A stretch of DNA of 64,000 bases, from NCBI RefSeq assembly GCF_028368995.1, contig NZ_JAQNDL010000004.1, positions 576,001 to 640,000 of the forward strand. The letters run 5' to 3'. Under the pieces are notes generated by a model. That model ran no database searches and had not been told where the DNA came from. It was given only the letters and a program-made list of their open reading frames with translations. Positions within the stretch are counted from its first letter, which is position 1; the number at the start of each line of letters is the position of its first letter. The translations under genes were made by a program, and so were the position numbers. Positions 1 through 64,000 of this stretch are shown here, piece by piece. The stretch is from Nannocystis bainbridge. Lineage in GTDB: Bacteria; Myxococcota_A; Polyangia; Nannocystales; Nannocystaceae.

Positions 1-2
1 GC

Positions 3-140
3 ATGCGCCGCGTCGACGCCGGGGCCGGCGGGACCGCGCCGGCCACCGGGTCGAGCGTCGCCGGCCTCGCGGGCGCGAGCGGCAAGACGGCGGCGGTCGC
101 CACCATCCCGGCGAACTACGACGACCTGACCTGCCAGTGA
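3..140 (+). CDS. 3' end of an unknown gene entering the window
   Basis: Open frame with G/C-ending codons, ...KTAAVATIPANYDDLTCQ, stop TGA at 138-140. Confidence 0.6.
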   Translation: MRRVDAGAGGTAPATGSSVAGLAGASGKTAAVATIPANYDDLTCQ

Positions 141-150
141 CGGATGGCTG

Positions 151-222
151 AACGGACATGTCGTGAAGGACATGTCCGTTCGGGAATGGCAAAAAGGGCA
201 TGTCCTCGCGGACATGCCCTTT
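151..222. repeat. 14-bp tile cluster (two TGTCC-N4-GGACA pairs, each a long inverted repeat)
   Basis: AACGGACATGTC-gtgaag-GACATGTCCGTT (151-180) and AAAGGGCATGTCC-tcgc-GGACATGCCCTTT (193-222), between convergent genes. Confidence 0.9.
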
Positions 223-253
223 CATACATGGCGACCGGGCGCCGGCGCGCGGC

Positions 254-1753
254 TCACATCGGAAGGATGCTGAGCAGCTGGCCGCCCGTCATGTCCGAGT
301 AGACGTAGTGGCTGCCGGGGATCTGGACCTGCTGCATGCCGGGGACGTTGTCGGGGTCGATCTTCCAGGCCCAGCCCTCCTGATCGACCAGCCACACGAA
401 CTTCTCGGCGTCGACGCTGAGGCCGATCGCGGTCGAGCAGGGGTTGGTGTTGTGGCTGGCGACCAGCGTCTTGGTCTGGCGGTCGATCTGCAGCAGCGCG
501 CACGGGCCGTTGGAGGCGACCCACACGTGGTCGGCGTCGGCCGTGATGCCGCGGAAGCAGGCGTTGGTGCCGGGCACCGAGGTGTACTGCTCGGTGTCGG
601 CGTCGAAGGTGCTGACCGGGCCGGAGCAGCCGGCGAACCACGGGTTGCCGTCGCCGTCGACGGTGAAGCCGTACGACTGGATGTTCGCCGGCGGGGTCCA
701 GCGCGACACGGTGATCGGGTTCTGGTCGGTGTTGATGCGCAGGAACTCGCCGCGCAGGCCGCCGAACCACGGGCGGAACTCGGGGTCGAGCGCGCCGCCG
801 TAGGGGGCGTAGCCCTGGCCGTTCCAGCCGGGCACCTGGACCGTCTCCTCGACGGTGCCGGTCTCGCCGTCGACGCGCACGAAGTGAGCGGCGCCGCCGG
901 GCGCGTTGTAGCCGAGCCACACCTTGGGCTGGACGTACTTGCAGAGATCGTAGTCCCAGGTGCCGGGCGTCCAGGTGACGCCGCGCGGGCCGTTGGAGAA
1001 GCCGCCGGCGAACGGCCACTGGTGCGTCCAGAGCAGACACTCGTCGGCCAGCCACGGGCGGACGTCGTTCTTGTTCTGCGAGGTGTCGATCATGCCGTTG
1101 CCGTTCTTGTCGACGCAGTCGGCGATGTCGGCGGCGAACATGGAGGAGCTGCCGGTCTGGCGGTTGTTGACGACGACGAAGCGGCCGTCGGCGCTGACGG
1201 CGGTGCGCGAGGGGCTGTCGCCGCCGGGGCCGGTCTTGTAGCGGGCGACCTCGACGAGCGTCTGCGTGTTGATCTTGGCGACGTCGCTGAGGTCCTGGCT
1301 GGGGACCCAGATGAAGCTCTTCTCGACCGGGCCCATGCCGACGCCGTCGCCGGGCTCGCACACCGGGTTGTTGCCGGTGGTGCCGGTGGTGGTGGTGCCC
1401 TCGGTGGTGGTGGTGCCCTCGGTGGTGGTCGTCGAGGTGGTGCTCGTCGTCGTCGCGGTCGTGGTCGTGGTGGTGTCAGGACCGGTCGAGGTCGGCGAGA
1501 TGGTGGTCGTCGGCGAGGTGGTCGAAGTCGTCGTCGTCATGCCGTCGGACTCCGAGCCCGAGGCCATGGTGGGGCTGGTCGAGTCGGTGCCGGTCGGCAC
1601 CGTCGCCGTGGTCCCGGTCGGCGGGTCCACCGTCGAACCCTGGGTCATGCCGGCCGACTCGGTGCCGGTTGCCGTCCCCGAGTCTCCGCACGCCGTGAGC
1701 CCCACCGCCAGGGGCGCCGCCAACCACCACTTGCCAACGCTTGTCTTCTGCAT
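254..1753 (-). CDS. Lipoprotein with Thr-rich linker and a Vgb/lyase-like beta-propeller domain
   Basis: Signal peptide with lipobox LAVGLTAC, long Thr/Ser linker, SPSRTAVS motif, DKNGNGMIDTS Ca-loop-like motif, C-terminal YVYSDMTG. Confidence 0.75.
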   Translation of the reverse strand: MQKTSVGKWWLAAPLAVGLTACGDSGTATGTESAGMTQGSTVDPPTGTTATVPTGTDSTSPTMASGSESDGMTTTTSTTSPTTTISPTSTGPDTTTTTTATTTSTTSTTTTEGTTTTEGTTTTGTTGNNPVCEPGDGVGMGPVEKSFIWVPSQDLSDVAKINTQTLVEVARYKTGPGGDSPSRTAVSADGRFVVVNNRQTGSSSMFAADIADCVDKNGNGMIDTSQNKNDVRPWLADECLLWTHQWPFAGGFSNGPRGVTWTPGTWDYDLCKYVQPKVWLGYNAPGGAAHFVRVDGETGTVEETVQVPGWNGQGYAPYGGALDPEFRPWFGGLRGEFLRINTDQNPITVSRWTPPANIQSYGFTVDGDGNPWFAGCSGPVSTFDADTEQYTSVPGTNACFRGITADADHVWVASNGPCALLQIDRQTKTLVASHNTNPCSTAIGLSVDAEKFVWLVDQEGWAWKIDPDNVPGMQQVQIPGSHYVYSDMTGGQLLSILPM

Positions 1754-2052
1754 GGTTCCCATCATGCGAGATCGAGGTGAAGTTCGGTGGTTGGTCGAGT
1801 GGATTGTCCCGTTTAAAGATGAGTGGATCCTCTCTGGTCGATTCCGCTCGCTGGCGCGTTCTCGCGCGGGAGGAGGGATCGAAGCTGTCGCACAGGACAT
1901 GTCTCGAGAGACAGGATGGATGCGCCGAGCGGGCGTTACCGCGGGCGTTGCGAGGCTTCAGGGGCCCGTGGGAGCGATTGCAAGCGAGGCCGGGGTCGTT
2001 CGCACGCCCCGAAACGAGGACCGGGAGGCCGGGTCGGCGGTATCCTGGAGCG

Positions 2053-2610
2053 GTGCGCGACTTTGCGGATGCGTGGCGGGCTCATTTCGGCGACGTGCCG
2101 CCGGTCGGCTGGCGCCTGCGCGAGCAGGCCAGCGAGCGGTGGCTGCGGATCCACGGCCTGCCCGGGTCGAAGCGTTACCCCGAGACCGCGGCGGAGCGGG
2201 CGGAGATCCACCACCGCCACGAGACGCTCGCGGCGGAGCTGTTCGCGGCGAGCGAGGGCGCGTGCTGGGTCGTCGTTCCGGCCTGGGGAGCGGCGAACGA
2301 GGCGGGTCCGCAACTGCCGGGGCTGGCCGATCTGCGGTTCGCGATCGGCTGGCGCCCGGGTCACGCGAGCGAGGACGAGCCGACGTTCGCCCACGTCGCG
2401 CCCGCTCGCTGGTCCGCGCCCGCGACGCGAGCGGCACGAGAGCTCGTGATCGAGGACAGCCTCCGCGTGCTGTGGGTGGCCCGCGAGACGCTCGAGGTGT
2501 TCGCGCCGTACGACGGCGGGGTCGACGTCATCGCCGCGGACGTGGTCCGCCGCGACGCGCTGGCGCAGCGCTTCGGATCGTGGCGATCGCCGCGGCCCGA
2601 CGGGCTCTGA
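2053..2610 (+). CDS. Conserved hypothetical protein (DUF3885-like)
   Basis: WLRIHGLPGSKRYP and FAPYDGGVDVI motifs; GTG start at 2053 is my estimate. Confidence 0.6.
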   Translation: MRDFADAWRAHFGDVPPVGWRLREQASERWLRIHGLPGSKRYPETAAERAEIHHRHETLAAELFAASEGACWVVVPAWGAANEAGPQLPGLADLRFAIGWRPGHASEDEPTFAHVAPARWSAPATRAARELVIEDSLRVLWVARETLEVFAPYDGGVDVIAADVVRRDALAQRFGSWRSPRPDGL

Positions 2611-2793
2611 AGATAGGAGCGCTCTCGCGGCGCCGAGCCGCGATCCGGCGCTCGATCGGTGATGAGGAGTTCGCGGTCGGCCCGCGCGGGGATGTCGCGC
2701 TGCGTGTGCCTCGGTTGCGCGGGAGGGCGCCGGCCTGCGGGCCGGTGGCCCGAGGGCGACACCGGGGGCCGGGCCGGCAGGTATGGTGCCGCC

Positions 2794-3933
2794 ATGCGAA
2801 CGACTTACCTCTTGTTGGCCGCCGCGCTGCTCCCTGCCTGCAACGGCGGCGCGAGCGACTCCACCGCCGATGCGTCGGCCGGGACGGGCATCACCGGCGT
2901 GACGGGGCAGGGGCTCACGAGCACCAGCGACGCCACGAGCGACGGCGGCACGGCGGGGCCGACCAGCGAGGGCAGCGGCTCGGCGAGCGAGAGCGACAGC
3001 GAGACGCCGACGACCGGGACGCCGGGCACCAGCTCGAGCACCACCGACGAGGCGACCACGGCGACGACGACGACGACGACCGACGCGACGAGCACGACGT
3101 CGACCACGACCGCCGCGACCACCGAGCAGACGAGCACGACCGGCGTGATCGAGGAGAAGTGCCCGTGCCCCGACCTCGAGGTGCCGCTCGACGACGGGAT
3201 CTTCGTGCTCTCGAAGACGGCGCAGCTGTGGAAGTACTTCCCGCAGACGCACGATTTCGAGCTGCTGGGCCCGGCGACCTGCGGGCTGGCGCCTTCGACG
3301 TTCTCGATGGGGGTCGACCGCGAGGGCTTCGCGTGGGTGCAGTACAGCGACATGAAGCTGCGCAAGATCGACGTGACCGACACCACGCAGTGCAGCGACC
3401 CGGGCTTCGTGCCGATGCAGAACGGGATCGAGAATTTCGGGATGGCGTTCGTGTCGAACAGCGCCGACGACAAGTGCGACCGGATCTACGGCAACCACTA
3501 CAACGGGGTCGCCAACGGCGACATGGTCAGCGAGTTCTTCAGCGTCGACCCGGATACGCTCGCGGTGGCGCCGCACGGGCTCAGCGACTACGGGCTGGCC
3601 GAAGTGACAGGCACGGGCGACGGCCGGGCGTTCCTGTTCGCCGGGCCCGATCCGTCGGTGCTCGTGGAGGTCGACAAGGCGACCGGCGCGACCCTGGACG
3701 TGACGCCGCTGCCGGGGGTCAAGACCGGCGGCGGCTTCGCGTTCGCGTTCTTCGCCGGCGACTTCTACTTCTTCACCGACAAGGAGTCCGACAGCACCAG
3801 CGAGGTGACCCACCTCGACTACGACGACAGCGACAACAACGGCCAGCAAGACCTCAAGGTCGTGGTCGAGGACGCGCCGCTGCGGATCGTCGGCGCCGGG
3901 GTGTCGACCTGCGCGCCGCTCATCCCGCAGTGA
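2794..3933 (+). CDS. Myxobacterial lipoprotein with Thr-rich linker and predicted propeller domain
   Basis: MRTTYLLLAAALLPAC lipobox, Thr-rich linker, FSMGVDREG, FAFAFFAGDFYFFT, C-terminal IVGAGVSTCAP. Confidence 0.75.
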   Translation: MRTTYLLLAAALLPACNGGASDSTADASAGTGITGVTGQGLTSTSDATSDGGTAGPTSEGSGSASESDSETPTTGTPGTSSSTTDEATTATTTTTTDATSTTSTTTAATTEQTSTTGVIEEKCPCPDLEVPLDDGIFVLSKTAQLWKYFPQTHDFELLGPATCGLAPSTFSMGVDREGFAWVQYSDMKLRKIDVTDTTQCSDPGFVPMQNGIENFGMAFVSNSADDKCDRIYGNHYNGVANGDMVSEFFSVDPDTLAVAPHGLSDYGLAEVTGTGDGRAFLFAGPDPSVLVEVDKATGATLDVTPLPGVKTGGGFAFAFFAGDFYFFTDKESDSTSEVTHLDYDDSDNNGQQDLKVVVEDAPLRIVGAGVSTCAPLIPQ

Positions 3934-3940
3934 CGCAGCG

Positions 3941-4026
3941 GCGCCTGTCTCTCGGGTCATATCCTCGGGGTCATGCAGGCTGATCCTTGAGGGTGTCTTA
4001 AAGGGCATGTCCGAAGGGACATGCCC
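3941..4026. repeat. 14-bp tile cluster
   Basis: 10-bp cores at 3941/3955/3969 and 3989/4003/4017, e.g. GGGCATGTCC-gaag-GGACATGCCC. Confidence 0.8.
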
Positions 4027-4499
4027 GAACTCACGCGCTCGGTCCGGGTCAGCGAGCTGGCGAGCGTGCGGCGCCGACCGCCGGCGCCGGCCTCGGCGAG
4101 CCAGCGGGCGCGACCGTCCGCCTCGCGCGGGGCATCACCGCGTCGGCGGCCGCTCGCGCGGCGTCGCTGCGATGGCGCCGGACCGTGCCGGCCGATCGCC
4201 GGCAGGCCGGCGCGGGGCTTGGAGGAGGCGCTACCTCTTTGCAGTGTCGACCTGCAGGGGTCGCTGCTCGACGGCGGGCGGGTCGGCGATCCCTCGAGCA
4301 GAGTTCGGTCACGGGGTCTCGAAGCCGCGCGTGTGTGCAGCGGCCTGCGCGCGGCCCAGCGGCGGAGACGGACGCCGCAGGCCTGGTCGCCAGAACTCCA
4401 GCTTCGCCGCCGGCCGCACGGTTGAGTTTTCTTACCCCCACCCACTCCCCCGGAGTAGGCTTGGCGACGCATAACAGTCGCCGAGCGCACGAGGTACCG

Positions 4500-6290
4500 A
4501 TGAGCGAGACCAAGACGAAACACCAAGAGCTGCAACGCTTTGTCGACGAGTGGGCGGCGCGGTGCAAGCCGGACCGCGTCGAGTGGTGCGACGGCTCGGA
4601 CGCCGAGTACGATCGGATGCTGGGGCTGCTGATCGAGAGCGGCGCCGCCATCCGCCTCAACCCCGAGAAGCGACCCAACAGCGTCCTGGTGCGCTCGGAC
4701 CCGCGCGACGTGGCGCGTGTCGAGAGCCGGACGTTCATCTGCAGCGCGTCGCGGGAGGGCGCGGGCCCGACCAATAATTGGGAAGACCCGCTGGTGATGC
4801 GCAAGAAGCTGAACGGGCTCTACGACGGCTGCATGCGCGGGCGCACCATGTACGTGGTGCCGTTCTGCATGGGCCCGCTGGGCTCGCCGATCGCCCAGAT
4901 CGGCGTGCAGCTGAGCGACTCGCCGTACGTGGTCGCCAACATGAAGATCATGACCCGCATGGGCAAGGCGGTGCTCGACGTGCTCGGCGAGGACGGCCGC
5001 TTCGTCAAGGCGGTCCACTCGGTCGGTCAGCCGCTCGAGCCCGGCGACGCCGGCCCCGCGTGGCCGTGCAACCCCGAGAACACGTACATCACGCACTTCC
5101 CCGAGAAGCGCACGATCCTGTCTTTCGGCAGCGGCTACGGCGGCAATGCGCTGCTCGGCAAGAAGTGCTTCGCGCTCCGCATCGCCTCGGCGATGGCCCG
5201 CGACGAGGGCTGGCTGGCCGAGCACATGCTCATCCTCGGCGTCGAGGGCCCCGACGGCAAGAAGACCTACGTGACCGCGGCGTTCCCCAGCGCGTGCGGC
5301 AAGACCAACTTCGCCATGCTCATCCCGCCCAAGGAGATGACCGGCTGGAAGGTCACCTGCGTAGGCGACGACATCGCCTGGCTCAAGCCGGACGCCGAGG
5401 GCAACCTGCGCGCGATCAACCCGGAGGCCGGGTTCTTCGGCGTGGCCCCGGGCACGTCGATGGAGACCAACCCCAACGCGATGATCTCGTGCGCGCGCGA
5501 CTCGATCTTCACCAACGTCGCGCTGACCGACGACGGCGACGTGTGGTGGGAGGGCATGACGAAGGAGACGCCGAAGCACCTGGTCGATTGGACAGGCAAG
5601 GACTGGACCCCGGACTGCGGCCGCAACGCGGCCCACCCGAACGCCCGCTTCACCGCGCCGGCCCGCAACTGCCCGGTCATCGACCCCGAGTGGGAGAACC
5701 CCGCCGGCGTGCCGATCCGCGCCATCATCTTCGGCGGCCGGCGCATGAACGACGTGCCGCTGGTCTACCAGGCGTTCAACTGGTCGCACGGCGTGTACAT
5801 CGGCGCGACCATGGGCTCGGAGCAGACGGCCGCGGCCGAGGGCCAGGTCGGGGCGCTGCGCCGCGATCCGATGGCGATGCTGCCGTTCTGCGGCTACAAC
5901 ATGGGCGACTACTTCCGCCACTGGCTGTCGATGGCCAAGCGCGTGAAGGAGCCGCCGCGGATCTTCCACGTCAACTGGTTCCGCAAGCAGGACGGCAAGT
6001 TCATGTGGCCGGGCTTCGGCCAGAACATGCGCGTGCTGCGGTGGGTGGTCGAGCGCTCGCGCGGCCAGGCCATCGGCGTCGAGTCGCCGCTCGGGTGGAT
6101 CCCGCACTACCACGACATCGACTGGCGCGGCCTCGACTTCTCCGAGAAGCAGTGGGACGAGCTGATGGGCTACGCCCGCGACCGCGTCAAGAAGCAGACG
6201 CTGTCGCACGAGGAGCTGTTCCTCGAGCTGTCCGAGGCGCTGCCGAAGACGATGATCTTCGAGCGCGAGCTGCTGATCAGCCGCCTGTGA
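4500..6290 (+). CDS. pckG: Phosphoenolpyruvate carboxykinase (GTP)
   Basis: [53 protein letters not shown]. Confidence 0.97.
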
Positions 6291-6310
6291 GCGCGGATGC
6301 GTGAAGGAGG

Positions 6311-6376
6311 GGCCGTGGCCTTCGGGCCATGGCCCTTCGTATATGTCCGAAAGGACATGTCTTCCGGGTCATGGCA
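6311..6376. repeat. 14-bp tile array (5 cores)
   Basis: Cores at 6311, 6325, 6339 (GTATATGTCC), 6353 (GGACATGTCT), 6367; convergent junction. Confidence 0.85.
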
Positions 6377-8192
6377 CTTCGGACAGCCAGGCGGCGACGT
6401 CGGCGCGCAGCTCGACCGGGCGGTCGTAGGTGACGGCGTGGGAGGCGTCGTAGGGGGCGAGGCGGATGGTGCGCAGGCCGGGGTCGGGCTCGCCGGGGAA
6501 GGCGTCCTGGCGGAACTGGACGTGCAGCTCGCCGGGGCGCTCGCTGCCGCGGGGCAGGTCGTCGACGCGCTCGACTTCGACGACGAGGGACTTGAAGACC
6601 TCGAGGGTGGGGGCGATCGAGGGGCCCCACACGGCGAGGTCGCGGGCGGCGTCGGTGATGAAGACGCGGGCGTAAGCGAGGTCGTGGAGGAACAGGGCGC
6701 CGTAGTGCGGGTCCATCGAGTGGACGCCGGCCATGATCGCGGCCGGGCCGCGAAAGCCGTCGAGCGCCTCGACCGAGAACGGCAGGTAGTAGCGGTCCCA
6801 GGCCGGGAGGGCGCCGAGGTGGTCGGCGAGATCGGGGGCGTCGGCGGGGTAGTCGCCGGGGTTGCGCACGCGGAAGGCGTTGGGGCGATCGGCAGCGGCG
6901 AGGCCGTCGATGGCCTCGGGCGCGACCTGCAAGACGGCGGCGAGGGTGTCGCGGCGCGACAGGCCGGCGCGGGTGCTGGCGAACAGGTCACCGAGCCAGG
7001 AGGTAGGGCCGGCGATGTCGTAGCGGCTGCGGCCGGCGCCCTCGACGAAGTTGATGACGTTGGACCACGGGTCGCACGGGACCGGCTTGGCGGCGCAGGC
7101 GACGAACTCGAGGCCGAGGCTGTCCGCGAGGACATGTACCGGGGAACCTGGCGCTTCGAGCAGGTCGCCGGCGCGGGCCTGCTGGACCGAGCCGGCCAGG
7201 CTGGGCTGGACGAGCACGAGGTTGCCGAGAGCGGCGCCGACGAGGTCGGGGCCCGGCGGGTCGGCGTCGGGGAAGCGGGCGGCGAGGTGCCCGGCGATCG
7301 CGGCGGCGAGGGCAGGGTCGCGGTAGCGGCCAGGGCCGGCCTCGTAGCGGGCCGGGAACAGCAGCATGTGGAGGAGGATCGAGGCGCGGATGCCCCCGTA
7401 GCTCTCGCCGACGAGGACGAGGCGGCGACCGGCGAGCTCGGGGTGGTGGTCCCAGAAGCGCAGGAGGGCGCGGGCGAAGTCGGCGGCGTCGAGGTAGCTG
7501 TTGAAGTTGCGGCTGTTGAGCTCGGCCGAGCGCGCTGACATCGGCGAAGGGTCGGCGATCGATTGCTGCGAGAAGCCGGTGTTGCGGGCGTCGAGGTAGA
7601 GGAGGTGGCCGAGGGCGGTCCAGGGCGCGGGGCTGGGCACGGGCTCGAGGTCGGCGCCGAAGGTCTGCGGGGCGGTGTTGCCGGCGAGGATGAGGCCCGT
7701 GGACACGCCGGGGCCGCCGTTGAAGAGGAGCAGGAGCGGGGCGTCGCCAGGATCGTGGTCGGCGGGCTGAAAGCTGTAGAAGAGCCGCGCCGGCGAACTG
7801 GTCATGGCGATGACGGTGTCGCCCTCGCCGATCTGGTAGTCGACGCCCTCGACGTCGAGATAACCTGCCTCGGGGGACAGGTCGGGACAGTGACAGAGGA
7901 AGACGTCGTCCTCGCAGGTGCAGGTGGCGCACGGCGGAGGGGCATCGCAGCCGGTCGGGATGCTGGTGGTGGGAGCGGCGGTGGTCGAGGTCGAGGTGGT
8001 GCTCGTCGAGGTCGAGGTCGTCGTCGTCGGCGAGGTCGAGATCGAGGTCGAGGTCGAGGTCGTGGGCGGATCGAGCGAGGTGGTGGAGGTGGTGGTCGCG
8101 GCGCTCGAGGTGCTGTCGCTGTCGCCGGCCGGCGGCTCGGGACAGGCCTCCAGGAGCAGCGGCAGGGCAGCCAGGCGCAGGCGCGGCGACAT
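6369..8192 (-). CDS. Exported serine carboxypeptidase, family S10, with Thr-rich N-terminal linker
   Basis: LLFNGGPGVS, YLDARNTGFS, nucleophile motif VGESYGG, C-terminal ASHAV; N-terminal signal ending LLLEAC. Confidence 0.85.
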   Translation of the reverse strand: MSPRLRLAALPLLLEACPEPPAGDSDSTSSAATTTSTTSLDPPTTSTSTSISTSPTTTTSTSTSTTSTSTTAAPTTSIPTGCDAPPPCATCTCEDDVFLCHCPDLSPEAGYLDVEGVDYQIGEGDTVIAMTSSPARLFYSFQPADHDPGDAPLLLLFNGGPGVSTGLILAGNTAPQTFGADLEPVPSPAPWTALGHLLYLDARNTGFSQQSIADPSPMSARSAELNSRNFNSYLDAADFARALLRFWDHHPELAGRRLVLVGESYGGIRASILLHMLLFPARYEAGPGRYRDPALAAAIAGHLAARFPDADPPGPDLVGAALGNLVLVQPSLAGSVQQARAGDLLEAPGSPVHVLADSLGLEFVACAAKPVPCDPWSNVINFVEGAGRSRYDIAGPTSWLGDLFASTRAGLSRRDTLAAVLQVAPEAIDGLAAADRPNAFRVRNPGDYPADAPDLADHLGALPAWDRYYLPFSVEALDGFRGPAAIMAGVHSMDPHYGALFLHDLAYARVFITDAARDLAVWGPSIAPTLEVFKSLVVEVERVDDLPRGSERPGELHVQFRQDAFPGEPDPGLRTIRLAPYDASHAVTYDRPVELRADVAAWLSEVP

Positions 8193-8273
8193 GGGCCGAG
8201 GGTAACGCGGCGAGCCGCGCAAGTGCGCGCCCAGCCGCGCCGCTGACGGCGAAGGATGATACGGTCGTCGGCG

Positions 8274-9212
8274 ATGACGGGTGCGGACCTCGATCGGGTG
8301 GTGCTGGCGTTCGAACCCGGCAGTCTGGCGGTCCTCAACGTGGTGCTGGCGCTGGTGATGGTCGGGGTGGCGCTCGACCTGCGACCGGCCGACTTCGCAT
8401 CGGTGCTCCGTCACCCGCGCGCGGCGGTGGTCGGGCTCCTGGGACAGGTGGTGGTGCTGCCGGCGTTGACGTTCGCGCTGGTGTCGGTGCTCGACCTGCC
8501 GGCGAGCGTGGCGCTGGGGATGATCCTGGTGGCGGCGTGCCCCGGCGGCAACATGTCGAACTTCATCACCCACCTGGCCCGCGGCAACACGGAGCTGTCG
8601 GTGACGATGACGGCGATCGGGACGGTGCTGGCGGTGGTGACGACGCCGCTCAACCTGGCCTTTTGGTCATCCATGTCGGCGGACACGGCGGCGCTGGTCC
8701 GCGCGGTCGAGCTGTCGTCCCGCGAGCTGGTGACGACGGTGCTGGCGGTGCTGGGGGCCCCGCTGGCGCTGGGGATGCTGATCGCGGCGCGGCGGCCCCG
8801 GCTGGCGAGCCGGCTGCGCGCGCCGTTCAAGCTGCTGTCGCTCGGCTGCCTGGCGCTGTTCATCGTGATCGGGCTGAGCCGCAACGCGGCGACCCTGGCC
8901 GACCACTGGGCGCTGCTGTGCGGAGTGGTGGCGCTGCACAACGCGGCGGCGCTGCTGTCGGGCTGGCTGGTCGCAAGGACAGCCGGGCTGCCGGGCCGCG
9001 ACCGCCGGGCGATCGCGATCGAGGTGGGGATCCAAAACGCCGGGCTGGCGATGGTGCTGGCGTTCGATTTCTTCCCGGGGCTCGGCGGGACGGCGATGAT
9101 CGCGGCCTGGTGGGGCGTGTGGCACCTGATCGCGGGGCTGTCGCTGGCGTTCGTGTGGCGCCGCCGGGCGCTGCGCGAAGAGGACGCTCAGGCCCAGGCG
9201 ACGACGACCTGA
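8274..9212 (+). CDS. Bile acid:sodium symporter family transporter
   Basis: ACPGGNMSN, GNTELSV, EVGIQNAGL motifs; multiple hydrophobic helices. Confidence 0.9.
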   Translation: MTGADLDRVVLAFEPGSLAVLNVVLALVMVGVALDLRPADFASVLRHPRAAVVGLLGQVVVLPALTFALVSVLDLPASVALGMILVAACPGGNMSNFITHLARGNTELSVTMTAIGTVLAVVTTPLNLAFWSSMSADTAALVRAVELSSRELVTTVLAVLGAPLALGMLIAARRPRLASRLRAPFKLLSLGCLALFIVIGLSRNAATLADHWALLCGVVALHNAAALLSGWLVARTAGLPGRDRRAIAIEVGIQNAGLAMVLAFDFFPGLGGTAMIAAWWGVWHLIAGLSLAFVWRRRALREEDAQAQATTT

Positions 9213-10231
9213 CGCGGGCCGCGGTACGGCAGGCGGCCGTGCGAGACGGAGAAGTTGTCGATGGCGACGACGTCGCCGGCGCGCCACGGGAACACGACCA
9301 TGTGGCGCCAGATGACGTCGCGCAGGTGCTCGAGATCGGCGGGGTCGATCTCGCTGCCGTCGCGGTGGGTGCAGTGCATCGGTAAGGCGTCAGCGGCGGT
9401 GAACCTGCGCCGCGCGCCGATCATGGCCCGGGCGAACTGCGACAGGGCGAGGCTGCGCAGGTCGCCCTGGCGGGCGTGCACGCGGCGCAGCTCGGCGGCG
9501 GCGCTGGCGGCGTGGAACACCTGGACGTGGTTGAACCACACGGGCTCGCCGGACCCGGGGTGGAGCCGCAAGGCGTCGTGCTCGCTGACGAGACGCAGCC
9601 GCTGGCCCGGTAGCCAGGTGACCTGAAAGCCCTGCTCGGCGCACTTGGCCTCGACGACGGCGCGGTCGGTGGTCAGGAACATCTCGTCCCAGCGCTTGAG
9701 CTTCCACAGGTCGAAGCGACCGCCGCCGTCCGGGCCGTTGTAGTTGCGGATGATGCGGATGCCGCCGCGGACGAAGCGGTCGCGCACGCCAGGGTCGAGG
9801 TCGGCGGCGACCCTGCGAAAGTCGCACAGGGGCGTCTCGCCGCCGCCACCCTGCGGAGCCACGAGGCAGGCGAAGAACAGCCGGCGCGGCGGGTCGCGCA
9901 GGAACGACATCTCGCAGTGCTGCGGGATCGGGTAGTAGGGCGGCAGCTCGCTGGCCGAGAACACGTACTCGCTGAGGGCGTCGCGCGGCGAGGTGCCGAG
10001 GTACTCGTTCTTGAGCCCGGGATCGATGCCCCGCGCGACCTGTTCGAGGTCGACGGGGACGCGTACGCCGAAGCCGCGCAGAAGGACGGCGCCGTGGTGT
10101 CGCAGCTGGTCGGAGAGCCAGGTGCGCTCGGCGTCGAGCCAGGCGCGCAAGGCGTCGACGCGGGCGTCACCGTCGGGCTCGACCACCGGGACGGCGCCGC
10201 CGCCGGGACCGCGGATCTCGCTGAGTCGCAT
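9188..10231 (-). CDS. TauD/TfdA-family (SyrP-like) Fe(II)/2-oxoglutarate dioxygenase
   Basis: GAVLLRGF, HCEMS (H-x-E), GGETPLCD, WFNHV, DNFSVSHGR. Confidence 0.85.
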   Translation of the reverse strand: MRLSEIRGPGGGAVPVVEPDGDARVDALRAWLDAERTWLSDQLRHHGAVLLRGFGVRVPVDLEQVARGIDPGLKNEYLGTSPRDALSEYVFSASELPPYYPIPQHCEMSFLRDPPRRLFFACLVAPQGGGGETPLCDFRRVAADLDPGVRDRFVRGGIRIIRNYNGPDGGGRFDLWKLKRWDEMFLTTDRAVVEAKCAEQGFQVTWLPGQRLRLVSEHDALRLHPGSGEPVWFNHVQVFHAASAAAELRRVHARQGDLRSLALSQFARAMIGARRRFTAADALPMHCTHRDGSEIDPADLEHLRDVIWRHMVVFPWRAGDVVAIDNFSVSHGRLPYRGPRQVVVAWA

Positions 10232-10380
10232 GCGCCGAGGTTCGCACAGAACCGCCAGGTTTGGGCGGCGCGGGCGCTCGCGCGACGGGGCGCGGCCGCG
10301 CGAGGCGAGGATGGTCTTCGGGACAGGTGCGGCGCCGGGGGGCGGCGGTTGCGAGCCTCGGGGGCAAGGCGGGCGATGTC

Positions 10381-10413
10381 GAAAATGTCCTTGGGGACAT
10401 GTCTCGACGGACA
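10381..10413. repeat. 14-bp tile cluster
   Basis: GAAAATGTCC-ttgg-GGACATGTCT-cgac-GGACA. Confidence 0.8.
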
Positions 10414-10422
10414 GCGCGGGCC

Positions 10423-11304
10423 CTAGTCGGCGGTGAGGACCTCGTCGAGGCGCGTGGCGACCAGGACGCGGGCGGCCCAGGTGTCGAGCACGGCCTCGTC
10501 GCGGCAGTCGAGGACGCGCTGGCGCTGCGCCTCGGTCAGGGCGAAGCCCTTGAGCTGCAACAGCTTGAGCACGATCTCGGCCTTGCCGGCGACCCGGCCC
10601 TTGACCTCGCCCTCGGCGATGCCTTCGAGCCAGGGCTTGCGGAACATGTCGCTGATCGGTTCCCAGCGCTTCTTGGTGGCCATGAGCTGCTCCAGGGCGA
10701 GGCGGGCCGCGCGGCCGAGCAGGCCGACGACGAAGTCAGGGTAGTGGATCCCCCGTTCGTCGTCGAGCTCGCGGCTCGCGTCGAGCGCTGCCAGGGCGAT
10801 CTGCTCGACGCCGGGCTCGTCGGCGTGGGCGGCGACCGACAGCACCGCCAGCTCCGGCAGCTCCCGCGCCCGGTCGGCGTCGGTGATGATGGGGACCGCC
10901 TCCGGACCGAGGACCCACGGGCGCAGGACGTTGCGCTGGCGGCCGAGGTCGATCGGCTCGGCGCACCAGCGGGCCACGTCGCGGTCGAGCGAGACGACGA
11001 CGAGGGTCACGGGGCAGCTCAGGCGGGTGCGCAGGCCGGCGACGTAGAGCGGCCATGTCCAGCGCTTGCGCGGGTCTCGCTCGACCTGGACCTCGACGAC
11101 CAGCGCCTCGTCGGGCTGCTCGGGCGCGCCGCCGAGGCCGAGGACGGCGTCAGCGCGGTGCTCGGCGAAGTGGAGGTCGACGAATTCGGCGGCGCTGATC
11201 CGGACCGGACCCGAGGCGGGCGCTCCGGGCCACAGCAGGTCGGGGATCAGCGCCGGGGCGTGGCGGACGAGCTGGACCAGCGCCTCATGGGACAGCTTGG
11301 GCAT
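10423..11304 (-). CDS. Rpn-like / PD-(D/E)XK-like protein of the type that is multicopy in myxobacteria
   Basis: RADAV...VVEVQ motif, WPLYVAGLR, C-terminal EGIAEGEVKG...LDTWAARVL (DUF4351-like tail). Confidence 0.65.
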   Translation of the reverse strand: MPKLSHEALVQLVRHAPALIPDLLWPGAPASGPVRISAAEFVDLHFAEHRADAVLGLGGAPEQPDEALVVEVQVERDPRKRWTWPLYVAGLRTRLSCPVTLVVVSLDRDVARWCAEPIDLGRQRNVLRPWVLGPEAVPIITDADRARELPELAVLSVAAHADEPGVEQIALAALDASRELDDERGIHYPDFVVGLLGRAARLALEQLMATKKRWEPISDMFRKPWLEGIAEGEVKGRVAGKAEIVLKLLQLKGFALTEAQRQRVLDCRDEAVLDTWAARVLVATRLDEVLTAD

Positions 11305-11385
11305 CGCCGGCGCGGGCTAGCACGCGCGCACGCGGGAGCCAGAGTTGGCCGCGGGCGCGCCGCTGTGCGCGGCCGCAGGGGCATG

Positions 11386-12708
11386 TCAGCGGGCGGGACG
11401 CTCGCGCCGGCCCGAGGACAGGGCCCAGCGGATCAGGAACTGGATCTTGCCGTCGCGCTGGAAGCCGCGGAAGAACTCGACGAGGTCGTCGTAGATCTTC
11501 GGGTCGCGGACGAGGCGGCCCATCGTGCCCTCGCCGCGCTCGACACCCGCGACGATCTTGTTCACGTTGCCGAGCGTGTCCTGCACGCTCTTCAGCATCT
11601 TGCCCTGCGAGTCGTAGAGCAGGCGGGTCGAGACGTTGACGTTGTAGGGGTCGTGCAGGGCGGTCGAGACCGCGGCCATCTTCTTGCGGCCGTCGTCGAC
11701 CAGCGGCTGCATGCTGTCGTCGAATTTGGACAGCGCCTTTTGACCCTTGGCGAGGAAGTGGTCGAGGTCGGCGGCGCCGTCCTGGACGCCGCGCAGCGAG
11801 CTGCCGAAGCCGCGCAGCAGGTCCTCGTCGTTGAGCATCGCGCCGACCGTGCCCTTGCCGGCGGCGGTGTTGCGCAGGTTCTCGTTGCCGGCGGCGAGCC
11901 GTTTCTGGATGTTGCGCACGGTCTCGCCGTCGCCCATCGCCGCCGCCAGCTCGGCGATGCCGCCGATGGCCTCCTCGACCTTGACGAAGCTGCCGTCGAC
12001 CTTCTCTTTGACGGCGTCGATCGTCTCGGTCATCGACGGGGTGGTCTGGATCCGCCCGCCGGGCTGGATCGGCTCGCCGCGCCCGACCGAGATCTGGATG
12101 ATCTGATCGCCGAGCACCCCGTTCTGCGAGATGACGGCGCGGCTGTCGTCTCGGATGTGAAGCATGCTGTCCTGAAAGACAGACATGGTGACGCGGATCC
12201 GGCTGTGATCGGTGGTGAAGCCGTCGCAGATGCCGGTGCTGCCGGTCCACAGCACGCCGCGGTAGCGCCGGCGCATCTCCTGAGTGACGCACACCTCGCC
12301 CTGGCGGCACTGCGAGTCCTCCTCGCACGGGGCGTGGAGCTCCTTGTTGAAGGAGTAGGACTCGAGCTCGGCGCAGTGACCCTCGGGCGCGCAGAACATG
12401 GTGCGGTCGCAGTCGTCGGTGCGGCCCTGGCCGAAGCGGCCGCGATCCTCGTTCTGGGGGTCGCACGGGTAGTCGACCCACACGAACTCGCGGAGGGTGA
12501 CGGTGCCGATCTCGATGCCCTCGATCTGGACCTTGCTGCCCTCGCGCAAGCCCGAGACCTGGCGGAAGTCGGTCGTGATCGAGACCCGCTCCTTCCACAG
12601 GTTCTGGCCCTGGGTGAACACCAACAGGCCGACGAGCGCGGCCATGCCGGAGAGGATGACGACGAGCCCGACGATCTGGTTGAGGCTCTGCTCGCTCCGG
12701 CCGGCCAT
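11386..12708 (-). CDS. MlaD/MCE family protein with Cys-rich insertion
   Basis: N-terminal TM helix, VSGLREGSKVQIEGIEIGTV, ISQNGVLGDQIIQI, helical tail with GEGTMGRLVRD. Confidence 0.85.
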   Translation of the reverse strand: MAGRSEQSLNQIVGLVVILSGMAALVGLLVFTQGQNLWKERVSITTDFRQVSGLREGSKVQIEGIEIGTVTLREFVWVDYPCDPQNEDRGRFGQGRTDDCDRTMFCAPEGHCAELESYSFNKELHAPCEEDSQCRQGEVCVTQEMRRRYRGVLWTGSTGICDGFTTDHSRIRVTMSVFQDSMLHIRDDSRAVISQNGVLGDQIIQISVGRGEPIQPGGRIQTTPSMTETIDAVKEKVDGSFVKVEEAIGGIAELAAAMGDGETVRNIQKRLAAGNENLRNTAAGKGTVGAMLNDEDLLRGFGSSLRGVQDGAADLDHFLAKGQKALSKFDDSMQPLVDDGRKKMAAVSTALHDPYNVNVSTRLLYDSQGKMLKSVQDTLGNVNKIVAGVERGEGTMGRLVRDPKIYDDLVEFFRGFQRDGKIQFLIRWALSSGRRERPAR

Positions 12709-13172
12709 TGTGCGCATCGTAGCGGATCCAGCCGCGGGTGAGGAGGCCGCCGCGCGGGTCCGCCCGCGGGGTTCGCACAGGACGACCACATTCGCGCCGG
12801 GCGGGGCCTTCGGGCCACCACCGACCGGACGTTGCGTCCGGTCCCACGAGCAGGTGGTGAGGCATCGGGGAGGCGATGCGGCAGCGAGCTCGACGAGCGT
12901 CGAATGCCGCTTCGCAGCCTCCGGTGGCCCGGATCGTGGGGCGGCGGTTCGAGGCCGTGAATCAGGCCCCAGGCCGCGTCACGCGAGGAATTCACCTGGG
13001 GAGGCGAGCTACGGACCCGCGAGCGCCGGGCTGGACGGTGCGGTCCGGCCGGGTCAGCGCGGCCTGCGTCGTCGCCTGACGGAGCCGGTGCGGTGGCCGG
13101 GGAGTCGCTCGCGGCGGGCCGGATCGAGGGCTACTCGACAGCGGGGGCGCGATGTGGAATGTCCACGGCGCC

Positions 13173-14405
13173 ATGTCCGCTTCGTCTCCCGCCGCTCCGT
13201 TCGACGCGCAGGCGTTCGATGCTCACGTGATGTCGACGTACGCCCGCTACCCGATCGCGCTCGAGCGCGGCGAGGGGTGCAGGGTGTGGGACACGGAGGG
13301 GCGGGCTTACCTCGACTTCGCGGCCGGGATCGCGACCTGTACTTTGGGACATGCCCACAAGAACCTGGTCGAGGCGGTGACGCGGCAGATCGGCAAGCTG
13401 CACCACGTCTCGAACCTGTTCTACATCCCCGAGCAAGGCGCCCTGGCGGCGCTGCTGGCGGCGCTGGGGGCGGGGGAGCGGGCGTTCTTCTGCAACTCGG
13501 GGGCGGAGGCCAACGAGGCGGCGATCAAGCTGGCGCGCAAGTATGGGCGCACGCGCCTCGGCATCGAGAAGCCGGTGGTGATCGCGGCGCAGGCGAGCTT
13601 CCACGGGCGCACGCTGGCGACGCTGACGGCGACCGGGCAGGCCAAGTACCAGCAGAACTTCGACCCGCTGGTGCCGGGCTTCGTGCACGTGCCGTTCAAC
13701 GACGCCACCGCGCTCGGCGAGGCGATCGTCGAGCTCGACCGCGAGCGCAAGCAGGTGGCCGCGGTGCTGATGGAGCCGCTGCAGGGCGAGGGCGGGATCC
13801 GGCCCGGCGATCCGGCGGTGTTCCGCAAGATCCGCGAGCTGTGCGACGCCCGCGGGATCCTGCTCATGTTCGACGAGGTCCAGGTCGGCGTCGGCCGCAG
13901 CGGCAAGTGGTGGGGCCACCAGCACCTCGACGTCGAGCCCGACGTCATGACGCTGGCCAAGGGCCTGGCCGGCGGGGTGCCGATCGGCGCGATGCTCTGC
14001 AAATCGAGCTGCGACGTGTTCCAGCCCGGCGACCACGCGAGCACGTTCGGCGGCAACCCGCTGGCGTGCGCGGCGGCGCTGGCGGTGCTGATGACGATCG
14101 AGAAGGACCGGCTGGTCGACAACGCGCGGCAGCGCGGCGACCAGCTGCGCGCGGGGCTGCAGGCGCTGGCGAAGTCGTCGCCGGGCAAGATCGCCGAGGT
14201 GCGCGGCTGGGGCCTGCTGCTCGGCGCGGAGCTGGGTCCGTCCGAGACGCGCACGGCTCCCGAGATCGCCCGCGCGGCGCTCGACGCCGGGCTCCTGCTG
14301 GTCCCCGCGGGGCCGCGGGTGATCCGCTTCGTGCCGCCGCTGATCGTGTCGTCGGCCGAGATCGACGAGGCGCTGGCGGTGTTCGCCAGGGTGCTGGCGG
14401 GGTGA
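13173..14405 (+). CDS. argD: Acetylornithine aminotransferase
   Basis: FFCNSGAEANEAAIK, SFHGRT, EPLQGEGG, FDEVQVG, LAKGLAGG, HASTFGGNP; next to the arg operon. Confidence 0.92.
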   Translation: MSASSPAAPFDAQAFDAHVMSTYARYPIALERGEGCRVWDTEGRAYLDFAAGIATCTLGHAHKNLVEAVTRQIGKLHHVSNLFYIPEQGALAALLAALGAGERAFFCNSGAEANEAAIKLARKYGRTRLGIEKPVVIAAQASFHGRTLATLTATGQAKYQQNFDPLVPGFVHVPFNDATALGEAIVELDRERKQVAAVLMEPLQGEGGIRPGDPAVFRKIRELCDARGILLMFDEVQVGVGRSGKWWGHQHLDVEPDVMTLAKGLAGGVPIGAMLCKSSCDVFQPGDHASTFGGNPLACAAALAVLMTIEKDRLVDNARQRGDQLRAGLQALAKSSPGKIAEVRGWGLLLGAELGPSETRTAPEIARAALDAGLLLVPAGPRVIRFVPPLIVSSAEIDEALAVFARVLAG

Positions 14406-14515
14406 GCCTCGTTGACCTGTCTTTTCAGGCAGGTAGGATCTTCTCTCCCGCTGGCTGCGGTGCCGAAACCGCGCCGTGAGGCCGACGGGCGGCGTGCTAT
14501 CGTCGAGCTCGGCTC

Positions 14516-15841
14516 ATGACTGCGACCCTCGAATCGATCCGTGAACAGCTGGCTGCCGGCGACGCCTCCGGCGCGTGGCGGGCCCTCACGCAGGTGTTCG
14601 GTTACCCCGCGGGCGGGTCGCTCGACGAGGAGGGGTTCGCCGCGGCGCTGACGCTGACGGTCTCGATCACGCACGAGCTGGCCGGCGAGGAGGGCGTGGC
14701 CAAGATGGTGCCGGCGGCCCTCACCCCCGACGATCCGCGGGCGCTGTTTTTGGCCGGCTGGTGGCTGGCCGAGGAGCGGCAGTTTGCGATCGCGGCCAGC
14801 GTGCTCGAGCGGGCCAATCAGCTGGCGCCGGGGCAGGCCGAGATCGCCGGCGAGCTGGCCAACGCGCTCGAGCACTTGCTTCACTACGGGCCGGCGGCGC
14901 TGGTGCTCGAGGCGTCGGGGCGTGCCGACGACGATCCGCTGCTGGCGTACCTGTCGGGCTTTTACTGGCTGATGTGCGGCGACCTCGAGCGGCCGCGAGC
15001 GCGGCTGCAGCTGCTCGCCGACGTGACCGAGACCAACCTCGTGTTCATGCGCGAGGCGCTGGCAGGGATGCTGGCGCGGGCCGAAGCGCTGACGGCCGCG
15101 GGCGTGGGGCTGGAGGGCGACGCGCTGACGGCCTGGCACGCGGTGCTCAACGGTTCGCTGCTGCTCCACGAGTCGCCGCACGGCTACCCGGATCCGATGC
15201 ACGGGCGGTTCGCGTTCCTCAACGACTCGGCGACGCTGCAGCGGCTGGGGCTCGCCCGGCTGGAGCGGCTGCTGGACGCGGTCGGGCAGCGGCCGGAGCG
15301 GATCCTCGCCGCCCCCGATCGCGCCAGCCAGATCCTCGCGCACGCGGCCGCGCTGGTGCTGGAGCGGCCGCTCGAGCCGTGGACGGCCGACGCCGGGCGC
15401 CCGGGGCTGGTGGTCGCGTGGAGCCTCGATCATGTCGGCGACGTCGCGTTCCTCCGCGGCATGCGGGACCACGCGCCGGGGCGGCCGCTGTTCGTGCACG
15501 TCACCGACTGGATCGAGCCGTTCGCCTACGCGCCCGACGTGGCGACGCTGCTGGCGCAGACGGTGTTGCATCCGTTCACCGGCGGCGCGCTGACGTACGA
15601 CGCGGCGACGCAGCAGCCCGGCAGGGCCGAGCCGGACCCGCGCGAGGACGCCGAGCTGGGCGCGCTGGTGGCGGCGACGCCGGTCGCCGACGACAGCGCG
15701 GCGCCGCTCGAGCGCGTGATCGAGATCGACCGCGCGCTGGCGGGGCTGGCCGCCGATCGGCGGCCGGGGCTGCACCGCGCGGGCGGTCCGCGGCTGATCC
15801 ACCGGGCCGGCAGCCCGGTGCCGAGCAACTTCTTCCGGTGA
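14516..15841 (+). CDS. Hypothetical protein with helical/TPR-like N-terminus
   Basis: 441-aa ORF with typical high-GC codon usage; no recognised catalytic motif. Confidence 0.65.
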   Translation: MTATLESIREQLAAGDASGAWRALTQVFGYPAGGSLDEEGFAAALTLTVSITHELAGEEGVAKMVPAALTPDDPRALFLAGWWLAEERQFAIAASVLERANQLAPGQAEIAGELANALEHLLHYGPAALVLEASGRADDDPLLAYLSGFYWLMCGDLERPRARLQLLADVTETNLVFMREALAGMLARAEALTAAGVGLEGDALTAWHAVLNGSLLLHESPHGYPDPMHGRFAFLNDSATLQRLGLARLERLLDAVGQRPERILAAPDRASQILAHAAALVLERPLEPWTADAGRPGLVVAWSLDHVGDVAFLRGMRDHAPGRPLFVHVTDWIEPFAYAPDVATLLAQTVLHPFTGGALTYDAATQQPGRAEPDPREDAELGALVAATPVADDSAAPLERVIEIDRALAGLAADRRPGLHRAGGPRLIHRAGSPVPSNFFR

Positions 15842-15932
15842 GGTTGTCTTTCGGACATGTCCATCGGGGCATGTCTGAAAGAGCCTGAACGTTCGGGCAT
15901 GTGAAAGAGGACATGTCCGAACGGGCATGTGA
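15840..15932. repeat. 14-bp tile array (6 cores)
   Basis: Cores at 15853, 15867, 15881, 15895, 15909, 15923 with spacers atcg/gaaa/gttc/aaga/gaac. Confidence 0.92.
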
Positions 15933-16089
15933 TGCGCGCACGCGCACGCGCGGGCGCTTGCGGGAGGCCGGGCTCAGCGGAGCGCGGCGGGCGTGGCAGC
16001 GCCGGCGGTCGCCGGTGTGTGCAATGGGCGGGCTCCGTGGGGCGGTTCGCGGCGAGCGGGGCAGCGCTGGCGGTTGCGGGCGGCCGGGC

Positions 16090-17385
16090 TCAGCGGAGCG
16101 CGGCGAGGCGGGCTTGCAGGCGGTCGAGGCCGAGGTTGCCGGGGCCGCCGAGGCTGACGCGGGCCTGCAGGCTGGCCTCGGGCGACCTGTCCTTCAGGTC
16201 ATGCATCTCGGCCGCGGCCTGGCGGTAGGCGTCGCGAAACGGCACGCCGGCGCGGGCCAGCTCGACGGCGCGGTCGGTGGCGTGCAGCTCGCCGTCGATG
16301 GCGGCGCGCATGCGGGCGCGGTCGAGCTCGAGCGTACCCACGAGCGCGGGCACGAGGGCGAGGCCGGCGAGGCCGCGGGTGAACGCGCGCAGGGTCGGGG
16401 CCTTGGTGGCCTGGAGGTCGCGGTGGTAGCCGCTCGGCAGCGACAGCAGCGACGACAGCTCGGACATCGCGCCCTCGGTGACGGAGGGCACGGCGCGCAG
16501 CAGCTCGACGACGTCCGGGTTGCGCTTGTTGGGCATGATCGACGAGCCGGTGGTGTAGGCGTCGGGCAGGCGCACGAACGCGAACTCGGCGGTCGAGAAC
16601 AGCGACAGGTCCCAGGCCAGGCGGCGGACGTCGAGCAGCGCCTGGTGCAGCGCCTGCACCGCCAGCAGCTCGAGCTTGCCGCGGCTGTTCTGGGCGTAGA
16701 TCGGCGAGACCTGCACGCGCGAGAAGCCGAGCTCGTGGGCGACGCCGTCGCGGTCGAGCGGGAGGTTGACGCCGTAGCCGGCGGCGGTGCCGAGCGGGCT
16801 CGAGTCGAGGGTGTGGGCGGTGGCGCGCGCGGTCTCGGCGTCGTCGAGGAAGGCCTCGGCGTGGCCGGCGAGCAGGGCGGCGAGCGACGACGGCACGGCC
16901 CGCTGCAAGTGGGTGTAGCCGGGCAGGGCGACGTCCTGGGTGGCCTCGGCGCGCTGCAGGCAGGCGTCGGCGCAGTCGAGGCAGCGCGCGCGCAGGGCCC
17001 CGAGGGCGTCCTTGAGCCACAGGCGCATGGCGACGAGGATCTGGTCGTTGCGGCTGCGGCCGGTGTGGACCTTGCGGCCGACGTCGCCGAGGCGCTCGCC
17101 GAGGTACCACTCGATGGCGGAGTGGCCGTCCTCGAAGCGGTCGTCGAGCACGAACTCGCCGCTGCGCACGGCCTCGGCGAACGCTTCGAGGCCCGCCACG
17201 AGGGCCTCGGCCTCGCTCGTGGCGAGCACGGCGATGCGCTGCAGGCCGTGGACGTGGGCGATCGAGGCGCGGACGTCGTGGAGGATCAGCTGGCGATCGA
17301 GGACGACGTCATCGCCGGCGCAGAACGCCTGGGCGGCGGCGTCGAGGGCGGCCTGGCCCTTGTCCCATAGCGGTCGGGTGCTCAT
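16090..17385 (-). CDS. argH: Argininosuccinate lyase
   Basis: HTGRSRNDQ, PGYTHLQRA, TGSSIMPNKRNPD, SGYHRDLQ. Confidence 0.96.
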   Translation of the reverse strand: MSTRPLWDKGQAALDAAAQAFCAGDDVVLDRQLILHDVRASIAHVHGLQRIAVLATSEAEALVAGLEAFAEAVRSGEFVLDDRFEDGHSAIEWYLGERLGDVGRKVHTGRSRNDQILVAMRLWLKDALGALRARCLDCADACLQRAEATQDVALPGYTHLQRAVPSSLAALLAGHAEAFLDDAETARATAHTLDSSPLGTAAGYGVNLPLDRDGVAHELGFSRVQVSPIYAQNSRGKLELLAVQALHQALLDVRRLAWDLSLFSTAEFAFVRLPDAYTTGSSIMPNKRNPDVVELLRAVPSVTEGAMSELSSLLSLPSGYHRDLQATKAPTLRAFTRGLAGLALVPALVGTLELDRARMRAAIDGELHATDRAVELARAGVPFRDAYRQAAAEMHDLKDRSPEASLQARVSLGGPGNLGLDRLQARLAALR

Positions 17386-17442
17386 GCGGTGCTCCTGGCG
17401 GCGAGGCGGTGGTCTGGTCTTCGGGACAGGTGCGGCGCGCGC

Positions 17443-18396
17443 TCACGGGCCGGCGGGCTCGGGGTCGCGCGGCACCCCCTGGCGCTCGGGCAGGCCGAGG
17501 GCGAGGTTCAGGTTCTGCAGGGCCTGCGAGGCGGCGCCCTTGAGCAGGTTGTCGAGGGTGACGACGACGACGGCGTGGCGGTCGTCGACGTGGAGGCCGC
17601 CGATGGTGACGTCGTGGCGGCCGGCGACGTCGCGGACCTCGGGGATGTCGCTCGTGACGCGCACGAGCGGCTCGTCGGCGTAGACGCTGCGGTAGCGCTC
17701 GAGCAGCTCGGCGCGCTCGAGCGAACGCGCGAGCGGGAGGGTGATCGTCAGGGTGATGCCGCGGAAGAACGGGGCGACGTGAGGGACGAAGCGGACCGCG
17801 TGGCCGAGGTGATGGCTGGCCTCGCGCTCGTGCAGGTGGCCGGTGAGGGCGTAGGGCATGAGGTTGTCGCGCAGGCGCTCGGGGTCGTTGCGCGGCGAGG
17901 GGGTGGTGCCGGCGCCGCTGTAGCCGGACACGCCGAAGGCCTGCGGCGGGCCGGCGAGCAGCTCCAGCAGCGGAGCGACGCCGAGCTGGATGCCGGTGGC
18001 GTAGCAGCCGGGGTTGGCGATCCGGCGGGCGCCGCGGATCTGGGCCCGGTGGCGCTCGGGCAGGCCGTAGGCCCAGGCGGGGTCGAAGCGGTAGTCGGCC
18101 GAGAGGTCGACGAGCACGGGGCCGCGCGCGTCCAGGGCGTCGGCGTAGGCGGCGGCGAGGCCGTTCGGCAGGGCGAGCACGACGGCGTCGACGGGCCAGG
18201 AGGCGACTGTCTCGGGGGACATGTCCTCGAGGACAATGTCGGCGGGGGCGTCGGTGAGGTGGGCCCGCAGCGGGTCGCCGACGCCCTGGCGCGAGGCGGC
18301 GCGGGTCAGGCGGAGGTCGTCGTGGCCGGCGAGCAGGCGCGCGAGCTCGCCGCCGACGTGGCCGCGCGCGCCGACGAGGCCGAGGGTGAAGCTCAT
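17443..18396 (-). CDS. argC: N-acetyl-gamma-glutamyl-phosphate reductase
   Basis: GARGHVG, DLSADYR, ANPGCYAT, SGYSGAG, DNLLKGAASQA. Confidence 0.95.
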   Translation of the reverse strand: MSFTLGLVGARGHVGGELARLLAGHDDLRLTRAASRQGVGDPLRAHLTDAPADIVLEDMSPETVASWPVDAVVLALPNGLAAAYADALDARGPVLVDLSADYRFDPAWAYGLPERHRAQIRGARRIANPGCYATGIQLGVAPLLELLAGPPQAFGVSGYSGAGTTPSPRNDPERLRDNLMPYALTGHLHEREASHHLGHAVRFVPHVAPFFRGITLTITLPLARSLERAELLERYRSVYADEPLVRVTSDIPEVRDVAGRHDVTIGGLHVDDRHAVVVVTLDNLLKGAASQALQNLNLALGLPERQGVPRDPEPAGP

Positions 18397-18409
18397 GGCC
18401 GGCCTCCGT

Positions 18410-18489
18410 GAACAGGGTCGAAAGGACATGTCCACAGGAGCATGTCGTCATGGACATGCCCGCTGGGGCATGTCTGAAGGGGCATGGCG
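18410..18489. repeat. 14-bp tile array (6 cores) inside the arg operon
   Basis: Cores at 18410, 18424, 18438, 18452, 18466, 18480 between argB/A and argC. Confidence 0.92.
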
Positions 18490-18499
18490 ACGGGCGGGG

Positions 18500-19828
18500 T
18501 CACGCGGCGCCTCCGATGGTGTGCGCGGCCTCCAGGGTCGGCGGGGCGGCGAGGGCCCGCTCGACGCACTCCTGGATGGTCGGGAAGTCGGTGACGCCGG
18601 TCCAGAACACGGTCCAGGTGCCGCCGCTGTAGCTGCCGTCGGCGCGCTGGAAGTACCAGGGGTTGATCGGGTTGTCGACGCGGGCGCGCCAGAACAGCTG
18701 CGGGGTGTCCCGGGTCATGCGCTGCCACAAGGAGCCGCCGATGCCCTCGCCCTGGGCCTCGCCGGTGACGGCGAACTTGTCGAGGTAGGGGATCGGGCCC
18801 TCGTCGGTGAGGATGGCGGCGGCGCGGTAGCTGTCGGCCAGGTAGATCCGGCGGAACGGCTTGCGGGTGAAGTAGTCGGCGACCGGGGGCCGGCCGAAGG
18901 CGGCGGCGAGCAGGTCGGCGAGGCGCGGCAGGTCGACGCTGGCGAGCGACGGGTGGAGGATGATGCGCTCGCCGCGGCGGACCAGGGTGCCCGAGCCCTT
19001 GTGGGTGAAGAGCTCCATGGCCAAAAGGTCAGGTGAGGTGATCGAGACCGAGGAGGCGCGCGGGAGCCTGCCGAGGAGGTCGTGGATCAGCGCGAGCTTG
19101 TGGCGGGTGCTGTCGGTCAGCCACGGCTCGGCGAGCAGCGGCTCGTAGTCTTCGGCGAGGTTGACGGCCGAGATGAGGTCGCCGTACTCGTCGCGCAGGC
19201 CGCCCCGGGCCCGCAAGAAGATGATCTTGTAGGGCTGCAGGCGGACCGCGAGGGCGTGCGCGGCGAGGTCGGGGCCGAGGTCGAGGATCTGGCCGCCGGC
19301 GGTCTCGCCGATGCTGGCGAGCACGGGCATCGAGCCGGCCTTGAGGCTCGACTCGATGGCGTCGGTGTCGACGCGCACGATCCGCGCCCGCTGCTCGGCG
19401 TCGCGGTCGGCGTCGTCGAGCTCGGCCGCGAACACGCCGCCGACGACGGGCCGGCCGCGCGCGCCCATCTCCTCGAGCATGTCGACGAGCCGCAGGTTCT
19501 CGGCGCGGAACACCCGGCGCACCTGCTCGAGCGCGCGCGGCGAGGTGCGCTGGGACCAGTCGGTCGGGTCGATGCCGGCGGCGGTGAAGGCGGCCTGCAG
19601 CTGCGGCCCGACGCCGTGCACGACGACCGGGTGGAGGCCGACCTGGTGGAGGAAGTTGAGCGAGGAGGCGAGGCTCTCGAGGTCGTCGGCGAGCAGGCCG
19701 CCGCCGACCTTGATGACGGCGAAGCGCTTGTGCTCGACGCTCGAGAATTGCTTGAGGTACTGCTCGACCTCTTTGCGGCCGCCGAGGTTGCGCAGCAGCT
19801 TGACGATCAGCTCGCGGGGGTTGGGCAT
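18500..19828 (-). CDS. argB: Acetylglutamate kinase with C-terminal NAT domain (bifunctional NAGS/K type)
   Basis: FAVIKVGG, VVHGVGPQL, ELFTHKGSGT, YLDKFAV, LFWRAR, NPINPWY. Confidence 0.9.
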   Translation of the reverse strand: MPNPRELIVKLLRNLGGRKEVEQYLKQFSSVEHKRFAVIKVGGGLLADDLESLASSLNFLHQVGLHPVVVHGVGPQLQAAFTAAGIDPTDWSQRTSPRALEQVRRVFRAENLRLVDMLEEMGARGRPVVGGVFAAELDDADRDAEQRARIVRVDTDAIESSLKAGSMPVLASIGETAGGQILDLGPDLAAHALAVRLQPYKIIFLRARGGLRDEYGDLISAVNLAEDYEPLLAEPWLTDSTRHKLALIHDLLGRLPRASSVSITSPDLLAMELFTHKGSGTLVRRGERIILHPSLASVDLPRLADLLAAAFGRPPVADYFTRKPFRRIYLADSYRAAAILTDEGPIPYLDKFAVTGEAQGEGIGGSLWQRMTRDTPQLFWRARVDNPINPWYFQRADGSYSGGTWTVFWTGVTDFPTIQECVERALAAPPTLEAAHTIGGAA

Positions 19829-19841
19829 GGTCGTGAGAACT

Positions 19842-20996
19842 TCAGGACAGGATCGCGCGGTAGCGGGTGGCCGCCTCGACGAGGTCGGCCAGGGGGACGT
19901 ACTCGCCCGCGGTGTGGGCCTGCTCGATCGAACCTGGCCCATAGACCAGGACGTCGCAGCCGGCGGCCGAGAACAGGGCGGCCTCGGTCCAGAAATCGAC
20001 GGGGTCGCCGGGCGGGAGGCCGAGGCGGGCGGCCAGGGCGGACGCGGCCTGGCGGGCCGCCGTCAAGCGCGCGGGGCCGCCGGCGGGCAGCGGCGGGGCG
20101 AGGAAGCCGGGCGTGAAGCGGACGCGCGCGGGGTCGGGCGCGAGCGCGAACAGCTCGGCGAGGGCGAGCTCGGGCGGGAGCTCGGGCGGCGGCCGCACGC
20201 CGAAGCGCACGGTGGCGGCGCTGGCGATCATGTTGGCCTTGAGGCCGCCCTCGACGGCGCCGAGGTTGAGCCGCAGACCCCGGAGCGAGCCGGCCGCGCC
20301 GGCGGTCTCGCTGGCGCCCGCGCGGGCGAGGGCGAGGCTGGCCCAACGGACGGCCTCGTGGACGGCGCTGTCGCGCAGGGCCCGGGCGGCGGAGGCGTGG
20401 CCGCCGATGCCGGAGAACACGGCGGTGGCGGTGCCGATCCCGCGGTGCTCGAGCACCGCGCGGCAACGGGTGGGCTCGGCGACGACGACGCTGCGGAAGG
20501 TCGGGTGCGAAGCTGTCCCGGAGGACATGTCGGATGTCCGCGGGGACAGGTCGGAGCGGGTCAGGAATTCGCGGATGCAGCGGCTGCTGCCGGCCTCCTC
20601 GTCGGACGAGAACAGCACGGCGGCGGGGCCGGTGGTGGCCTCGAGCACGCTCAGGAGGCAGGCAGCGGCGCCCTTGATGTCGCAGGCGCCGAGGCCGACG
20701 GCGAGGTCGCCCTCGATGCGCAGGCGGTGGGGGTCGGCGGTCCAGCCGGGGTCGGCGGGCACGGTGTCGACGTGGACGTTGAACAGCACCTGCGGGGCGC
20801 CGCGCACGGCCAGCAGGTAGACGCAGCCGTCGCCGAGGTCGACGGTGTCGCAGGTGAGACCTGACCCCTGGAGCATGTCCCGCAGGTACGCGAACAGCCC
20901 GGCGTCGCCGGCGATCGCCCGCGGCGGGTTGCGGGTGTCGAAGGCGACCAGGCGCGTCAGGTGTTCGAGGGTGCGCCGGAGCGTGGCTTCGGTCAT
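19842..20996 (-). CDS. argE: Acetylornithine/acetylcitrulline deacetylase
   Basis: DTRNPPR, FNVHVDTVP, GACDIKG, DEEAG, AEPT, DFWTEA, QAHTAGE; start overlaps the argG stop (ATGA). Confidence 0.92.
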   Translation of the reverse strand: MTEATLRRTLEHLTRLVAFDTRNPPRAIAGDAGLFAYLRDMLQGSGLTCDTVDLGDGCVYLLAVRGAPQVLFNVHVDTVPADPGWTADPHRLRIEGDLAVGLGACDIKGAAACLLSVLEATTGPAAVLFSSDEEAGSSRCIREFLTRSDLSPRTSDMSSGTASHPTFRSVVVAEPTRCRAVLEHRGIGTATAVFSGIGGHASAARALRDSAVHEAVRWASLALARAGASETAGAAGSLRGLRLNLGAVEGGLKANMIASAATVRFGVRPPPELPPELALAELFALAPDPARVRFTPGFLAPPLPAGGPARLTAARQAASALAARLGLPPGDPVDFWTEAALFSAAGCDVLVYGPGSIEQAHTAGEYVPLADLVEAATRYRAILS

Positions 20997-22222
20997 CGCT
21001 GCCCGGGGCGCCGGCGCGGGTTGACGCGCGCGGACAGGGTCGAGCTCATGCCGAGCAGCTTGATGAAGCCCTCGGCCTCGCGGGCGTCCCAGTCGGCCGA
21101 CTGAGCGTAGACGGCGCCCTTGTTGCGCAGGATGTGCTCGGAGCGCACGGCGATCGGGGTGACGACGCCGCCGGCGGTCTCGAGGGTGACGGTGCCGTTG
21201 ACGACGGCCTGCGACGAGCGCAGGAACGCCTCGAGGTCGTCCTTGAGCGGCTCGAAGAAGAAGCCGCGGTAGACCAGCTCGACCCACTTCTTGGCGACCA
21301 GCGGCTTGAAGCTGTTCTGGTTGGCGGTGAGGATGGCCTCCTCGAGCGCGCGGTGGGCCGTCATCAGGCCGGCGATGCCGGGGCACTCGAACACGATCCG
21401 GCCCTTGAGGCCGATGGTGGTGTCGCCGGTGTAGATGTTGCGGCCGACGCCGTAGGCGCCGAGGCGCTCGTTGAGGCGGCGCAGGATGTCGGGGCCGGCC
21501 ATCGCCTCGCCGTCGAGCTTGACGGCGACGCCGCGCTCGAAGGTGATGTCGAAGCGCGCGGGCTGCCGCGGCCAGTCCTCGGGGCGCGCGCACATCTGCC
21601 AGGTCTCGGGCCCGGGGGTCTGAAACTCGTCGATCTCCGAGCCCGAGGCGGTGACGCCGAGCAGGTTGACGTTGATGCTGTACTTGGCGGTCTTGGGCCG
21701 CACGTGGTGGCCGAGCTTCTGCAGGTACTCGGCCTCGTAGGCGCGCACGGCGTGGTGCTCGTGCTGGATGTCGCGGATCGGCGCGACGATGTCGTAGTCG
21801 CCGAGCGAGCGCACGGTCTGGTCGAAGCGGACCTGATCGTTGCCCATGCCGGTGCAGCCGTGGGCGAACACGCGGGTGCCGCGAGCGTCGCACAGGGCCA
21901 GCGCGCGCTCGACGATGATGTAACGATCGCTGACGAGCAGCGGGTAGACGTCCTGGTAGAGCTGGCCGCCGATGACGAGGGGGACGACGACGTCGTCCCA
22001 GATCGGCTGGGCGCCGCTCTCGGTCACGTGCTCGACGGCCCCGAGGTCGCGCGCGCGCTGCTCGATGTAGGCCCGCTCGGCGTCGTCGACGCCGCCGGTG
22101 TCGACGAACAGGGTGACGACTTCGTAGCCGCGCTCGCGCAGGTAAGGCACGCAGAAGCTGGTGTCGAGGCCGCCGGAGAAGGCGAGCACGACCTTCTTGT
22201 TCGAAGCTGTACTTTGGGACAT
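20993..22222 (-). CDS. argG: Argininosuccinate synthase
   Basis: LAFSGGLDTS, HGCTGMGNDQVRF, GLKGRIVFE. Confidence 0.96.
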   Translation of the reverse strand: MSQSTASNKKVVLAFSGGLDTSFCVPYLRERGYEVVTLFVDTGGVDDAERAYIEQRARDLGAVEHVTESGAQPIWDDVVVPLVIGGQLYQDVYPLLVSDRYIIVERALALCDARGTRVFAHGCTGMGNDQVRFDQTVRSLGDYDIVAPIRDIQHEHHAVRAYEAEYLQKLGHHVRPKTAKYSINVNLLGVTASGSEIDEFQTPGPETWQMCARPEDWPRQPARFDITFERGVAVKLDGEAMAGPDILRRLNERLGAYGVGRNIYTGDTTIGLKGRIVFECPGIAGLMTAHRALEEAILTANQNSFKPLVAKKWVELVYRGFFFEPLKDDLEAFLRSSQAVVNGTVTLETAGGVVTPIAVRSEHILRNKGAVYAQSADWDAREAEGFIKLLGMSSTLSARVNPRRRPGQR

Positions 22223-22270
22223 GTGGGGGATCCTGGGAGCGAGGCGAGCGGGGGCGAAGCGAGGGCGAGG

Positions 22271-23275
22271 TCAGAGGGCGCCGCGCAGGAGGGCGTCCAT
22301 CAGGGCCTTCTGGACGTGGAGGCGGTTCTCGGCCTCGTCGATGTGGATCGCGCGCGGCGAGTCGAGGACCTCGTCGGTGACCTTGACGTTGCGGCGGACC
22401 GGGAGGCAGTGGCTGAACAGGGCGTTCGGGGTCATCGCCATCTTGGCGGCGTCGACCATGAAGCGCTTGCTGGCCTCGCGGATCGGCTTCTCCTCGTCCC
22501 AGCGGCCGAAGTACGGCAGGGCGCCCCAGCTCTTGGCGTAGACGATGTCGGCGCCGCGGTAGCCCTGCTCGATGTCGTGGGTGACGGTGAGGCTGCGCCC
22601 GGCGGCCCGGGTGTACTCGGCGGCGGCGCTCATGTAGCGCTCGTCGAGCACGTACTCGGGGCTGGGGCACAGGAGGGTGACGTCCATGCCGAGCTTGGCG
22701 GCGATGATCAGCGCCGAGTTGGCGACCGCGGTGTTGAGCGGCTTGGGGTGGTACGTCCAGGTCAGGCACATCTTCTTGCCGGCGAGGTCGCCGAGCTTCT
22801 CCTGCAGGGTCAGCGCGAGCGCCAGCTCCTGGCAGGGGTGCGTGATCGTCTCCATGTTGATCACGGGCACGGTGGCGTGGCGCGCGAACGACTGGATGAC
22901 GCGGTCCTCGCGGTCGACGTCCCAGCGCTGAAACTTGGGGAAGGCGCGCACGGCGATGGCGTCGACGTAGCGCGAGAGGACCCGCGCGACCTCGCGGACG
23001 TGCTCCTCGGGCTCGCCGTCCATGATGACGCCGTCGTCGAACTCGATCGGCCAGGCGCCCTTGCCAGGCTCGAGCACGATGGCCTTGCCGCCGAGCTGGT
23101 GCATGCCGAGCTCGAAGCTGGTGCGAGTGCGCAGCGAGGGGTTGAAGAAGACCAGGGCGATCGACTTGCCAGCCAAGGTCTGCGCGTGCGGCCCGGCCTT
23201 GATGGCGCGCGCGGCGGCGAGCAAGGCTTCGATCTCGGCGCGGCTGTAGTCGAGGGTCGAGAGGAAGTGGCGCAC
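22271..23275 (-). CDS. argF': N-acetylornithine carbamoyltransferase (AOTCase)
   Basis: FFNPSLRT, DGEPEEH, HPCQ, TYHPKPLNTAV loop characteristic of AOTCase, HCLPVRR, AENRLH. Confidence 0.9.
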   Translation of the reverse strand: MRHFLSTLDYSRAEIEALLAAARAIKAGPHAQTLAGKSIALVFFNPSLRTRTSFELGMHQLGGKAIVLEPGKGAWPIEFDDGVIMDGEPEEHVREVARVLSRYVDAIAVRAFPKFQRWDVDREDRVIQSFARHATVPVINMETITHPCQELALALTLQEKLGDLAGKKMCLTWTYHPKPLNTAVANSALIIAAKLGMDVTLLCPSPEYVLDERYMSAAAEYTRAAGRSLTVTHDIEQGYRGADIVYAKSWGALPYFGRWDEEKPIREASKRFMVDAAKMAMTPNALFSHCLPVRRNVKVTDEVLDSPRAIHIDEAENRLHVQKALMDALLRGAL

Positions 23276-23509
23276 GCGCGCTCCTCTAGCACAGGGGGGC
23301 GGTGCGCCAAATAGGCGCGGGGGCCGTCGCGCAGCGCAGGCCGGCGTGCGATTGTGAACTTCCTCTCGCGTTCGCGGCGAGGGGATGGCGTCGCGCTCGC
23401 CGGGCCGGGGCGCCGGGGCGGACGCCGGTGGTGGTTCGGGAAAGGCGCCCCGCCGCTCGGGGGGATCCGTCGACTCTTGCGGTGTTGGTTTGAGGCGGTC
23501 GCCCGCGAT

Positions 23510-24667
23510 TCAGCGGCGGTCCTTGGCCATGGCCTTGAGGTTGGCGCGCCGCGCCTCGTGGGCGCAATCGGGGCACCAGGTGTGTTGATAGCGGATCGCG
23601 CTCGGGCGGGCCCACCAGCGGTGGCCCTTGTCGCACTCCCATTGCAGGTGGGTGTTGCGGTCGACGTATTTTTTCGAGATGCACTTGCCGCCGTTGCTGG
23701 CGGCCATGCGCTGCATCTCGGGGATGCCGAGGCGGGTGTCGGCGCATTGCGGGCACCAGCGCTCGTTGAGGATGTTGCCGCTGGTGCTGAGCCACTCGTG
23801 GCCGCTGGCGCAGCGCCAGCGCAGCTTGCGGCCCGAATGGAGGTTGTGCTCGGTGAGGAGGGCGCCGCCGCGGCGAGCGGCGATCCGGCGAACCTCGGCG
23901 ATCCAGCCGTCCTCGCGGCGACACTGCTGGCACCAATGGCCGAGGCGAATGTTGCGAGCCCGCGAGGTGAAGCGGTGGCCGCGGGCGCACTCCCAGCGCA
24001 AGGGGCCGGCGATATCGACGGTTTTGGCGGAGACGCAGCGGCCGCCCCACCGGGCGACGAGGTCGTCCATGTCGGCGAGGCTGCGGCGGCAGCGACCGCA
24101 CCAGTTGCCCTCGCGGATCTTGCGAGCCTCGGCGTCCCATTCGTGGCCGCGTTCGCAGCGGAACCGCAGCTTGTGGCCGAGCGGCGGGTATTCGCGGGAG
24201 AGGCAGCGGCCGCCCCGTTCGCGGGCGATGGCCTTGATCTTGTCGAGTTTGTCGGGGGTGCGATAGCGGCAGGTGGGGCACCAGGAGCCGCCGAGGATGA
24301 TGGCGCTGGTGGTGGACCAGCGATGGCCGCGCTTGCATTGGTAGTCAGCGCGGCCCTGGTAGCCAGGATAGGCGTCGGCGAGGCACTTGCCGCCGTGCTG
24401 GCGGGCGATGGCGCGGAGGGCGGCGAGGCGCGCGGCGGGATCGTTGCGAGGCGGGCGCGGCACGGCAGGTGCGGGCGAGGTCGGCGGGGCTGCGGCGGGG
24501 GCCGGCGAGGTCGGCGGGGCGGCGGGCTTGCGGGCGCTCGGCTCGAGCTTTGGCTTGGGGATCGGAGCGTCGGCGGGCGATTTGCGGGCGGCGGGCCTGG
24601 GCTTCGGGGCGTCGGCGCCTTGGACCGGTGTGTGCGAGCGCGGAGGCTTGGACCGGTTCGCGGGCAC
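23510..24667 (-). CDS. Protein with five tandem zinc-ribbon-like repeats and a Pro/Ala/Lys-rich N-terminus
   Basis: Five copies of GGxC/L...CxxGHxW/F...WCxxC. Confidence 0.8.
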   Translation of the reverse strand: MPANRSKPPRSHTPVQGADAPKPRPAARKSPADAPIPKPKLEPSARKPAAPPTSPAPAAAPPTSPAPAVPRPPRNDPAARLAALRAIARQHGGKCLADAYPGYQGRADYQCKRGHRWSTTSAIILGGSWCPTCRYRTPDKLDKIKAIARERGGRCLSREYPPLGHKLRFRCERGHEWDAEARKIREGNWCGRCRRSLADMDDLVARWGGRCVSAKTVDIAGPLRWECARGHRFTSRARNIRLGHWCQQCRREDGWIAEVRRIAARRGGALLTEHNLHSGRKLRWRCASGHEWLSTSGNILNERWCPQCADTRLGIPEMQRMAASNGGKCISKKYVDRNTHLQWECDKGHRWWARPSAIRYQHTWCPDCAHEARRANLKAMAKDRR

Positions 24668-24742
24668 GATGGCGGACGCTACCTCCGCTCAGGAATGCGC
24701 GCAAGCGCGCGCGCCGGCGAGCAGGTGCACGGGCGTGAGCGA

Positions 24743-24806
24743 GACGGCGACTCGGGCGTGAGCGGGGGCGCGGGCGGGAGCGTGACGGCGACTCGGGCGT
24801 GAGCGG
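24743..24806. repeat. 23-bp direct repeat
   Basis: GACGGCGACTCGGGCGTGAGCGG at 24743 and 24784, in the divergent region upstream of carA. Confidence 0.7.
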
Positions 24807-25062
24807 AGTCTGGCGCGGGTCCGGGCGGCGGTGGTTCTCCCGCGTGCCCGAGGAGGCGTCGCCTGGGGTCGACGCGCGGCAGGTCGAGCGGGCCGGGCGG
24901 TGGGTGACCTGCTGGCGGCGGCGCGACCCTGGGGGCGCGAGGCGGTAGCTGTCTCTTGGGCCAGGTCGGCGGAGCGGCCGCCTCGGCGAGTCGTCGGCGC
25001 GGGGTTCGCGGGCGCTTCCCCTCCGGGCGGGAACGCGCTAGGGAGCGTGCCCGCGGAGGCCC

Positions 25063-26289
25063 ATGGCAGCAGCTTTGTCGAGGATCGACCCACCGAGCAC
25101 GCCGGGCCTGTTGGCGCTGGCCGACGGGACCCTGTTTCGCGGCCGCGCGCTCGGAGCCCACGGGCGCACGTGCGGCGAAGTCGTGTTCAACACGGCGATG
25201 ACCGGATACCAGGAGGTCGTCTCCGACCCGAGCTATCACCAGCAGATCGTGACGCTGACGGCGGCGCACGTCGGGGTGGTCGGGGTCAACGCGGACGACG
25301 AGGAAGGCCGCGGGCCGCAGGTCGCCGGGCTGGTGGTCCGCGACGCGCCGCGCATGTTCGCGTCGTGGCGCGGGCGCGAGAGCCTGGGGGCGTATCTGCA
25401 GCGCGCGGGGGTGGTGGCGGTGGCGGACATCGACACGCGCCGGCTGACGCACCTGCTGCGCGAGCGCGGGGCGATGGCGGGCTGCGTGGCGGCCGGCGAG
25501 GCGGCCCGCGACGAGGCGGGCTGCGTGGCGGCGGCGCGGGCGTTCCCGGGGCTGCAAGGCGCGGCGCTGGCGGAGGCGGTCAGCGTGCCGGAGCCGGCCG
25601 GGTGGACGGCGGGCTCGGTCCGCTGGCTCGAAGGACATGTTCGTGAGGGCATGTCCGATGCGGCAGGTCCGGAGGGGCATGTTCGTGAGGGCATGTCCCC
25701 GGGGGCAGCCGGGCACGTGGTGGCGTTCGACTTCGGGATCAAGCGCAACATCCTGCGGCTGCTGGTCGACCGCGGGCTGCGGGTGACGGTGGTGCCGGCG
25801 GCGACGACGGCGAGCCAGGCGCTGGCGCTGCGGCCGGACGGGATCTTCCTGTCGAACGGGCCGGGCGATCCGGAGCCGCTGCAGGCCCAGCAGGCGGCGA
25901 TCCGCGAGCTGGTGGCGGCGGGGCTGCCGGTGTTCGGGATCTGCCTCGGGCACCAGCTGCTGTGCCTGGCGCTGGGGGCCCGCACGTTCAAGATGAAGTT
26001 CGGCCACCACGGGGCCAACCACCCGGTGCGCGAGCTGGCGAGCGGGCGGGTGCTGATCACGAGCCAGAACCACGGGTTCGCGGCCGACCCGGCGACGCTG
26101 CCGGCGGCGCTGCGGGCGACGCATGTGTCGCTGTTCGACGGGTCGCTGCAAGGGGTGGAGCTGGCGGATCGGCCAGTGTTCTCGTTCCAGGGCCACCCGG
26201 AGGCGTCGCCGGGGCCGCGCGAGCTGGCGGGGCTGTTCGACAGGTTCGCCCGCGAGGTGAGCGCGGGCCGGACCACGAAGGGGGTGTGA
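25063..26289 (+). CDS. carA: Carbamoyl-phosphate synthase small subunit
   Basis: [55 protein letters not shown]; exact start uncertain. Confidence 0.96.
25633..25707. repeat. 14-bp tile array embedded in frame in carA
   Basis: Cores at 25633, 25647, 25661, 25675, 25689; 42-bp internal duplication encoding EGHVREGMS twice. Confidence 0.92.
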
Positions 26290-26290
26290 C

Positions 26291-29440
<3,150 letters not shown>

Positions 29441-29479
29441 GCCCGGCGCGCCGCGGTCGTCAGGCCGCGGCGCGAAGGG

Positions 29480-29640
29480 CTGGTCGAGCGGGCAGGTGAC
29501 TGACCGATCGGGCAGGTTCGGCTGTCCGAAGGGGCAGGTGATCCCGCTGGCCGAGCGGGCAGGTGATGCTGGCCGATCGGGCGGGTGAATCGGTGTCCGG
29601 CGTGACGGGTTGTGAGGCTGTCCGAATGGACATGTTGTGA
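29480..29640. repeat. Loosely spaced tandem copies of the tile (CTGKCC-N4-GGRCAGGT)
   Basis: About 7 copies, e.g. CTGGTCgagcGGGCAGGT, CTGACCgatcGGGCAGGT, CTGTCCgaagGGGCAGGT, CTGTCCgaatGGACATGT. Confidence 0.85.
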
Positions 29641-29790
29641 CTGGCTGACGATCGACGGATGTCGCCGCTCCGCGGCGTCGACGGCGAGCGTTGATGGCTG
29701 GGTGGGCCTGGCTGAAGGGGTTCTGGGCGGGGTGGCGCCGGTTTTGGCGGCAATGTGTATTTTCGCGCGGGGCTCTGGTACGTCCGGGCC

Positions 29791-30600
29791 ATGCAGGAGA
29801 GCCGAGGGTCCCAGAGCGTCGATCCCGAGGAGTTGCGCGCGGCGCTGGGCGAGCCGGGGCGGCTGGGGCTGTACCTGTCGCGCGGGGTCGGGCTCGAGTC
29901 GGAGCGCGGCGAGGGGCAGCCGGAGTTCGTGCGGGTGGCGGTGTTGACGAGCGTGTCACCGCCGGCGCTGGAGGCGAAGCGCATGGCGTGGCGAGCGGCG
30001 GTGGCGGGGCTCGGGGTCGAGTCGCTGCCGGCGATCGCGGGGGTCGAGCTGGTGGCGGCGCGGGCGGGCTCGGCGTGGAGCTGGGTGGGGCCGGAGACGC
30101 GGGCGGCGGTGCTGCGGCTCGCGGTGAGGTCGCTGCTGGCGGCGGAGCCGGAGGTGGCGGTGTTTCACGTCACCGACGAGTTCGGCGGGGGGATGCTGCC
30201 GCGGCTGCAGTCGGGGCGGACGGCCGGAGAGCCGCGCCTGGACGCGCGGCTGCTCGAGCACGTGGTGTTCGCGGCAGTGACATACCGGCTGATGGTCGCG
30301 TCGGGCGAGGCGGTGGTGGTGACGCCGGGCGACGACGAGACATGGTCTTCGAGACAGGTGTTTCCGGAGCACGCGGCGGTGTGGCGGCGAGGGTTGATGG
30401 CGGCGCCGCACGAGGCGCTGGCAGGGCTCGACCTGGCAGCGCTGGCGGAGGCGTTGGTGTGGGCGACGACGACGCGCCGCGGTCGGGCGACGGTGGCGGC
30501 GGGGCCCGTGGCGATCGCTACGGCGGTGGCCGAGGCGGAGGGGCAGCTGCGAGCCCGCTGGACCGACCTGCTGCGCGAGCGCGCGGGCGGGGGCAACTGA
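29791..30600 (+). CDS. Hypothetical protein
   Basis: ORF with typical codon usage; no recognised motif. Confidence 0.55.
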   Translation: MQESRGSQSVDPEELRAALGEPGRLGLYLSRGVGLESERGEGQPEFVRVAVLTSVSPPALEAKRMAWRAAVAGLGVESLPAIAGVELVAARAGSAWSWVGPETRAAVLRLAVRSLLAAEPEVAVFHVTDEFGGGMLPRLQSGRTAGEPRLDARLLEHVVFAAVTYRLMVASGEAVVVTPGDDETWSSRQVFPEHAAVWRRGLMAAPHEALAGLDLAALAEALVWATTTRRGRATVAAGPVAIATAVAEAEGQLRARWTDLLRERAGGGN

Positions 30601-30740
30601 GGCGCGCGGCGAGAGGGTGCGGGAGAGATCGATGGCGGCGCGGCGGCGGCGATGCGGTGTGACAGCGGTGCTCGCAAGCTCCGGCAAATTCGCGCTGTGA
30701 CCGCCGCTGGACGGGGCCGGATCCCGCGAGTAGCCTGAAG

Positions 30741-31499
30741 ATGATGGATGCGCGACTCGGGCAGGGCTTCGGATGGGCGGTGGCGTGTCCGGCGACGGCC
30801 GAGGAGGCCGCTGCGCGCCATGTGGAGGGGCTCTGGGCGTCGTTCTTCCCGCCGGCCGCGGGCTACGCGGTGACACGATCGGAGGTGGTGTCGGTGCCCG
30901 AGCCGGCGCCGTCGCGCGCGCGCGCGCAGCAGCCGGGGATGCGGCTGCTGGTGCGACGCGGTGATTTCTGCGGCGAGGTGGAGGTGGCGGCGACGACGGG
31001 GCCGCGTCGCTCGCGGCTGTGGCTGCGTGGGTACGCGGGCTCGCAGCGGCTGGCGGCGGTCGAGCTGCGAGCGGCCCGCGCGACCGACCGCCTGCGCCTG
31101 GCGGGCTCGCTGGCGGGGGCGTCGGCCCTGCTGGTGCTGTGCGTGGAGCTGATGACGCACCCGCCCGGGTTCACGGTCGACATGATGTTCTTCCTCGGCG
31201 GGCTGCTGGTGGCGGTGATCATGGTGGTGGGGCTGGCGATCGGAGCGAACGTCGGCTCGTGGTTCGGCGAGCGCCAGGCGGTGACGGGCTGGGTCCGGGC
31301 GCTGGCGCTGGTCGAACGCGACGCGGCCCTGCGCGAGGACCTGCGCCGCTGGCGTTCGCTGGTGAAGAACCTGGCCCACTACCGCGACGCGCTGGCGGGT
31401 TCGAGCCGCCGCCAGCCGTTCCGCGCGCTCAGCCCGGGGGCGGAAGAGGACGAGGCGGAGCTGGCCGAAGAGACAGGGGCGGCGCGGGCGGCCGGTTGA
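30741..31499 (+). CDS. Hypothetical membrane protein (two TM helices)
   Basis: Hydrophobic segments LAGSLAGASALLVLCV and MMFFLGGLLVAVIMVVGLAIG. Confidence 0.6.
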   Translation: MMDARLGQGFGWAVACPATAEEAAARHVEGLWASFFPPAAGYAVTRSEVVSVPEPAPSRARAQQPGMRLLVRRGDFCGEVEVAATTGPRRSRLWLRGYAGSQRLAAVELRAARATDRLRLAGSLAGASALLVLCVELMTHPPGFTVDMMFFLGGLLVAVIMVVGLAIGANVGSWFGERQAVTGWVRALALVERDAALREDLRRWRSLVKNLAHYRDALAGSSRRQPFRALSPGAEEDEAELAEETGAARAAG

Positions 31500-31736
31500 G
31501 GCTGCGTCGGTTCGTTGCTGAAGTCGCGCCGACCGAGCGTGCGCCATGAGCCGGTGGGCGAAGGTCGAGGTGAGCGCGGTGTGAGGCCATCGAGCTGGCG
31601 GAGGCTGCGTCAGTGGGGGCCGGGCGAGGCGCCATGGGCGGATGGGGTGACAGACGACGGAAGCACGCGGGAGTGCTCGGCGGCTGGCGAAAGCTTCAGG
31701 CAGATGCGGAAGCTCGTCGGCCCGAGATGGCTGCAA

Positions 31737-31820
31737 AAGAATGTCTATAGGGACATGTCGTCAGAGACATGTCTCTAAAATAATGTCGTTATGGACATGT
31801 CAATATGGACATGTCCTTCG
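31737..31820. repeat. 14-bp tile array (6 cores, AT-rich spacers)
   Basis: Cores at 31737, 31751, 31765, 31779, 31793, 31807 with spacers atag/tcag/ctaa/ttat/atat. Confidence 0.92.
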
Positions 31821-31831
31821 GGGACGCTGTG

Positions 31832-33574
31832 TCAGGGTCCGTCGGGCTGGGGGGTGACCTTGAGCTGGACGTGGACGATCGGGAGGGGGCCGGTCGACTG
31901 CCAGCGCTGGCCGTCGTGGCTGGTGTCGGGGCCGGGGACGATGTCGACGAGCTCGACGAGGTAGTCGTCGAGGGTAAAGGCCGCGGGGCTGTCCGGGCGC
32001 AGCGCGTGGGAGAAGCTGGCGTGTTCGCTGCTGACCGACAGGCTGGGGCTCGACTCGGTGAAGAGGTGGAGGGACAGCGGGATGGGGCCCCGCCCGGGGA
32101 AGCTGACGAGGGTGTGGCCGACGGCGCTGAGCCAGACGTGGACGGGGGCCTGCGGGGCGGGGAGCTTGTTCTCGTGGGGACAGGGGACGGTGGCGCGGCG
32201 GAGCGCGACGCGGTCGCTTCTCTTGTCGGGCTCGACGCGCACGAGCTCGTGGCCGAGCCGGACGAAGCCCGGCCTGCTGCGAGGGTCGGAGAAGCTGGCG
32301 CCGCCGAGAGCGCCGCCGAAGAGCTGCAGCAGCGGAATTTGGGTGGCTTCCTTGCGGTAGGGGCCGCCGCCGTGGGCGGGGATCTCGAGCTGGATGTATT
32401 TGAAGGTGATCGGGCCGAGAGCGAGCTCGTGGCCGATGCCGAGGGTTTGCGGGCGCTGCAGCGCGGGGAGCTTGGCGAGGGCGGCGGGGACGGCGGTGCG
32501 CACGGGGGCCAGGCCGCAGGGGTCGGTGGCGGGGACGGGCGCGGGCGGGGATGTGGGGACGGCGGGGTCGATGCGCAGGCGGACGTGCAGGCGCGCGTCG
32601 CTTTCGGTCTTCCAGGCGGCGCCGTCGTGGCGGGTGCCGGGGCCGGGGACGACGCGGTCGAGATAGATGAAGTGGGCGCCGACGCGGAGGCGCGGGGCGA
32701 GGCCGGGGCGCGGCTCGAGCCAGTGGCGGTAGCCGAGGCTGGAGATGTCGAGGCGGGGCTGGTCGCCGCGGGCGTCGAGGCTGAACTGCAGGAACTCGCC
32801 CTGGAGGTCGTAGGTGTACGTGCGGATGGCCTCGGTGCTGAGCCACAGCGAGCGTGAGGCGGTCGCGGGCGGCATGACGGCGGCGGCGGGACAGACCTCG
32901 CGGGTGACGGTGACTTCGACGCGGGCGGGCGGATCGCCGGGGCCGGTGCGGAGGTCGAAGCGGTAAGGGCCGACGAAGGTGTGATGTTGCTGGTCGGGGT
33001 GCAGGTCCACGTGCGCGCCCCACGGGTCGTGCGGGCCGACCTCGGCGCGATCGATCTCGAGGGTCAGCGCGGGGCCGCGGTGGCCGGCCTTGCGGGTGCC
33101 GATCCAGGCGTCGGGGTCGTAGTGGAGCTTGGCCTTGCCGATGGTGCGCCGGTCGTCGGGGCGCAGGGTGCCCGAGCCGATGGGCACGCGACCGCGGGCG
33201 AGCTGCGGGGGCAGCTCGGTGGGCCGTTCGCCGGCTTCGCCGCAGCGGCGATCGGGCGGGATGACGGGGAGCGTGGGCGGAGCCGCGGGGACGCTCGAAG
33301 GGTGTGCTGGGCTCGACGCGGCGGGGTCGGGGACGCTCGTGGAGGCCGGGAGGTTGGTGGTCTCGGGAGCGGGGTCGACGGTGGGCGGGAGCGAGGAGGT
33401 TGATTCGGGGGTCGCTGTCGGGTCGCTGGCGGGCGTAGGACCGCTATCCGGCGAGGCGCCGGCGGGGACGGAGCCCTGCAGGTCGGAGGCGTGCTCGAGC
33501 GCGGCGGCTTCGCGTCGATCGCAGGCGCCCAGGAGCGCGAGGCCGAGGATGAGGTGACGGGGAGTCATGTTCAT
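31832..33574 (-). CDS. Hypothetical lipoprotein with an internally duplicated beta-rich module
   Basis: Lipobox LALLGAC, Pro/Ser/Thr linker, two copies of WLS...VPGPxTxHDGxxW...HVxLxI/VxP. Confidence 0.7.
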   Translation of the reverse strand: MNMTPRHLILGLALLGACDRREAAALEHASDLQGSVPAGASPDSGPTPASDPTATPESTSSLPPTVDPAPETTNLPASTSVPDPAASSPAHPSSVPAAPPTLPVIPPDRRCGEAGERPTELPPQLARGRVPIGSGTLRPDDRRTIGKAKLHYDPDAWIGTRKAGHRGPALTLEIDRAEVGPHDPWGAHVDLHPDQQHHTFVGPYRFDLRTGPGDPPARVEVTVTREVCPAAAVMPPATASRSLWLSTEAIRTYTYDLQGEFLQFSLDARGDQPRLDISSLGYRHWLEPRPGLAPRLRVGAHFIYLDRVVPGPGTRHDGAAWKTESDARLHVRLRIDPAVPTSPPAPVPATDPCGLAPVRTAVPAALAKLPALQRPQTLGIGHELALGPITFKYIQLEIPAHGGGPYRKEATQIPLLQLFGGALGGASFSDPRSRPGFVRLGHELVRVEPDKRSDRVALRRATVPCPHENKLPAPQAPVHVWLSAVGHTLVSFPGRGPIPLSLHLFTESSPSLSVSSEHASFSHALRPDSPAAFTLDDYLVELVDIVPGPDTSHDGQRWQSTGPLPIVHVQLKVTPQPDGP

Positions 33575-33590
33575 GTCGGCAGAGGGGCCC

Positions 33591-33725
33591 GGGAGCGTGG
33601 CGAGGCCGCGAGGACGTGGGGTCGGCGGCGTGTCGAGGTAGCGAGGGCGGGCGCGCGAGAGAGTGAAAGGGCGAGTTCCGGGAGCGTGACGGTCCGGGAG
33701 CGTGACGAGGCCACGAGGACGTGGG
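33591..33725. repeat. 30-bp imperfect direct repeat
   Basis: GGGAGCGTGRCGAGGCCRCGAGGACGTGGG at 33591 and 33696. Confidence 0.7.
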
Positions 33726-33801
33726 ATGGCCTCAGGGACATGCGCTTTCGAACATGTCTTCATGGACATGCATTTTGGGGCCTGCTCTTTAGAACAGGCG
33801 C
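33722..33801. repeat. 14-bp tile array (6 cores)
   Basis: Cores at 33722, 33736, 33750, 33764, 33778, 33792. Confidence 0.85.
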
Positions 33802-33827
33802 TTTGGCGCATGGTCGATCGGCCAGGC

Positions 33828-35105
33828 TCAGGGCGCGGCGGGGTTGAGCAGGATGGTGACGGCGCCGGCGTCGAAGGTGGCGACGGCGAGGTCGAGGGCG
33901 GGGTTCGGGTCGAGCTGGGCGGCGTGGACGCGGACGGCGCCGGAGGGCAGCGGGATGGCCTGGGCGGGCGCGAAGCCGCCGTCGCCGTGGCCGGACCACC
34001 ACAGCAAGATCGGGCTGAGGGCGTCGACGGCGACGATGTCGAGGTGGCCGTCGCCGTCGAGGTCGTCGAGGTCGAGGGCGTGCGGCTTGAAGGGCGGGTC
34101 GATGGCGACCGAGCTGGCGTGGCTGAAGCCGCCGGCGCCGTCACCTGTCGCAAGGGACAGGCGTGCGGGGAATTGCTCGGCGGCGAGGATGTCGAGGTGG
34201 CCGTCCTCGTCGAGGTCGCCGAGGGCGGCGCCCCACGGGCGCAGGTGGGCGACCTGGGCCACGGGCTCGACGAACTGGCCGTCGGGGCGGCCGAGCACGC
34301 GCAGGAAGCCGCGCGGGGCGTCGACCTCGAACAGGAGGGCGTCGGGGACGCCGTCGCCGTCGAGCTGGCCGACGAGGAGACCGCCGGGGGCGAAGTCGGC
34401 GACAGCGCCGAGCACGGTGGTGGTGGTGGTCCAGGCGGCGGCGTCGCTGCCCCGGTGGACAGTGAGGCCGAACTTGTGGGCGCCGCGGCTGAGGGCGACG
34501 ACGTCGTTGCGGCCGTCGGCGTCGAGGTCGGCGACGACGTGGTTGCGCGGCGTGGGCGGGCTGGTCAGCGTCTTGTAGGCGGCGAACGCTGCCACCTGCC
34601 AGCGGAAGATCCGGGCGGCGTCGTCCGGCTGGGCGACCATGACATCGACGCCGGCGTGGCCGTCGAGCTGGCCGATCGCCGGGTAGGCGCTGGCGCCCTG
34701 CAGGGTGGGCGCGATGTCGGTGACGAAGCTGCCGTCGCCGCGGCCGCGCGCGACCCAGCCGGAGATCAGGGCGTCGTCGTCGAGGCCCATGACGAGCAGG
34801 TCGGTGTGGCCGTCGCCGTCGAAGTCGGCGACCTCGAGCGAGTAGGGCTCGATCGCGGGGATGAGGTCGCCGCCGCCGCTCTCGTTCGGGTCGCCGCCGG
34901 TGGACGGATCGGTGGTGGTGGGCTCGGTGGGGGACGGATCGGCGGTGGTGAGGCCGCCGGTGACTTCGCCGCCGGGGCCGCCGCCGCTGACGCCTTCGGT
35001 CGCGCTGCCGTGGCTGTCGCCGTGGCTGTCGCCGTCGGTCTCGCCGAGGGGACGCTCGGTGCAGGCGACGAGCAGCGCCAGCGCGGACGCCAGGTGAGCC
35101 CTCAT
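33828..35105 (-). CDS. FG-GAP/VCBS repeat lipoprotein
   Basis: Lipobox ALLVAC; repeated DxDGDGxxD loops (DFDGDGHTD, DLDADGRND, DLDEDGHLD, DLDGDGHLD). Confidence 0.85.
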   Translation of the reverse strand: MRAHLASALALLVACTERPLGETDGDSHGDSHGSATEGVSGGGPGGEVTGGLTTADPSPTEPTTTDPSTGGDPNESGGGDLIPAIEPYSLEVADFDGDGHTDLLVMGLDDDALISGWVARGRGDGSFVTDIAPTLQGASAYPAIGQLDGHAGVDVMVAQPDDAARIFRWQVAAFAAYKTLTSPPTPRNHVVADLDADGRNDVVALSRGAHKFGLTVHRGSDAAAWTTTTTVLGAVADFAPGGLLVGQLDGDGVPDALLFEVDAPRGFLRVLGRPDGQFVEPVAQVAHLRPWGAALGDLDEDGHLDILAAEQFPARLSLATGDGAGGFSHASSVAIDPPFKPHALDLDDLDGDGHLDIVAVDALSPILLWWSGHGDGGFAPAQAIPLPSGAVRVHAAQLDPNPALDLAVATFDAGAVTILLNPAAP

Positions 35106-35255
35106 GGGCCCACGCTGCCACGGGCACGCGGTCGCGGCAAGCGCTGGGCCCCGGGCCCGGGGGCGTGATCGCGCGGACGCCGCGGGCCGGGCTTGCGCGC
35201 GGCCGGGCGGCGGGTTAGCAGTGGGCGAGGCCGCCCGTCGGCTGCTCGATCGGAC

Positions 35256-36221
35256 ATGAACGAAACGCCAGGTAGAGAGGGCGCGGGGGGCGGCATCCTG
35301 GGGCACGTGGGCGGCACGCCGCTGGTGCCGCTGCGCCGCCTGGGGGCCGGGCTGGCGGCGCCGGTGCTGGTGAAGTGCGAGCACCTGAACCCGGGCGGCA
35401 GCGTGAAGGACCGCATCGCGGTGGCGATCGCGGACGACGCGGAGGCGCGCGGGCGGCTGCGACCGGGGATGACGATCGTCGAGGCGACGGCGGGCAACAC
35501 GGGGGTGGGGCTGGCGTTGGTGGCGGCGGCCCGCGGGTACCGGCTGGTGTGCGTGCTGCCGGAGAAGATGTCGGCCGACAAGCGGGCGGCCCTGGCGACG
35601 CTGGGGGCAGAGGTCATCGTGACGCCGAACGCGGCGCCGTCACACCCGGACAACTTCCGCCGGGTGGCCGAACGGCTGGCGCGCGAGCGCGGGTGGTTCC
35701 TCGCCGATCAGTTCAACAACCCGGCCAACGTCGAGGTCCACGCGCGCACGACGGCGGCGGAGATCCTGGCGCAGACGGGCGGGGTCGTGGGGGCGTTCGT
35801 GGCCGGGGCGGGCACGGGCGGGACGATCACGGGGGTGGGCCGGGTGCTCAAACGGGCATGTCCGAAAGTGCAGGTGGTGCTTGCGGACCCGATCGGCTCG
35901 GGGCTGGCGCAGTGGGTGGAGACGGGCGCGATCGGGCCCGACGGGGCGTACGCGGTCGAGGGCATCGGCGCGAGCGAGCCGCCAGGGAACCTCGATCGGG
36001 CGGTGATCGACGCGGCCGAGCGGGTGAGCGACGCGGAGAGCTTCGCCACGGCGCGGCGGCTGATCGCGGAGGAGGGGCTGCTGGTCGGCGGGTCGGCGGG
36101 CACGAACGTGGCTGCCGCCCTGCGCGTGGCGGCCCGCGGCGGGCTGGCAGGGCCGGTGGTGACGGTGCTGCCCGACGCGTGGGACCGCTACCGCAGCAAG
36201 CCGTGGCTGCAGGGCGGGTGA
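35256..36221 (+). CDS. PLP-dependent cysteine synthase family protein
   Basis: KCEHLNPGGSVKDR, EATAGNTG, DQFNNPAN, GAGTGGT, EGLLVGGSAG. Confidence 0.92.
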   Translation: MNETPGREGAGGGILGHVGGTPLVPLRRLGAGLAAPVLVKCEHLNPGGSVKDRIAVAIADDAEARGRLRPGMTIVEATAGNTGVGLALVAAARGYRLVCVLPEKMSADKRAALATLGAEVIVTPNAAPSHPDNFRRVAERLARERGWFLADQFNNPANVEVHARTTAAEILAQTGGVVGAFVAGAGTGGTITGVGRVLKRACPKVQVVLADPIGSGLAQWVETGAIGPDGAYAVEGIGASEPPGNLDRAVIDAAERVSDAESFATARRLIAEEGLLVGGSAGTNVAAALRVAARGGLAGPVVTVLPDAWDRYRSKPWLQGG

Positions 36222-36226
36222 AGCGA

Positions 36227-36260
36227 TAAGATGACCCGGAGGACATGTCCTCGGGGTCAG
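36227..36260. repeat. 14-bp tile array filling a short convergent intergenic gap
   Basis: ATGACC-cgga-GGACATGTCC-tcgg-GGTCA. Confidence 0.88.
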
Positions 36261-36940
36261 TCGTCGTAGACGAACGGGATGTCGAGCCCGCCGATGCGCT
36301 CGCCGGTGGTGGGGTCGAAGAGCTCGGCGACGAGGTCGACGTGGCGCACGTCGGCGAGCTCCTCGAAGTAGAGGAAGCCGGTGATCCGCCCGCCGGGGCT
36401 GAGCACGCCCTCGGGCAAGGCGCGCTGAAGCAGCTCGCTGTCGGGCAGCGGGGCGTGCTGGCAGGCGGTGTAACAGTCGCCGTAGTAGTCGGGGCGGAAC
36501 GGGAAGCTGCCGCCCCACACGGACAGCGCGGGGTACCACGGCGAGAGGTAGGGGGCGAGGCCGAAGCCCATCGGCGGATAGACGAGGTCGACCGGCGCAT
36601 AGGCGACGCCGGGCACGATGACGGGCGGCAAGGCGGCGAAGCGGACCCCGGCGCGGGTGACGAGGGCGAAGTGCTCGTAGCGCAGCTCGACCGGCCGCCG
36701 ACCGCGGTTGGTGATGGTGACGAGCAGCGGGGTGACGAGCTCGCCGAGCTCGGCCGGGTAGCCGCGCCAGGCGTCGGCGATGGCGATGAGCTCGACGCCG
36801 GCGTCCTCGTCGAAGGCCGAACCGGCGAGGCCGGGGACGCGCCGCGACTCGGGGGCAGGCTCGAGGGTGCCGGCGCAGGCGAGCAGCGCGGCGCCAGCGA
36901 AGGACAGTCGACGGACGATCGCAGCGAGGTGTGGCGGCAT
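36257..36940 (-). CDS. Hypothetical myxobacterial lipoprotein
   Basis: Lipobox AALLAC; LRYEHFAL; ALPEGVLSPGGRITGFLYF. Confidence 0.7.
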   Translation of the reverse strand: MPPHLAAIVRRLSFAGAALLACAGTLEPAPESRRVPGLAGSAFDEDAGVELIAIADAWRGYPAELGELVTPLLVTITNRGRRPVELRYEHFALVTRAGVRFAALPPVIVPGVAYAPVDLVYPPMGFGLAPYLSPWYPALSVWGGSFPFRPDYYGDCYTACQHAPLPDSELLQRALPEGVLSPGGRITGFLYFEELADVRHVDLVAELFDPTTGERIGGLDIPFVYDD

Positions 36941-37212
36941 GAGAGTCGTGCTCGCCGCAATCGTTGAGCCGATCGTCGCCGCGGCCACGCGGCGCGCGAG
37001 GCCCCGGCGGACGCAGGCGGCACGACTTCGCAAGCAGCGAGGGCAAGGGCCGCGGCGCGAGCGCGAGGGACGAATTCGGCACGGGCCGCGTCCGCGCGGC
37101 GGTGGAGGTGCGGGGCCGGCGATCGATCGCCGCGGGGCGCGGGCGCCCTCCGGACCGCTTGCTCGCCCCCGCGCCGGTGCTATCAGGCCAGGTTGCGAAA
37201 GGTCAGGCTCCG

Positions 37213-37593
37213 ATGACGACGACGACCAAGCAGCTGCCGGTGCACGAGTGGAAGACGTACTTCGACGCGTTCTCGCGCGAGCACCTGAGGCCCGCGGCGG
37301 CCGGGCTCGTGACGATCCAGATGATGTCGCCGCGGATCGGCGATCAGGTGTTCGCCGCGAACGCGCGCCTGCTCGGCATCACCTACGATCCGCACGGGAA
37401 GTTGATCGAGGTGCAGCTCGAGGGGTCCGACCACCTGGTGTTCCGACCCGCGGAGGTCTGGGTGCTCGAGGGCGATCGGGACGATGTGATCGCAACGTTC
37501 GAGCTGGTCCACAGCGACGGGGCCAAGGAGATCTTGCGAGTGCAAGGAGGCGGGCCGATCGCGCAGGTGCGGGCGGCGGGAGGATCGCGGTGA
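37213..37593 (+). CDS. DUF5335-like protein
   Basis: EWKTYFDAFSR, GDQV, LLGITYDP, DHLV motifs. Confidence 0.75.
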   Translation: MTTTTKQLPVHEWKTYFDAFSREHLRPAAAGLVTIQMMSPRIGDQVFAANARLLGITYDPHGKLIEVQLEGSDHLVFRPAEVWVLEGDRDDVIATFELVHSDGAKEILRVQGGGPIAQVRAAGGSR

Positions 37594-38354
37594 CGCCGGA
37601 GACGACGCGCCGGATGGCCGGGGGGGCGCTGGCGGTGTCGGCGTTCAGCGTGGCGCTGGCCCTGTTCGCGTACTGGCGCACGGGCGGCTCGCAGGACGCC
37701 GAGCGGGCGCACGCGGTGCTGCGGGCCGACATCGATTCGCTGCGCGAGAAGCAGACGGAGGCGGTGGCGTACACCCGAGCCTCGCTCGACGCGGCGTACC
37801 AGACCAGCCACGACCGCTTGACGCGGCTGCGCGAGCTGCTGCGGACGGAGAAGGATCGCGCAGAGGCGGACGCGCGGGCGCAGCTGGAGCGGGCGGAGGC
37901 CGATGCGCACGCGCTGGTGACGATGGTCGAGGCTGAGGCACGGATGGCCCGCGATGCTTCGATCGGCACGGCGGAGCAGGCGGAGCGGGCGCTGTCGTCC
38001 CGGGTGCGGGCGCTCGAGAGCCGGGTGGCGCTGCTGCGCGCGAAGCAGGAGGTGCGGCGGGCGGCCACGCTGGCGGACAACGGAAAAGTCGAGGCGGCGG
38101 CGGGGATGCTGGTGGCCGTGGCGGACCGGCTCGACGAGGCGCAAGCGCGAATGCCCCGCGAGCACGAGGTGGCGCTGTCGTCGGTGCGGGCGGCGCTGCA
38201 GGCGGCGCTGACTTCGGTGCAGGCGCAGGCGAGCGAGCGCGGCGAGCGGATCGAGGCGCTGCTGAGCCGGACGGACGCGCTGGTGCGCTCGCTCGAGGAG
38301 AGCGAGGACACAGCGGCGGGCCGGGCGGGCACGCCGGGGCGCAAGGCGTCCTGA
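37590..38354 (+). CDS. Membrane-anchored coiled-coil protein
   Basis: GTG overlaps the upstream stop (GTGA); N-terminal TM helix followed by Ala/Glu/Arg-rich helix. Confidence 0.65.
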   Translation: MTPETTRRMAGGALAVSAFSVALALFAYWRTGGSQDAERAHAVLRADIDSLREKQTEAVAYTRASLDAAYQTSHDRLTRLRELLRTEKDRAEADARAQLERAEADAHALVTMVEAEARMARDASIGTAEQAERALSSRVRALESRVALLRAKQEVRRAATLADNGKVEAAAGMLVAVADRLDEAQARMPREHEVALSSVRAALQAALTSVQAQASERGERIEALLSRTDALVRSLEESEDTAAGRAGTPGRKAS

Positions 38355-38571
38355 CAGCTGTGGCGGAAGATCGCCCGCCGAGGACGGGCGACCGCTGGCA
38401 CGCCTCGTCGAGGCGCGCGTGATGTCCTCGAGGACAGGTAGTGTCGCGTGCGGGGAGCCTCACCCGCGGGCCAGGCTCGCATGTGCTCGAGGCCAGGTCG
38501 CGGGGCGGGCGGTCTGGCGCGTCACGCGTCCCCGAGGGGACGCGTAGGTCCTCGGAGACTGGGCGGGCGCA

Positions 38572-39468
38572 TCACTGGAAGCGCACGAACAGGCCGAAGC
38601 GCCACACGAAGCCGCGCGGGGCGAGGTCGCCGAAGTCGCTGCCGTGGGTGGCGATCGGGTCGTCGTCGGTCTGCACGTCGGGGCGGACGCGGAGCTTGCT
38701 GCGGAAGGTGTAGCCGGCCGACAGCTCGAAGCCGGCGGTGACCCGCGAGGCGCCGCGCCGGGGCAGCCATTGCTTCGGCAGGTAGAGGGCGGCGCCGGCC
38801 TGGGCGTCGGCCATGGCGAGCACGGAGCGCTGGTACGAGCCGGTGTAGGTGCTGCCCCACGAGCTCATGCCGACGGCGGCGAAGCTGGGGCCGCCGCCGA
38901 CGTGGGCGAACACGTCGAAGCCCTCGCGCACGACGAAGGCGAGGCGGAGGAAGGCCAGCGGCTCGCGCACGGTGATGTCGGTGGCGAGCGAGCTGTAGAG
39001 GTCGCTGTAGCTGCCGAAGCGGCGGAAGCTGGCGCCGCCGCCGAGGAACAGGCGGCCGTCGGCGAGGCGAAAGTCGCCGCGGATGGTGGCGCCGGCATGA
39101 AAGGCGCTGCGATCGCCGGAGTCGAAGGCGCGCCAGGCCGGGTCGCGGATGACGGTGGTGCCGATGTCGCCGCCGACGTCGAGGCGCCAGCGGATCGGGC
39201 GATCGGGCCGGGACGGCGGGCGCGTCGGCGGCGGAGGCGGCGGGCTCACGTCGGAGGGCGGCGGCGGCGGGCCGGCGACCGGCGGCGGGGCGGCCTGCGT
39301 GGGCGCGGCGACGGGCACCGGCATGGGCATCGGCGTGGGCGAGGGCGCGGGCGAAGCCGGGGCGGGCGCCCACGCCTCGACGGCGGTGGGCGCGTCGGCC
39401 GGGGCGGCGCTGCGATCGGTGGCGGCAGGGGCGAGGGCGAGGACGAGGAAGAAGCTAAGCGAGGCCAT
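38572..39468 (-). CDS. Predicted outer-membrane beta-barrel protein
   Basis: Signal peptide, Pro-rich linker, alternating amphipathic strands, C-terminal WRFGLFVRFQ. Confidence 0.7.
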   Translation of the reverse strand: MASLSFFLVLALAPAATDRSAAPADAPTAVEAWAPAPASPAPSPTPMPMPVPVAAPTQAAPPPVAGPPPPPSDVSPPPPPPTRPPSRPDRPIRWRLDVGGDIGTTVIRDPAWRAFDSGDRSAFHAGATIRGDFRLADGRLFLGGGASFRRFGSYSDLYSSLATDITVREPLAFLRLAFVVREGFDVFAHVGGGPSFAAVGMSSWGSTYTGSYQRSVLAMADAQAGAALYLPKQWLPRRGASRVTAGFELSAGYTFRSKLRVRPDVQTDDDPIATHGSDFGDLAPRGFVWRFGLFVRFQ

Positions 39469-39471
39469 GAC

Positions 39472-41031
39472 TCACTCCTGATCGAGCACGCCCTGCAGCA
39501 GGAAGCCCCAGTGCACGTGGCTGGTGGATCGCGACGGGTCGGCCGGATCGACGATGGTGAGGTGACCGGCGGGGTCGTCGTGGGTGACGACGATCCGGTC
39601 GGGGCCGGGGAGGTAATGGAAGGCGCCGATGAGGTCGTCGAGCAGCATCGACTCGGGGTTCAAGGTCTGGAGGTCGACGGTGCTGACCCACTCCTGGCCG
39701 GCGGTGCCGAGCAGCAGGCGATCGCCGACGAGGGCGCTGCCGCGAGGGTCGTAGCGGACCTGCGAGGTCAACGGGGTGACCTGTTCTTCGGGGAAGGCGA
39801 CGACGTAGAGCTTGTTGCCGCTGCCGATGAGGACGCGGTCGTTGTCGAGGACGACCAGTTGGTCGATGCCGGTCTCGATCTTGAGGTGCTTGGGCTTGCG
39901 GCCGAGGCTGTCCTCGATGCCGCCGAGATCGAGGGTGCCGATCTGGGTGCCGCCGCGGGCCCACACGACGGCCTGCTTGCGCAGCTCGCCGCCGGACTCG
40001 ATGTCGCGCAGGAACACGTTCTGGGCGGCGCTGCCGAGCGGGACGGCGAAGCCGCCCTGGGTGCGGATGTCGGTGAAGACCAGCGCGGCGGCGGCAGGAT
40101 CGACGGTGATGAGATAGGGGACGCTGGCGCTGTCGTAGAAGAGGAAGTCGCTGCTGGCCTGGCCGACCGGGATGAGGCTGATCTGGGCGGTGAAGCCGGT
40201 GCCGTCGCTCTCGGCGACGAGGGTGAGCATGCCGACCTCGCTGCCGCCGGCGGGCAGCACGAACAGGGCCGGGTCGCCGAACAGGTCGTTGCCGGGCCGC
40301 AGGAGGGTGGTCTTGGGCGAGAAGCCGATGTCGCTGCCGAGCGGGATGGCGACCTGGTCGAGCGCGGGGTCGTCCATGTCCATCAACACGACCTCGCTGT
40401 CGGCGAGGAAGGCGGCGATGTCGTGGGCGACGCCGCCGATGACGATCGGGGTCGGCTCGCCCTCGACGATCTGGCCGGGGAACTCGACGGTCTTGAGGGT
40501 GCCGCCGAAGCCGTTGAGGGTGACGTTCTCGACGGCCTTGCCGCCGAGGTCGACGATGGCGATCTGGTTGGCGTTGTGGAGCTGCTCGGAGCTGCCGTCG
40601 CGGCCGAAGAAGAGGATGGCGCGCCGATGATCGGGGCTGAGCGCGAGCGAGGTGAAGGGGGCGCGCACGTCGTAGACGACGGGCTCGCCGTCGCCGTCGC
40701 CGGCGAAGCGGTAGAGCTGCTCGTCGATGTCCTCCTCCTTGGCGCTGGCGGGGATGGTGAGCGCGAGCACGGACTCTTGATCGCGGGTGGCGGCGCTCCA
40801 GGCGACGACGGTGTGCTCGTCGCCGATGGCGGCCCGCCGGGTGGTGACGGTCTCGCCCTTGGGCATGACGAACACGACCTCGTCGCGCGCGGGGTCGACC
40901 CATACGAGGCTGTCACGGGTGGTGACGGGCGGGAGCAGGTCGAAGCCGCCGGCGTAAGGGTTGGGCGGGGCGCAGGCGCCGGCGAGCAGCGCGAGGCCGA
41001 GGACGGGAAATAAGCGAAGCGGTGGTTGCAT
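39472..41031 (-). CDS. Lipoprotein, predicted beta-propeller
   Basis: Lipobox LLAGAC; LALSPD and HNANQIAIVDL motifs; closely spaced with neighbours. Confidence 0.75.
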   Translation of the reverse strand: MQPPLRLFPVLGLALLAGACAPPNPYAGGFDLLPPVTTRDSLVWVDPARDEVVFVMPKGETVTTRRAAIGDEHTVVAWSAATRDQESVLALTIPASAKEEDIDEQLYRFAGDGDGEPVVYDVRAPFTSLALSPDHRRAILFFGRDGSSEQLHNANQIAIVDLGGKAVENVTLNGFGGTLKTVEFPGQIVEGEPTPIVIGGVAHDIAAFLADSEVVLMDMDDPALDQVAIPLGSDIGFSPKTTLLRPGNDLFGDPALFVLPAGGSEVGMLTLVAESDGTGFTAQISLIPVGQASSDFLFYDSASVPYLITVDPAAAALVFTDIRTQGGFAVPLGSAAQNVFLRDIESGGELRKQAVVWARGGTQIGTLDLGGIEDSLGRKPKHLKIETGIDQLVVLDNDRVLIGSGNKLYVVAFPEEQVTPLTSQVRYDPRGSALVGDRLLLGTAGQEWVSTVDLQTLNPESMLLDDLIGAFHYLPGPDRIVVTHDDPAGHLTIVDPADPSRSTSHVHWGFLLQGVLDQE

Positions 41032-41033
41032 GG

Positions 41034-42706
41034 TCAATCCTTCACCGAGTCGTTGAGGACGTAGCCGGTGACGGTCTGGACGCCGCCCTGGGGGTCGACG
41101 AAGGTGATGCGGCCGGTGGGGTGCTGTTGCGAGACGAAGATCTGTCGCGCAGCAGGACGGCCGCGCGCGCGCCGTCAGGGGTGAAGAGGATCGGGCCGGG
41201 GTGGGCCTCGGTGTTCTGCCGCTTGAGCAGGGGGAAGGCGGGGGTGAGGTCGAACAGGCTGTAAGACCAGCGGTCGTCGGTCAGCACCGGGTGGCCGTCG
41301 TGGACGAGGATGGCGTTGCGGCTGTCGGGAGCGATGCCGACGCTGATGATCGGGACCTCGACGAACAGGGTGACGAGGTCCCAGGCGTCGCCGTCGCGCC
41401 GCGCGAGGGTGATGCGCTGGCGCGGGTCGGGCCACGGGCCGTCATCGCCGGTGGTGCCGCTGGTGGTGGTGCCGGTGGTGGTCGAGTCGTCGCCGGTGGT
41501 GCCGCTGGTGGTCGAGTCGTCGCCGGTGGTCGAGGAGGAGGAGGACGACGTGGAAAGGTAGACGGCGTGGTCGTCGAACAGCGGGAGGTCGGCGGTCGGG
41601 GCCTCGGTCAGCGCGAACGGGTTGACGGTGGTGTAGAGCAGCATGGTGTCGCCGTCGGCGGCCAGGCTGGCGAGGCCGACGTACTCGCCGGGGACCTCGT
41701 GCTCGACGAACTCACCGGGGCCGAGCGGGAGCGGGACCTCTAGGAAGCGGCTGCCGCCGGAGCTCGGGAGGGTGAGCACGGCGAACTCACCGGAGGCGGC
41801 GACGTCGAGGTCGGTGGGGACGCCGGGCAGGTCGAGCACGGTGAGCTCGCCGCCGGGCAGCTGCGTGACCGCGAGCCACGGCTCGCCGTCGACGCGCGCG
41901 AGGGCGATGCCGAGGCCGGCGACGATCTGGACCTCGAGCGTGGCGGGGTCGATGCCGGGATCCTTGACGACGGGCAACAGCGGCGGCTTGCCGACGGCGC
42001 CGAGGCTGGCGAAGGCGATGACGTTGACGCCGGCGGCAGTGATGACGTAGGCGGCGCTCTCGTCGGGGGCGAACACGACCTCGCGCGGGTGAGCGCCGAC
42101 GGTCATCTCGTAGGACTTGCCGGCGGCGACGTCGAGCACGGACAGCTCCTGGTCGCTGCCGGCGCCGAGCTGCTCGGGGCCGTCGACGTCGTGGTAGACG
42201 AACACGTAGTTGCCACCCGGCGAGACGGCGAGGTTGTTGGCGCCGGGGGTGACCTTGTGGATGACGACGCTGGTGGCGCCGGCCTCGCTGGTGCGCAGGA
42301 CGGCGACGTCGTTGCTGCCCTGATCGAGGACGACGACGCTGCCGGCGTCGCCGGGCTGGCCGGGGATCGGTTCGACGACGGTGGGGCCCTGGCCGACCTC
42401 GACGACGTCGATGACGAGGTTGGCGGTGTCGATGACGGCGACCGAGTCGGTGGTCTGACTGGCGCTGTAGACGTACTTGCCGCTGGCCCTGGGGACGCGG
42501 AAGTCGCCCTCGTCCTCGGTCTCGGGCGGTGGGTCGCCGGTGGTGGTCGGCGAGTCGCCGGTGCCGCCGCTGTTGCCCTCGGTGCCGCCGGTGCTGCCGT
42601 AGCTGGTGATGCTGTCGTAGTAGCCGGACGCGTTGCCGCCGTCGTCGCCGCAGGCGGCGAGGAGGCTGAGACAGACGGGCCACATCGATACGGGGTGCCG
42701 GGGCAT
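41034..42706 (-). pseudogene. Beta-propeller (YncE-like) lipoprotein paralogue with a frameshifting deletion near the 3' end
   Basis: Close paralogue of 42842-44467; after LLRD the frame shifts at 41143/41144; the true C-terminus IFVSQQHPTGRITF...VLNDSVKD* lies in another frame ending at 41034. Confidence 0.8.
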
Positions 42707-42841
42707 CGGAGGATCTCCAGAGGTGCGAGGCGGCGCGGGGGCGCGGCGCTCGTGGACGGAGTAACCGCGGGCCGCAGAAAAATTGCGGGCGACGAAACCC
42801 GCCGCGCGCACGGGCGGGCGGGCGCGCTCGGCCGCGCGGCG

Positions 42842-44467
42842 TCAGTCTTTGACCGAGTCGTTGAGGACGTAGCCGGTGACGGTCTGGACGTCGCCGTCGG
42901 GGCCGATGAAGGTGATCCGGCCGGTCGGGTGGGCCTGCGAGACGAAGACCTTTTGCGTCGAGTCGACGTAGCCGGCGCCCTCGGGCGGTGAGCCGAGCAG
43001 CAGCGGCTTGACGATGAAGTTGTCGAGGTTGACGAGGTCGACCTTGCGCACGGCGGTGGCGTCGTCGCGCAGGAGGACGGCGGCGCGGTCGCCCTCGGGG
43101 GTGAAGAGGATCGGGCCGGGCGGGGCGAGGGTGGTCTGCCGCTTGAGCAGCGGGTAGGCGGGGGTGAGGTCGAACAGGCTGTACGACCAGGCGGCCGGCT
43201 GGGCGGCGGGATCGAGGTCGTGGACGAGGATCGCGCTGCGGCTGTCGGGCGCGAGGCCGGCGCTGACGAGCGGGACCTCGACGAACAGGGTGACGAGGTC
43301 CCAGGCGTCGCCGTCGCGGCGGGCGAGGGTGATGCGCTGGCGCGGGTCGGGCTGCGGGCTGTCGGCGGGGAACGGGTCGACGGTGGCGTAGAGCAGGAGG
43401 GTGTCGCCGCTGCCGGCGACGCTGGCGAGGCCGACGTACTCGCCGGGGACGTCGTGGGCGACGAACTCGCCGGGGCCGAGCGGGAGCGGGACCTCGAGGA
43501 AGCGGCTGCCGCCGGCCTCGGGGAGGGTGAGGACGGCGAAATCACCGGTGGGGGCGACGTCGAGGTCGGTGGGGACGCCGGGCAGGTCGAGCACGGTGAG
43601 CTCGCCGCCGGGCAGCTGCGTGATCGCCAGCCAGGGCTCGCCGTCGACGCGCGCGAGGGCGAGGCGCTCGGCAGCGACGATCTGGACCTCGACGCGGGCC
43701 GGGTCGACGCCGGGATCCTTGACGACGGGCAAGAGCGGCGGCTTGCCGACTTCGCCGAGCGCGGCGAACGAGATGACGTTGACGCCGGCGGCGGTGACGA
43801 TCCAGGCGGTGGTCTCGTCGGGGGCGAACACGACGTCGCGCGGGTGGGCGCCGACGGTCATGCGGTGGGTGAGGCCGGCGGCGACGTCGAGCACGGTGAG
43901 CTCCTGGTCGCTGCCGGGGCCCTGCTGCTCGGGGCCGTCGACGTCGTGGTAGACGAACACGTAGTTGCCGCCGGGCGAGACGGCGAGGTTGTTGGCGCCG
44001 GGGGTGACCTTGTGGATCTCGACGGTGGTGCCGCCGGTCTGGCCGGTGCGGAGGATTGCGATGTCGTTGCTGCCCTGGTCGAGCACGACGACGCTGCCAG
44101 CGTCGCCGGGCTGGCCGGGGATCGGCTCGACGACGGTGGGGCCCTGGCCGACCTCGACGACGTCGATGGCGAGGTTGGCGGTGTCGATGACGGCGACCGA
44201 GTCGGTCGACTCGCTGGCGCTGTAGACGTATTTGCCGCTGGCTTTGGGGACGCGGAAGTCGCCGTCGTCCTCGGTCTCGGGCGGGGGCGGCTCGCCAGCG
44301 CCGGTGCCGGTGCCGTCGGTGCCGTCGGTGCCGAGGCCGTTGCTGTCACCGCTGTCCCAACCACCCTCGGTGTCGCCGCCGCCGTAGCTGCCGCTGTCCA
44401 TGGCACAGCCGGCGAGCGATACGACGAGACACAGGGGCAACGTCCACGCGAATCGCAGAGGCGTCAT
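42842..44467 (-). CDS. Beta-propeller (YncE/YVTN-like) lipoprotein
   Basis: Lipobox VSLAGC, GGAG RBS, DSVAVIDT, VGQGPT, LAVSPGG, VGAHPRDVVFAPD. Confidence 0.82.
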   Translation of the reverse strand: MTPLRFAWTLPLCLVVSLAGCAMDSGSYGGGDTEGGWDSGDSNGLGTDGTDGTGTGAGEPPPPETEDDGDFRVPKASGKYVYSASESTDSVAVIDTANLAIDVVEVGQGPTVVEPIPGQPGDAGSVVVLDQGSNDIAILRTGQTGGTTVEIHKVTPGANNLAVSPGGNYVFVYHDVDGPEQQGPGSDQELTVLDVAAGLTHRMTVGAHPRDVVFAPDETTAWIVTAAGVNVISFAALGEVGKPPLLPVVKDPGVDPARVEVQIVAAERLALARVDGEPWLAITQLPGGELTVLDLPGVPTDLDVAPTGDFAVLTLPEAGGSRFLEVPLPLGPGEFVAHDVPGEYVGLASVAGSGDTLLLYATVDPFPADSPQPDPRQRITLARRDGDAWDLVTLFVEVPLVSAGLAPDSRSAILVHDLDPAAQPAAWSYSLFDLTPAYPLLKRQTTLAPPGPILFTPEGDRAAVLLRDDATAVRKVDLVNLDNFIVKPLLLGSPPEGAGYVDSTQKVFVSQAHPTGRITFIGPDGDVQTVTGYVLNDSVKD

Positions 44468-44690
44468 CAGAGGCTCCAATGGTTCAAGTCAGTCAAGGCA
44501 AGGAGAAGGAGCCTCGATGCTAGCCCGCGGTCCGGGAGGCAGCAAGAGGGGCCGCCAGCGCGGGCTAGCATCGAGGCTGAACGGCGGACGGCGGTAAGGC
44601 GGCCGGGGCTTGCGCCATGAACGGGCGGACGCAACGCTTTCGCGGACGGGGGACGGGCGGGCGAGCGGGGCTCGGCGGCGCGGGACGTGA

Positions 44691-44935
44691 GCGGATGTCC
44701 CGGAAGACATGTCGCCGCGGACGGGCGTGAGCGAATGTCCCGGAGGCGCGGCGTCGTCGGGTGGGAGCGGCTGGCCGAGAGAGTCTGTCCCGGAGGACAT
44801 GTAGAATCGGGCAGGTCTTATCGTTGTCCTGGAGGACATGTCGCCCGGGGCGACATGGAATGTCCCGGAGGGCATGTCGCGGGGGACATGCCTTGAAGAA
44901 CATGTCCTCGGAGGCATGCTCCGAGGGGCAGGCTC
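44691..44935. repeat. Largest tile cluster (several phased sub-arrays)
   Basis: Cores at 44691/44705; 44767-44809; 44820/44834; and a six-core run at 44856, 44870, 44884, 44898, 44912, 44926. Confidence 0.92.
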
Positions 44936-46832
44936 AGCGCTCGGCGAGCACGACCACGCGGTCGCCGGCGGCGAGGCGGATCCGGGCCGACTTGCGCGGG
45001 TTGAGGGCGACGCCGTAGGCCTGCTCGGGGTCGTGGGCGCGGGCGGCGAGGCGGTAGCCGAGGGCGATCTCGCCGCGGCGGGCGGCGGCCTCGACGACGG
45101 CGTAGAAGTCGATGTCGGCGCCGGGCTGGACGTAGTCGCGGGCCGGCTTGAGGTAGATCTCGTGGCCCTCGGGCGACAGCAGGTCGTCGAGCACGGCGGC
45201 CATGCGCCGGTTCTCGCTGACCTGCGAGACGACCAGGGAGACGAGGGTGTTGCTGATGATGAAGTCGTCGGCCTCGGTGACGGCCGCGAGGTCGCGGTTC
45301 TGGCCGTCGAGCATCTCGCTGGTGATCGGGACCGTCTTGCCCTGGCGGCGCAGGATGTCGCGCAGGTGCAGGAGGGTGATCATGGTCCGCGAGTCGGTCA
45401 TCTCCTGGGTGCGGCCCTCGGTCTCGGCGAGCACGAGGATGTTGTCGAAGCCGCCGACGTCGAGGCCGTCGAGGACGGCGCGGTCGGTGACGTCGCCGAC
45501 GCGCACGGTGACGGCGGTGTGCTGCAGGGCGTCGCCGCCGAGCCGGCTCTCGAGGTGGCGGGCCTCGCCGACGACGAGCACGGTCGAGCCGGGGGCGACG
45601 TAGGCGTCGAGCTCGCGCAGGACCAGCGGCAAGAGCTGGCTCTCGCCGAGCACGAGGGTCTTCTCGGGGCGCTGGTCGGCGTGCGGGTGCAGCGGGGCGA
45701 GGTCGGCGTCGGCGACCGCGGTCGGCCGGCCGTTGGCGATCACGGTGTCGTCGTCGCGGCTGATGGCGATGACCTGATCGCCGGCCTCGAACCGGCGGTC
45801 GAACGGCGGCGGCATCAGCCGCTCGCCCGCGGCGGTGTAGACGCCGACGAGGGCGCTGTCCTCGTAGGCGAACAGGCCCTCGCGGAAGGTCTTGCCGACC
45901 AGCAGCGGCTGGCTCTGGATGTAGAGCTCGTCGCCGCTGAACGACAGCAGCTCGGTGTAGACGACGGACAGGCCCGACTGGCGGCCGGTCTGCACCAGCA
46001 CGCGGCTGACGAGCGGAGGGGTGAGGATGAGGCCGGCGGCGTCGCCGACGACCATGCGCGCGACCGAGAGGGTCTTGTCGCTCTTGATCTCGGCGACCAC
46101 GTGCGGCGGCTTGCCGGCCTTGTCGCCGGCCTTGGCGACGGCGAGCAAGGTCTTGAGGACGACGGTGTCGGCCTCGGGCCCGTCGGGCGACATGACGATG
46201 ACGGAGCGCGCCTCGCCGAGGTTGACGAGGTCGAGGTCGCGGCGCACGAGCGGGCTGCCGGTGCGGGTGACGACGCGCATCGAGAGGTCGCCGAGCACGC
46301 TCCGGACCTCGTCGTCCATGGCGACCTTGTCGTGGTCGGCGAGGATGACGACGGAGGCGCCGGGGCGGTTGGCGTTGGCCTCGGCGAGCTCGGTGAGGAG
46401 GGCGTGGATCTTGCCGGTCCAGCCGAGGATGACGGTGTGGTCGCGCTCGATGACGACGCTCCGACCCTTGCGCAGGCGGTCGAGGATCTGGGCGAAGCCG
46501 CCGGAGAGGACGCCGATCAGGGCGGAGAACACGAAGATGCCGCCGAACGAGACGGCGAGCATGACGAACAGGAAGCTCCACGAGCCGACGTCGCCGCCGA
46601 CGGCCCCGGGGTCGATGGCGTGCATCAGCCCGAGCCAGACGAGCCGCCCGAACGAGACCGGCTCGCCGTCGTGACCCTGGGGGCTCAAACCGGTGAGGGT
46701 GAGCAGGGTCGAGGTGACGAGGATCAGGACGAGGGTGACGATCGCCAGCATGGCGATCTGCGAGCCGACCCCGCGCGCCATGGCGTTGTCGAAGCGATAG
46801 CGCAGCCTCTGCCTCAAGGTCGCGGATGGCAC
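44934..46832 (-). CDS. CASTOR/POLLUX (DMI1)-related cation channel
   Basis: RLRYRFDN N-terminus, pore IDPGAVGGD, LRKGRSVVIE-HTVILGW, RQSGLSVVYTELLSFSGDELY, two RCK-like domains; GTG start estimated. Confidence 0.88.
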   Translation of the reverse strand: MPSATLRQRLRYRFDNAMARGVGSQIAMLAIVTLVLILVTSTLLTLTGLSPQGHDGEPVSFGRLVWLGLMHAIDPGAVGGDVGSWSFLFVMLAVSFGGIFVFSALIGVLSGGFAQILDRLRKGRSVVIERDHTVILGWTGKIHALLTELAEANANRPGASVVILADHDKVAMDDEVRSVLGDLSMRVVTRTGSPLVRRDLDLVNLGEARSVIVMSPDGPEADTVVLKTLLAVAKAGDKAGKPPHVVAEIKSDKTLSVARMVVGDAAGLILTPPLVSRVLVQTGRQSGLSVVYTELLSFSGDELYIQSQPLLVGKTFREGLFAYEDSALVGVYTAAGERLMPPPFDRRFEAGDQVIAISRDDDTVIANGRPTAVADADLAPLHPHADQRPEKTLVLGESQLLPLVLRELDAYVAPGSTVLVVGEARHLESRLGGDALQHTAVTVRVGDVTDRAVLDGLDVGGFDNILVLAETEGRTQEMTDSRTMITLLHLRDILRRQGKTVPITSEMLDGQNRDLAAVTEADDFIISNTLVSLVVSQVSENRRMAAVLDDLLSPEGHEIYLKPARDYVQPGADIDFYAVVEAAARRGEIALGYRLAARAHDPEQAYGVALNPRKSARIRLAAGDRVVVLAER

Positions 46833-47232
46833 GTCGCGGCGCGTTCTATCACAACGGCCGGGGCAGGCCGCGGCGATAATTCCCGGGCGGCGCAGGAACG
46901 GTGATTCTGTCCACGACGACAGGCGCTCGCAGGTTGCACGGGCGCAAGACGAACCCGGAGCCAGGCCGAGAGGTTGCAGGTGCACGCCGGGGCAGCGAGG
47001 CGGCGGTCCGCCTGGGCAGAGCCGGGCGGGTCAAGGCGAACGCGGGGCCAGGCGAGGCCGGCCGAGGGGCCGCGCGCGTGAAGCCGGCAGGCCACGGTGA
47101 ACGAGGCGTGGCGGCGGCGCGAGCGAAGGGTCGGGGGCGCGCGGGCGGTCGCGCTGGCAGGAACGGCGTCGGGTCGCAGCAATCGTCTGCGCGGGCGCGC
47201 GCGGGTGGTCAGCGCCGCTTCCGCAGCCGGCG

Positions 47233-47270
47233 GTGGGTGGTCGTGGGGACATGTCCGAACGGTCATGTCG
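47233..47270. repeat. 14-bp tile cluster
   Basis: TGGTC-gtgg-GGACATGTCC-gaac-GGTCATGTCG. Confidence 0.8.
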
Positions 47271-47357
47271 TGGCATTGGTCCGGCGCGGGCGGCGAGCGA
47301 GCGGCGGGGGTGATCGGGGTCGCAATCGCGGCAGGTCCGCCGGCGCACGGTGAGAGG

Positions 47358-48101
47358 ATGCAAACCGACGCAGCTCCAGGGACGATGGCGCGGGCGACCG
47401 CGGGGATCGAGGCGGTCGAGATCAAGCAGACGGTGGCGGCGACGGGCCACGCGCGCGCGCTGGCGGTGCTGGGGCTGCGGCCGCAGGGGGCGCTGTGGCG
47501 GCGCCTGTTCTTCTACGACACGCCCGGGCTCGAGCTGCACGCGGGCGGGGTGGTGCTGCGGGCCCGCGCGACGGTCGGCGAACCGGACGACTCGACGGTG
47601 AAGATCCGCCCGGTCGACCCCGCCCGGGTCGAGCGCTGGCGCGGGACGCCAGGCTTCAAGCTCGAGGCCGACATCGTCGGCGCGGCGGTGATCCGCTCGG
47701 CGTCGCTGACGAGCCGGCAAGGCCGGACGGAGATCGAGGCGGTGGCGCGCGGCGAGCGGGCGGTCGCCAAGCTGTTCTCGCAGGCGCAGGAGGCGTTCCT
47801 GGGCGCGCTGGCGCCGTCGCCGGTGGCGCTGGCGGAGCTGCTGTCGCTCGGGCCGGTGCATGTGCGCCGCTGGCAGGTGCGCCACCCGGGGCTGCCGCAG
47901 CGGATCTGCGCAGAGGCGTGGCGCATGCCCGACGGCGGCTCGCTGCTCGAGCTGTCGATCAAGGCCGATCCGGCGGCGGCGGCCTCGGCGGCGGCGGGGT
48001 TCTCGGGGTTCCTGGCGGAGTTGGGCATCGCGGTCCGTGAGGCGCCGGAGCCGAAGACGCGCACGGCGCTGACGTCGCTGGTGGCGGCGTCGCAGCGGTG
48101 A
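47358..48101 (+). CDS. CYTH-like (triphosphate tunnel) domain protein
   Basis: VEIK, FFYDTPGLEL...VLRAR, DDSTVKIRP, LLELSIK. Confidence 0.7.
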   Translation: MQTDAAPGTMARATAGIEAVEIKQTVAATGHARALAVLGLRPQGALWRRLFFYDTPGLELHAGGVVLRARATVGEPDDSTVKIRPVDPARVERWRGTPGFKLEADIVGAAVIRSASLTSRQGRTEIEAVARGERAVAKLFSQAQEAFLGALAPSPVALAELLSLGPVHVRRWQVRHPGLPQRICAEAWRMPDGGSLLELSIKADPAAAASAAAGFSGFLAELGIAVREAPEPKTRTALTSLVAASQR

Positions 48102-48272
48102 GGTCGAGCCGGGGGCTTCCCGAGAGCGATTGGGACGGGCGCGGTGCGAAGGGGATGGCGGTCGATGGGGCCGCGCGTGAGGCCCGGGCGCCCGAGCGCG
48201 ATTGAAAAGATATGTCCCGGGAGGCGGGTGCGCTGCGAAGGGCGACGGTTTGCGCTCCCGGAGGGCGCTCGT

Positions 48273-48352
48273 AAACTTGTTCAATGGGGCATGTTACATT
48301 GGACATGTCCATTGGAGCATGTTCGATAGAACATGTCCTTTGGGGAATATCC
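48273..48352. repeat. 14-bp tile array (6 cores, AT-rich)
   Basis: Cores at 48273, 48287, 48301 (GGACATGTCC), 48315, 48329, 48343. Confidence 0.92.
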
Positions 48353-48396
48353 GATGGAGCTCATGACAAGGGGGCGGGTCCGAAGCCTCGCGGCGC

Positions 48397-49821
48397 TCAT
48401 GCGCCCGCGGTGAGGGGCGGGCCGAGGCCGTAGGTGGCGGGGTCGAGGGCGTAGCAGCCGGCGAGGATCGGGCCGCCGCGGGCCAGGCTGTCGCGGCTGG
48501 CGCGGGCGTGGGCGGCGAAGCGGCCGAGGGCCTCGAGGTCGTCGGTGGCGGCGAGGTCGGTGTGCTCGGCGACGAGCTGGAGGAGGAGCGGGAGGCAGTG
48601 CGCGCGGCCCCACCAGGCGGCGTTGAGCTCGGTGTGATCGCGGTCGAGGCTGAGGTCGACGAGGTTGGCGGAGCCGAGAGTGGCCCACGCGCCGTCGACG
48701 ATGCACAGCTTGGCGTGGGTGTAGATCTCGCGGTGGCCGTCGGCGTCGCTGCGGGCGAGCGCGGCGAGGGTGAAGCCGGGGCGCTGCGCGAGGGCGTTGA
48801 GCTGGGCGAAGGTCGGGCCGTAGCGGTGCTCGTGGGTGCGACCGTCGCGGGCGAGCGCGGCGACCTCGGCGGCGGCGCGGCCGATGGCGGCCATGGGCTC
48901 GCCCGGGACGACCATGACGACGCGGACGCCGCGACGCAGCGCGGCGTCGAGGGCGAGGAGGACGGCGTGCTGGCCGGGGTGCTGGTTCTCGATGTAGATG
49001 GTGCGCCGCGCGGCGGCGATGGCGGCGAGGTAGTGGGCGAGGATGGTGGCCTCGCCGGCGTCGCTTGCGAAATCGGGGGCGCCGACGATCGGGGTCGGGC
49101 CGCGGTAACCGTCAGGGGCGAGGGTGCGCGCGAGCTGGACCCGTACGTCGCCGCAGGCGGGCGGGAGGCGCCCGGGGTAGGCGAGCGGGCCGGCGCGCAG
49201 GTCGTCCGGCCACGGCGGGGCGTCCGGGTCCTGGCGAGCGAGGTTCCACCGCTGGACGAAGTTGTGCTCGGCGTCGGCGACGACGGGGCCCTGCAGCTCG
49301 AGGAAGGCGTCGTGCTTGTGGAGGCCGTGGTGATGGCCAGGGCGGGCGAGGGTGGAGTCGCTGAGGATCATGCCGCCGACGAAGGCGAGGGCGTCAGGCT
49401 GGCCGGCGTCGACGAGGAAGGCCTTCTGGTGGTGGCAGTGGGCGGGCTCGGCGGAGCTGTCCCAACGGGCAGCCCAGCCGGCGCGGCGGGCAGCGAGGAG
49501 CTGGCGCTCGGCGGGGCCGCCGAGGAAGACGTGACGGGTGCTCGAGAACCGCGGGTTGCGCCAGAACAGGACCCGCACGTCGAGGCCGCGGGCGTGGCAG
49601 CGATCGAGCAGGTCCCACCAGGCGAGGCCGTCAGGCAAGCGGAAATCGGGCTGGATGAAGGAGACGATGACCCACAGGCGGGTGCGGGCGGCGGCGACGG
49701 CGGCGGCGAGGCGCTCGAAGAACGGGAGGCCGTCGATCCACGGGACGACGCGGTTGCCGTCCCGCACGGGGTACGGGCCGTGATCGTCGGCGATGGCGAG
49801 CAGGCCGTCGTCCTCGTGCAC
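48397..49821 (-). CDS. Phospholipase D family protein
   Basis: Two HKD motifs (HQKAFLVD, HAKLCIVD), IYIENQ, GSANL; GTG start estimated. Confidence 0.88.
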   Translation of the reverse strand: MHEDDGLLAIADDHGPYPVRDGNRVVPWIDGLPFFERLAAAVAAARTRLWVIVSFIQPDFRLPDGLAWWDLLDRCHARGLDVRVLFWRNPRFSSTRHVFLGGPAERQLLAARRAGWAARWDSSAEPAHCHHQKAFLVDAGQPDALAFVGGMILSDSTLARPGHHHGLHKHDAFLELQGPVVADAEHNFVQRWNLARQDPDAPPWPDDLRAGPLAYPGRLPPACGDVRVQLARTLAPDGYRGPTPIVGAPDFASDAGEATILAHYLAAIAAARRTIYIENQHPGQHAVLLALDAALRRGVRVVMVVPGEPMAAIGRAAAEVAALARDGRTHEHRYGPTFAQLNALAQRPGFTLAALARSDADGHREIYTHAKLCIVDGAWATLGSANLVDLSLDRDHTELNAAWWGRAHCLPLLLQLVAEHTDLAATDDLEALGRFAAHARASRDSLARGGPILAGCYALDPATYGLGPPLTAGA

Positions 49822-49875
49822 GCGCCCCAGGATGCCCGGGCGCGCGGGCGCTGTCGAGTCGAGGGGGCGGCGCGA

Positions 49876-50003
49876 GGGCGCGCCGGAGATCGTAACATGT
49901 CGCGAGGGACATGTCCTCGGGGACATGCGATCAGGGGCGCGCCGGAGATCGGTACATGTCGCGAGGGACATGTCGCGAGGGACATGTCCTCGGGGTCATG
50001 CGC
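49876..50003. repeat. Duplicated tile arrays (59-bp unit duplication)
   Basis: GGGCGCGCCGGAGATCG..ACATGTCGCGAGGGACATGTC twice; cores 49893/49907/49921 and 49952/49966/49980/49994. Confidence 0.92.
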
Positions 50004-50018
50004 GCAGGGGCGGTCGGC

Positions 50019-50804
50019 TCAGGGGGTGCTGACCTCGACGTCGAGGCAGAAGTGGGCCGAGCGCGAGTCGTACCAGTCGCGCAGGTTGGTCAGCGGGGTG
50101 TCGCAGTGGTCGCCGGGATCGTCGATGGCGACCAGGCCGTCGCCGGGGGCGTCGCCCATGTGATCGGCGTGGAGGACGAGGGTCGAGGTCGAGCCGCCGC
50201 CGGTGATCCGCAGGCAGAAGTGCTGGGTGTCCAAAAGGACAGGTGGGTCGAGCTCGAAGTCGCGGTAGTCCATGCCGCCGTCGATGGTGCCGAGCTCGCG
50301 GGTGTCGAGCACGGCGAGCACGGGGGCGTGGTTGCCGGGGTCGTAGGGGAGGACGTCGAGGACGGCCGACGGCTCGCCGACGGCGAAGCGGACCTCGAAG
50401 CCTAACCGGGTGAGCTGCAGCGGCGGCGGGGCGGGGGCGGTGAAGCACTCGACGGCCTCGATCTTGGCCGAGACGGGGTCGCCGCCGCTCATGCAGAAGG
50501 GGCCGTCGATGCAGCGCGCGGGATCGTAGGGGCGCAGGGTGGTGGGCTCGAGCGGACCGGTGGTGGGCTCGGCGGTGGTGCTCGAGCTGGTGGTCGTCGA
50601 GGTGGTGGAAGAGACGGCGGCGGTGGTGGTGGAGTCGTCGCTGGTCGCCGCGGGGCCGGTGGTCGGCAGGCCGGTGGTGGTGGTGCCGCCGGTGGTGGTG
50701 GTCGTCGCGGCGCCGCCCTCGGTGGTCGCGCCGTCGTAGCTCGGGTTCGGGCGCAGGCACCCGCCGAGGACGAGGACGAACAGGTGGGCGAACCGAGGCC
50801 TCAC
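50019..50804 (-). CDS. Hypothetical lipoprotein with Thr-rich linker
   Basis: Lipobox LVLGGC followed by LRPNPSYD, Thr-rich linker, Cys-containing C-terminal domain. Confidence 0.7.
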   Translation of the reverse strand: MRPRFAHLFVLVLGGCLRPNPSYDGATTEGGAATTTTTGGTTTTGLPTTGPAATSDDSTTTAAVSSTTSTTTSSSTTAEPTTGPLEPTTLRPYDPARCIDGPFCMSGGDPVSAKIEAVECFTAPAPPPLQLTRLGFEVRFAVGEPSAVLDVLPYDPGNHAPVLAVLDTRELGTIDGGMDYRDFELDPPVLLDTQHFCLRITGGGSTSTLVLHADHMGDAPGDGLVAIDDPGDHCDTPLTNLRDWYDSRSAHFCLDVEVSTP

Positions 50805-50847
50805 GCGCAGACTGTATCGCCTCGGGCGAGCGAACGCCATCCGGCGC

Positions 50848-52431
50848 TCACGGGCCCGCGCGGTGCAACCGGACCTCTTCCATGTCGAGCTGATCCTCGG
50901 CAGCGCGCAGGACCTCTGGGTCGACGGTGTCCTCGCGGCGGACGTACAGGAGGGCCTGGCGCTGGGCGTGGACGAGGTCGATCAGGAGCTCGTGGTGGCG
51001 GACGCGGAGGTCGTGGTCGGCGCCGAGGTCGGACTGCGAGGCGTCGAGGGCCGCGGTGTGGTGGGCCCGCACGCGCGCGAGGAGGTCGGGGTGCGGGTGC
51101 GCGGCGGGGTCCGTGCGATCGAGGTGGGCGAGGGCGGCGGCGGCGAGGCGGGCCTGCAGCAGCCGGGTGTCGCGGGCCCGCCGGGCGTCGTCGCCGGCGT
51201 CGAAGCGCAGCAAGCGGATGACGAGCGGGAGGCTCAGGCCCTGGAGGACGAGGGTGACGAGGATGACGGCGAAGGTGATGAAGAGGATCAGGTGGCGGTG
51301 GGGGAAGGCGGTGACACCGTCGGCGAGGGTCAAGGGGACGGCGAGGGCCGAGGCGAGCGAGACGACGCCGCGCATGCCGGCCCAGGCGATGACGACGAGG
51401 GCCTTCCAGTCGGGGGCGCCGGCGGGCCGCGAGCGCCGCCACCTCAGCGCGCCGGCGGCGGCGAACACCCAGACGAAGCGCACGACGACGGTGAGCAGGC
51501 TGATGGCGAGCGCGTAGGCGGTGGCGTAGGCGAACTGCTCGGGGCCGAGGCCCTCGGTGATGCGCGGCAGCTGCAGGCCGATGAGGATGAAGACGAAGCC
51601 GTTGAGGAGGAACACGAGGGTGCTCCACACGAAGCTGGCCTGGACCTTGGAGGGGGCGCTCAGGAAATCGTCGGCGCGCGCCGAGAGGAACAGGCCGCCG
51701 GCGACCACGGCGAGCACGCCCGAACATCCCAGGCCCTCGGCCGCGAGGTACATGATGTACGGGGTCATGATGGTGAGGCTGGCGTCGACGCTGGCGACGC
51801 TCGGCAGCAGGCGGTGCACGCGGTAGACGAGCAGGGCGACGGCGAGGCCGAGGGCGACGCCGCCGAGAGCGACGCGGAAGAACTCGAGGGCGAAATCGAC
51901 GGCGACGAAGCTGCCGGCGGCGACGGCGGCGAGGGCGAAGCGAAACACGATCAGCGAGGCGGCGTCGTTGACGAGGCTCTCGCCCTCGAGGATGGCGACG
52001 GCGACCCGCGGGACCCGCAGGCCGTGCAGCACGCTGGTGGCGGCGACGGCGTCGGGCGGGGAGATGATGCCGCCGAGCATGAAGCCGAGCGCGAGCGAGC
52101 AGTCGGGGACGAGGGCGTGGGCGACCAGCGCGACGGCGGTGGCGGTGAACAGGACCAGACCGAACGCCTGCAGGGCGATGGGCCCGCGCAGGCGCACGAA
52201 CTCTCGCCAGGGGGTGAACCACGCGGCCTGGTAGAGCAGCGGCGGCAGGAACACCAGGAACACCAGCTCGGGATCGAGGCTGACGTGCGGGGCGCCGGGG
52301 ACGAGGCTGATGCCGAGGCCGCCGAGCACGAGGAGGATCGGGTAGCTGATGCCGAGCCGCCCGCTGAGCACGTGCAGGACGCCGATGGCGAACAGCAGCG
52401 AGAGGACGAGCAGGAGTTCGTGGTGCAGCAT
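50848..52431 (-). CDS. Na+/H+ antiporter (CPA1 family)
   Basis: FLPPLLY, SPPDAVA, LEGESLVNDA, WAGMRGVVSLA. Confidence 0.93.
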   Translation of the reverse strand: MLHHELLLVLSLLFAIGVLHVLSGRLGISYPILLVLGGLGISLVPGAPHVSLDPELVFLVFLPPLLYQAAWFTPWREFVRLRGPIALQAFGLVLFTATAVALVAHALVPDCSLALGFMLGGIISPPDAVAATSVLHGLRVPRVAVAILEGESLVNDAASLIVFRFALAAVAAGSFVAVDFALEFFRVALGGVALGLAVALLVYRVHRLLPSVASVDASLTIMTPYIMYLAAEGLGCSGVLAVVAGGLFLSARADDFLSAPSKVQASFVWSTLVFLLNGFVFILIGLQLPRITEGLGPEQFAYATAYALAISLLTVVVRFVWVFAAAGALRWRRSRPAGAPDWKALVVIAWAGMRGVVSLASALAVPLTLADGVTAFPHRHLILFITFAVILVTLVLQGLSLPLVIRLLRFDAGDDARRARDTRLLQARLAAAALAHLDRTDPAAHPHPDLLARVRAHHTAALDASQSDLGADHDLRVRHHELLIDLVHAQRQALLYVRREDTVDPEVLRAAEDQLDMEEVRLHRAGP

Positions 52432-52473
52432 CGACGCGCTCGAGGCTAACGCGGGGTCGCGGGGCGGGCCACG

Positions 52474-53262
52474 TCAGCCGGGCGGGCCGTTGTCGGGATC
52501 TGGCCCCGGGGACAGGTCGACGATGGTGGCGCCCCATCCGCCGCCGCGGTGGCCGCCGAGGCGGTAGGCGACGACGCGCGGGTGACGATCGAGGATCGCG
52601 TGCACGGTCCGTCGCAGGGCGCCGATGCCCTTGCCGTGGACGATGCGGACCTCGGTGATGCCGCGCGCGCGGCAGACTTCGAGGTACTCGAGCACGAGGC
52701 GCTTGACGTCCTTGGGGCTGAAGTTGTGGAGGTCGAGCTCGCCGTCAACGGGCAGCTCGGCGGCGCGGTCGGAGCCGGCGAGGGCGCCGAAGAAGCCGGC
52801 GCGCCCGGCCCACGGAGCCCACGGGAGCGCGGTGACGGGAGCGGGCTGATAGGCGGCGGGCCGCGGGAGGGCGCAGCGATGGACGGTGCGGGCGGCCCGG
52901 GCGAACGGGTTCCACGGGCGCTGGCCCTGGGCGGGGCCGGGCTGCCAGCGCTCGCCGACGCGGAGCTCGAGGGTGAAGCGGCCGGGGCGGCCGGGCCAGC
53001 GTTCGGCGACGATCCGCAGGTCGCCGAACAGGGCGGCGCCGATCAGGTCGAGGGCGAGGGCGGCCTGATCGTCGCTGTCGTCGTCGTCGGCGAGCGCGAA
53101 CGAAGCTGTCCATCCGGACAGGTCGACGCGCAGGCGATCGCCGTCGCGGTGGACGCCGAGCTCGAGGTCGCCGAGGCGGACGACGCCGGGGGGCGAGGGC
53201 GCGAGGCCGCAGGCGGCGAGCATGGCGTCGAGTGCGTGCGCGAAGGCCTCGCCGGGGGTCAT
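52474..53262 (-). CDS. Smr-domain protein with an uncharacterised N-terminal domain
   Basis: ELDLHNF, VRIVHGKGIGALR, GGWGATIVDL. Confidence 0.85.
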   Translation of the reverse strand: MTPGEAFAHALDAMLAACGLAPSPPGVVRLGDLELGVHRDGDRLRVDLSGWTASFALADDDDSDDQAALALDLIGAALFGDLRIVAERWPGRPGRFTLELRVGERWQPGPAQGQRPWNPFARAARTVHRCALPRPAAYQPAPVTALPWAPWAGRAGFFGALAGSDRAAELPVDGELDLHNFSPKDVKRLVLEYLEVCRARGITEVRIVHGKGIGALRRTVHAILDRHPRVVAYRLGGHRGGGWGATIVDLSPGPDPDNGPPG

Positions 53263-53334
53263 GGCCACGAGAGTGTAGGCGCGGTCGGCTGCGCGAGGCC
53301 AGGCGCGGCGGCGCGAGCGTGCTAGGAACGCGAC

Positions 53335-53796
53335 ATGAAGATCGATCTCGACGAGGCGCCGACGCTGGTCGGCACGCGCTATCCGGCCCCGTTCGACGCG
53401 CCGTGCCAGGACCGCGTGCGGGTCCGTCTGGGGGCGGCGGCGGGGCTGTCGCAGTTCGGCGTGAACTTGCTGCGGCTGGCGCCCGGGACGTGGTCGAGCC
53501 AGCGCCACTGGCACGCGCGCGAGGACGAGTTCGTGTACGTGCTGACGGGCGAGGTGGTGCTGGTGACGGAGGCGGGCGAGACGACGCTGCGCGCGGGTGA
53601 GTGCGCGGGGTTCCCCCACGGGGTGGCGAGCGGGCATCACCTGCAGAACCGCGGGTCGGTGGAGGCGACGGTGCTCGAGGTCGGGACCGACGATCCGCGC
53701 GACGAGGTGGAGTACCCGGACATCGACATGCGGTGGACGCCGGACGGGTACGCGCGCCGCGACGGGACGCCGTATCCGCGACGCAAGGACGGGTGA
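53335..53796 (+). CDS. Cupin domain protein
   Basis: FGVNL, SSQRHWHAREDEFVYVL, GHHLQN, YPDID. Confidence 0.9.
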   Translation: MKIDLDEAPTLVGTRYPAPFDAPCQDRVRVRLGAAAGLSQFGVNLLRLAPGTWSSQRHWHAREDEFVYVLTGEVVLVTEAGETTLRAGECAGFPHGVASGHHLQNRGSVEATVLEVGTDDPRDEVEYPDIDMRWTPDGYARRDGTPYPRRKDG

Positions 53797-53849
53797 CGAA
53801 GCGAAGGCCGTGAAGTCGTCGGTGTGGGCGCGGCGAGCGGAGGGAGGCC

Positions 53850-54755
53850 TCAAGCGGTCGCCAGCGGGGCGGCGCGGAAGGCCTCGATCACGAACTCGCG
53901 GAAGGCGGTGACCTTGCGCGGGAGGTGCTTGCCGCCGGCGCACACCAGCCACAGGCCGCCGGAGTGGATGGCCCAGCGCGGCAGGACGCGGACCAGCAGG
54001 CCGGCGGCGACGTCGGGCTCGGCGTAGAAGTCGGGCAGGATGCCGAGGCCGGCGCCGGCGCGCAGGGCCTGGCGGGCGAACGACATGTCGTCGCAGACGA
54101 TCCGGCCGACCGGCTTGAGGACGGCCGGGTCGCCGGGGCCGTCGAGGCGCAGCCTGGGGCCGCCGCGGTAGGCGACCCAGGTGTGGCCGGCGAGCTCGCG
54201 CGGGCTGCGAGGCGTCCCGCGGCGGGCGAGGTAGGCCGGCGAGGCGTGGAGCTGGACGGCGATGGTGCCGAGCTTGCGCGCGGTGAACGAGGCGTCGCCG
54301 AGCGGGCGGCGGGCGATCCGGAACGCGACGTCGATGCCCTCGGCGACCATGTCGACGAGGTTGTTGGCGAGCCGCATGTCGACCTCGACGTTCGGGTAGC
54401 GGGCGACGAAGCGGGTGACGATGTCGGCGAGCACGGCGGCGCCGAAGTCGACGGTGGCGGTGATCCGCAGGCGGCCCGAGGGCTGCTCCTCGCGCTCGGG
54501 CAGCTCGGCGAGCGAGCGCTGGAGGGCGGCGATGAGCGGTGCGGTGCGCTCGTAGAGGGCGGCGCCGGCGGTGGTGACGGCGACGCGGCGGGTGGTGCGG
54601 TGCAGGAGCTGGACGCCCATGGCCTGCTCGAGGCCGAGGACGCCGCGGCTGACCGAGGACTTGGGCAGGCCGAGGCGGCGGGCGGCGGCGGAGAAGCTGG
54701 CAGTGTCGACGACGGCGACGAAGCGGGCGAGGCGGTCGAGATCGACTGTTGTCAT
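53850..54755 (-). CDS. LysR family transcriptional regulator (CrgA/DmlR-like)
   Basis: SFSAAARRLG, LLHRTTR, GRLRIT, EGIDVAFR. Confidence 0.93.
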   Translation of the reverse strand: MTTVDLDRLARFVAVVDTASFSAAARRLGLPKSSVSRGVLGLEQAMGVQLLHRTTRRVAVTTAGAALYERTAPLIAALQRSLAELPEREEQPSGRLRITATVDFGAAVLADIVTRFVARYPNVEVDMRLANNLVDMVAEGIDVAFRIARRPLGDASFTARKLGTIAVQLHASPAYLARRGTPRSPRELAGHTWVAYRGGPRLRLDGPGDPAVLKPVGRIVCDDMSFARQALRAGAGLGILPDFYAEPDVAAGLLVRVLPRWAIHSGGLWLVCAGGKHLPRKVTAFREFVIEAFRAAPLATA

Positions 54756-54766
54756 TGCGGAACAGT
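54745..54766. promoter_or_regulatory. Putative LysR binding site
   Basis: Dyad ACTGTT-N10-AACAGT containing T-N11-A, overlapping the lysR start and facing the divergent oxidoreductase gene. Confidence 0.45.
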
Positions 54767-54820
54767 ATCGCGACGAATGGGCAGCTTGTCGCCAATTCGC
54801 AACGGCCTAGACTGGCCGGT

Positions 54821-55717
54821 ATGCCGGATCGAAACGAGAAGACGCTGCTCGTCACGGGCGCTGCGGGCCACCTGGGCCGGCGCGTGGTCGAGCTGTTGCT
54901 GGCGGCCGGTGAGCGCCGCGTGATCGCCGGCAGCCGCACGCCGGAGGCGCTGCACGAGCTGACGGGGCGCGGGGCCGAGGCGCGAAAGGTGGACTTCGAC
55001 GACGCGGCCGGGCTCGACGCGGCGCTGGTCGGGGTCGACCGGCTGCTGATCGTCAGCACCGACGCGGTGCTCGAGCCGGGGCGCCGGATCGCCCAGCACG
55101 CGCGCGCGGTCGCGGCGGCGGTGCGCGCCGGGGTGCGCCACGTGGTCTACACGTCGTTGACGAACCCGGGGCCGGAGTCGCCGATCGGGCTGGCGGTCGA
55201 TCACCGCGAGACGGAGGCGGCGCTGGCGAGGAGCGGGCTCGGGTTCACGATCCTGCGCAACAACATCTACGCGGAGCTGCTGCTGCAGGCGGGCGCGGGG
55301 GCGGTGGCGAGCGGGCGGCTGGTGCACGCGGCCGGCGACGGGGCTGCGGGTTACGTGACGCGGGAGGACTGCGCGCGGGCGGCCGCGGCGGCGCTGGCGA
55401 GCGCGGACACGGGCTCGCAGGTGCTCGACGTGACGGGGCCGGAGGCGGTGACGCAGGCGCAGCTGGCGGGCCTGCTGGCGGAGGTGACGGGGCGGCCGGT
55501 GCAGGCGGTGAACGTGTCGCCGGCGCAGCTGCGCGAGGGGATGATCGGGCACGGGCTGCCGCCGGCGCTGGCGGAGGTGCTGGTGTCGTTCGACCGCGCG
55601 ATCGCCCAGGGGACGCTGGCGGTCGTCAGCGGGGCGGTGGAAGGGCTGACGGGGCGCCGGCCGACGAGCGTGCGCGAGTTCCTGGCGGCGCACCGGAGCG
55701 CGCTCGTCGGGGCGTGA
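54821..55717 (+). CDS. NAD(P)H-binding atypical SDR (QOR2/YtfG, NmrA-like)
   Basis: VTGAAGHLG, GVDRLLIVS, VVYTS, DHRETE, LRNNIY, TREDCA. Confidence 0.88.
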   Translation: MPDRNEKTLLVTGAAGHLGRRVVELLLAAGERRVIAGSRTPEALHELTGRGAEARKVDFDDAAGLDAALVGVDRLLIVSTDAVLEPGRRIAQHARAVAAAVRAGVRHVVYTSLTNPGPESPIGLAVDHRETEAALARSGLGFTILRNNIYAELLLQAGAGAVASGRLVHAAGDGAAGYVTREDCARAAAAALASADTGSQVLDVTGPEAVTQAQLAGLLAEVTGRPVQAVNVSPAQLREGMIGHGLPPALAEVLVSFDRAIAQGTLAVVSGAVEGLTGRRPTSVREFLAAHRSALVGA

Positions 55718-55814
55718 GGTCCTGCGGCGCGAGGCGGCGCCTGCAGTCGGGCGGGCTCGGGCGTAGCGCGCCGACGTCCGCGCGGCGGGAGCCGGGCGCC
55801 GCCGCGGTGAGGCG

Positions 55815-55894
55815 ATAGGTGTCCGTGAGGACATGTGCGAAGGGACCTGTGCGTCGGGACAGGGCCGATCGCGCATGTCCTCGCGGACATGCGC
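55815..55894. repeat. 14-bp tile array (6 cores)
   Basis: Cores at 55815, 55829, 55843, 55857, 55871, 55885; convergent junction. Confidence 0.9.
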
Positions 55895-55897
55895 CGT

Positions 55898-58360
55898 TCA
55901 ACCCGGCGAGGGGCAGGCGGCGGCGGTGGTGAGGTCGGTGTTGTTGGCCTCGTTGCACTCGGAGATCGCGCCGTTGCCCTTGCTCGGCTCGTCGACCTCG
56001 ACGAAGTAGTCGGCGGTCATGTTCCCGGGCGGGGCCTGGACCAGCAGCTTGACCTTCTCCGAGCCGCCGGGCAGGAGCGCGGTGGTGGTGACGGTGCTCT
56101 GCAGCAGGGTGCCGGTGGCGTCCTGGCCCTGGTAGAAGTCGACGATGACGCCGGCGGGCACGCCGAGGGCGCCCTCGTTGCGCACGGTGGCGATGAGCTC
56201 GAGCTGCTCGGCGCAGAAGCCGAGGCCGATCGAGAGCTGGACGGTGAGGTCGGGGGCGTTGAAGACGCCCTCGCCCTGGACGTTCTGGCGGTAGTTGTTG
56301 AGGCCCGGCGTGGTCCAGTTGTCGGACTCCTTGGCCGGGACGTTGCCCGCGGAGGTGGTGCCGGTGACGTGATAGGTGTGCTGCGTCCACACGCGCCGGG
56401 TCGGGACCCAGCCGTCGCCGGCGTCGCCGTAGAGGAACACGCCCTTGCGCTGCTTGTAGCCCGGCGCGTTGCAGCCGCCGACGTTGGTGGCGACCATGAG
56501 GAGCTCCGAGTTGCCGTCGGCGTCGGCGTCGACGACCAGCGGGTACTCGTGGATCGTGGCGCTCGAGTTCTCGATCTGCAGCAGGACGGTGCCGTCCTTG
56601 CCGGAGTAGACGCGGGCGTAACACTCGTCGTTGTAGGTGACCTCGGCGGCGCCGTCGCCCTGGAAATCGAACACCGACGAGCCGGTGGCGTTGGACGACT
56701 GATCCTGGGTCGTGGCCGACCAGACGCGGAAGATGGCGCCGGCGGCCGGGTTCGGATCGCCGTTGGGCTTGACGATGTCTTCGCCGTCGCGGTTGAGGTC
56801 GAACACGGTGTAGCGCGAGGCGCCGGCGACCGCGAGCTCGGGCCGGCCGTCGCCGTCGAAGTCGGCGACCGTCGGCGGGCCGCCGAGACCGCCGCCGGGG
56901 ATGGCCCGCGGCTGGGTGCGCATGCCGTCGTTGCCGTCGCACAGGACGCCGGTCGGATCGATGCCGCACCACAGCTTGCCGGTCAGGCCGTCGAGCACGC
57001 GCACGTTGCCGGTGGCGGCGAGGATGACCTCGGGGGTGCCGTTCTGATCGAGGTCGGCGATCGCCGGCCAGCCGTCGGTGCCGTCGGTGTTGTTCCACAG
57101 CTCGGTGACGGCGACGGTCGGCGGATCGCCGGGGGTCCAGGCGACCGACCAGGCCTGCTTGCCGCTGATGATCTCGGGGTAGCCGTCACCCGTGAGGTCG
57201 GCGACGGCCGAGAGACCGCCGGCGTACGAGGCCGGCGAACCGACGATGCCGCCGTTGTTGTTCAGGTTCCACACGACGAGGCCGTCGTGGTCGAACAGGG
57301 TGGCGCCGATGACGATCTCGGCCTGGTCGTCGTCGTCGAAGTTGGCGAGGGTGATGCCGCCGTTGTCGACGCGGGTGGTCGCCGAGACGTTGTTGGCGGT
57401 GTGCGAGGTCCACAGGAGGTTGCCCATGCCGTCGATGGCGTGGATCGGGCTCTTGCCGCCGCTGACGCGCCCGGTGTAGACGATGTCGGGCAGGCCGTCG
57501 CCGCTGACGTCGCCGACGGCGACGGTGGTGCGGCCGTGCGAGCCGAACTTGTTGTTGGCGGGCTCGTGGTCGATGCGGAACTTCTCGAGGCCAGTGGCGC
57601 CGTCGAGCACGATGATGACGCCGACGGTGTAGTCGTCGGAGTCCTTGTAGCGGGTGGTGTTGACGACGACCTCGGGCACGCCGTCGCCGTCGAGGTCGGC
57701 GACCGCGGGGCTCGAGAACACCTCTTCTTCGATCCACGACCACTCGGGGACGGCGTTGAGGGTGTCGAACTCGGGCACGATCTCGCAGGTCAGCGGGTCG
57801 GGCTGCGGCAGGCACTGGCCCAGGGTCTGCTCGCAGTATTCGCCGGGCTGGCAGTCGTAGGAGTCCTGGCACGGGGCGCCCGGCATGACGCACTCGGCGC
57901 CCGAGCAGACGTTGCCGATCGCGCAGCACTCGAGGTCCGGACCGCAGTGGACGCCGCTGTCACATTGGGGCAGGCAGTTGTCGTCGAGGCACTCGTTGCC
58001 GGCGGGACAGCAGGTGGCCGGTTCGCCGCACAGGGTGCCGCCCTCGCACAGGTCGTCGCCGCCGGTGGTGCTGCTGCTGTCGCTGGTGATGCCGTCGGTG
58101 GTGGTGGCGGTGCCGTCGGTGGTGACAGCGGTGGCGCCGGTCATGGTCTCGTCGCCGGACATGCCGGTGGTGGGACCGGTGGTCGGCACGACGGTGGTGG
58201 TGACCCCGGCGGTGGAGGCCGTGCCGTCCGTGCCGCTGTCGGTGGTCGAACCAGTGTTGCCGCCGCTGGCGGTGACCGTGCCGCCGTTGTCGCCGCATCC
58301 GACCGCGCCGACGAGTGCCAACAACCAACCCGAGCTCAAACCCCACAATGTTCGCTGCAC
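55898..58360 (-). CDS. FG-GAP/VCBS repeat lipoprotein with a Cys-rich region and C-terminal CARDB-like Ig domain
   Basis: Lipobox GAVGC, Thr linker, Cys-rich segment, many DxDGDGxxE loops, APDL...VRNEG...ECNEANN. Confidence 0.85.
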   Translation of the reverse strand: MQRTLWGLSSGWLLALVGAVGCGDNGGTVTASGGNTGSTTDSGTDGTASTAGVTTTVVPTTGPTTGMSGDETMTGATAVTTDGTATTTDGITSDSSSTTGGDDLCEGGTLCGEPATCCPAGNECLDDNCLPQCDSGVHCGPDLECCAIGNVCSGAECVMPGAPCQDSYDCQPGEYCEQTLGQCLPQPDPLTCEIVPEFDTLNAVPEWSWIEEEVFSSPAVADLDGDGVPEVVVNTTRYKDSDDYTVGVIIVLDGATGLEKFRIDHEPANNKFGSHGRTTVAVGDVSGDGLPDIVYTGRVSGGKSPIHAIDGMGNLLWTSHTANNVSATTRVDNGGITLANFDDDDQAEIVIGATLFDHDGLVVWNLNNNGGIVGSPASYAGGLSAVADLTGDGYPEIISGKQAWSVAWTPGDPPTVAVTELWNNTDGTDGWPAIADLDQNGTPEVILAATGNVRVLDGLTGKLWCGIDPTGVLCDGNDGMRTQPRAIPGGGLGGPPTVADFDGDGRPELAVAGASRYTVFDLNRDGEDIVKPNGDPNPAAGAIFRVWSATTQDQSSNATGSSVFDFQGDGAAEVTYNDECYARVYSGKDGTVLLQIENSSATIHEYPLVVDADADGNSELLMVATNVGGCNAPGYKQRKGVFLYGDAGDGWVPTRRVWTQHTYHVTGTTSAGNVPAKESDNWTTPGLNNYRQNVQGEGVFNAPDLTVQLSIGLGFCAEQLELIATVRNEGALGVPAGVIVDFYQGQDATGTLLQSTVTTTALLPGGSEKVKLLVQAPPGNMTADYFVEVDEPSKGNGAISECNEANNTDLTTAAACPSPG

Positions 58361-58615
58361 CGGCGAAGCTCATCACAGGCGCCTGGGCCGATCAACCGGC
58401 GGGGCCCTGGGCTGTTTCTGCGCTTGTCCGCGTGCGACGACGGTCCTCGGGCCGAGCACGAGGCGCGACGAACGCGGCCGGCGAACGTGAACGAACGGCG
58501 CGTCGACGTTTACCGCCGGTTGATGCGCGGGCGAGAAGTCGTGGCGGTCCGTCACCGTCGAGGCGTCACTCGACGAACCGCGCACGGAGCCGGTCGTCAC
58601 CACCCGAAGGTACCG

Positions 58616-59110
58616 ATGTCACACCCGATCTTTCGTACACTCATGGGCACGCTGATGTGCGGCTCGCTGATGACCGGCGCGCTGGGCTGCGCGTCGCCGG
58701 AGCGCCTCCGCGGGCTCGACCGCCGCTTCTACCAGAACCTGGACAGTGAGAAGGACCGCGCGGCGTACTTGAAGACGCCCAAGGCGCAGCGGCAGAGCTT
58801 TTTGCAGAGCCAGGGAATTTGGGACAGGTGGCAGGCGCTGCCCGAGGCCGAGCGCACGGCGGCGAAGCGCGGGCAGCTGGCGCCGGGCTCGCAGGAGTTC
58901 GCGGGGTTCATGGCCTGGGGGCCGCCGGCCGACACGCAGCGGCGCACGGCCGGCGAGCGCGAGGTGGCGTTCCACACCTTCATCCGCTGCACGAGCGGGC
59001 CCAAGACCGGCCGCTACGTGCAGGCGAGCAGCACGTGCGACGGGACGTTCAACGAAATCGAAGTCGCGGTCGAGGGCGGGATCGTGACGGAGATCAAAGT
59101 TCTCAACTGA
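58616..59110 (+). CDS. Hypothetical lipoprotein
   Basis: Lipobox GALGC; MAWGPP motif; C-terminal EVAVEGGIVTEI. Confidence 0.7.
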   Translation: MSHPIFRTLMGTLMCGSLMTGALGCASPERLRGLDRRFYQNLDSEKDRAAYLKTPKAQRQSFLQSQGIWDRWQALPEAERTAAKRGQLAPGSQEFAGFMAWGPPADTQRRTAGEREVAFHTFIRCTSGPKTGRYVQASSTCDGTFNEIEVAVEGGIVTEIKVLN

Positions 59111-59295
59111 GCGCGGCCCGGCGAACGTCGTGCGCCCGCCGCGATCCGCTCGATCGCGGCAGGGCGCGGCGAATGCGAGGCGGCGAGGCGCGATCGCGCG
59201 GCTGCATCATTCGGTGAGATCGAGCCGGCGAGACCGCGGCGGGCTCGACGATTTGCGCAAGTGACAGCGGCGCAACAGGACGACAGGTTGGCGGC

Positions 59296-59601
59296 ATGTC
59301 CACTGCCAACGATCACGTCCACGTCGTCGCCACCCTGCAAGCCCTGCCGGATCAAATCGCCTCGCTGGCGGCGCTGCTCGGCGAGCTGGCCCGGACTTCG
59401 CGCCAGGAGGCCGGCAACCTGCGCTTCGATGTCCACCAGCAAGCGTCGAACCCGAGCCAGCTGATCACGATCGAACACTGGGACGGGTCGGCCTCGGTCG
59501 ACGCGCACATGACGAGCGCGCACGTCGGGACGGTGCTGGCCAGGCTGGCGCCGCTGCTGGCCGCGCCGCCGCAGATCGTGCGCTACAGCCAGATCGCGTG
59601 A
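59296..59601 (+). CDS. Antibiotic biosynthesis monooxygenase (putative quinol monooxygenase) family
   Basis: SRQEAGNLRFDVHQ, IEHW, AHMTSAH. Confidence 0.85.
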   Translation: MSTANDHVHVVATLQALPDQIASLAALLGELARTSRQEAGNLRFDVHQQASNPSQLITIEHWDGSASVDAHMTSAHVGTVLARLAPLLAAPPQIVRYSQIA

Positions 59602-59613
59602 GGCCGGACGCGG

Positions 59614-61209
59614 TCAGCCGTCGGTCTTGCGGAAGCGATAGGCGAGCTGCGGCCGCGTGAGCCCGAGCAGGCGCGCGGCGGCGGCGAGGTTGCCTCCGGC
59701 GCGGTCGACGGCGCCGCGGATGAGCGCCTGCTCGAGCGCGTCGATGCCGGCGCGGCGATCGAGCAGGGCGCCGATGAGCTCGTCGACGCCCGGGAGGTCG
59801 GCCCCGGCGGCGGCTCCGATCGGCTGGAGGACGCCCGCGGGCGCCAGCTCGAGGCGCGCGGGCGGGGCCTCGTCGCCGCTGAACAGGTGGCCGCGATCGA
59901 TCGGCGCGCCGTCGTCGACGAGCACCGCGGCGCGAGCGATCCGTCCCCACAGCTCGCGCACGTTGCCGGGGTAGTCGTGATCGAGGAGGGCGTTGTTGGC
60001 GGCCTCGGTGACGCCGACGAGCCGCCGCCCGAGGCCGCGCGCGTGCTGGTCGAGGAAGCGGCCGAGCAGCAGCGGGATGTCCTCCCGCCGCTCGCGCAGC
60101 GGCGGGACCCACACCGGGAAGGCGCCGAGGCGCTGGACCAATTCGTCGCGCACGAGGCCGCCGCGCCGCAGGTCGACGCGGGTGCTGGCGAGCCAGCGCA
60201 GGTCGTGATCGCCGGCGTCGAAGGCGTGGAGTAACCTGTCCTGAAGTTCAGGTGAGAGGCGATCGAGGTCGGCGAGCAGGAGGCTGCCGCCGCGGGCCCG
60301 CGCGAGCGCATCGGCGAGACCGGCGGGGTCGAGGGCGCCGGCGCGCACGACCACGAAGGGGCCGGCGGCGCGGCGGCTGCGGTCGTGCACGGCGCGGGCG
60401 AGGTGGCGCTTGCCGACGCCGGGCTCGCCCTCGAGCAGGACGGGCAGCTCGGAGCCGGCGACGCGCGCGAGCAGGGCGAAGGCGCCGCGCAGGCCGGTGG
60501 CGTGACCGATGACGGGTCCGTCGTCGCGCGCGAGAGCGGCGGGCGGATCGCCGGGGCCCGGGCGCGCGATCGGGTGGGTGGCGAGGAACTCGAACTCGGG
60601 CGGTGGGGTGTCGTCGCCGAGCGGTCGGCCGACGATCCGGCAATGACGCGCGCCGCAGGCCCGACAGGCGACCTCGCGGTAGACGATCGGCCGACCCATG
60701 AAGACGGTGGTGAAACCGCTGGCGTAGCCGAGCATGGTCCAGCACACGGGCTCGGCGGCCCGACCCTCGCTTTCGAGGTGAGCCTCGACCTCGGCGGAGC
60801 TGCGCCAGGCGAACTCGCCGCGGTAGTGGCCGCGCTCGATGTCGAACTGGACCTCGAGCGGGCGCACGGCGACCATGCCCTCGAGCGCGTGCAATTGCGG
60901 GCCGGCGGCGAACAGCTCGTAGTAGCTGGCGGTGCCGCGGATCCGGCGGGCGTATTCGCCGTCGCGCTGGCCGGAGACGTAGCCCATGCGGGTCAGGATG
61001 GCCCGCGCCCGGGCGACGCCGACGGCGGCGATGAGCTCGCGCCGCAGGGTCGCCATGGCGCCGAGATGGACGAGCACCATGCGCTCGTCACCGAGGGTGA
61101 TCCGGCCGTCGCGCGGCCAGAAGCGCAGGTGCTTGAGCAGGTCGGCGCTGTCCGGCAGCCGCAGCGCGTCGTCGTCGCCAGCGGCGACGAAGGGCCCTTC
61201 TTCGCTCAC
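59614..61209 (-). CDS. XylR/DmpR-type regulator (XylR_N + V4R + degenerate AAA+ + Fis HTH)
   Basis: GDERMVLVH, AGPQLHALEG, PVCW...GYASG...EVAC...C; GEPGVGK; YPGNVREL; GNLAAAARLLGLTRPQLAYR. Confidence 0.88.
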   Translation of the reverse strand: MSEEGPFVAAGDDDALRLPDSADLLKHLRFWPRDGRITLGDERMVLVHLGAMATLRRELIAAVGVARARAILTRMGYVSGQRDGEYARRIRGTASYYELFAAGPQLHALEGMVAVRPLEVQFDIERGHYRGEFAWRSSAEVEAHLESEGRAAEPVCWTMLGYASGFTTVFMGRPIVYREVACRACGARHCRIVGRPLGDDTPPPEFEFLATHPIARPGPGDPPAALARDDGPVIGHATGLRGAFALLARVAGSELPVLLEGEPGVGKRHLARAVHDRSRRAAGPFVVVRAGALDPAGLADALARARGGSLLLADLDRLSPELQDRLLHAFDAGDHDLRWLASTRVDLRRGGLVRDELVQRLGAFPVWVPPLRERREDIPLLLGRFLDQHARGLGRRLVGVTEAANNALLDHDYPGNVRELWGRIARAAVLVDDGAPIDRGHLFSGDEAPPARLELAPAGVLQPIGAAAGADLPGVDELIGALLDRRAGIDALEQALIRGAVDRAGGNLAAAARLLGLTRPQLAYRFRKTDG

Positions 61210-61344
61210 GCGCGAGCACAGTAGGCCGGGGCCGCCGCGGCGATCAAGCCCGGCGATCGCGGGAGTCAGCGGGGTGCGGATCCGCCCGAGGGCCGCCGGC
61301 GAGCCGGCGACGGCGCCGGGGCTGGGGTAGACTGCGCGCCCCGC

Positions 61345-61815
61345 ATGCACGCCAACGCCGAGACTATCCAGCGCTTCTACACCGCCTTCGCCGCCCGGGA
61401 CGCGGCCACGATGGCGGCCTGCTACGCCGACGACGTGGCGTTCAGCGACCACGCGTTCCCGGGCCTGCGCGGGCGCGAGGCCGGCGAGATGTGGCGGATG
61501 CTGTGCGAGCGCGGCAAGGACCTGAAGATCGAGTTCCGCGACGTCAAGGCCGACGATCACCAGGGCTCGGCGCACTGGGAGGCCTGGTACACGTTCGGCC
61601 GCACGGGGCGGAAGGTGCACAACGTGGTCGAGGCGCGCTTCGAATTCCGCGACGGCAAGATCGTGCGCCACGACGACGATTTCCCGCTGTGGGCGTGGGC
61701 GCGGCAGGCGATGGGCGCGCCAGGGCTGCTGCTCGGGTGGTCGGGGTTCTTCGAGCGCTCGCTGCAGCGCCAGGCGCGGCGCCAGCTCGAGGCGTTCATG
61801 GCCGGCCGCTCGTGA
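61345..61815 (+). CDS. SnoaL/NTF2-like protein
   Basis: IQRFYTAF, CYADDVAFSD, MWRMLC, WEAWYTF, HDDDF. Confidence 0.88.
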   Translation: MHANAETIQRFYTAFAARDAATMAACYADDVAFSDHAFPGLRGREAGEMWRMLCERGKDLKIEFRDVKADDHQGSAHWEAWYTFGRTGRKVHNVVEARFEFRDGKIVRHDDDFPLWAWARQAMGAPGLLLGWSGFFERSLQRQARRQLEAFMAGRS

Positions 61816-62023
61816 GCGGCGACGGTCGCTCGCTCGCGGTGTGGTGATTGGCAGGGTGCTGCCGATCGCCGGTCGCTCGCTCGCGCCGGGTGTGGTGATT
61901 CATCGGTGCGCGCGGCAAATGACTTGAGTCTGCTTGCGGGCCGGTGAACCTCGAACACGGTCAAGCCGTGCCGTCACGCCCGGAACTCTCCGGATGCGGG
62001 TCCGCGGCGCAGAGGGCCGATGT

Positions 62024-63799
62024 ATGATGATTCGCGCGGGTCGTGGGGTGGGCCGTCTCGTCGATGTCACGGCGCTGGCGCTGGTCGCCGGCTGCGGCGA
62101 ACCGGAGGCCGTCGGCACCGCGACGGCGTCGTTCGGCAGCGGCACGGGTGCGATCGACGACGGGCTCGAGACGATGGTCGGCTGGTCCGGATCGAGCGGC
62201 TGGGTGACGACGGGGCCGGACGATCCAGTCGGGCAGTGCGGCGACGATCCGCTGTGCCTGCCGCCGAGCGAGATGGTGCCGACCGACAAGCCCGATGGGC
62301 TGCCGAGCCCGCTCCCGGGGGTCTACGACGATCTGGGGCCGGCGGCGCCCGACGCGGGCTTTCGCGCGCTGATCGGGTTCCCGACCCGCCAGCGCGCGCT
62401 GCTCGAGGACCGGGTGGCGCTGATGTACGCGCCCGGCAGCCCGCTGTTCCGCGGCTACATGACGGTGGAGGCGTGGATGGCCGAGCACGCGCCGGACCCG
62501 GGCGACGTCGGGCTGGTCGAGAACTGGCTGCGCGCGCAGGGGTTCACGATCGACTTCGAGGCCAAGAACCGCTTGCTGGTCCAGTTCTCGGGCACGGTCG
62601 CCGGCTTCAATGCGACGTTCAAGACCACGCTGCACGTGTGCCTGCGCAAAAACCCGCTGTGGGACGACCCGCCGTTCCCGGTCTATTGCACGCTGGATCG
62701 GTTCACGCTGCCGAAGTTCGTCGCCGAGCGCACCAACGGGCTGGCGACCGCCGACCTGCCGGCGGAGAAGGGCGAGCTGACGGCGGAGGTCGGCGAGATC
62801 GTGGCCGACCCGCCGGGGCCGGAGGCGTACGGGCCGCGGGCGTTCTACGGCGCTTACGACATGCAGCCGCTGTTCGAGGCCGGGTTCAACGGGCGCGGGT
62901 CGTCGCTCGGGGTGGTCGCGGCCGGGACGTATCACGCGATCGACCTGCAGATCTTCTGGAAATCGTTCGGGGTGGTGCGCGCGCTGCCGAAACGGATCGC
63001 GGTGATGGAGCCGGTGTTCGAGCGCGTGACCGAGACGGCGCTCGATGTCCAGTGGGCCTCGGCGATGGCGCCCGGCGCCGACGTGGTGGTCTACGAGGGG
63101 CCCGACGCGCGCAACACCTCGCTGCTGTTCACCTGGAACCACGCGATCGCCAGCAATGCGGTCGAGGTGCTGACGTTCTCGTTCGCCCACCGCGAGGACT
63201 CGGAGCCGAAGCCGCTGCGCCATCAATACGACGAGTCGGCGCTGATGGGCGCGGCGCTCGGGATGACGCTGGTGTCGGCCAGCGGCGACTCGGGCAAGCC
63301 CGACACGCCGTGCTCGTCGCCGTACGTGACGTGCGTCGGCGGGACCCACCTGGTGGCCAGCCAGGAGGGGGTGATCGAGAAGGAGTGGGCGTGGCAGATG
63401 TCGGGCTCGGGCCCGGCCAAGACGTTCGCGCGCCCGTACTGGCAGGACGCCGACGTCAAGCTCGACCGGCGCGCGATGGCCGACCTGGCGCTGAGCTCGT
63501 CGACCGAGGCGCCGATGTGGATGCGTCGCTGGGCCAAGTGGGAGTACTTCGGCGGCACGTCGTTCGCGGCGCCGGCGTTCGCCGGGATGGTCGCGGTGAT
63601 CAACGGCCACCGCCGCGCGCGCGGGCTGCCGCGCGTCGGGTTCCTCAACCCGATCCTGTACGGCCACGCGCCGACGCGCGCGACCTTCCGCGACATCGTG
63701 TACGGCTTCACCGAGCACTATCACGCCGGGCCCGGCTGGGACTATCCGACCGGGCTCGGCGCCCCCGACGTGGCCCTGCTGGCGCTGGCATTGCCTTAG
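62024..63799 (+). CDS. S53 (sedolisin/kumamolisin) peptidase with pro-domain, probable lipoprotein
   Basis: ETALDVQW (E-x-x-x-D), ASGDSG, VTCVGGT, GGTSFAAP, GWDYPTGLG; ALVAGC lipobox; start uncertain. Confidence 0.9.
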   Translation: MMIRAGRGVGRLVDVTALALVAGCGEPEAVGTATASFGSGTGAIDDGLETMVGWSGSSGWVTTGPDDPVGQCGDDPLCLPPSEMVPTDKPDGLPSPLPGVYDDLGPAAPDAGFRALIGFPTRQRALLEDRVALMYAPGSPLFRGYMTVEAWMAEHAPDPGDVGLVENWLRAQGFTIDFEAKNRLLVQFSGTVAGFNATFKTTLHVCLRKNPLWDDPPFPVYCTLDRFTLPKFVAERTNGLATADLPAEKGELTAEVGEIVADPPGPEAYGPRAFYGAYDMQPLFEAGFNGRGSSLGVVAAGTYHAIDLQIFWKSFGVVRALPKRIAVMEPVFERVTETALDVQWASAMAPGADVVVYEGPDARNTSLLFTWNHAIASNAVEVLTFSFAHREDSEPKPLRHQYDESALMGAALGMTLVSASGDSGKPDTPCSSPYVTCVGGTHLVASQEGVIEKEWAWQMSGSGPAKTFARPYWQDADVKLDRRAMADLALSSSTEAPMWMRRWAKWEYFGGTSFAAPAFAGMVAVINGHRRARGLPRVGFLNPILYGHAPTRATFRDIVYGFTEHYHAGPGWDYPTGLGAPDVALLALALP

Positions 63800-63862
63800 G
63801 GACATGTCCTCGAGGGGCATGCTCGAAGGGGCATGTCCTCGCGGGCATGTCCTCGCGGGCAG
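63786..63862. repeat. 14-bp tile array
   Basis: Cores at 63800 (GGACATGTCC), 63815, 63829, 63843, 63857 (one 15-bp step); convergent junction. Confidence 0.9.
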
Positions 63863-63866
63863 AGGA

Positions 63867-63998
63867 TCACTGACGATTGTCTTCGAGGCGGCGGCGGGCG
63901 TCGGCCCAGGTCGGCAGCGCGTCGGAGCCGCTCCAGTTGGTGGTCTCCCAGCCCATGGTGAACTTGAGGCCGTTCTTGATGGCCTTGCCGTGCACGGC
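63867..63998 (-). CDS. 3' end of an unknown gene entering from the right edge
   Basis: Open frame ...KAIKNGLKFTMGWETTNWSGSDALPTWADARRRLEDNRQ*. Confidence 0.6.
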   Translation of the reverse strand, partial: AVHGKAIKNGLKFTMGWETTNWSGSDALPTWADARRRLEDNRQ

Positions 63999-64000
63999 GC

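What the first reader, a model, noticed from the sequence alone, without database searches (positions are those of the whole stretch)
151..63862. Dispersed, phased 14-bp palindromic tile system (TGTCC-N4-GGACA) across the whole window
Seen: at more than 25 loci a 10-bp palindromic core (consensus GGACATGTCC, variants GGGCATGTCC, GAACATGTCT, GGACAGGTCG) recurs at almost always exactly 14-bp steps, separated by 4-nt spacers that differ from each other. Example 18424-18489: GGACATGTCC acag GAGCATGTCG tcat GGACATGCCC gctg GGGCATGTCT gaag GGGCATGGCG. Arrays often begin with only a TGTCC half and end with only a GGACA half, so the real unit looks like TGTCC-N4-GGACA stacked with no gap. Several independent arrays (15853, 18410, 31737, 33722, 44856, 48273, 55815) have about six cores. 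Inference: a fixed period with free spacers and degenerate cores fits cooperative binding sites for a dimeric DNA-binding protein better than slippage repeats. Three tiles make 42 bp, about four helical turns. I do not recognise this as a described REP/BIME, parS, matS, KOPS or HIP1 motif, so it may be an undescribed chromosome-wide binding or organisation system.
Basis: partly seen in the sequence, partly recalled or inferred. Interest (0 to 1): 0.92.

Follow-up and report, generated by a model that had tools for sequence, protein, structure and literature searches.

The report
Phased 14-bp palindromic motif of Nannocystis
A 14-base palindromic DNA word (TGTCC-N4-GGACA) occurs thousands of times in this myxobacterial genome, stacked head to tail just after genes end and also kept inside genes, so something, most likely a paired DNA-binding protein that nobody has yet described, appears to read it.

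Summary
TGTCC-N4-GGACA (up to 1 mismatch) occurs 57 times in the window against 1.6 expected. In the 11-Mb genome there are 1987 exact copies against 3 for the reversed control. Units stack at a strict 14-bp step: 801 chains, against 0-8 at other steps.

Named records with exact double cores are nearly all Nannocystis. Single units are also enriched in two sister genera, and arrays are amplified mainly in Nannocystis.

- Arrays sit 0-30 nt after stop codons.
- About a quarter of exact units lie inside coding sequence, 495 against 16 in synonymous-codon shuffles. One example is an in-frame array in carA.
- Coding units are conserved between species at otherwise fast-changing third-codon A/T positions, 32/36 against 286/964.

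No RAYT transposase, Rfam family or paper matches.

Best reading: a lineage-specific recognition site for a symmetric double-stranded-DNA-binding protein, kept by selection or drive. A REP-like hairpin element is the main rival. The protein and the function are unknown.

The parts
154..219 (.). Two short arrays (4 cores) between two convergent gene ends (stops at 140 and 254)
4003..4026. 2-core array about 70 nt after the stop at 3933. In the closest species (G003) the alignment shows no array; the wider stretch holds two cores.
6325..6376 (.). 4-core array filling the gap between convergent genes (stops at 6290 and 6369)
7121..7134 (.). Isolated exact unit inside a called coding sequence (6369-8192, minus strand). 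The arms are conserved in G003; one spacer base differs.
10381..10404 (.). 2-core array 19 nt after the stop of the minus-strand gene 10423-11304
15853..15932 (.). Two sub-arrays (5 cores) in a convergent gap; the first starts 12 nt after the stop at 15841. As RNA it folds at -53.8 kcal/mol, z -8.8.
18208..18235 (.). Two stacked units inside the 5' part of the called gene 17443-18429 (minus strand), conserved in G003
18424..18489 (.). In G003 the count (3 cores at up to 2 mismatches in each species) and the phase are kept, but the spacers differ.
20514..20553 (.). Two exact units 21 bp apart (atypical spacing), conserved in G003
25633..25698 (+). 4-core array read in frame inside carA (25063-26289). 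It encodes GHVREGMS...GHVREGMS in the interdomain linker, which is 14 residues longer than in E. coli CarA.
28575..28588 (+). Isolated exact unit inside carB (26291-29440) with no length change. The same 14-mer is present in a sister-genus genome (G013) and missing from 8 other genera.
31751..31816 (.). 4-core array with A/T-rich spacers; only its second half is shared with G003
33736..33773 (.). 3-core array about 55 nt after the stop at 33828 (minus-strand gene); not seen in G003
44786..44907 (.). Array of units and cores ending 27 nt from the stop at 44934 (minus-strand gene); not seen in G003
47247..47270 (.). 2-core array
48287..48338 (.). 4-core array in a convergent gap (stops at 48101 and 48397); folds at z -6.1
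49893..50003 (.). 7 cores in two blocks that are a recent 59-bp duplication, ending 16 nt from the stop at 50019 (minus-strand gene)
55820..55894 (.). 5-core array next to the stop at 55898 (minus-strand gene), in a convergent gap
63800..63862 (.). 4-5 units filling the convergent gap between stops at 63799 and 63867

Best explanation
The 14-bp inverted repeat TGTCC-N4-GGACA is a lineage-specific recognition word read on double-stranded DNA by a symmetric, probably dimeric, sequence-specific protein that has not been identified. Single sites exist at about 70-300 exact copies per genome in two sister genera of Nannocystaceae. In Nannocystis, and in one sister-genus genome, they have multiplied to about 1500-2100 exact copies in near-complete genomes, and many are stacked with no gap (14-bp step). 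This is the geometry expected if neighbouring dimers touch. Sites persist wherever the DNA tolerates them: mostly in the first 30 nt after stop codons, but also inside genes, both as isolated sites made by substitution and as in-frame arrays in protein linkers. They are held at the consensus by purifying selection or by a biased-fixation drive. Shown: abundance, phase, placement, phyletic spread, presence in coding sequence and conservation at synonymous sites. Inferred: that a protein reads the word, that it is a dimer, that binding is cooperative, and any role at gene ends such as a roadblock to transcription or a topological barrier.
For: (1) Specific word. 1987 exact units in the genome against 3 for the reversed control. 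Control arms with the same A/T layout give 0-12 in coding and 1-32 in non-genic DNA, against 512 and 1341.
(2) Strict phase. 2654 of the 3880 steps of 44 bp or less between neighbouring cores are exactly 14 bp, against 21 at 13 bp and 10 at 15 bp. 801 chains of 3 or more CATG occur at 14-bp steps, against 0-8 at steps 11-13 and 15-17. Arrays end on half-cores, so the unit is the inverted repeat.
(3) Strand symmetry. Spacer composition is mirror-symmetric when oriented by the upstream gene (all p >= 0.69). One-mismatch variants inside genes show no preference for G-U over A-C (181 against 217 among 1148 units).
(4) Inside genes. 495 exact units in 5.8 Mb of deep coding sequence against 16.2 +/- 2.9 (maximum 20) in 12 synonymous-codon shuffles. 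339 of 503 are isolated.
(5) Conservation. In 32 aligned genic units ascertained only in this genome, arm bases that are A/T at codon position 3 are identical in the closest species in 32/36 cases, against 286/964 for background. G/C at position 3 gives 75/80 against 22803/26477.
(6) The carB unit was made by substitutions with no indel and is shared with a sister genus, but is missing from the 8 other genera aligned.
(7) No master copy. Neighbouring cores share a non-consensus base in 1011/4895 cases (20.7%) against 18.9% for random pairs. Adjacent spacer pairs recur between arrays 430 times against 319 +/- 20.
(8) Phyletic pattern. Exact units per genome are 333-2090 in the window's genus, 67-696 and 87-169 in two sister genera, and 0-20 in 14 other genera, with controls of 0-10.
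Against: No binding protein was found or even shortlisted.

Anchoring to stop codons is not predicted by DNA binding alone: 240 of 553 arrays in tandem gaps of 300 bp or more lie in the first tenth after the stop or overlap it.

At 3' arrays the sense strand keeps variants that would form G-U pairs more often than variants that would form A-C mismatches (833 against 643, 466 against 402, 278 against 234). The sense strand also folds 1.2 kcal/mol better than the antisense (393 against 326 of 725, p = 4e-4). Both point to some selection on RNA or single-stranded structure.

Arrays change unit number and spacers quickly between species. Spacer identity is 20/47 and 22/56 against 78% for other intergenic DNA, which looks more like a dynamic repeat than conserved operators.

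Holding thousands of sites by selection alone is hard.

Gene calls came from a crude GC3-based caller that covers 72% of the genome. Some 'genic' and 'divergent' assignments are therefore wrong, and several of the 32 'genic' units belong to arrays that may be intergenic.
Confidence: 0.45

Rival explanations
1. A REP/REPIN-like selfish or domesticated palindromic repeat. The units act as hairpins in single-stranded DNA or in the 3' untranslated RNA, where they stabilise mRNA or stop transcription. They spread through an unknown hairpin-recognising enzyme plus local slippage.
For: Placement resembles REPs. Arrays of 2 or more cores: 695 in 1298 convergent gaps, 805 in 3670 tandem gaps, 194 in 1339 divergent gaps. 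1097 of 6640 gene 3' ends have an array within 40 nt, against 149 of 6640 5' ends. The first core often overlaps the TGA stop.

Arrays fold well as RNA, z -3.3 to -8.8 in 8 of 8 folds. There is a G-U bias on the sense strand, and the sense strand folds better. Flanking spacers two units apart are exact complements in 4.4% of pairs against 1.1% by chance.

Turnover between species is fast. Of 27 mappable arrays, the orthologous stretch in G003 has 0 cores in 4, 1 core in 6, and 2 or more in 17. Recent tandem expansions exist. In-frame arrays in protein linkers recall Rickettsia palindromic elements (recalled).
Against: No Y1 transposase (PF01797) was found in 0 of 11 genomes of the genus, although the search finds it in 5 of the 10 other genomes searched and in 6 of 14 control genomes.

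No gene family recurs among the 84 genes flanked by arrays on both sides. There is no master sequence and spacers are unique.

A 14-bp insertion cannot sit in frame, yet 339 isolated exact units lie deep in coding sequence. The carB unit arose by substitutions without any indel.

Coding units show no strand bias and are conserved at synonymous sites. Compensatory change across the spacer is weak once ascertainment bias is removed (ratios 1.11-1.28, the same as for non-partner positions). No T-tract follows the arrays.
Confidence: 0.25
2. A DNA-uptake-signal-like word (as DUS in Neisseria or USS in Haemophilus). A receptor prefers DNA that carries it, and transformation plus recombination drive its spread wherever it is tolerated. 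The arrays after genes are a by-product.
For: Thousands of copies of a short, lineage-specific word, with graded copy numbers across three related genera. It is common inside genes. Each copy is pulled towards the consensus independently. Gain and loss between species. Local troughs of 10 units per 100 kb against a mean of 57, which could be recently acquired DNA. ComEC is present in this genome. That uptake words pile up as inverted pairs after genes is recalled knowledge, not tested here.
Against: Known uptake words are not palindromes and are not phase-locked (recalled). ComEC is found in 58 of 61 genomes of the family, including the genera without the word, so it says nothing either way. 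I found no paper on transformation in Nannocystis; no search was aimed at that question, and the five searches for this motif or repeat turned up nothing of the kind. Drive alone does not explain the strict 14-bp stacking or the anchoring at stop codons.
Confidence: 0.15
3. A neutral by-product: microsatellite-like slippage of a 14-bp unit seeded by chance, with no reader and no function.
For: Some arrays are clearly recent tandem copies: identical adjacent spacers in 75 of 1670 cases against 1.1% by chance, 12 copies of a 13-bp unit and 7 copies of a 14-bp unit elsewhere in the genome, and the duplicated block at 49893-50003.
Against: The same word recurs in about 2200 arrays and in 11 of 11 genomes of the genus. 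More than 95% of adjacent spacers differ. Idiosyncratic core variants are not inherited along an array. Isolated units are 30-fold enriched in coding sequence and conserved there.
Confidence: 0.03

Closest known systems
REP / BIME / REPIN elements of Enterobacteria and Pseudomonas (RAYT-mobilised)
   Same: Hundreds to thousands of short palindromes. They lie mostly outside genes, prefer gene 3' ends and convergent gaps, are arranged in clusters, can form hairpins, and differ in number between related species.
   Different: No RAYT gene in 0 of 11 genomes of the genus. The unit is only 14 bp, with a free 4-nt centre and a strict zero-gap stacking. No shared full-length copy exists. About a quarter of exact units lie in coding sequence and are conserved there.
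DNA uptake sequences (Neisseria DUS, Pasteurellaceae USS); properties recalled, not tested
   Same: A short word at roughly one per few kb, lineage-specific with graded abundance in related genera, present inside genes and after genes, and with no associated transposase.
   Different: This word is a palindrome with a free centre and forms phase-locked arrays. Competence and a receptor are unknown here, and ComEC presence does not discriminate.
HIP1, the highly iterated palindrome of cyanobacteria; recalled
   Same: A short palindrome vastly over-represented in both coding and non-coding DNA of one lineage, with no known reader.
   Different: HIP1 is a contiguous octamer and is not reported in phased stacks or anchored to stop codons (recalled). 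No link to methylation was tested here.
Operators built of abutting palindromic boxes bound cooperatively by dimers (MetJ met-boxes, omega-repressor heptads); recalled
   Same: Short symmetric boxes laid end to end with no gap, a variable number of boxes, and degenerate boxes tolerated next to good ones.
   Different: Those are a few sites in promoters of one regulon. Here there are thousands of sites, almost absent from promoter-side gaps (149 of 6640 5' ends), and no protein is known.
Short-unit intergenic repeat arrays near stop codons (GGGNATC heptamers of Xanthomonas and Nostoc; Rehm et al. 2015, PMC4692102, outline and abstract read)
   Same: Arrays of a short unit spread over the genome, over-represented outside genes, rare between divergent genes, preferentially within 50 bp of a stop codon, and variable in unit number.
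   Different: Those are G-rich direct heptamers proposed to form quadruplexes. Here the unit is a 14-bp inverted repeat with a free centre, and it also occurs as conserved single sites in genes.

Membership tests
REP/REPIN-RAYT system | A RAYT (Y1 transposase, PF01797) gene in the genome | tested here: not met
   0 of 11 genomes of the genus have a match. The same search hits 5 of the 10 other genomes searched and 6 of 14 control genomes.
REP/REPIN-RAYT system | Copies are near-identical descendants of a master sequence about 20-40 nt or longer | tested here: not met
   Only the 5+5 arm bases are shared and the spacers are free. Neighbouring cores share variants at 20.7% against 18.9% for random pairs.
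REP/REPIN-RAYT system | Extragenic location, mostly after genes | tested here: inconclusive
   Arrays are anchored after stop codons. However, 512 exact units and 378 arrays lie deep in called genes.
MITE | Terminal inverted repeats with target-site duplications | tested here: not met
   Spacers flanking a core are identical in 75 of 1670 cases. No longer element surrounds the arrays.
Intrinsic (Rho-independent) terminator | A G+C-rich hairpin followed by a T/U tract | tested here: not met
   Hairpins are predicted. T frequency after the last half-core stays at or below about 0.2 in 805 oriented arrays.
DNA uptake sequence (DUS/USS type) | A lineage-specific short word, thousands of copies, also inside genes | tested here: met
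DNA uptake sequence (DUS/USS type) | Natural competence with sequence-biased uptake through a specific receptor | not testable with these tools
   ComEC is present but occurs in 58 of 61 family genomes whether or not they carry the word.
Highly iterated palindrome (HIP1 type) | A palindromic word greatly over-represented in coding and non-coding DNA | tested here: met
   GGACATGTCC occurs 956 times against 0-48 for eight other 10-bp palindromes. The unit occurs 495 times in coding sequence against 16 expected.
Highly iterated palindrome (HIP1 type) | Link to a cognate DNA methyltransferase (proposed for HIP1; recalled) | not tested
   No methylation data or methyltransferase search was run.
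Any Rfam RNA family | A match at the gathering score | tested here: not met
   0 matches in the 64-kb window on both strands.
Operator of a known regulator (parS, matS, KOPS, LexA, CRP/FNR boxes) | Sequence identity to the described consensus | not tested
   Compared from memory only. The 5-N4-5 geometry equals that of FNR-type boxes, but the bases differ. A full-text search for the decamer returned 47 papers; none of the 20 listed concerns a bacterial repeat or binding site, and most of the top ones treat it as a p53 half-site.

The most novel reading that the evidence does not exclude
Nannocystis and its two sister genera carry an undescribed sequence-specific DNA-binding protein whose 14-bp dimer site has been driven to thousands of copies. 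In Nannocystis, stacks of bound dimers placed immediately after stop codons act as protein roadblocks or insulators that end or separate transcription units in a 72% G+C genome with few canonical terminators. This would be a protein-based punctuation system at gene ends, and some of its sites are embedded in genes.
Probability: 0.25. Interest if true: 0.88.

Novelty: new variant of a known kind. Interest (0 to 1): 0.75.

Why it matters
Very abundant, lineage-specific DNA words such as REP, DUS/USS, HIP1 and Chi have each pointed to a dedicated molecular machine. This one is about as abundant (roughly one exact copy per 5.5 kb). Its architecture was not found described in the searches run here: zero-gap 14-bp stacking, a free centre, anchoring at stop codons, and conserved copies inside genes. 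It occurs in a genus studied mainly for natural products.

It gives a concrete bait for finding the reader protein, and a three-genus gradient (about 100, a few hundred, about 2000 copies) in which to watch such a system expand. In practice, the arrays will confuse gene callers, and they add 14-residue 'GHV..DMS..' insertions to real proteins such as CarA. They are also a ready marker for the genus.

Tried and rejected
RAYT search: none in the genus.

Rfam scan of the window: nothing.

Literature: five full-text searches found no description. They covered Nannocystis with REP; the decamer; myxobacteria with repeats; Myxococcus with REPIN/RAYT; and Nannocystis with terminator, hairpin or repeats. 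Papers outside the open-access library and bioRxiv supplements could not be seen.

Earlier scan notes: none for this genome. Notes on other genomes describe unrelated palindromic repeats anchored at stop codons.

Expression: the run search found only small shares (0.05-0.13 of the sampled words) in soil, wetland and compost metatranscriptome contigs. Contigs cannot show RNA ends, so I laid no reads. Whether the arrays are transcribed remains open.

Compensatory pairing: my first test suggested a two-fold excess of compensatory doubles. This shrank to 1.1-1.3-fold, no better than for non-partner positions, once arrays were defined by CATG phase alone. I therefore do not use it.

Associated gene: the 84 genes flanked by arrays on both sides share no family.

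Arrays in 'divergent' gaps: most of the 53 lie hundreds of bases or more from at least one of the flanking called genes, so I read them as gaps in my gene calls rather than promoter sites.

Sister-genus sampling: 200 kb and 41 kb showed no separate, analogous 14-bp system. The whole-genome counts later showed the same word at low copy there.

ComEC as a test of the uptake idea: uninformative.

Canonical terminators in 20 kb: 10 against 4.1 +/- 2.3 in shuffles, too weak to use.

Full report
**1. Is it there?**

Yes. The quoted example reads as stated. TGTCC-N4-GGACA occurs 18 times exactly in the window against 0.05 expected, and 57 times with up to one mismatch against 1.61 expected; no shuffle comes near these counts. 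CATG-to-CATG distances peak sharply at 14, 28, 42 and 56 bp in the window. Over the whole 11.05-Mb, 71.5% G+C genome the counts are 3736, 2073, 1586 and 751 pairs against a background of roughly 60-480.

The genome holds 12,834 decamers within two mismatches of GGACATGTCC, against 2,517 for the reversed word. They form 2,198 arrays of two or more cores. 2,654 steps between neighbouring cores are exactly 14 bp, against 21 at 13 bp and 10 at 15 bp. Chains of three or more CATG at 14-bp steps number 801, against 0-8 at steps 11-13 and 15-17. GGACATGTCC is the most over-represented decamer relative to its reversed control: 956 copies, against 0-48 for eight other 10-bp palindromes.

**2. Anatomy**

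The unit is the inverted repeat TGTCC-N4-GGACA. The sequence profile shows TGYCC 9-5 nt before the first full core and GGNCA 5-9 nt after the last, then background. Exact units outnumber exact decamers in coding and in non-coding DNA.

The four central bases are nearly free, with three qualifications. They are about 50% A/T in a 28% A/T genome. They avoid A at the first position and T at the last. Their composition is mirror-symmetric when oriented by the upstream gene.

Isolated units extend the symmetry outwards (R-S-C-TGTCC ... GGACA-G-S-Y). A common core variant is GGACAGGTCC.

**3. Where it sits**

I called genes with a crude GC3-based caller: 6,640 ORFs covering 72% of the genome. It misses genes and misplaces some starts.

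With these calls, arrays of two or more cores fall as follows (n = 2,198):

| Location | Arrays | Regions of that type |
|---|---|---|
| Convergent gaps | 695 | 1,298 |
| Tandem gaps | 805 | 3,670 |
| Divergent gaps | 194 | 1,339 |
| Genic | 501 | - |
| Contig edges | 3 | - |

For the stricter 801 chains the numbers are 390, 312, 53, 45 and 1. Most of the 53 'divergent' cases lie hundreds of bases or more from at least one of the flanking called genes, which suggests uncalled genes.

Arrays start 0-30 nt after the upstream stop codon. In tandem gaps of 300 bp or more, 240 of 553 arrays lie in the first tenth of the free space or overlap the stop, and the rest are spread evenly. The TGA stop often replaces GGA or TGT of the first unit. 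1,097 of 6,640 gene 3' ends have an array within 40 nt, against 149 of 6,640 5' ends. No T-tract follows the arrays.

**4. The word is also inside genes**

Exact units occur 512 times more than 150 nt from either end of called genes (6.0 Mb) and 1,341 times in uncalled DNA (3.1 Mb). Seven control arms with the same A/T layout give 0-12 and 1-32.

Against 12 shuffles that keep each protein sequence and each gene's codon usage, deep coding sequence holds 495 units where 16.2 +/- 2.9 are expected. A neutral control palindrome gives 17 against 16.1. 339 of 503 units are isolated. Another 378 arrays of two or more cores lie deep in ORFs and are read as 'GHV..DMS..TGP'-like peptides with a 14-residue period.

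The window gives clean examples:
- The array at 25633-25698 is in frame inside carA. GC3 drops to 0.60 across it. It lengthens the interdomain linker by 14 residues compared with E. coli CarA (E = 7.9e-136).
- The isolated unit at 28575 lies in a conserved block of carB with no change of length.

**5. Conservation**

I aligned about 160 kb of synteny with the closest species available (G003). Background identity at codon positions 1, 2 and 3 is 0.88-0.93, 0.92-0.95, and at position 3 0.86 for G/C but only 0.30 for A/T.

For 32 aligned 'deep genic' units, ascertained in this genome only (of 38 in the block), arm bases that are A/T at position 3 are identical in 32 of 36 cases. G/C at position 3 is identical in 75 of 80. 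22 of the 32 orthologous 14-mers are within one mismatch of the consensus. Caveat: several of these units belong to arrays that my caller may have wrongly placed in genes.

The carB unit is identical in a genome of a sister genus. It is replaced by ordinary codons in eight other genera. It differs from them by about seven substitutions, including changes to rare codons.

**6. Arrays are dynamic**

Of 49 arrays in the syntenic block, 27 could be mapped. The G003 stretch holds no core in 4 cases, one in 6, two in 8 and three or more in 9. Some arrays are conserved base for base. Others differ in unit number or are missing.

Spacer identity is 20/47, and 22/56 in arrays matched in phase, against 0.78 for other intergenic DNA. 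Part of this gap may be mis-pairing of units after gain or loss.

Recent tandem copies exist, with identical adjacent spacers in 75 of 1,670 cases against 1.1% by chance (examples). They are a minority. Arrays do not share spacer pairs much beyond chance (430 against 319 +/- 20). Neighbouring cores do not inherit each other's deviations (20.7% against 18.9%). So there is no master copy, and each core is held near the consensus on its own.

**7. Who has it**

In the named genome collection, 64 of 78 loci with an exact double core are titled Nannocystis. Nine belong to a Nannocystaceae MAG, two to a Myxococcales MAG and three to unrelated taxa.

They are essentially absent from 20 genomes of other genera.

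A wider family sample refines this:

| Group | Exact single units per genome | Reversed control | Two-unit stacks per genome |
|---|---|---|---|
| Window's genus | 333-2,090 | 2-6 | 57-782 |
| Sister genus (7 of 7 genomes) | 67-696 | 0-4 | 1-15, but 239 in one genome |
| Second sister genus (5 of 5) | 87-169 | 0-10 | 0-2 |
| One further genus | 5-20 | 2-7 | 0 |
| 13 other genera | 0-11 | 0-7 | 0, except 1 in one genome |

In 16 sampled sites from the two sister genera, 10 are in called coding sequence and 6 are intergenic.

**8. DNA or RNA?**

For structure in RNA or single-stranded DNA:
- Arrays fold with z-scores from -3.3 to -8.8.
- In 725 oriented arrays the sense strand folds 1.2 kcal/mol better than the antisense (393 against 326, p = 4e-4).
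- Arm variants that would keep a G-U pair in the sense strand outnumber their mirror images (833/643, 466/402, 278/234), while the spacers show no skew.
- Spacers two units apart are complementary more often than chance (4.4% against 1.1%).

Against structure as the main constraint:
- Compensatory change is weak and no better than for non-partner positions.
- 21% of mini-hairpins carry a central C-A mismatch.
- Loops show no strand-specific preference.
- Coding units show no G-U bias (181 against 217).
- A pure structure would not hold one stem sequence across 2,200 arrays and three genera.

**9. Reading**

Insertion-type spread cannot explain isolated, in-frame 14-bp units made by substitution and then conserved. 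No RAYT is present (0 of 11), and no gene family travels with the arrays. The data call for a sequence-specific reader that acts on both strands alike, and a symmetric double-stranded-DNA-binding protein is the simplest candidate. Zero-gap stacking would reflect contacts between neighbouring dimers.

Whether the copies are kept by host-level selection or by a drive of the uptake-signal kind cannot be decided here. ComEC is present but is universal in the family. The stop-codon anchoring and the weak RNA signal suggest that, in Nannocystis, the arrays have a role or at least an effect at transcript ends.

I put the protein-site reading at 0.45, a REP-like hairpin element at 0.25, an uptake-type drive at 0.15 and neutral slippage at 0.03.

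**10. Known or new**

There is no Rfam match. Five full-text searches found no paper. The decamer search returned 47 papers; none of the 20 listed concerns a bacterial repeat or binding site, and most of the top ones treat it as a p53 half-site. The earlier scan holds no note on this genome. Its notes on other genomes describe different repeats anchored at stop codons. One of them led me to Rehm et al. 2015 (PMC4692102, outline and abstract read), which describes heptamer arrays with a similar placement and a different nature.

I class this as a new variant of a known kind: a highly iterated, lineage-specific DNA word with REP-like placement. I did not find its architecture described.

Noticed in passing
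window 25063-29440: carA (25063-26289) and carB (26291-29440) lie adjacent. CarA matches E. coli CarA at E = 7.9e-136 and carries the in-frame array. A second carB-like gene exists elsewhere in the genome (G000:C3, about 801.6 kb).
   Followed up: partly
window 13336-13352 and 22206-22222: The same 17-mer, a variant unit (TGTAC-TTTG-GGACA plus flanks), occurs twice. At 22222 the ATG inside its CATG is the start codon of the longest ORF (20993-22222, minus strand).
   Followed up: partly
G000:C3:552675-552938: Longest array in the genome: 19 cores, including 12 tandem copies of a 13-bp (not 14-bp) unit directly after a stop codon. It looks like a recent slippage expansion that breaks the usual phase.
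   Followed up: no
G000:C2:1217502-1217813 and other ORFs listed: Long ORFs contain runs of array-derived peptide repeats (for example PVPADMS.VTSS repeated). I did not check whether these ORFs are real proteins.
   Followed up: no
G000:C1 1.1-1.3 Mb and other 100-kb bins: Unit density falls to 10 per 100 kb against a mean of 57, and GC skew is near zero there. This may be recently acquired DNA or very long biosynthetic genes.
   Followed up: no
G067 (sister genus): One genome outside the window's genus has 696 exact units and 239 two-unit stacks, while its six genus-mates have 67-295 units and 1-15 stacks. This is either a second, independent amplification or a misplaced genome.
   Followed up: no
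window 1-64000: GC skew is positive throughout (0.08-0.24), although most called genes lie on the minus strand.
   Followed up: no
window 24719-24819; 1376-1530; 41446-41534: Unrelated tandem repeats: a 41-bp unit repeated about twice, and GGT-rich 15-30-bp units. The GGT-rich ones lie inside called genes.
   Followed up: no

Follow-up and report, generated by a model that had tools for sequence, protein, structure and literature searches.

A palindromic 14-nt tile common in Nannocystis is built into genes largely by substitution and conserved as DNA sequence

Tile sites in the window

The window, here meaning the whole 64-kb stretch of Nannocystis bainbridge DNA that was analyzed, carries copies of a 14-nt palindromic tile with the core TGTCC-N4-GGACA. 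Gene calls were made in this analysis, gene names were checked against NCBIfam and Pfam, and the relatives used for comparison are non-independent samples. With a tile-like site defined by a 22-nt PWM score of ≥14, 27 intragenic sites were found in 47 genes, against 0.78 ± 0.81 (maximum, 3) in 200 shuffles. Every site cited in a preliminary description of this DNA was present, together with its run of rare codons.

The one-mismatch tile in argD (13338 to 13351) is spelled by five rare codons, TGT ACT TTG GGA CAT, with shares among their synonyms of 0.10, 0.02, 0.04, 0.03, and 0.10, respectively. ACT TTG GGA CAT was retained in five of six genomes and TGT/TGC was variable; no indel was seen in a comparison confined to aminotransferase relatives of 35 to 40% identity. 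Near the 3′ end of argH, a one-mismatch tile (16188 to 16201) was intact in genomes G000, G003, and G010 and had decayed through substitutions in G001, G005, and G007, and a 3-residue indel relative to the outgroup adjoins the site. Two abutting tiles in argC (18208 to 18235; residues 54 to 63), one with a single mismatch and one exact (at 18222), were retained in all six genomes. The sequence is ADIVLEDMSPETV in this genome and ADVFLEEMTPERV in the outgroup with no indel, and thus the argC tile was made by substitutions, five residue changes among them. The argB tile (19018 to 19031; TCA CCT GAC CTT TTG GCC) is degenerate, with two core mismatches and a flank score of 4.0, a measure applied to degenerate cores of how well flanks and spacer match the tile. 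The outgroup encodes the identical peptide, SPDLLA, with the common codons TCG CCC GAC CTG CTG GCG; five silent positions have changed, and the two remaining mismatches would require residue changes. Judged from the aligned sequences, the argB change is purely synonymous.

Six 14-nt tiles stand in frame (84 nt; 25624 to 25707) in the carA linker, which joins the CPSase_sm_chain and GATase domains and has 15 extra residues compared with outgroup CarA; the block was constant in length in six of six genomes, with variable spacers. Over the first codons of carB, a one-mismatch tile (26292 to 26305; ATG CCC AAA AGG ACA GAT) was identical in six genomes where outgroups have CGC CGC, and start-region codon effects may contribute here. 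Another one-mismatch tile (27617 to 27630) was retained in six genomes, with no indel and with residues unlike those of all five outgroups. The exact carB tile at 28575 to 28588 (ALSDGT) is found as the same 21 nt in G013, a genome of the sister genus; farther outgroups have AVSDGK or AVGDGT in common codons, without an indel. A one-mismatch carB tile also lies at 29280 to 29293.

The remaining genes with tiles described here are on the minus strand where a strand is given. The exact tile (7121 to 7134) in a Peptidase_S10-domain gene (6369 to 8192, minus strand) was retained in five of five close relatives, with no indel but differing residues against relatives of 43 to 48% identity. In an MlaD-domain gene (11386 to 12708, minus strand), a 24-nt stretch around a one-mismatch tile (12168 to 12181) was identical in six of six genomes, and outgroups differ in residues without an indel. 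In an M20 peptidase gene (19842 to 20996, minus strand), 21-nt (7-codon) units carry two exact tiles (20514 to 20548) as part of a 17-residue insertion relative to the outgroup, and unit number varies among six genomes. One-mismatch tiles were found in an FG-GAP repeat protein gene (33828 to 35105, minus strand; tile at 34146 to 34159, retained in six genomes) and in a gene at 48397 to 49821 (minus strand; tile at 49458 to 49471), where the sister-genus genome G040 has the same peptide in near-identical codons. A degenerate tile with two mismatches (35859 to 35872; GCA TGT CCG AAA; flank score, 6.9) in a cysteine synthase/cystathionine beta-synthase-like gene falls on residues that vary relative to outgroups, with no indel. 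A putative lipoprotein gene (50019 to 50804, minus strand), with a lipobox-like LVLGGC stretch at the N terminus of its product, contains an exact tile with a TTTT spacer (50228 to 50241; CCA CCT GTC CTT TTG GAC), and intergenic tile arrays of 14-nt period downstream of it (49898 to 49998) fold at −31.9 kcal/mol (z = −4.3). An Smr-domain gene (52474 to 53268, minus strand) has a one-mismatch tile (52501 to 52514) and an exact tile (53107 to 53120), the latter eroded by substitutions in G005 and G007, at a site with differing residues and no indel. Finally, six of eight codons are rare in TCA CCT GAA CTT CAG GAC AGG TTA, which spans a degenerate two-mismatch tile (60237 to 60250; flank score, 9.0) in a sigma-54 activator gene of the XylR/MobR kind (59614 to 61209, minus strand).

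Abundance and codon use

Tile copies are frequent throughout one genus, Nannocystis. The 11-Mb genome holds 1987 exact cores, compared with 3 for the reversed control, and roughly 7000 near-consensus copies (≤1 mismatch). Exact cores wholly within gene calls numbered 754 of the 1987, against 22.2 ± 4.8 from 20 synonymous-codon shuffles (34-fold), which places intragenic sites far above the expectation from amino acid sequence plus codon bias; one-mismatch cores numbered 1723 against 419. GTCC-N4-GGAC with T..A flanks was found 754 times versus 20 expected, whereas seven control cores or spacings stood at about 1× expectation. Two-mismatch cores taken together were not enriched (4037 versus 4629 from synonymous shuffles). 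Those with flank scores of ≥4, ≥6, and ≥8 numbered 1214, 642, and 248 against 185, 54, and 9.3 expected, and with tile-like flanks the enrichment was 6.6- to 27-fold for two-mismatch cores and up to 11-fold for three-mismatch cores.

One explanation is that matches follow from amino acid sequence and codon bias, an A/T-containing motif merely picking out rare codons. The rare-codon link is indeed partly built in, as the core, in whichever frame it is read, necessarily includes one or more A/T-ending codons, and the two-mismatch cores overall show no excess. However, at codons not fixed by the search pattern, A/T third positions rise to 0.2 to 0.54 in tiles, against 5.7% of all codons in gene calls, and the control motifs behave normally. 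With the 34-fold excess over shuffles, the flank-scored enrichment, and the window's 27 sites against 0.8 expected, this explanation is refuted and retains practically no probability. Runs of at least four rare codons are concentrated at tiles, as had been described: 101 of 643 overlap a tile with ≤1 mismatch, and such tiles span just 0.59% of codons. They are not confined to tiles, however, the other 542 lying away from them.

The suggested breakdown by frame found exact intragenic cores in all three (429/261/64), an order that favors frames with common codons. Among 1891 sites with a tile-compatible peptide, 754 were realized, about 40% per frame, against 11 expected. Genome-wide, such peptides were themselves 1.8× as frequent as in residue-shuffled proteins (1891 versus 1055), an excess close to the number of realized tiles. 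Tile density falls in low-GC regions and in low-GC3 genes.

Origin of intragenic copies

No indel was found at 14 of the 17 sites compared with an outgroup, and these sites therefore arose by substitution. The preliminary description had proposed point mutation and not insertion, and for the cited genes gain without an indel was borne out by argB, argC, and carB against outgroups and by argD against distant aminotransferases; as a general rule it fails at the M20 peptidase and carA linker inserts. It had also called the changes synonymous, which is fully so in argB; other compared sites also carry amino acid replacements, which fall at variable residues. At the exact sites 7121, 18222, 28575, and 53107, all with a no-indel outgroup, the outgroup peptide was in none of the four cases compatible with the tile, and so residues changed as well. 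Intragenic sites sit at poorly conserved residues.

Intragenic copies might instead be mainly in-frame insertions of a mobile palindromic hairpin element, like REP or Rickettsia elements, the rare codons being the element's own sequence. The 17-residue, copy-number-variable insert of the M20 peptidase gene, the 15 extra residues and six in-frame tiles of the carA linker, and multi-tile repeats in large genes, whose periods are divisible by 3, fit such an origin. Intergenic arrays also differ between species, with alignment blocks stopping at gene borders. Against it, besides the 14 of 17 sites without an indel, only 3 of 56 sites within the genus showed an indel versus 12 substitution losses, single tiles make up 1962 of 2181 intragenic clusters, a 14-nt unit is not insertable in frame, argB differs from the outgroup at silent positions only, and a search of the genome (90% complete by markers) turned up no Y1 transposase. 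We regard insertion as the main route as improbable.

Conservation across relatives

Within tile cores, 14 of 130 pairwise comparisons showed a difference at rare A/T third positions; outside them the count was 3036 of 4481. Of 66 distinct positions in tiles, 56 were unchanged in every aligned relative. Exact tiles showed 2 differences in 129 comparisons versus 16045 in 116078. Across aligned relatives, 41 of 56 sites were kept in all, 12 were lost by substitution, and 3 had an indel. Constraint on the DNA sequence itself, as proposed earlier, is supported by these comparisons. The further step to a functional, nonselfish motif is not justified, since a sequence-specific drive would leave equal conservation.

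Sequence rather than hairpin

Single intragenic tiles do tend to fit the (A/G)CCTGTCC-N4- description. Among 642 single exact copies inside genes, 379 have C and 220 have A at position −1, and 338 have G and 257 have T at position +14; in the 858 intergenic singles, the leading bases at these positions are A (507) and T (525). The flank pair was Watson-Crick in 294 copies versus 290 expected under independence, giving no covariation, and compensatory double changes in the core were not enriched, whereas single changes were 10- to 18-fold enriched. Spacers showed no strand bias relative to transcription (93 versus 73), and the degenerate argD and argB sites gave no tile-hairpin fold. Because covariation and strand bias are absent and degenerate sites are unfolded, the tile is read as sequence and not as a hairpin.

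These results bear on an RNA-level role, in which a transcript hairpin or rare-codon pause influences stability, termination, or translation speed. Intergenic copies in tandem spacers come soon after stops (median distance to the stop upstream, 69 nt), intergenic arrays fold well, TTCG is among the common spacers, and rare codons cluster at tile sites. Yet neither flanks nor core covary, spacers have no sense-strand preference, position counts after the tile show no T-run, degenerate intragenic sites lack a hairpin, and no Rfam family matched within the window. Occurrence in all three frames also argues against a codon or peptide signal. An RNA-level role is accordingly very unlikely.

What holds the tile in place

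Intergenic tiles strongly prefer gene 3′ ends: convergent spacers hold 5.5 per kb, tandem spacers 1.9, and divergent spacers 0.68. Tiles follow one another along the chromosome at near-random intervals (gap CV, 1.2), with 5.6% of gaps exceeding three times the mean, compared with 5.0% for an exponential. Other A/T third positions have turned over at 68%, and about 4000 intragenic rare-codon tile sites have been held.

Tentatively, and with somewhat less than even confidence, we favor a genus-wide palindromic tag, read as sequence and built into genes by substitution, that is most likely held by a sequence-specific drive. The two half-sites, (A/C)TGTCC, are separated by 4 bp and are read on double-stranded DNA, probably by a protein dimer. 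Intragenic copies come mainly from stepwise point substitutions that bring each site as close to the consensus as its protein permits, with silent positions going to rare A/T-ending codons and variable residues to conservative replacements; a minority are insertions or expansions that keep the frame and lie in linkers and low-complexity regions. Established copies are then held against the strong pressure that purges other rare codons, probably by a drive resembling that of uptake sequences, in which better-matching DNA is favored in uptake, recombination, or repair. The data show the abundance of the tile, its gain by substitution, its conservation, and recognition at the sequence level; the dimeric reader and the drive are inferred. 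We infer drive because a sizeable per-site advantage would otherwise be needed, hard to picture for one among some 7000 copies.

Several points weigh against it. Any reader protein, uptake bias, or repair enzyme behind such a drive is hypothetical, and a search of the genome found no Vsr homologue. ComEC and DprA are present, yet they are nearly universal. To our knowledge, known uptake sequences are not spacer-containing palindromes. The near-cognate depletion that drive predicts is only suggestive (425 versus about 968, with control motifs ranging from 0.16× to 1.7×). The preference for gene 3′ ends suggests a transcription-linked role or constraint that drive alone does not explain, and the HIP1 authors (PMC5861425) took similar conservation as selection and not as replenishment by biased repair.

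Alternatively, each tile may work for an abundant dimeric DNA-binding protein and be kept by natural selection, with nucleoid organization, a transcription roadblock, or gene-end management as proposed roles; this corresponds to the "functional" reading of the preliminary description and to that of HIP1. A fixed-spacing palindrome with neither hairpin covariation nor strand bias would suit such a protein, as would intragenic conservation, placement at gene 3′ ends with divergent promoter spacers avoided, and the HIP1 precedent (PMC5861425). Near-random chromosomal spacing, loss by substitution of 12 of 56 sites in at least one close relative, and the lack of a known protein speak against it, and the advantage of each site would have to outweigh strong pressure against A/T endings at thousands of sites. 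Selected binding sites are thus possible but rather doubtful.

Comparison with known systems

In Escherichia coli, very-short-patch repair over-represents CCWGG, enriching the motif and depleting near relatives. The near-cognates of the tile likewise look depleted; however, no Vsr homologue was found, the tile is much longer, and its depletion is unclean against control motifs. Rickettsia palindromic elements are in-frame selfish DNA of 100 to 150 nt that enters genes by insertion. The carA linker and M20 peptidase gene resemble them in carrying in-frame palindromic repeats, but insertion is a minority route for the tile, most copies having come by substitution. REP/BIME sequences are intergenic palindromic units arrayed after genes, mostly between convergent genes, and have a RAYT transposase. 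Tile arrays also follow genes and are densest in convergent spacers; in contrast, 754 of 1987 exact tiles are intragenic, the unit is only 14 nt, hairpin covariation is absent, and the genome search gave no Y1 transposase.

HIP1 (GCGATCGC) of cyanobacteria is a palindrome 15- to 300-fold over-represented and conserved between genomes (PMC5861425). The tile is similarly an over-represented, conserved palindrome within and between genes, 34-fold inside genes (compare PMC5861425). Unlike the tile, HIP1 is a contiguous 8-mer, is tied to two methyltransferases, and reportedly recurs at regular chromosomal intervals; the tile has a 5+4+5 layout, with near-random gaps and intergenic copies that prefer gene 3′ ends.

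Intergenic copies of uptake sequences lie at gene ends as inverted repeats. The USS of Pasteurellaceae and the DUS of Neisseriaceae are, like the tile, short lineage-specific motifs with thousands of copies and a large intragenic share. Uptake sequences raise the frequency of the peptides they encode and favor common-codon frames, poorly conserved residues, and long-resident genes (PMC2817400), and the tile too shows more encoded peptides, common-codon frames, and poorly conserved residues, and it is sparser in low-GC3 genes and low-GC regions. It differs in being a palindrome with a 4-bp spacer that occurs in 14-nt tiled arrays, in a host of a different phylum and a genus with no known uptake bias; USS and DUS are defined by biased uptake, and the likeness is one of sequence traits. 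By that analogy, the tile appears to behave like DNA uptake sequences or HIP1.

Abundance and genomic context of the tile

De novo prediction from codon statistics gave 8,003 genes, representing 83% of the 11.05-Mb genome (5 contigs) of Nannocystis bainbridge; the G+C content of the window was 72%. Genome-wide, the exact core of the palindromic tile (TGTCC-N4-GGACA) was identified 1,987 times, compared with 3 times for a control pattern read backwards. By position relative to predicted genes, 754 exact cores were fully intragenic, 1,221 lay in the 1.87 Mb of intergenic DNA, and 12 straddled a gene border. At least one copy was carried by 1,560 of the 8,003 genes, and the intragenic exact copies (754/1,987 by our own gene calls) were distributed evenly along gene length. 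Six near-complete genomes of the genus (11 to 13 Mb; 80 to 91% complete by markers) contained 1,550 to 2,090 copies, and five smaller assemblies 114 to 959. Two sister genera had 87 and 161 copies, and each of the remaining 18 genomes searched had 7 or fewer; control patterns gave 0 to 10.

Intergenic tiles preferred the 3′ ends of genes. Convergent spacers carried 5.5 tiles per kb (57% of spacers with a tile), tandem spacers 1.9 per kb (26%), and divergent spacers 0.68 per kb (16%), and tiles in tandem spacers lay a median of 69 nt downstream of the preceding stop codon. The commonest tile-to-tile spacing was a 14-nt period. Tile density climbed with local G+C and was lowest in genes of low GC3. 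Gaps between tile clusters were near-exponential (CV, 1.2), and no even spacing along the chromosome was found in this gap distribution. G-C skew was positive in all 2-kb bins of the window (0.01 to 0.30), despite the presence of genes on both strands.

A 16-nt variant of the tile at 13338 (within argD) and 22208 (upstream of argG) had hinted at an arginine operator (ARG-box). This candidate was rejected because the 14-nt core of the variant occurs nine times on four contigs and the 16-mer four times, and because the TGTAC variant is generally enriched (31 versus 0.6). Where tiles abut, as at 49898 to 49998 and in other intergenic arrays, they form a 10-nt palindrome that is the textbook p53 half-site. 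The resemblance is surely a coincidence, and it will pollute text searches of the literature for the tile. Among the papers listed by searches on palindromic repeats of Nannocystis and other myxobacteria and on the tile decamer, none described the motif; those listed for the decamer dealt with p53 or with other subjects.

Excess of tiles within genes

The tile is a genus-wide palindromic motif spelled inside genes far beyond expectation. The preliminary description had implied that intragenic sites exceed the number expected from amino acid sequence plus codon bias, and this was borne out when synonymous codons were shuffled within each gene, a null that keeps protein and codon usage and ignores codon context. 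Exact cores were 34-fold over-represented (754 observed; 22.2 ± 4.8 in shuffles), and 1,723 one-mismatch cores were found, compared with 419. Two-mismatch cores taken together showed no intragenic enrichment (4,037 versus 4,629 in shuffles), which matters because the cited sites in argB, the cysteine-synthase-like gene, and the activator gene belong to that class. Two-mismatch cores were enriched when given a flank score based on flanks and spacer only, the positions left free by the core search. Intragenic counts were 1,214 versus 185 in shuffles at a score of ≥4, 642 versus 54 at ≥6, and 248 versus 9.3 at ≥8. The three cited sites have scores of 4.0 (argB), 6.9 (cysteine-synthase-like gene), and 9.0 (activator gene) and thus very probably derive from the tile. 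A search with a 22-nt weight matrix (score, ≥14) identified 3,459 intragenic sites genome-wide (201 expected) and 27 in the window (0.78 ± 0.81 expected).

Seven control cores or spacings occurred at 0.16 to 1.7 times the number in synonymous shuffles overall and at approximately 1 time with T..A flanks, compared with 754 observed and 20 expected for the tile with T..A flanks. Depletion of near-cognate sequences, considered as proof of drive, was suggestive and not clean, since these controls span 0.16 to 1.7 times against identical shuffles. CTCC-N4-GGAG was approximately 6-fold depleted in genes across the whole genome (124 versus 774 in shuffles), which may reflect avoidance of Shine-Dalgarno-like GGAG within genes.

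The intragenic exact cores were read in the frames NNT GTC CNN NNG GAC ANN (n = 429), NTG TCC NNN NGG ACA (n = 261), and TGT CCN NNN GGA CAN (n = 64). Peptides compatible with the core were realized as a tile at 754 of 1,891 sites, where codon usage predicts 11, and enrichment was evident in all three frames, with 37 to 44% of compatible sites realized in each. Residue-shuffled proteins contained 1,055 compatible sites; the excess is approximately the number of realized tiles, and thus the protein sequences themselves are bent to fit the motif. A DNA-level signal overrides both codon and residue choice, such that approximately 40% of possible peptide sites spell it.

All sites cited in the preliminary description were recovered at their positions with the codons reported, and the assignments of argD, argB, argC, argH, the cysteine-synthase-like gene, and an XylR/MobR-type sigma-54 activator were confirmed. 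The gene named as a lipoprotein has a lipobox-like N terminus and lacks a family match. Because A/T-ending codons make up only 5.7% of all codons (third positions, 94% G/C), the local rare-codon runs stand out strongly, but their link to the tile is partly built in, as the core cannot be spelled in any frame without an A/T-ending codon. At codons within tiles that the pattern leaves free, the share of A/T third positions was still 0.2 to 0.54, compared with a background of 0.057. With the initial 10 codons of every gene left out, 643 runs of at least four rare codons were identified; 101 overlapped a tile with at most one mismatch (such tiles represent 0.59% of codons) and 202 a tile with at most two (1.5% of codons). 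Runs are therefore 20- to 27-fold enriched at tiles, as had been suggested, but the majority lie elsewhere. Clusters of rare codons in these genomes should be checked for a tile before being called a translational pause or foreign DNA.

Origin of intragenic tiles

The window was compared with the syntenic region of five close relatives (3 to 12% divergent in genes) and with orthologs from sister genera. For only 8 of 134 genes was a counterpart found in the 100 kb compared from G013, a sister-genus genome. A search of five further genomes from the family identified no close ortholog of argD (E value, ≤1e−80), and its outgroups were relatives of only 35 to 40% identity.

Intragenic tiles were spelled mostly by substitution. 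Of 17 tiles or tile-like sites in the window that could be aligned to an outgroup, 14 had no indel, 2 were insertions, and 1 had an adjoining indel. Each site advances as far as its protein permits. In argB, the outgroup peptide SPDLLA is identical and its common codons have been replaced at five silent positions; both core mismatches are exactly those positions where a match would change the residue. The synonymous spelling claimed for the tiles thus holds in full only for argB, but residues were altered at other sites and the proteins are bent too. Two abutting tiles were gained in argC with five residue changes and no indel relative to the outgroup. The carB tile at 28575 was built by two replacements, one of V by L and one that introduced S, together with two silent substitutions, and pre-exists in a sister genus, with 21 nt identical. 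At exact sites with an outgroup free of indels, none of the four outgroup peptides was tile compatible.

The exceptions to the claim that tiles did not arise by insertion are two loci in the window with in-frame tile insertion into protein genes. An M20 peptidase gene (19842 to 20996, minus strand) contains a 17-residue insert of 21-nt tile units; the units, at 20499 to 20563, encode DLSPRTS-like heptapeptides and vary in number among species. In the interdomain linker of carA (25624 to 25707), six in-frame 14-nt tiles make up 84 nt and 28 residues, 15 more residues than in the outgroup. The linker is constant in length across six genomes of the genus, while its spacer letters and residues vary freely. 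In-frame insertion is not the main route of tile origin. Genome-wide, 1,962 of 2,181 intragenic clusters consist of a single tile, and the densest are protein-level repeats within large genes. Inspection by eye of the 14 densest tile loci, which are protein repeats or spacers, revealed no transposase candidates.

The arginine genes are clustered at 13227 to 22189, in the order argD, an unnamed gene (14516 to 15841), argH, argC, argB (long, at 442 residues), the M20 peptidase gene, and argG. The M20 peptidase, encoded between argB and argG, may be an argE-like deacetylase. The carA-carB pair lies 3 kb beyond the cluster, and the carA stop and carB start codons are 1 nt apart (26277 to 26320). 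The first carB codons after ATG, CCC AAA AGG ACA GAT, include four rare codons and do not differ among six genomes; they spell a tile with one mismatch, one of four tiles in carB.

Conservation of tiles among relatives

An initial test of conservation that accepted sites from whichever species was not significant (10 of 58 versus 2,659 of 10,333; P = 0.17) and had an ascertainment problem; in later tests, sites were defined in the N. bainbridge genome only. Silent third positions within exact-tile cores differed in 2 of 129 pairwise comparisons, compared with 16,045 of 116,078 elsewhere. In the fairest control, restricted to A/T-ending third positions, differences were found in 14 of 130 comparisons inside tiles and 3,036 of 4,481 outside. 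Of 66 distinct A/T-ending third positions in tiles, 56 were unchanged in every aligned relative. The P values exaggerate the strength of the case because the compared pairs share ancestry, but the effect is large nonetheless. Of 56 sites with a matrix score of ≥14 and an aligned relative, 41 were kept in all relatives, substitutions had erased 12 in one or more of them, and 3 had an indel. Spacers between genes did not align among these genomes.

Outside tiles, A/T-ending silent third positions differed in 68% of comparisons (164 kb around the window, five relatives). Given a gene divergence of only 3 to 12%, ordinary rare codons are very short-lived in this genus, and tiles are held against a strong pressure that purges other rare codons.

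The tile-closer state common to argB, argD, and argH in N. bainbridge (G000) and two relatives (G003 and G010), considered as a sign of recombination, was given no weight because discordant patterns are common (86 of 2,020 informative sites versus 5 of 42 in tiles). In 34 window genes from six genomes, 166 of the 2,020 informative sites group G000 with G001, against the concatenated tree. Such tree-conflicting patterns suggest frequent recombination among species or saturation of silent sites.

Proposed recognition of the tile and forces that may maintain it

The tile resembles a pair of half-sites, (A/C)TGTCC, that are recognized on double-stranded DNA, as indicated by the absence of covariation and strand preference and by weak or absent folding. 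The flank pair −1/+14 was Watson-Crick in 294 of 642 intragenic single copies, with 290 expected under independence. At core pair 3/12, single changes were enriched 10- to 18-fold, and compensatory doubles were not (GC, 45 versus 34; CG, 22 versus 26). Between tandem genes, the tile spacers did not favor the sense strand (93 versus 73). The folding energy of single exact tiles was only −3.7 to −7.5 kcal/mol, and no tile hairpin was formed by the sites in argD and argB. Position counts of 1,233 intergenic copies revealed no T-run after the tile as in an intrinsic terminator, and no Rfam family matched within the 64-kb window.

Drive and selection share a common core, a sequence-specific constraint that acts on the DNA itself and was produced mainly by substitution; this core is likely, and the reader of the tile would be a dimeric DNA-binding factor. 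What holds the tiles in place could be a benefit at each site, through functional reading and selection. The preference for gene 3′ ends keeps this well alive, as does the fact that similar data for HIP1 were taken as selection by the authors of PMC5861425. Per-site benefit nevertheless appears less likely than drive, as an advantage exceeding the pressure against A/T-ending codons would be needed at each of thousands of sites; for this reason we tentatively favor drive as the likelier force. Under drive, the tile may be a self-propagating palindromic tag that confers no benefit per copy, serving either as a signal for uptake or recombination or as the target of a sequence-directed bias in repair. 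If so, no earlier example of such a tag would be known from Myxococcota, and the tile would have rewritten approximately 4,000 coding sites, altering roughly a fifth of the proteins of the genus. The tile also provides a ready-made probe for its putative reader protein, and in gene design for these natural-product producers the motif may need to be kept or avoided.

Comparison with known repeat and uptake systems

Like REP sequences, the tile forms palindromic units after genes, often in arrays. However, REP copies are extragenic and 38% of tiles (754/1,987) are intragenic. The associated RAYT (Y1 transposase, PF01797) had no match in the N. bainbridge genome (90.5% complete by markers), compared with matches in 6 of 14 control genomes. 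On these two grounds, the tile is not a REP/RAYT system. The in-frame gene insertion typical of Rickettsia palindromic elements was matched at two loci in the window, in the M20 peptidase gene and in the linker of carA. A search for a Vsr homolog found none. ComEC (PF03772) and DprA (PF02481) each gave one match above the cutoff; they also matched 10 and 11 of the 14 control genomes, respectively.

As a short, lineage-restricted motif, the tile has a copy number in the hundreds to thousands, like that of USS/DUS. According to PMC2817400, peptides encoded by coding uptake sequences are approximately doubled, and the sequences lie in preferred-codon frames and at poorly conserved residues and are absent from genes without homologs. 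The coding tiles agree with this pattern, with enriched peptides, preferred-codon frames, poorly conserved residues, and few copies in newly acquired genes. PMC5861425 reports a 15- to 300-fold excess of HIP1 and its conservation both within genes and between them. The tile is likewise more than 15-fold over-represented (34-fold within genes) and present inside and between genes, and its intragenic sites are conserved between genomes; for a HIP1-type periodicity along the chromosome, the gap distribution, the only measure used, was near-exponential. The tile offers a second, independent system for the question of selection versus drive raised by HIP1 and uptake sequences, with an unusually sharp contrast because the motif needs A/T where third positions are 94% G/C.
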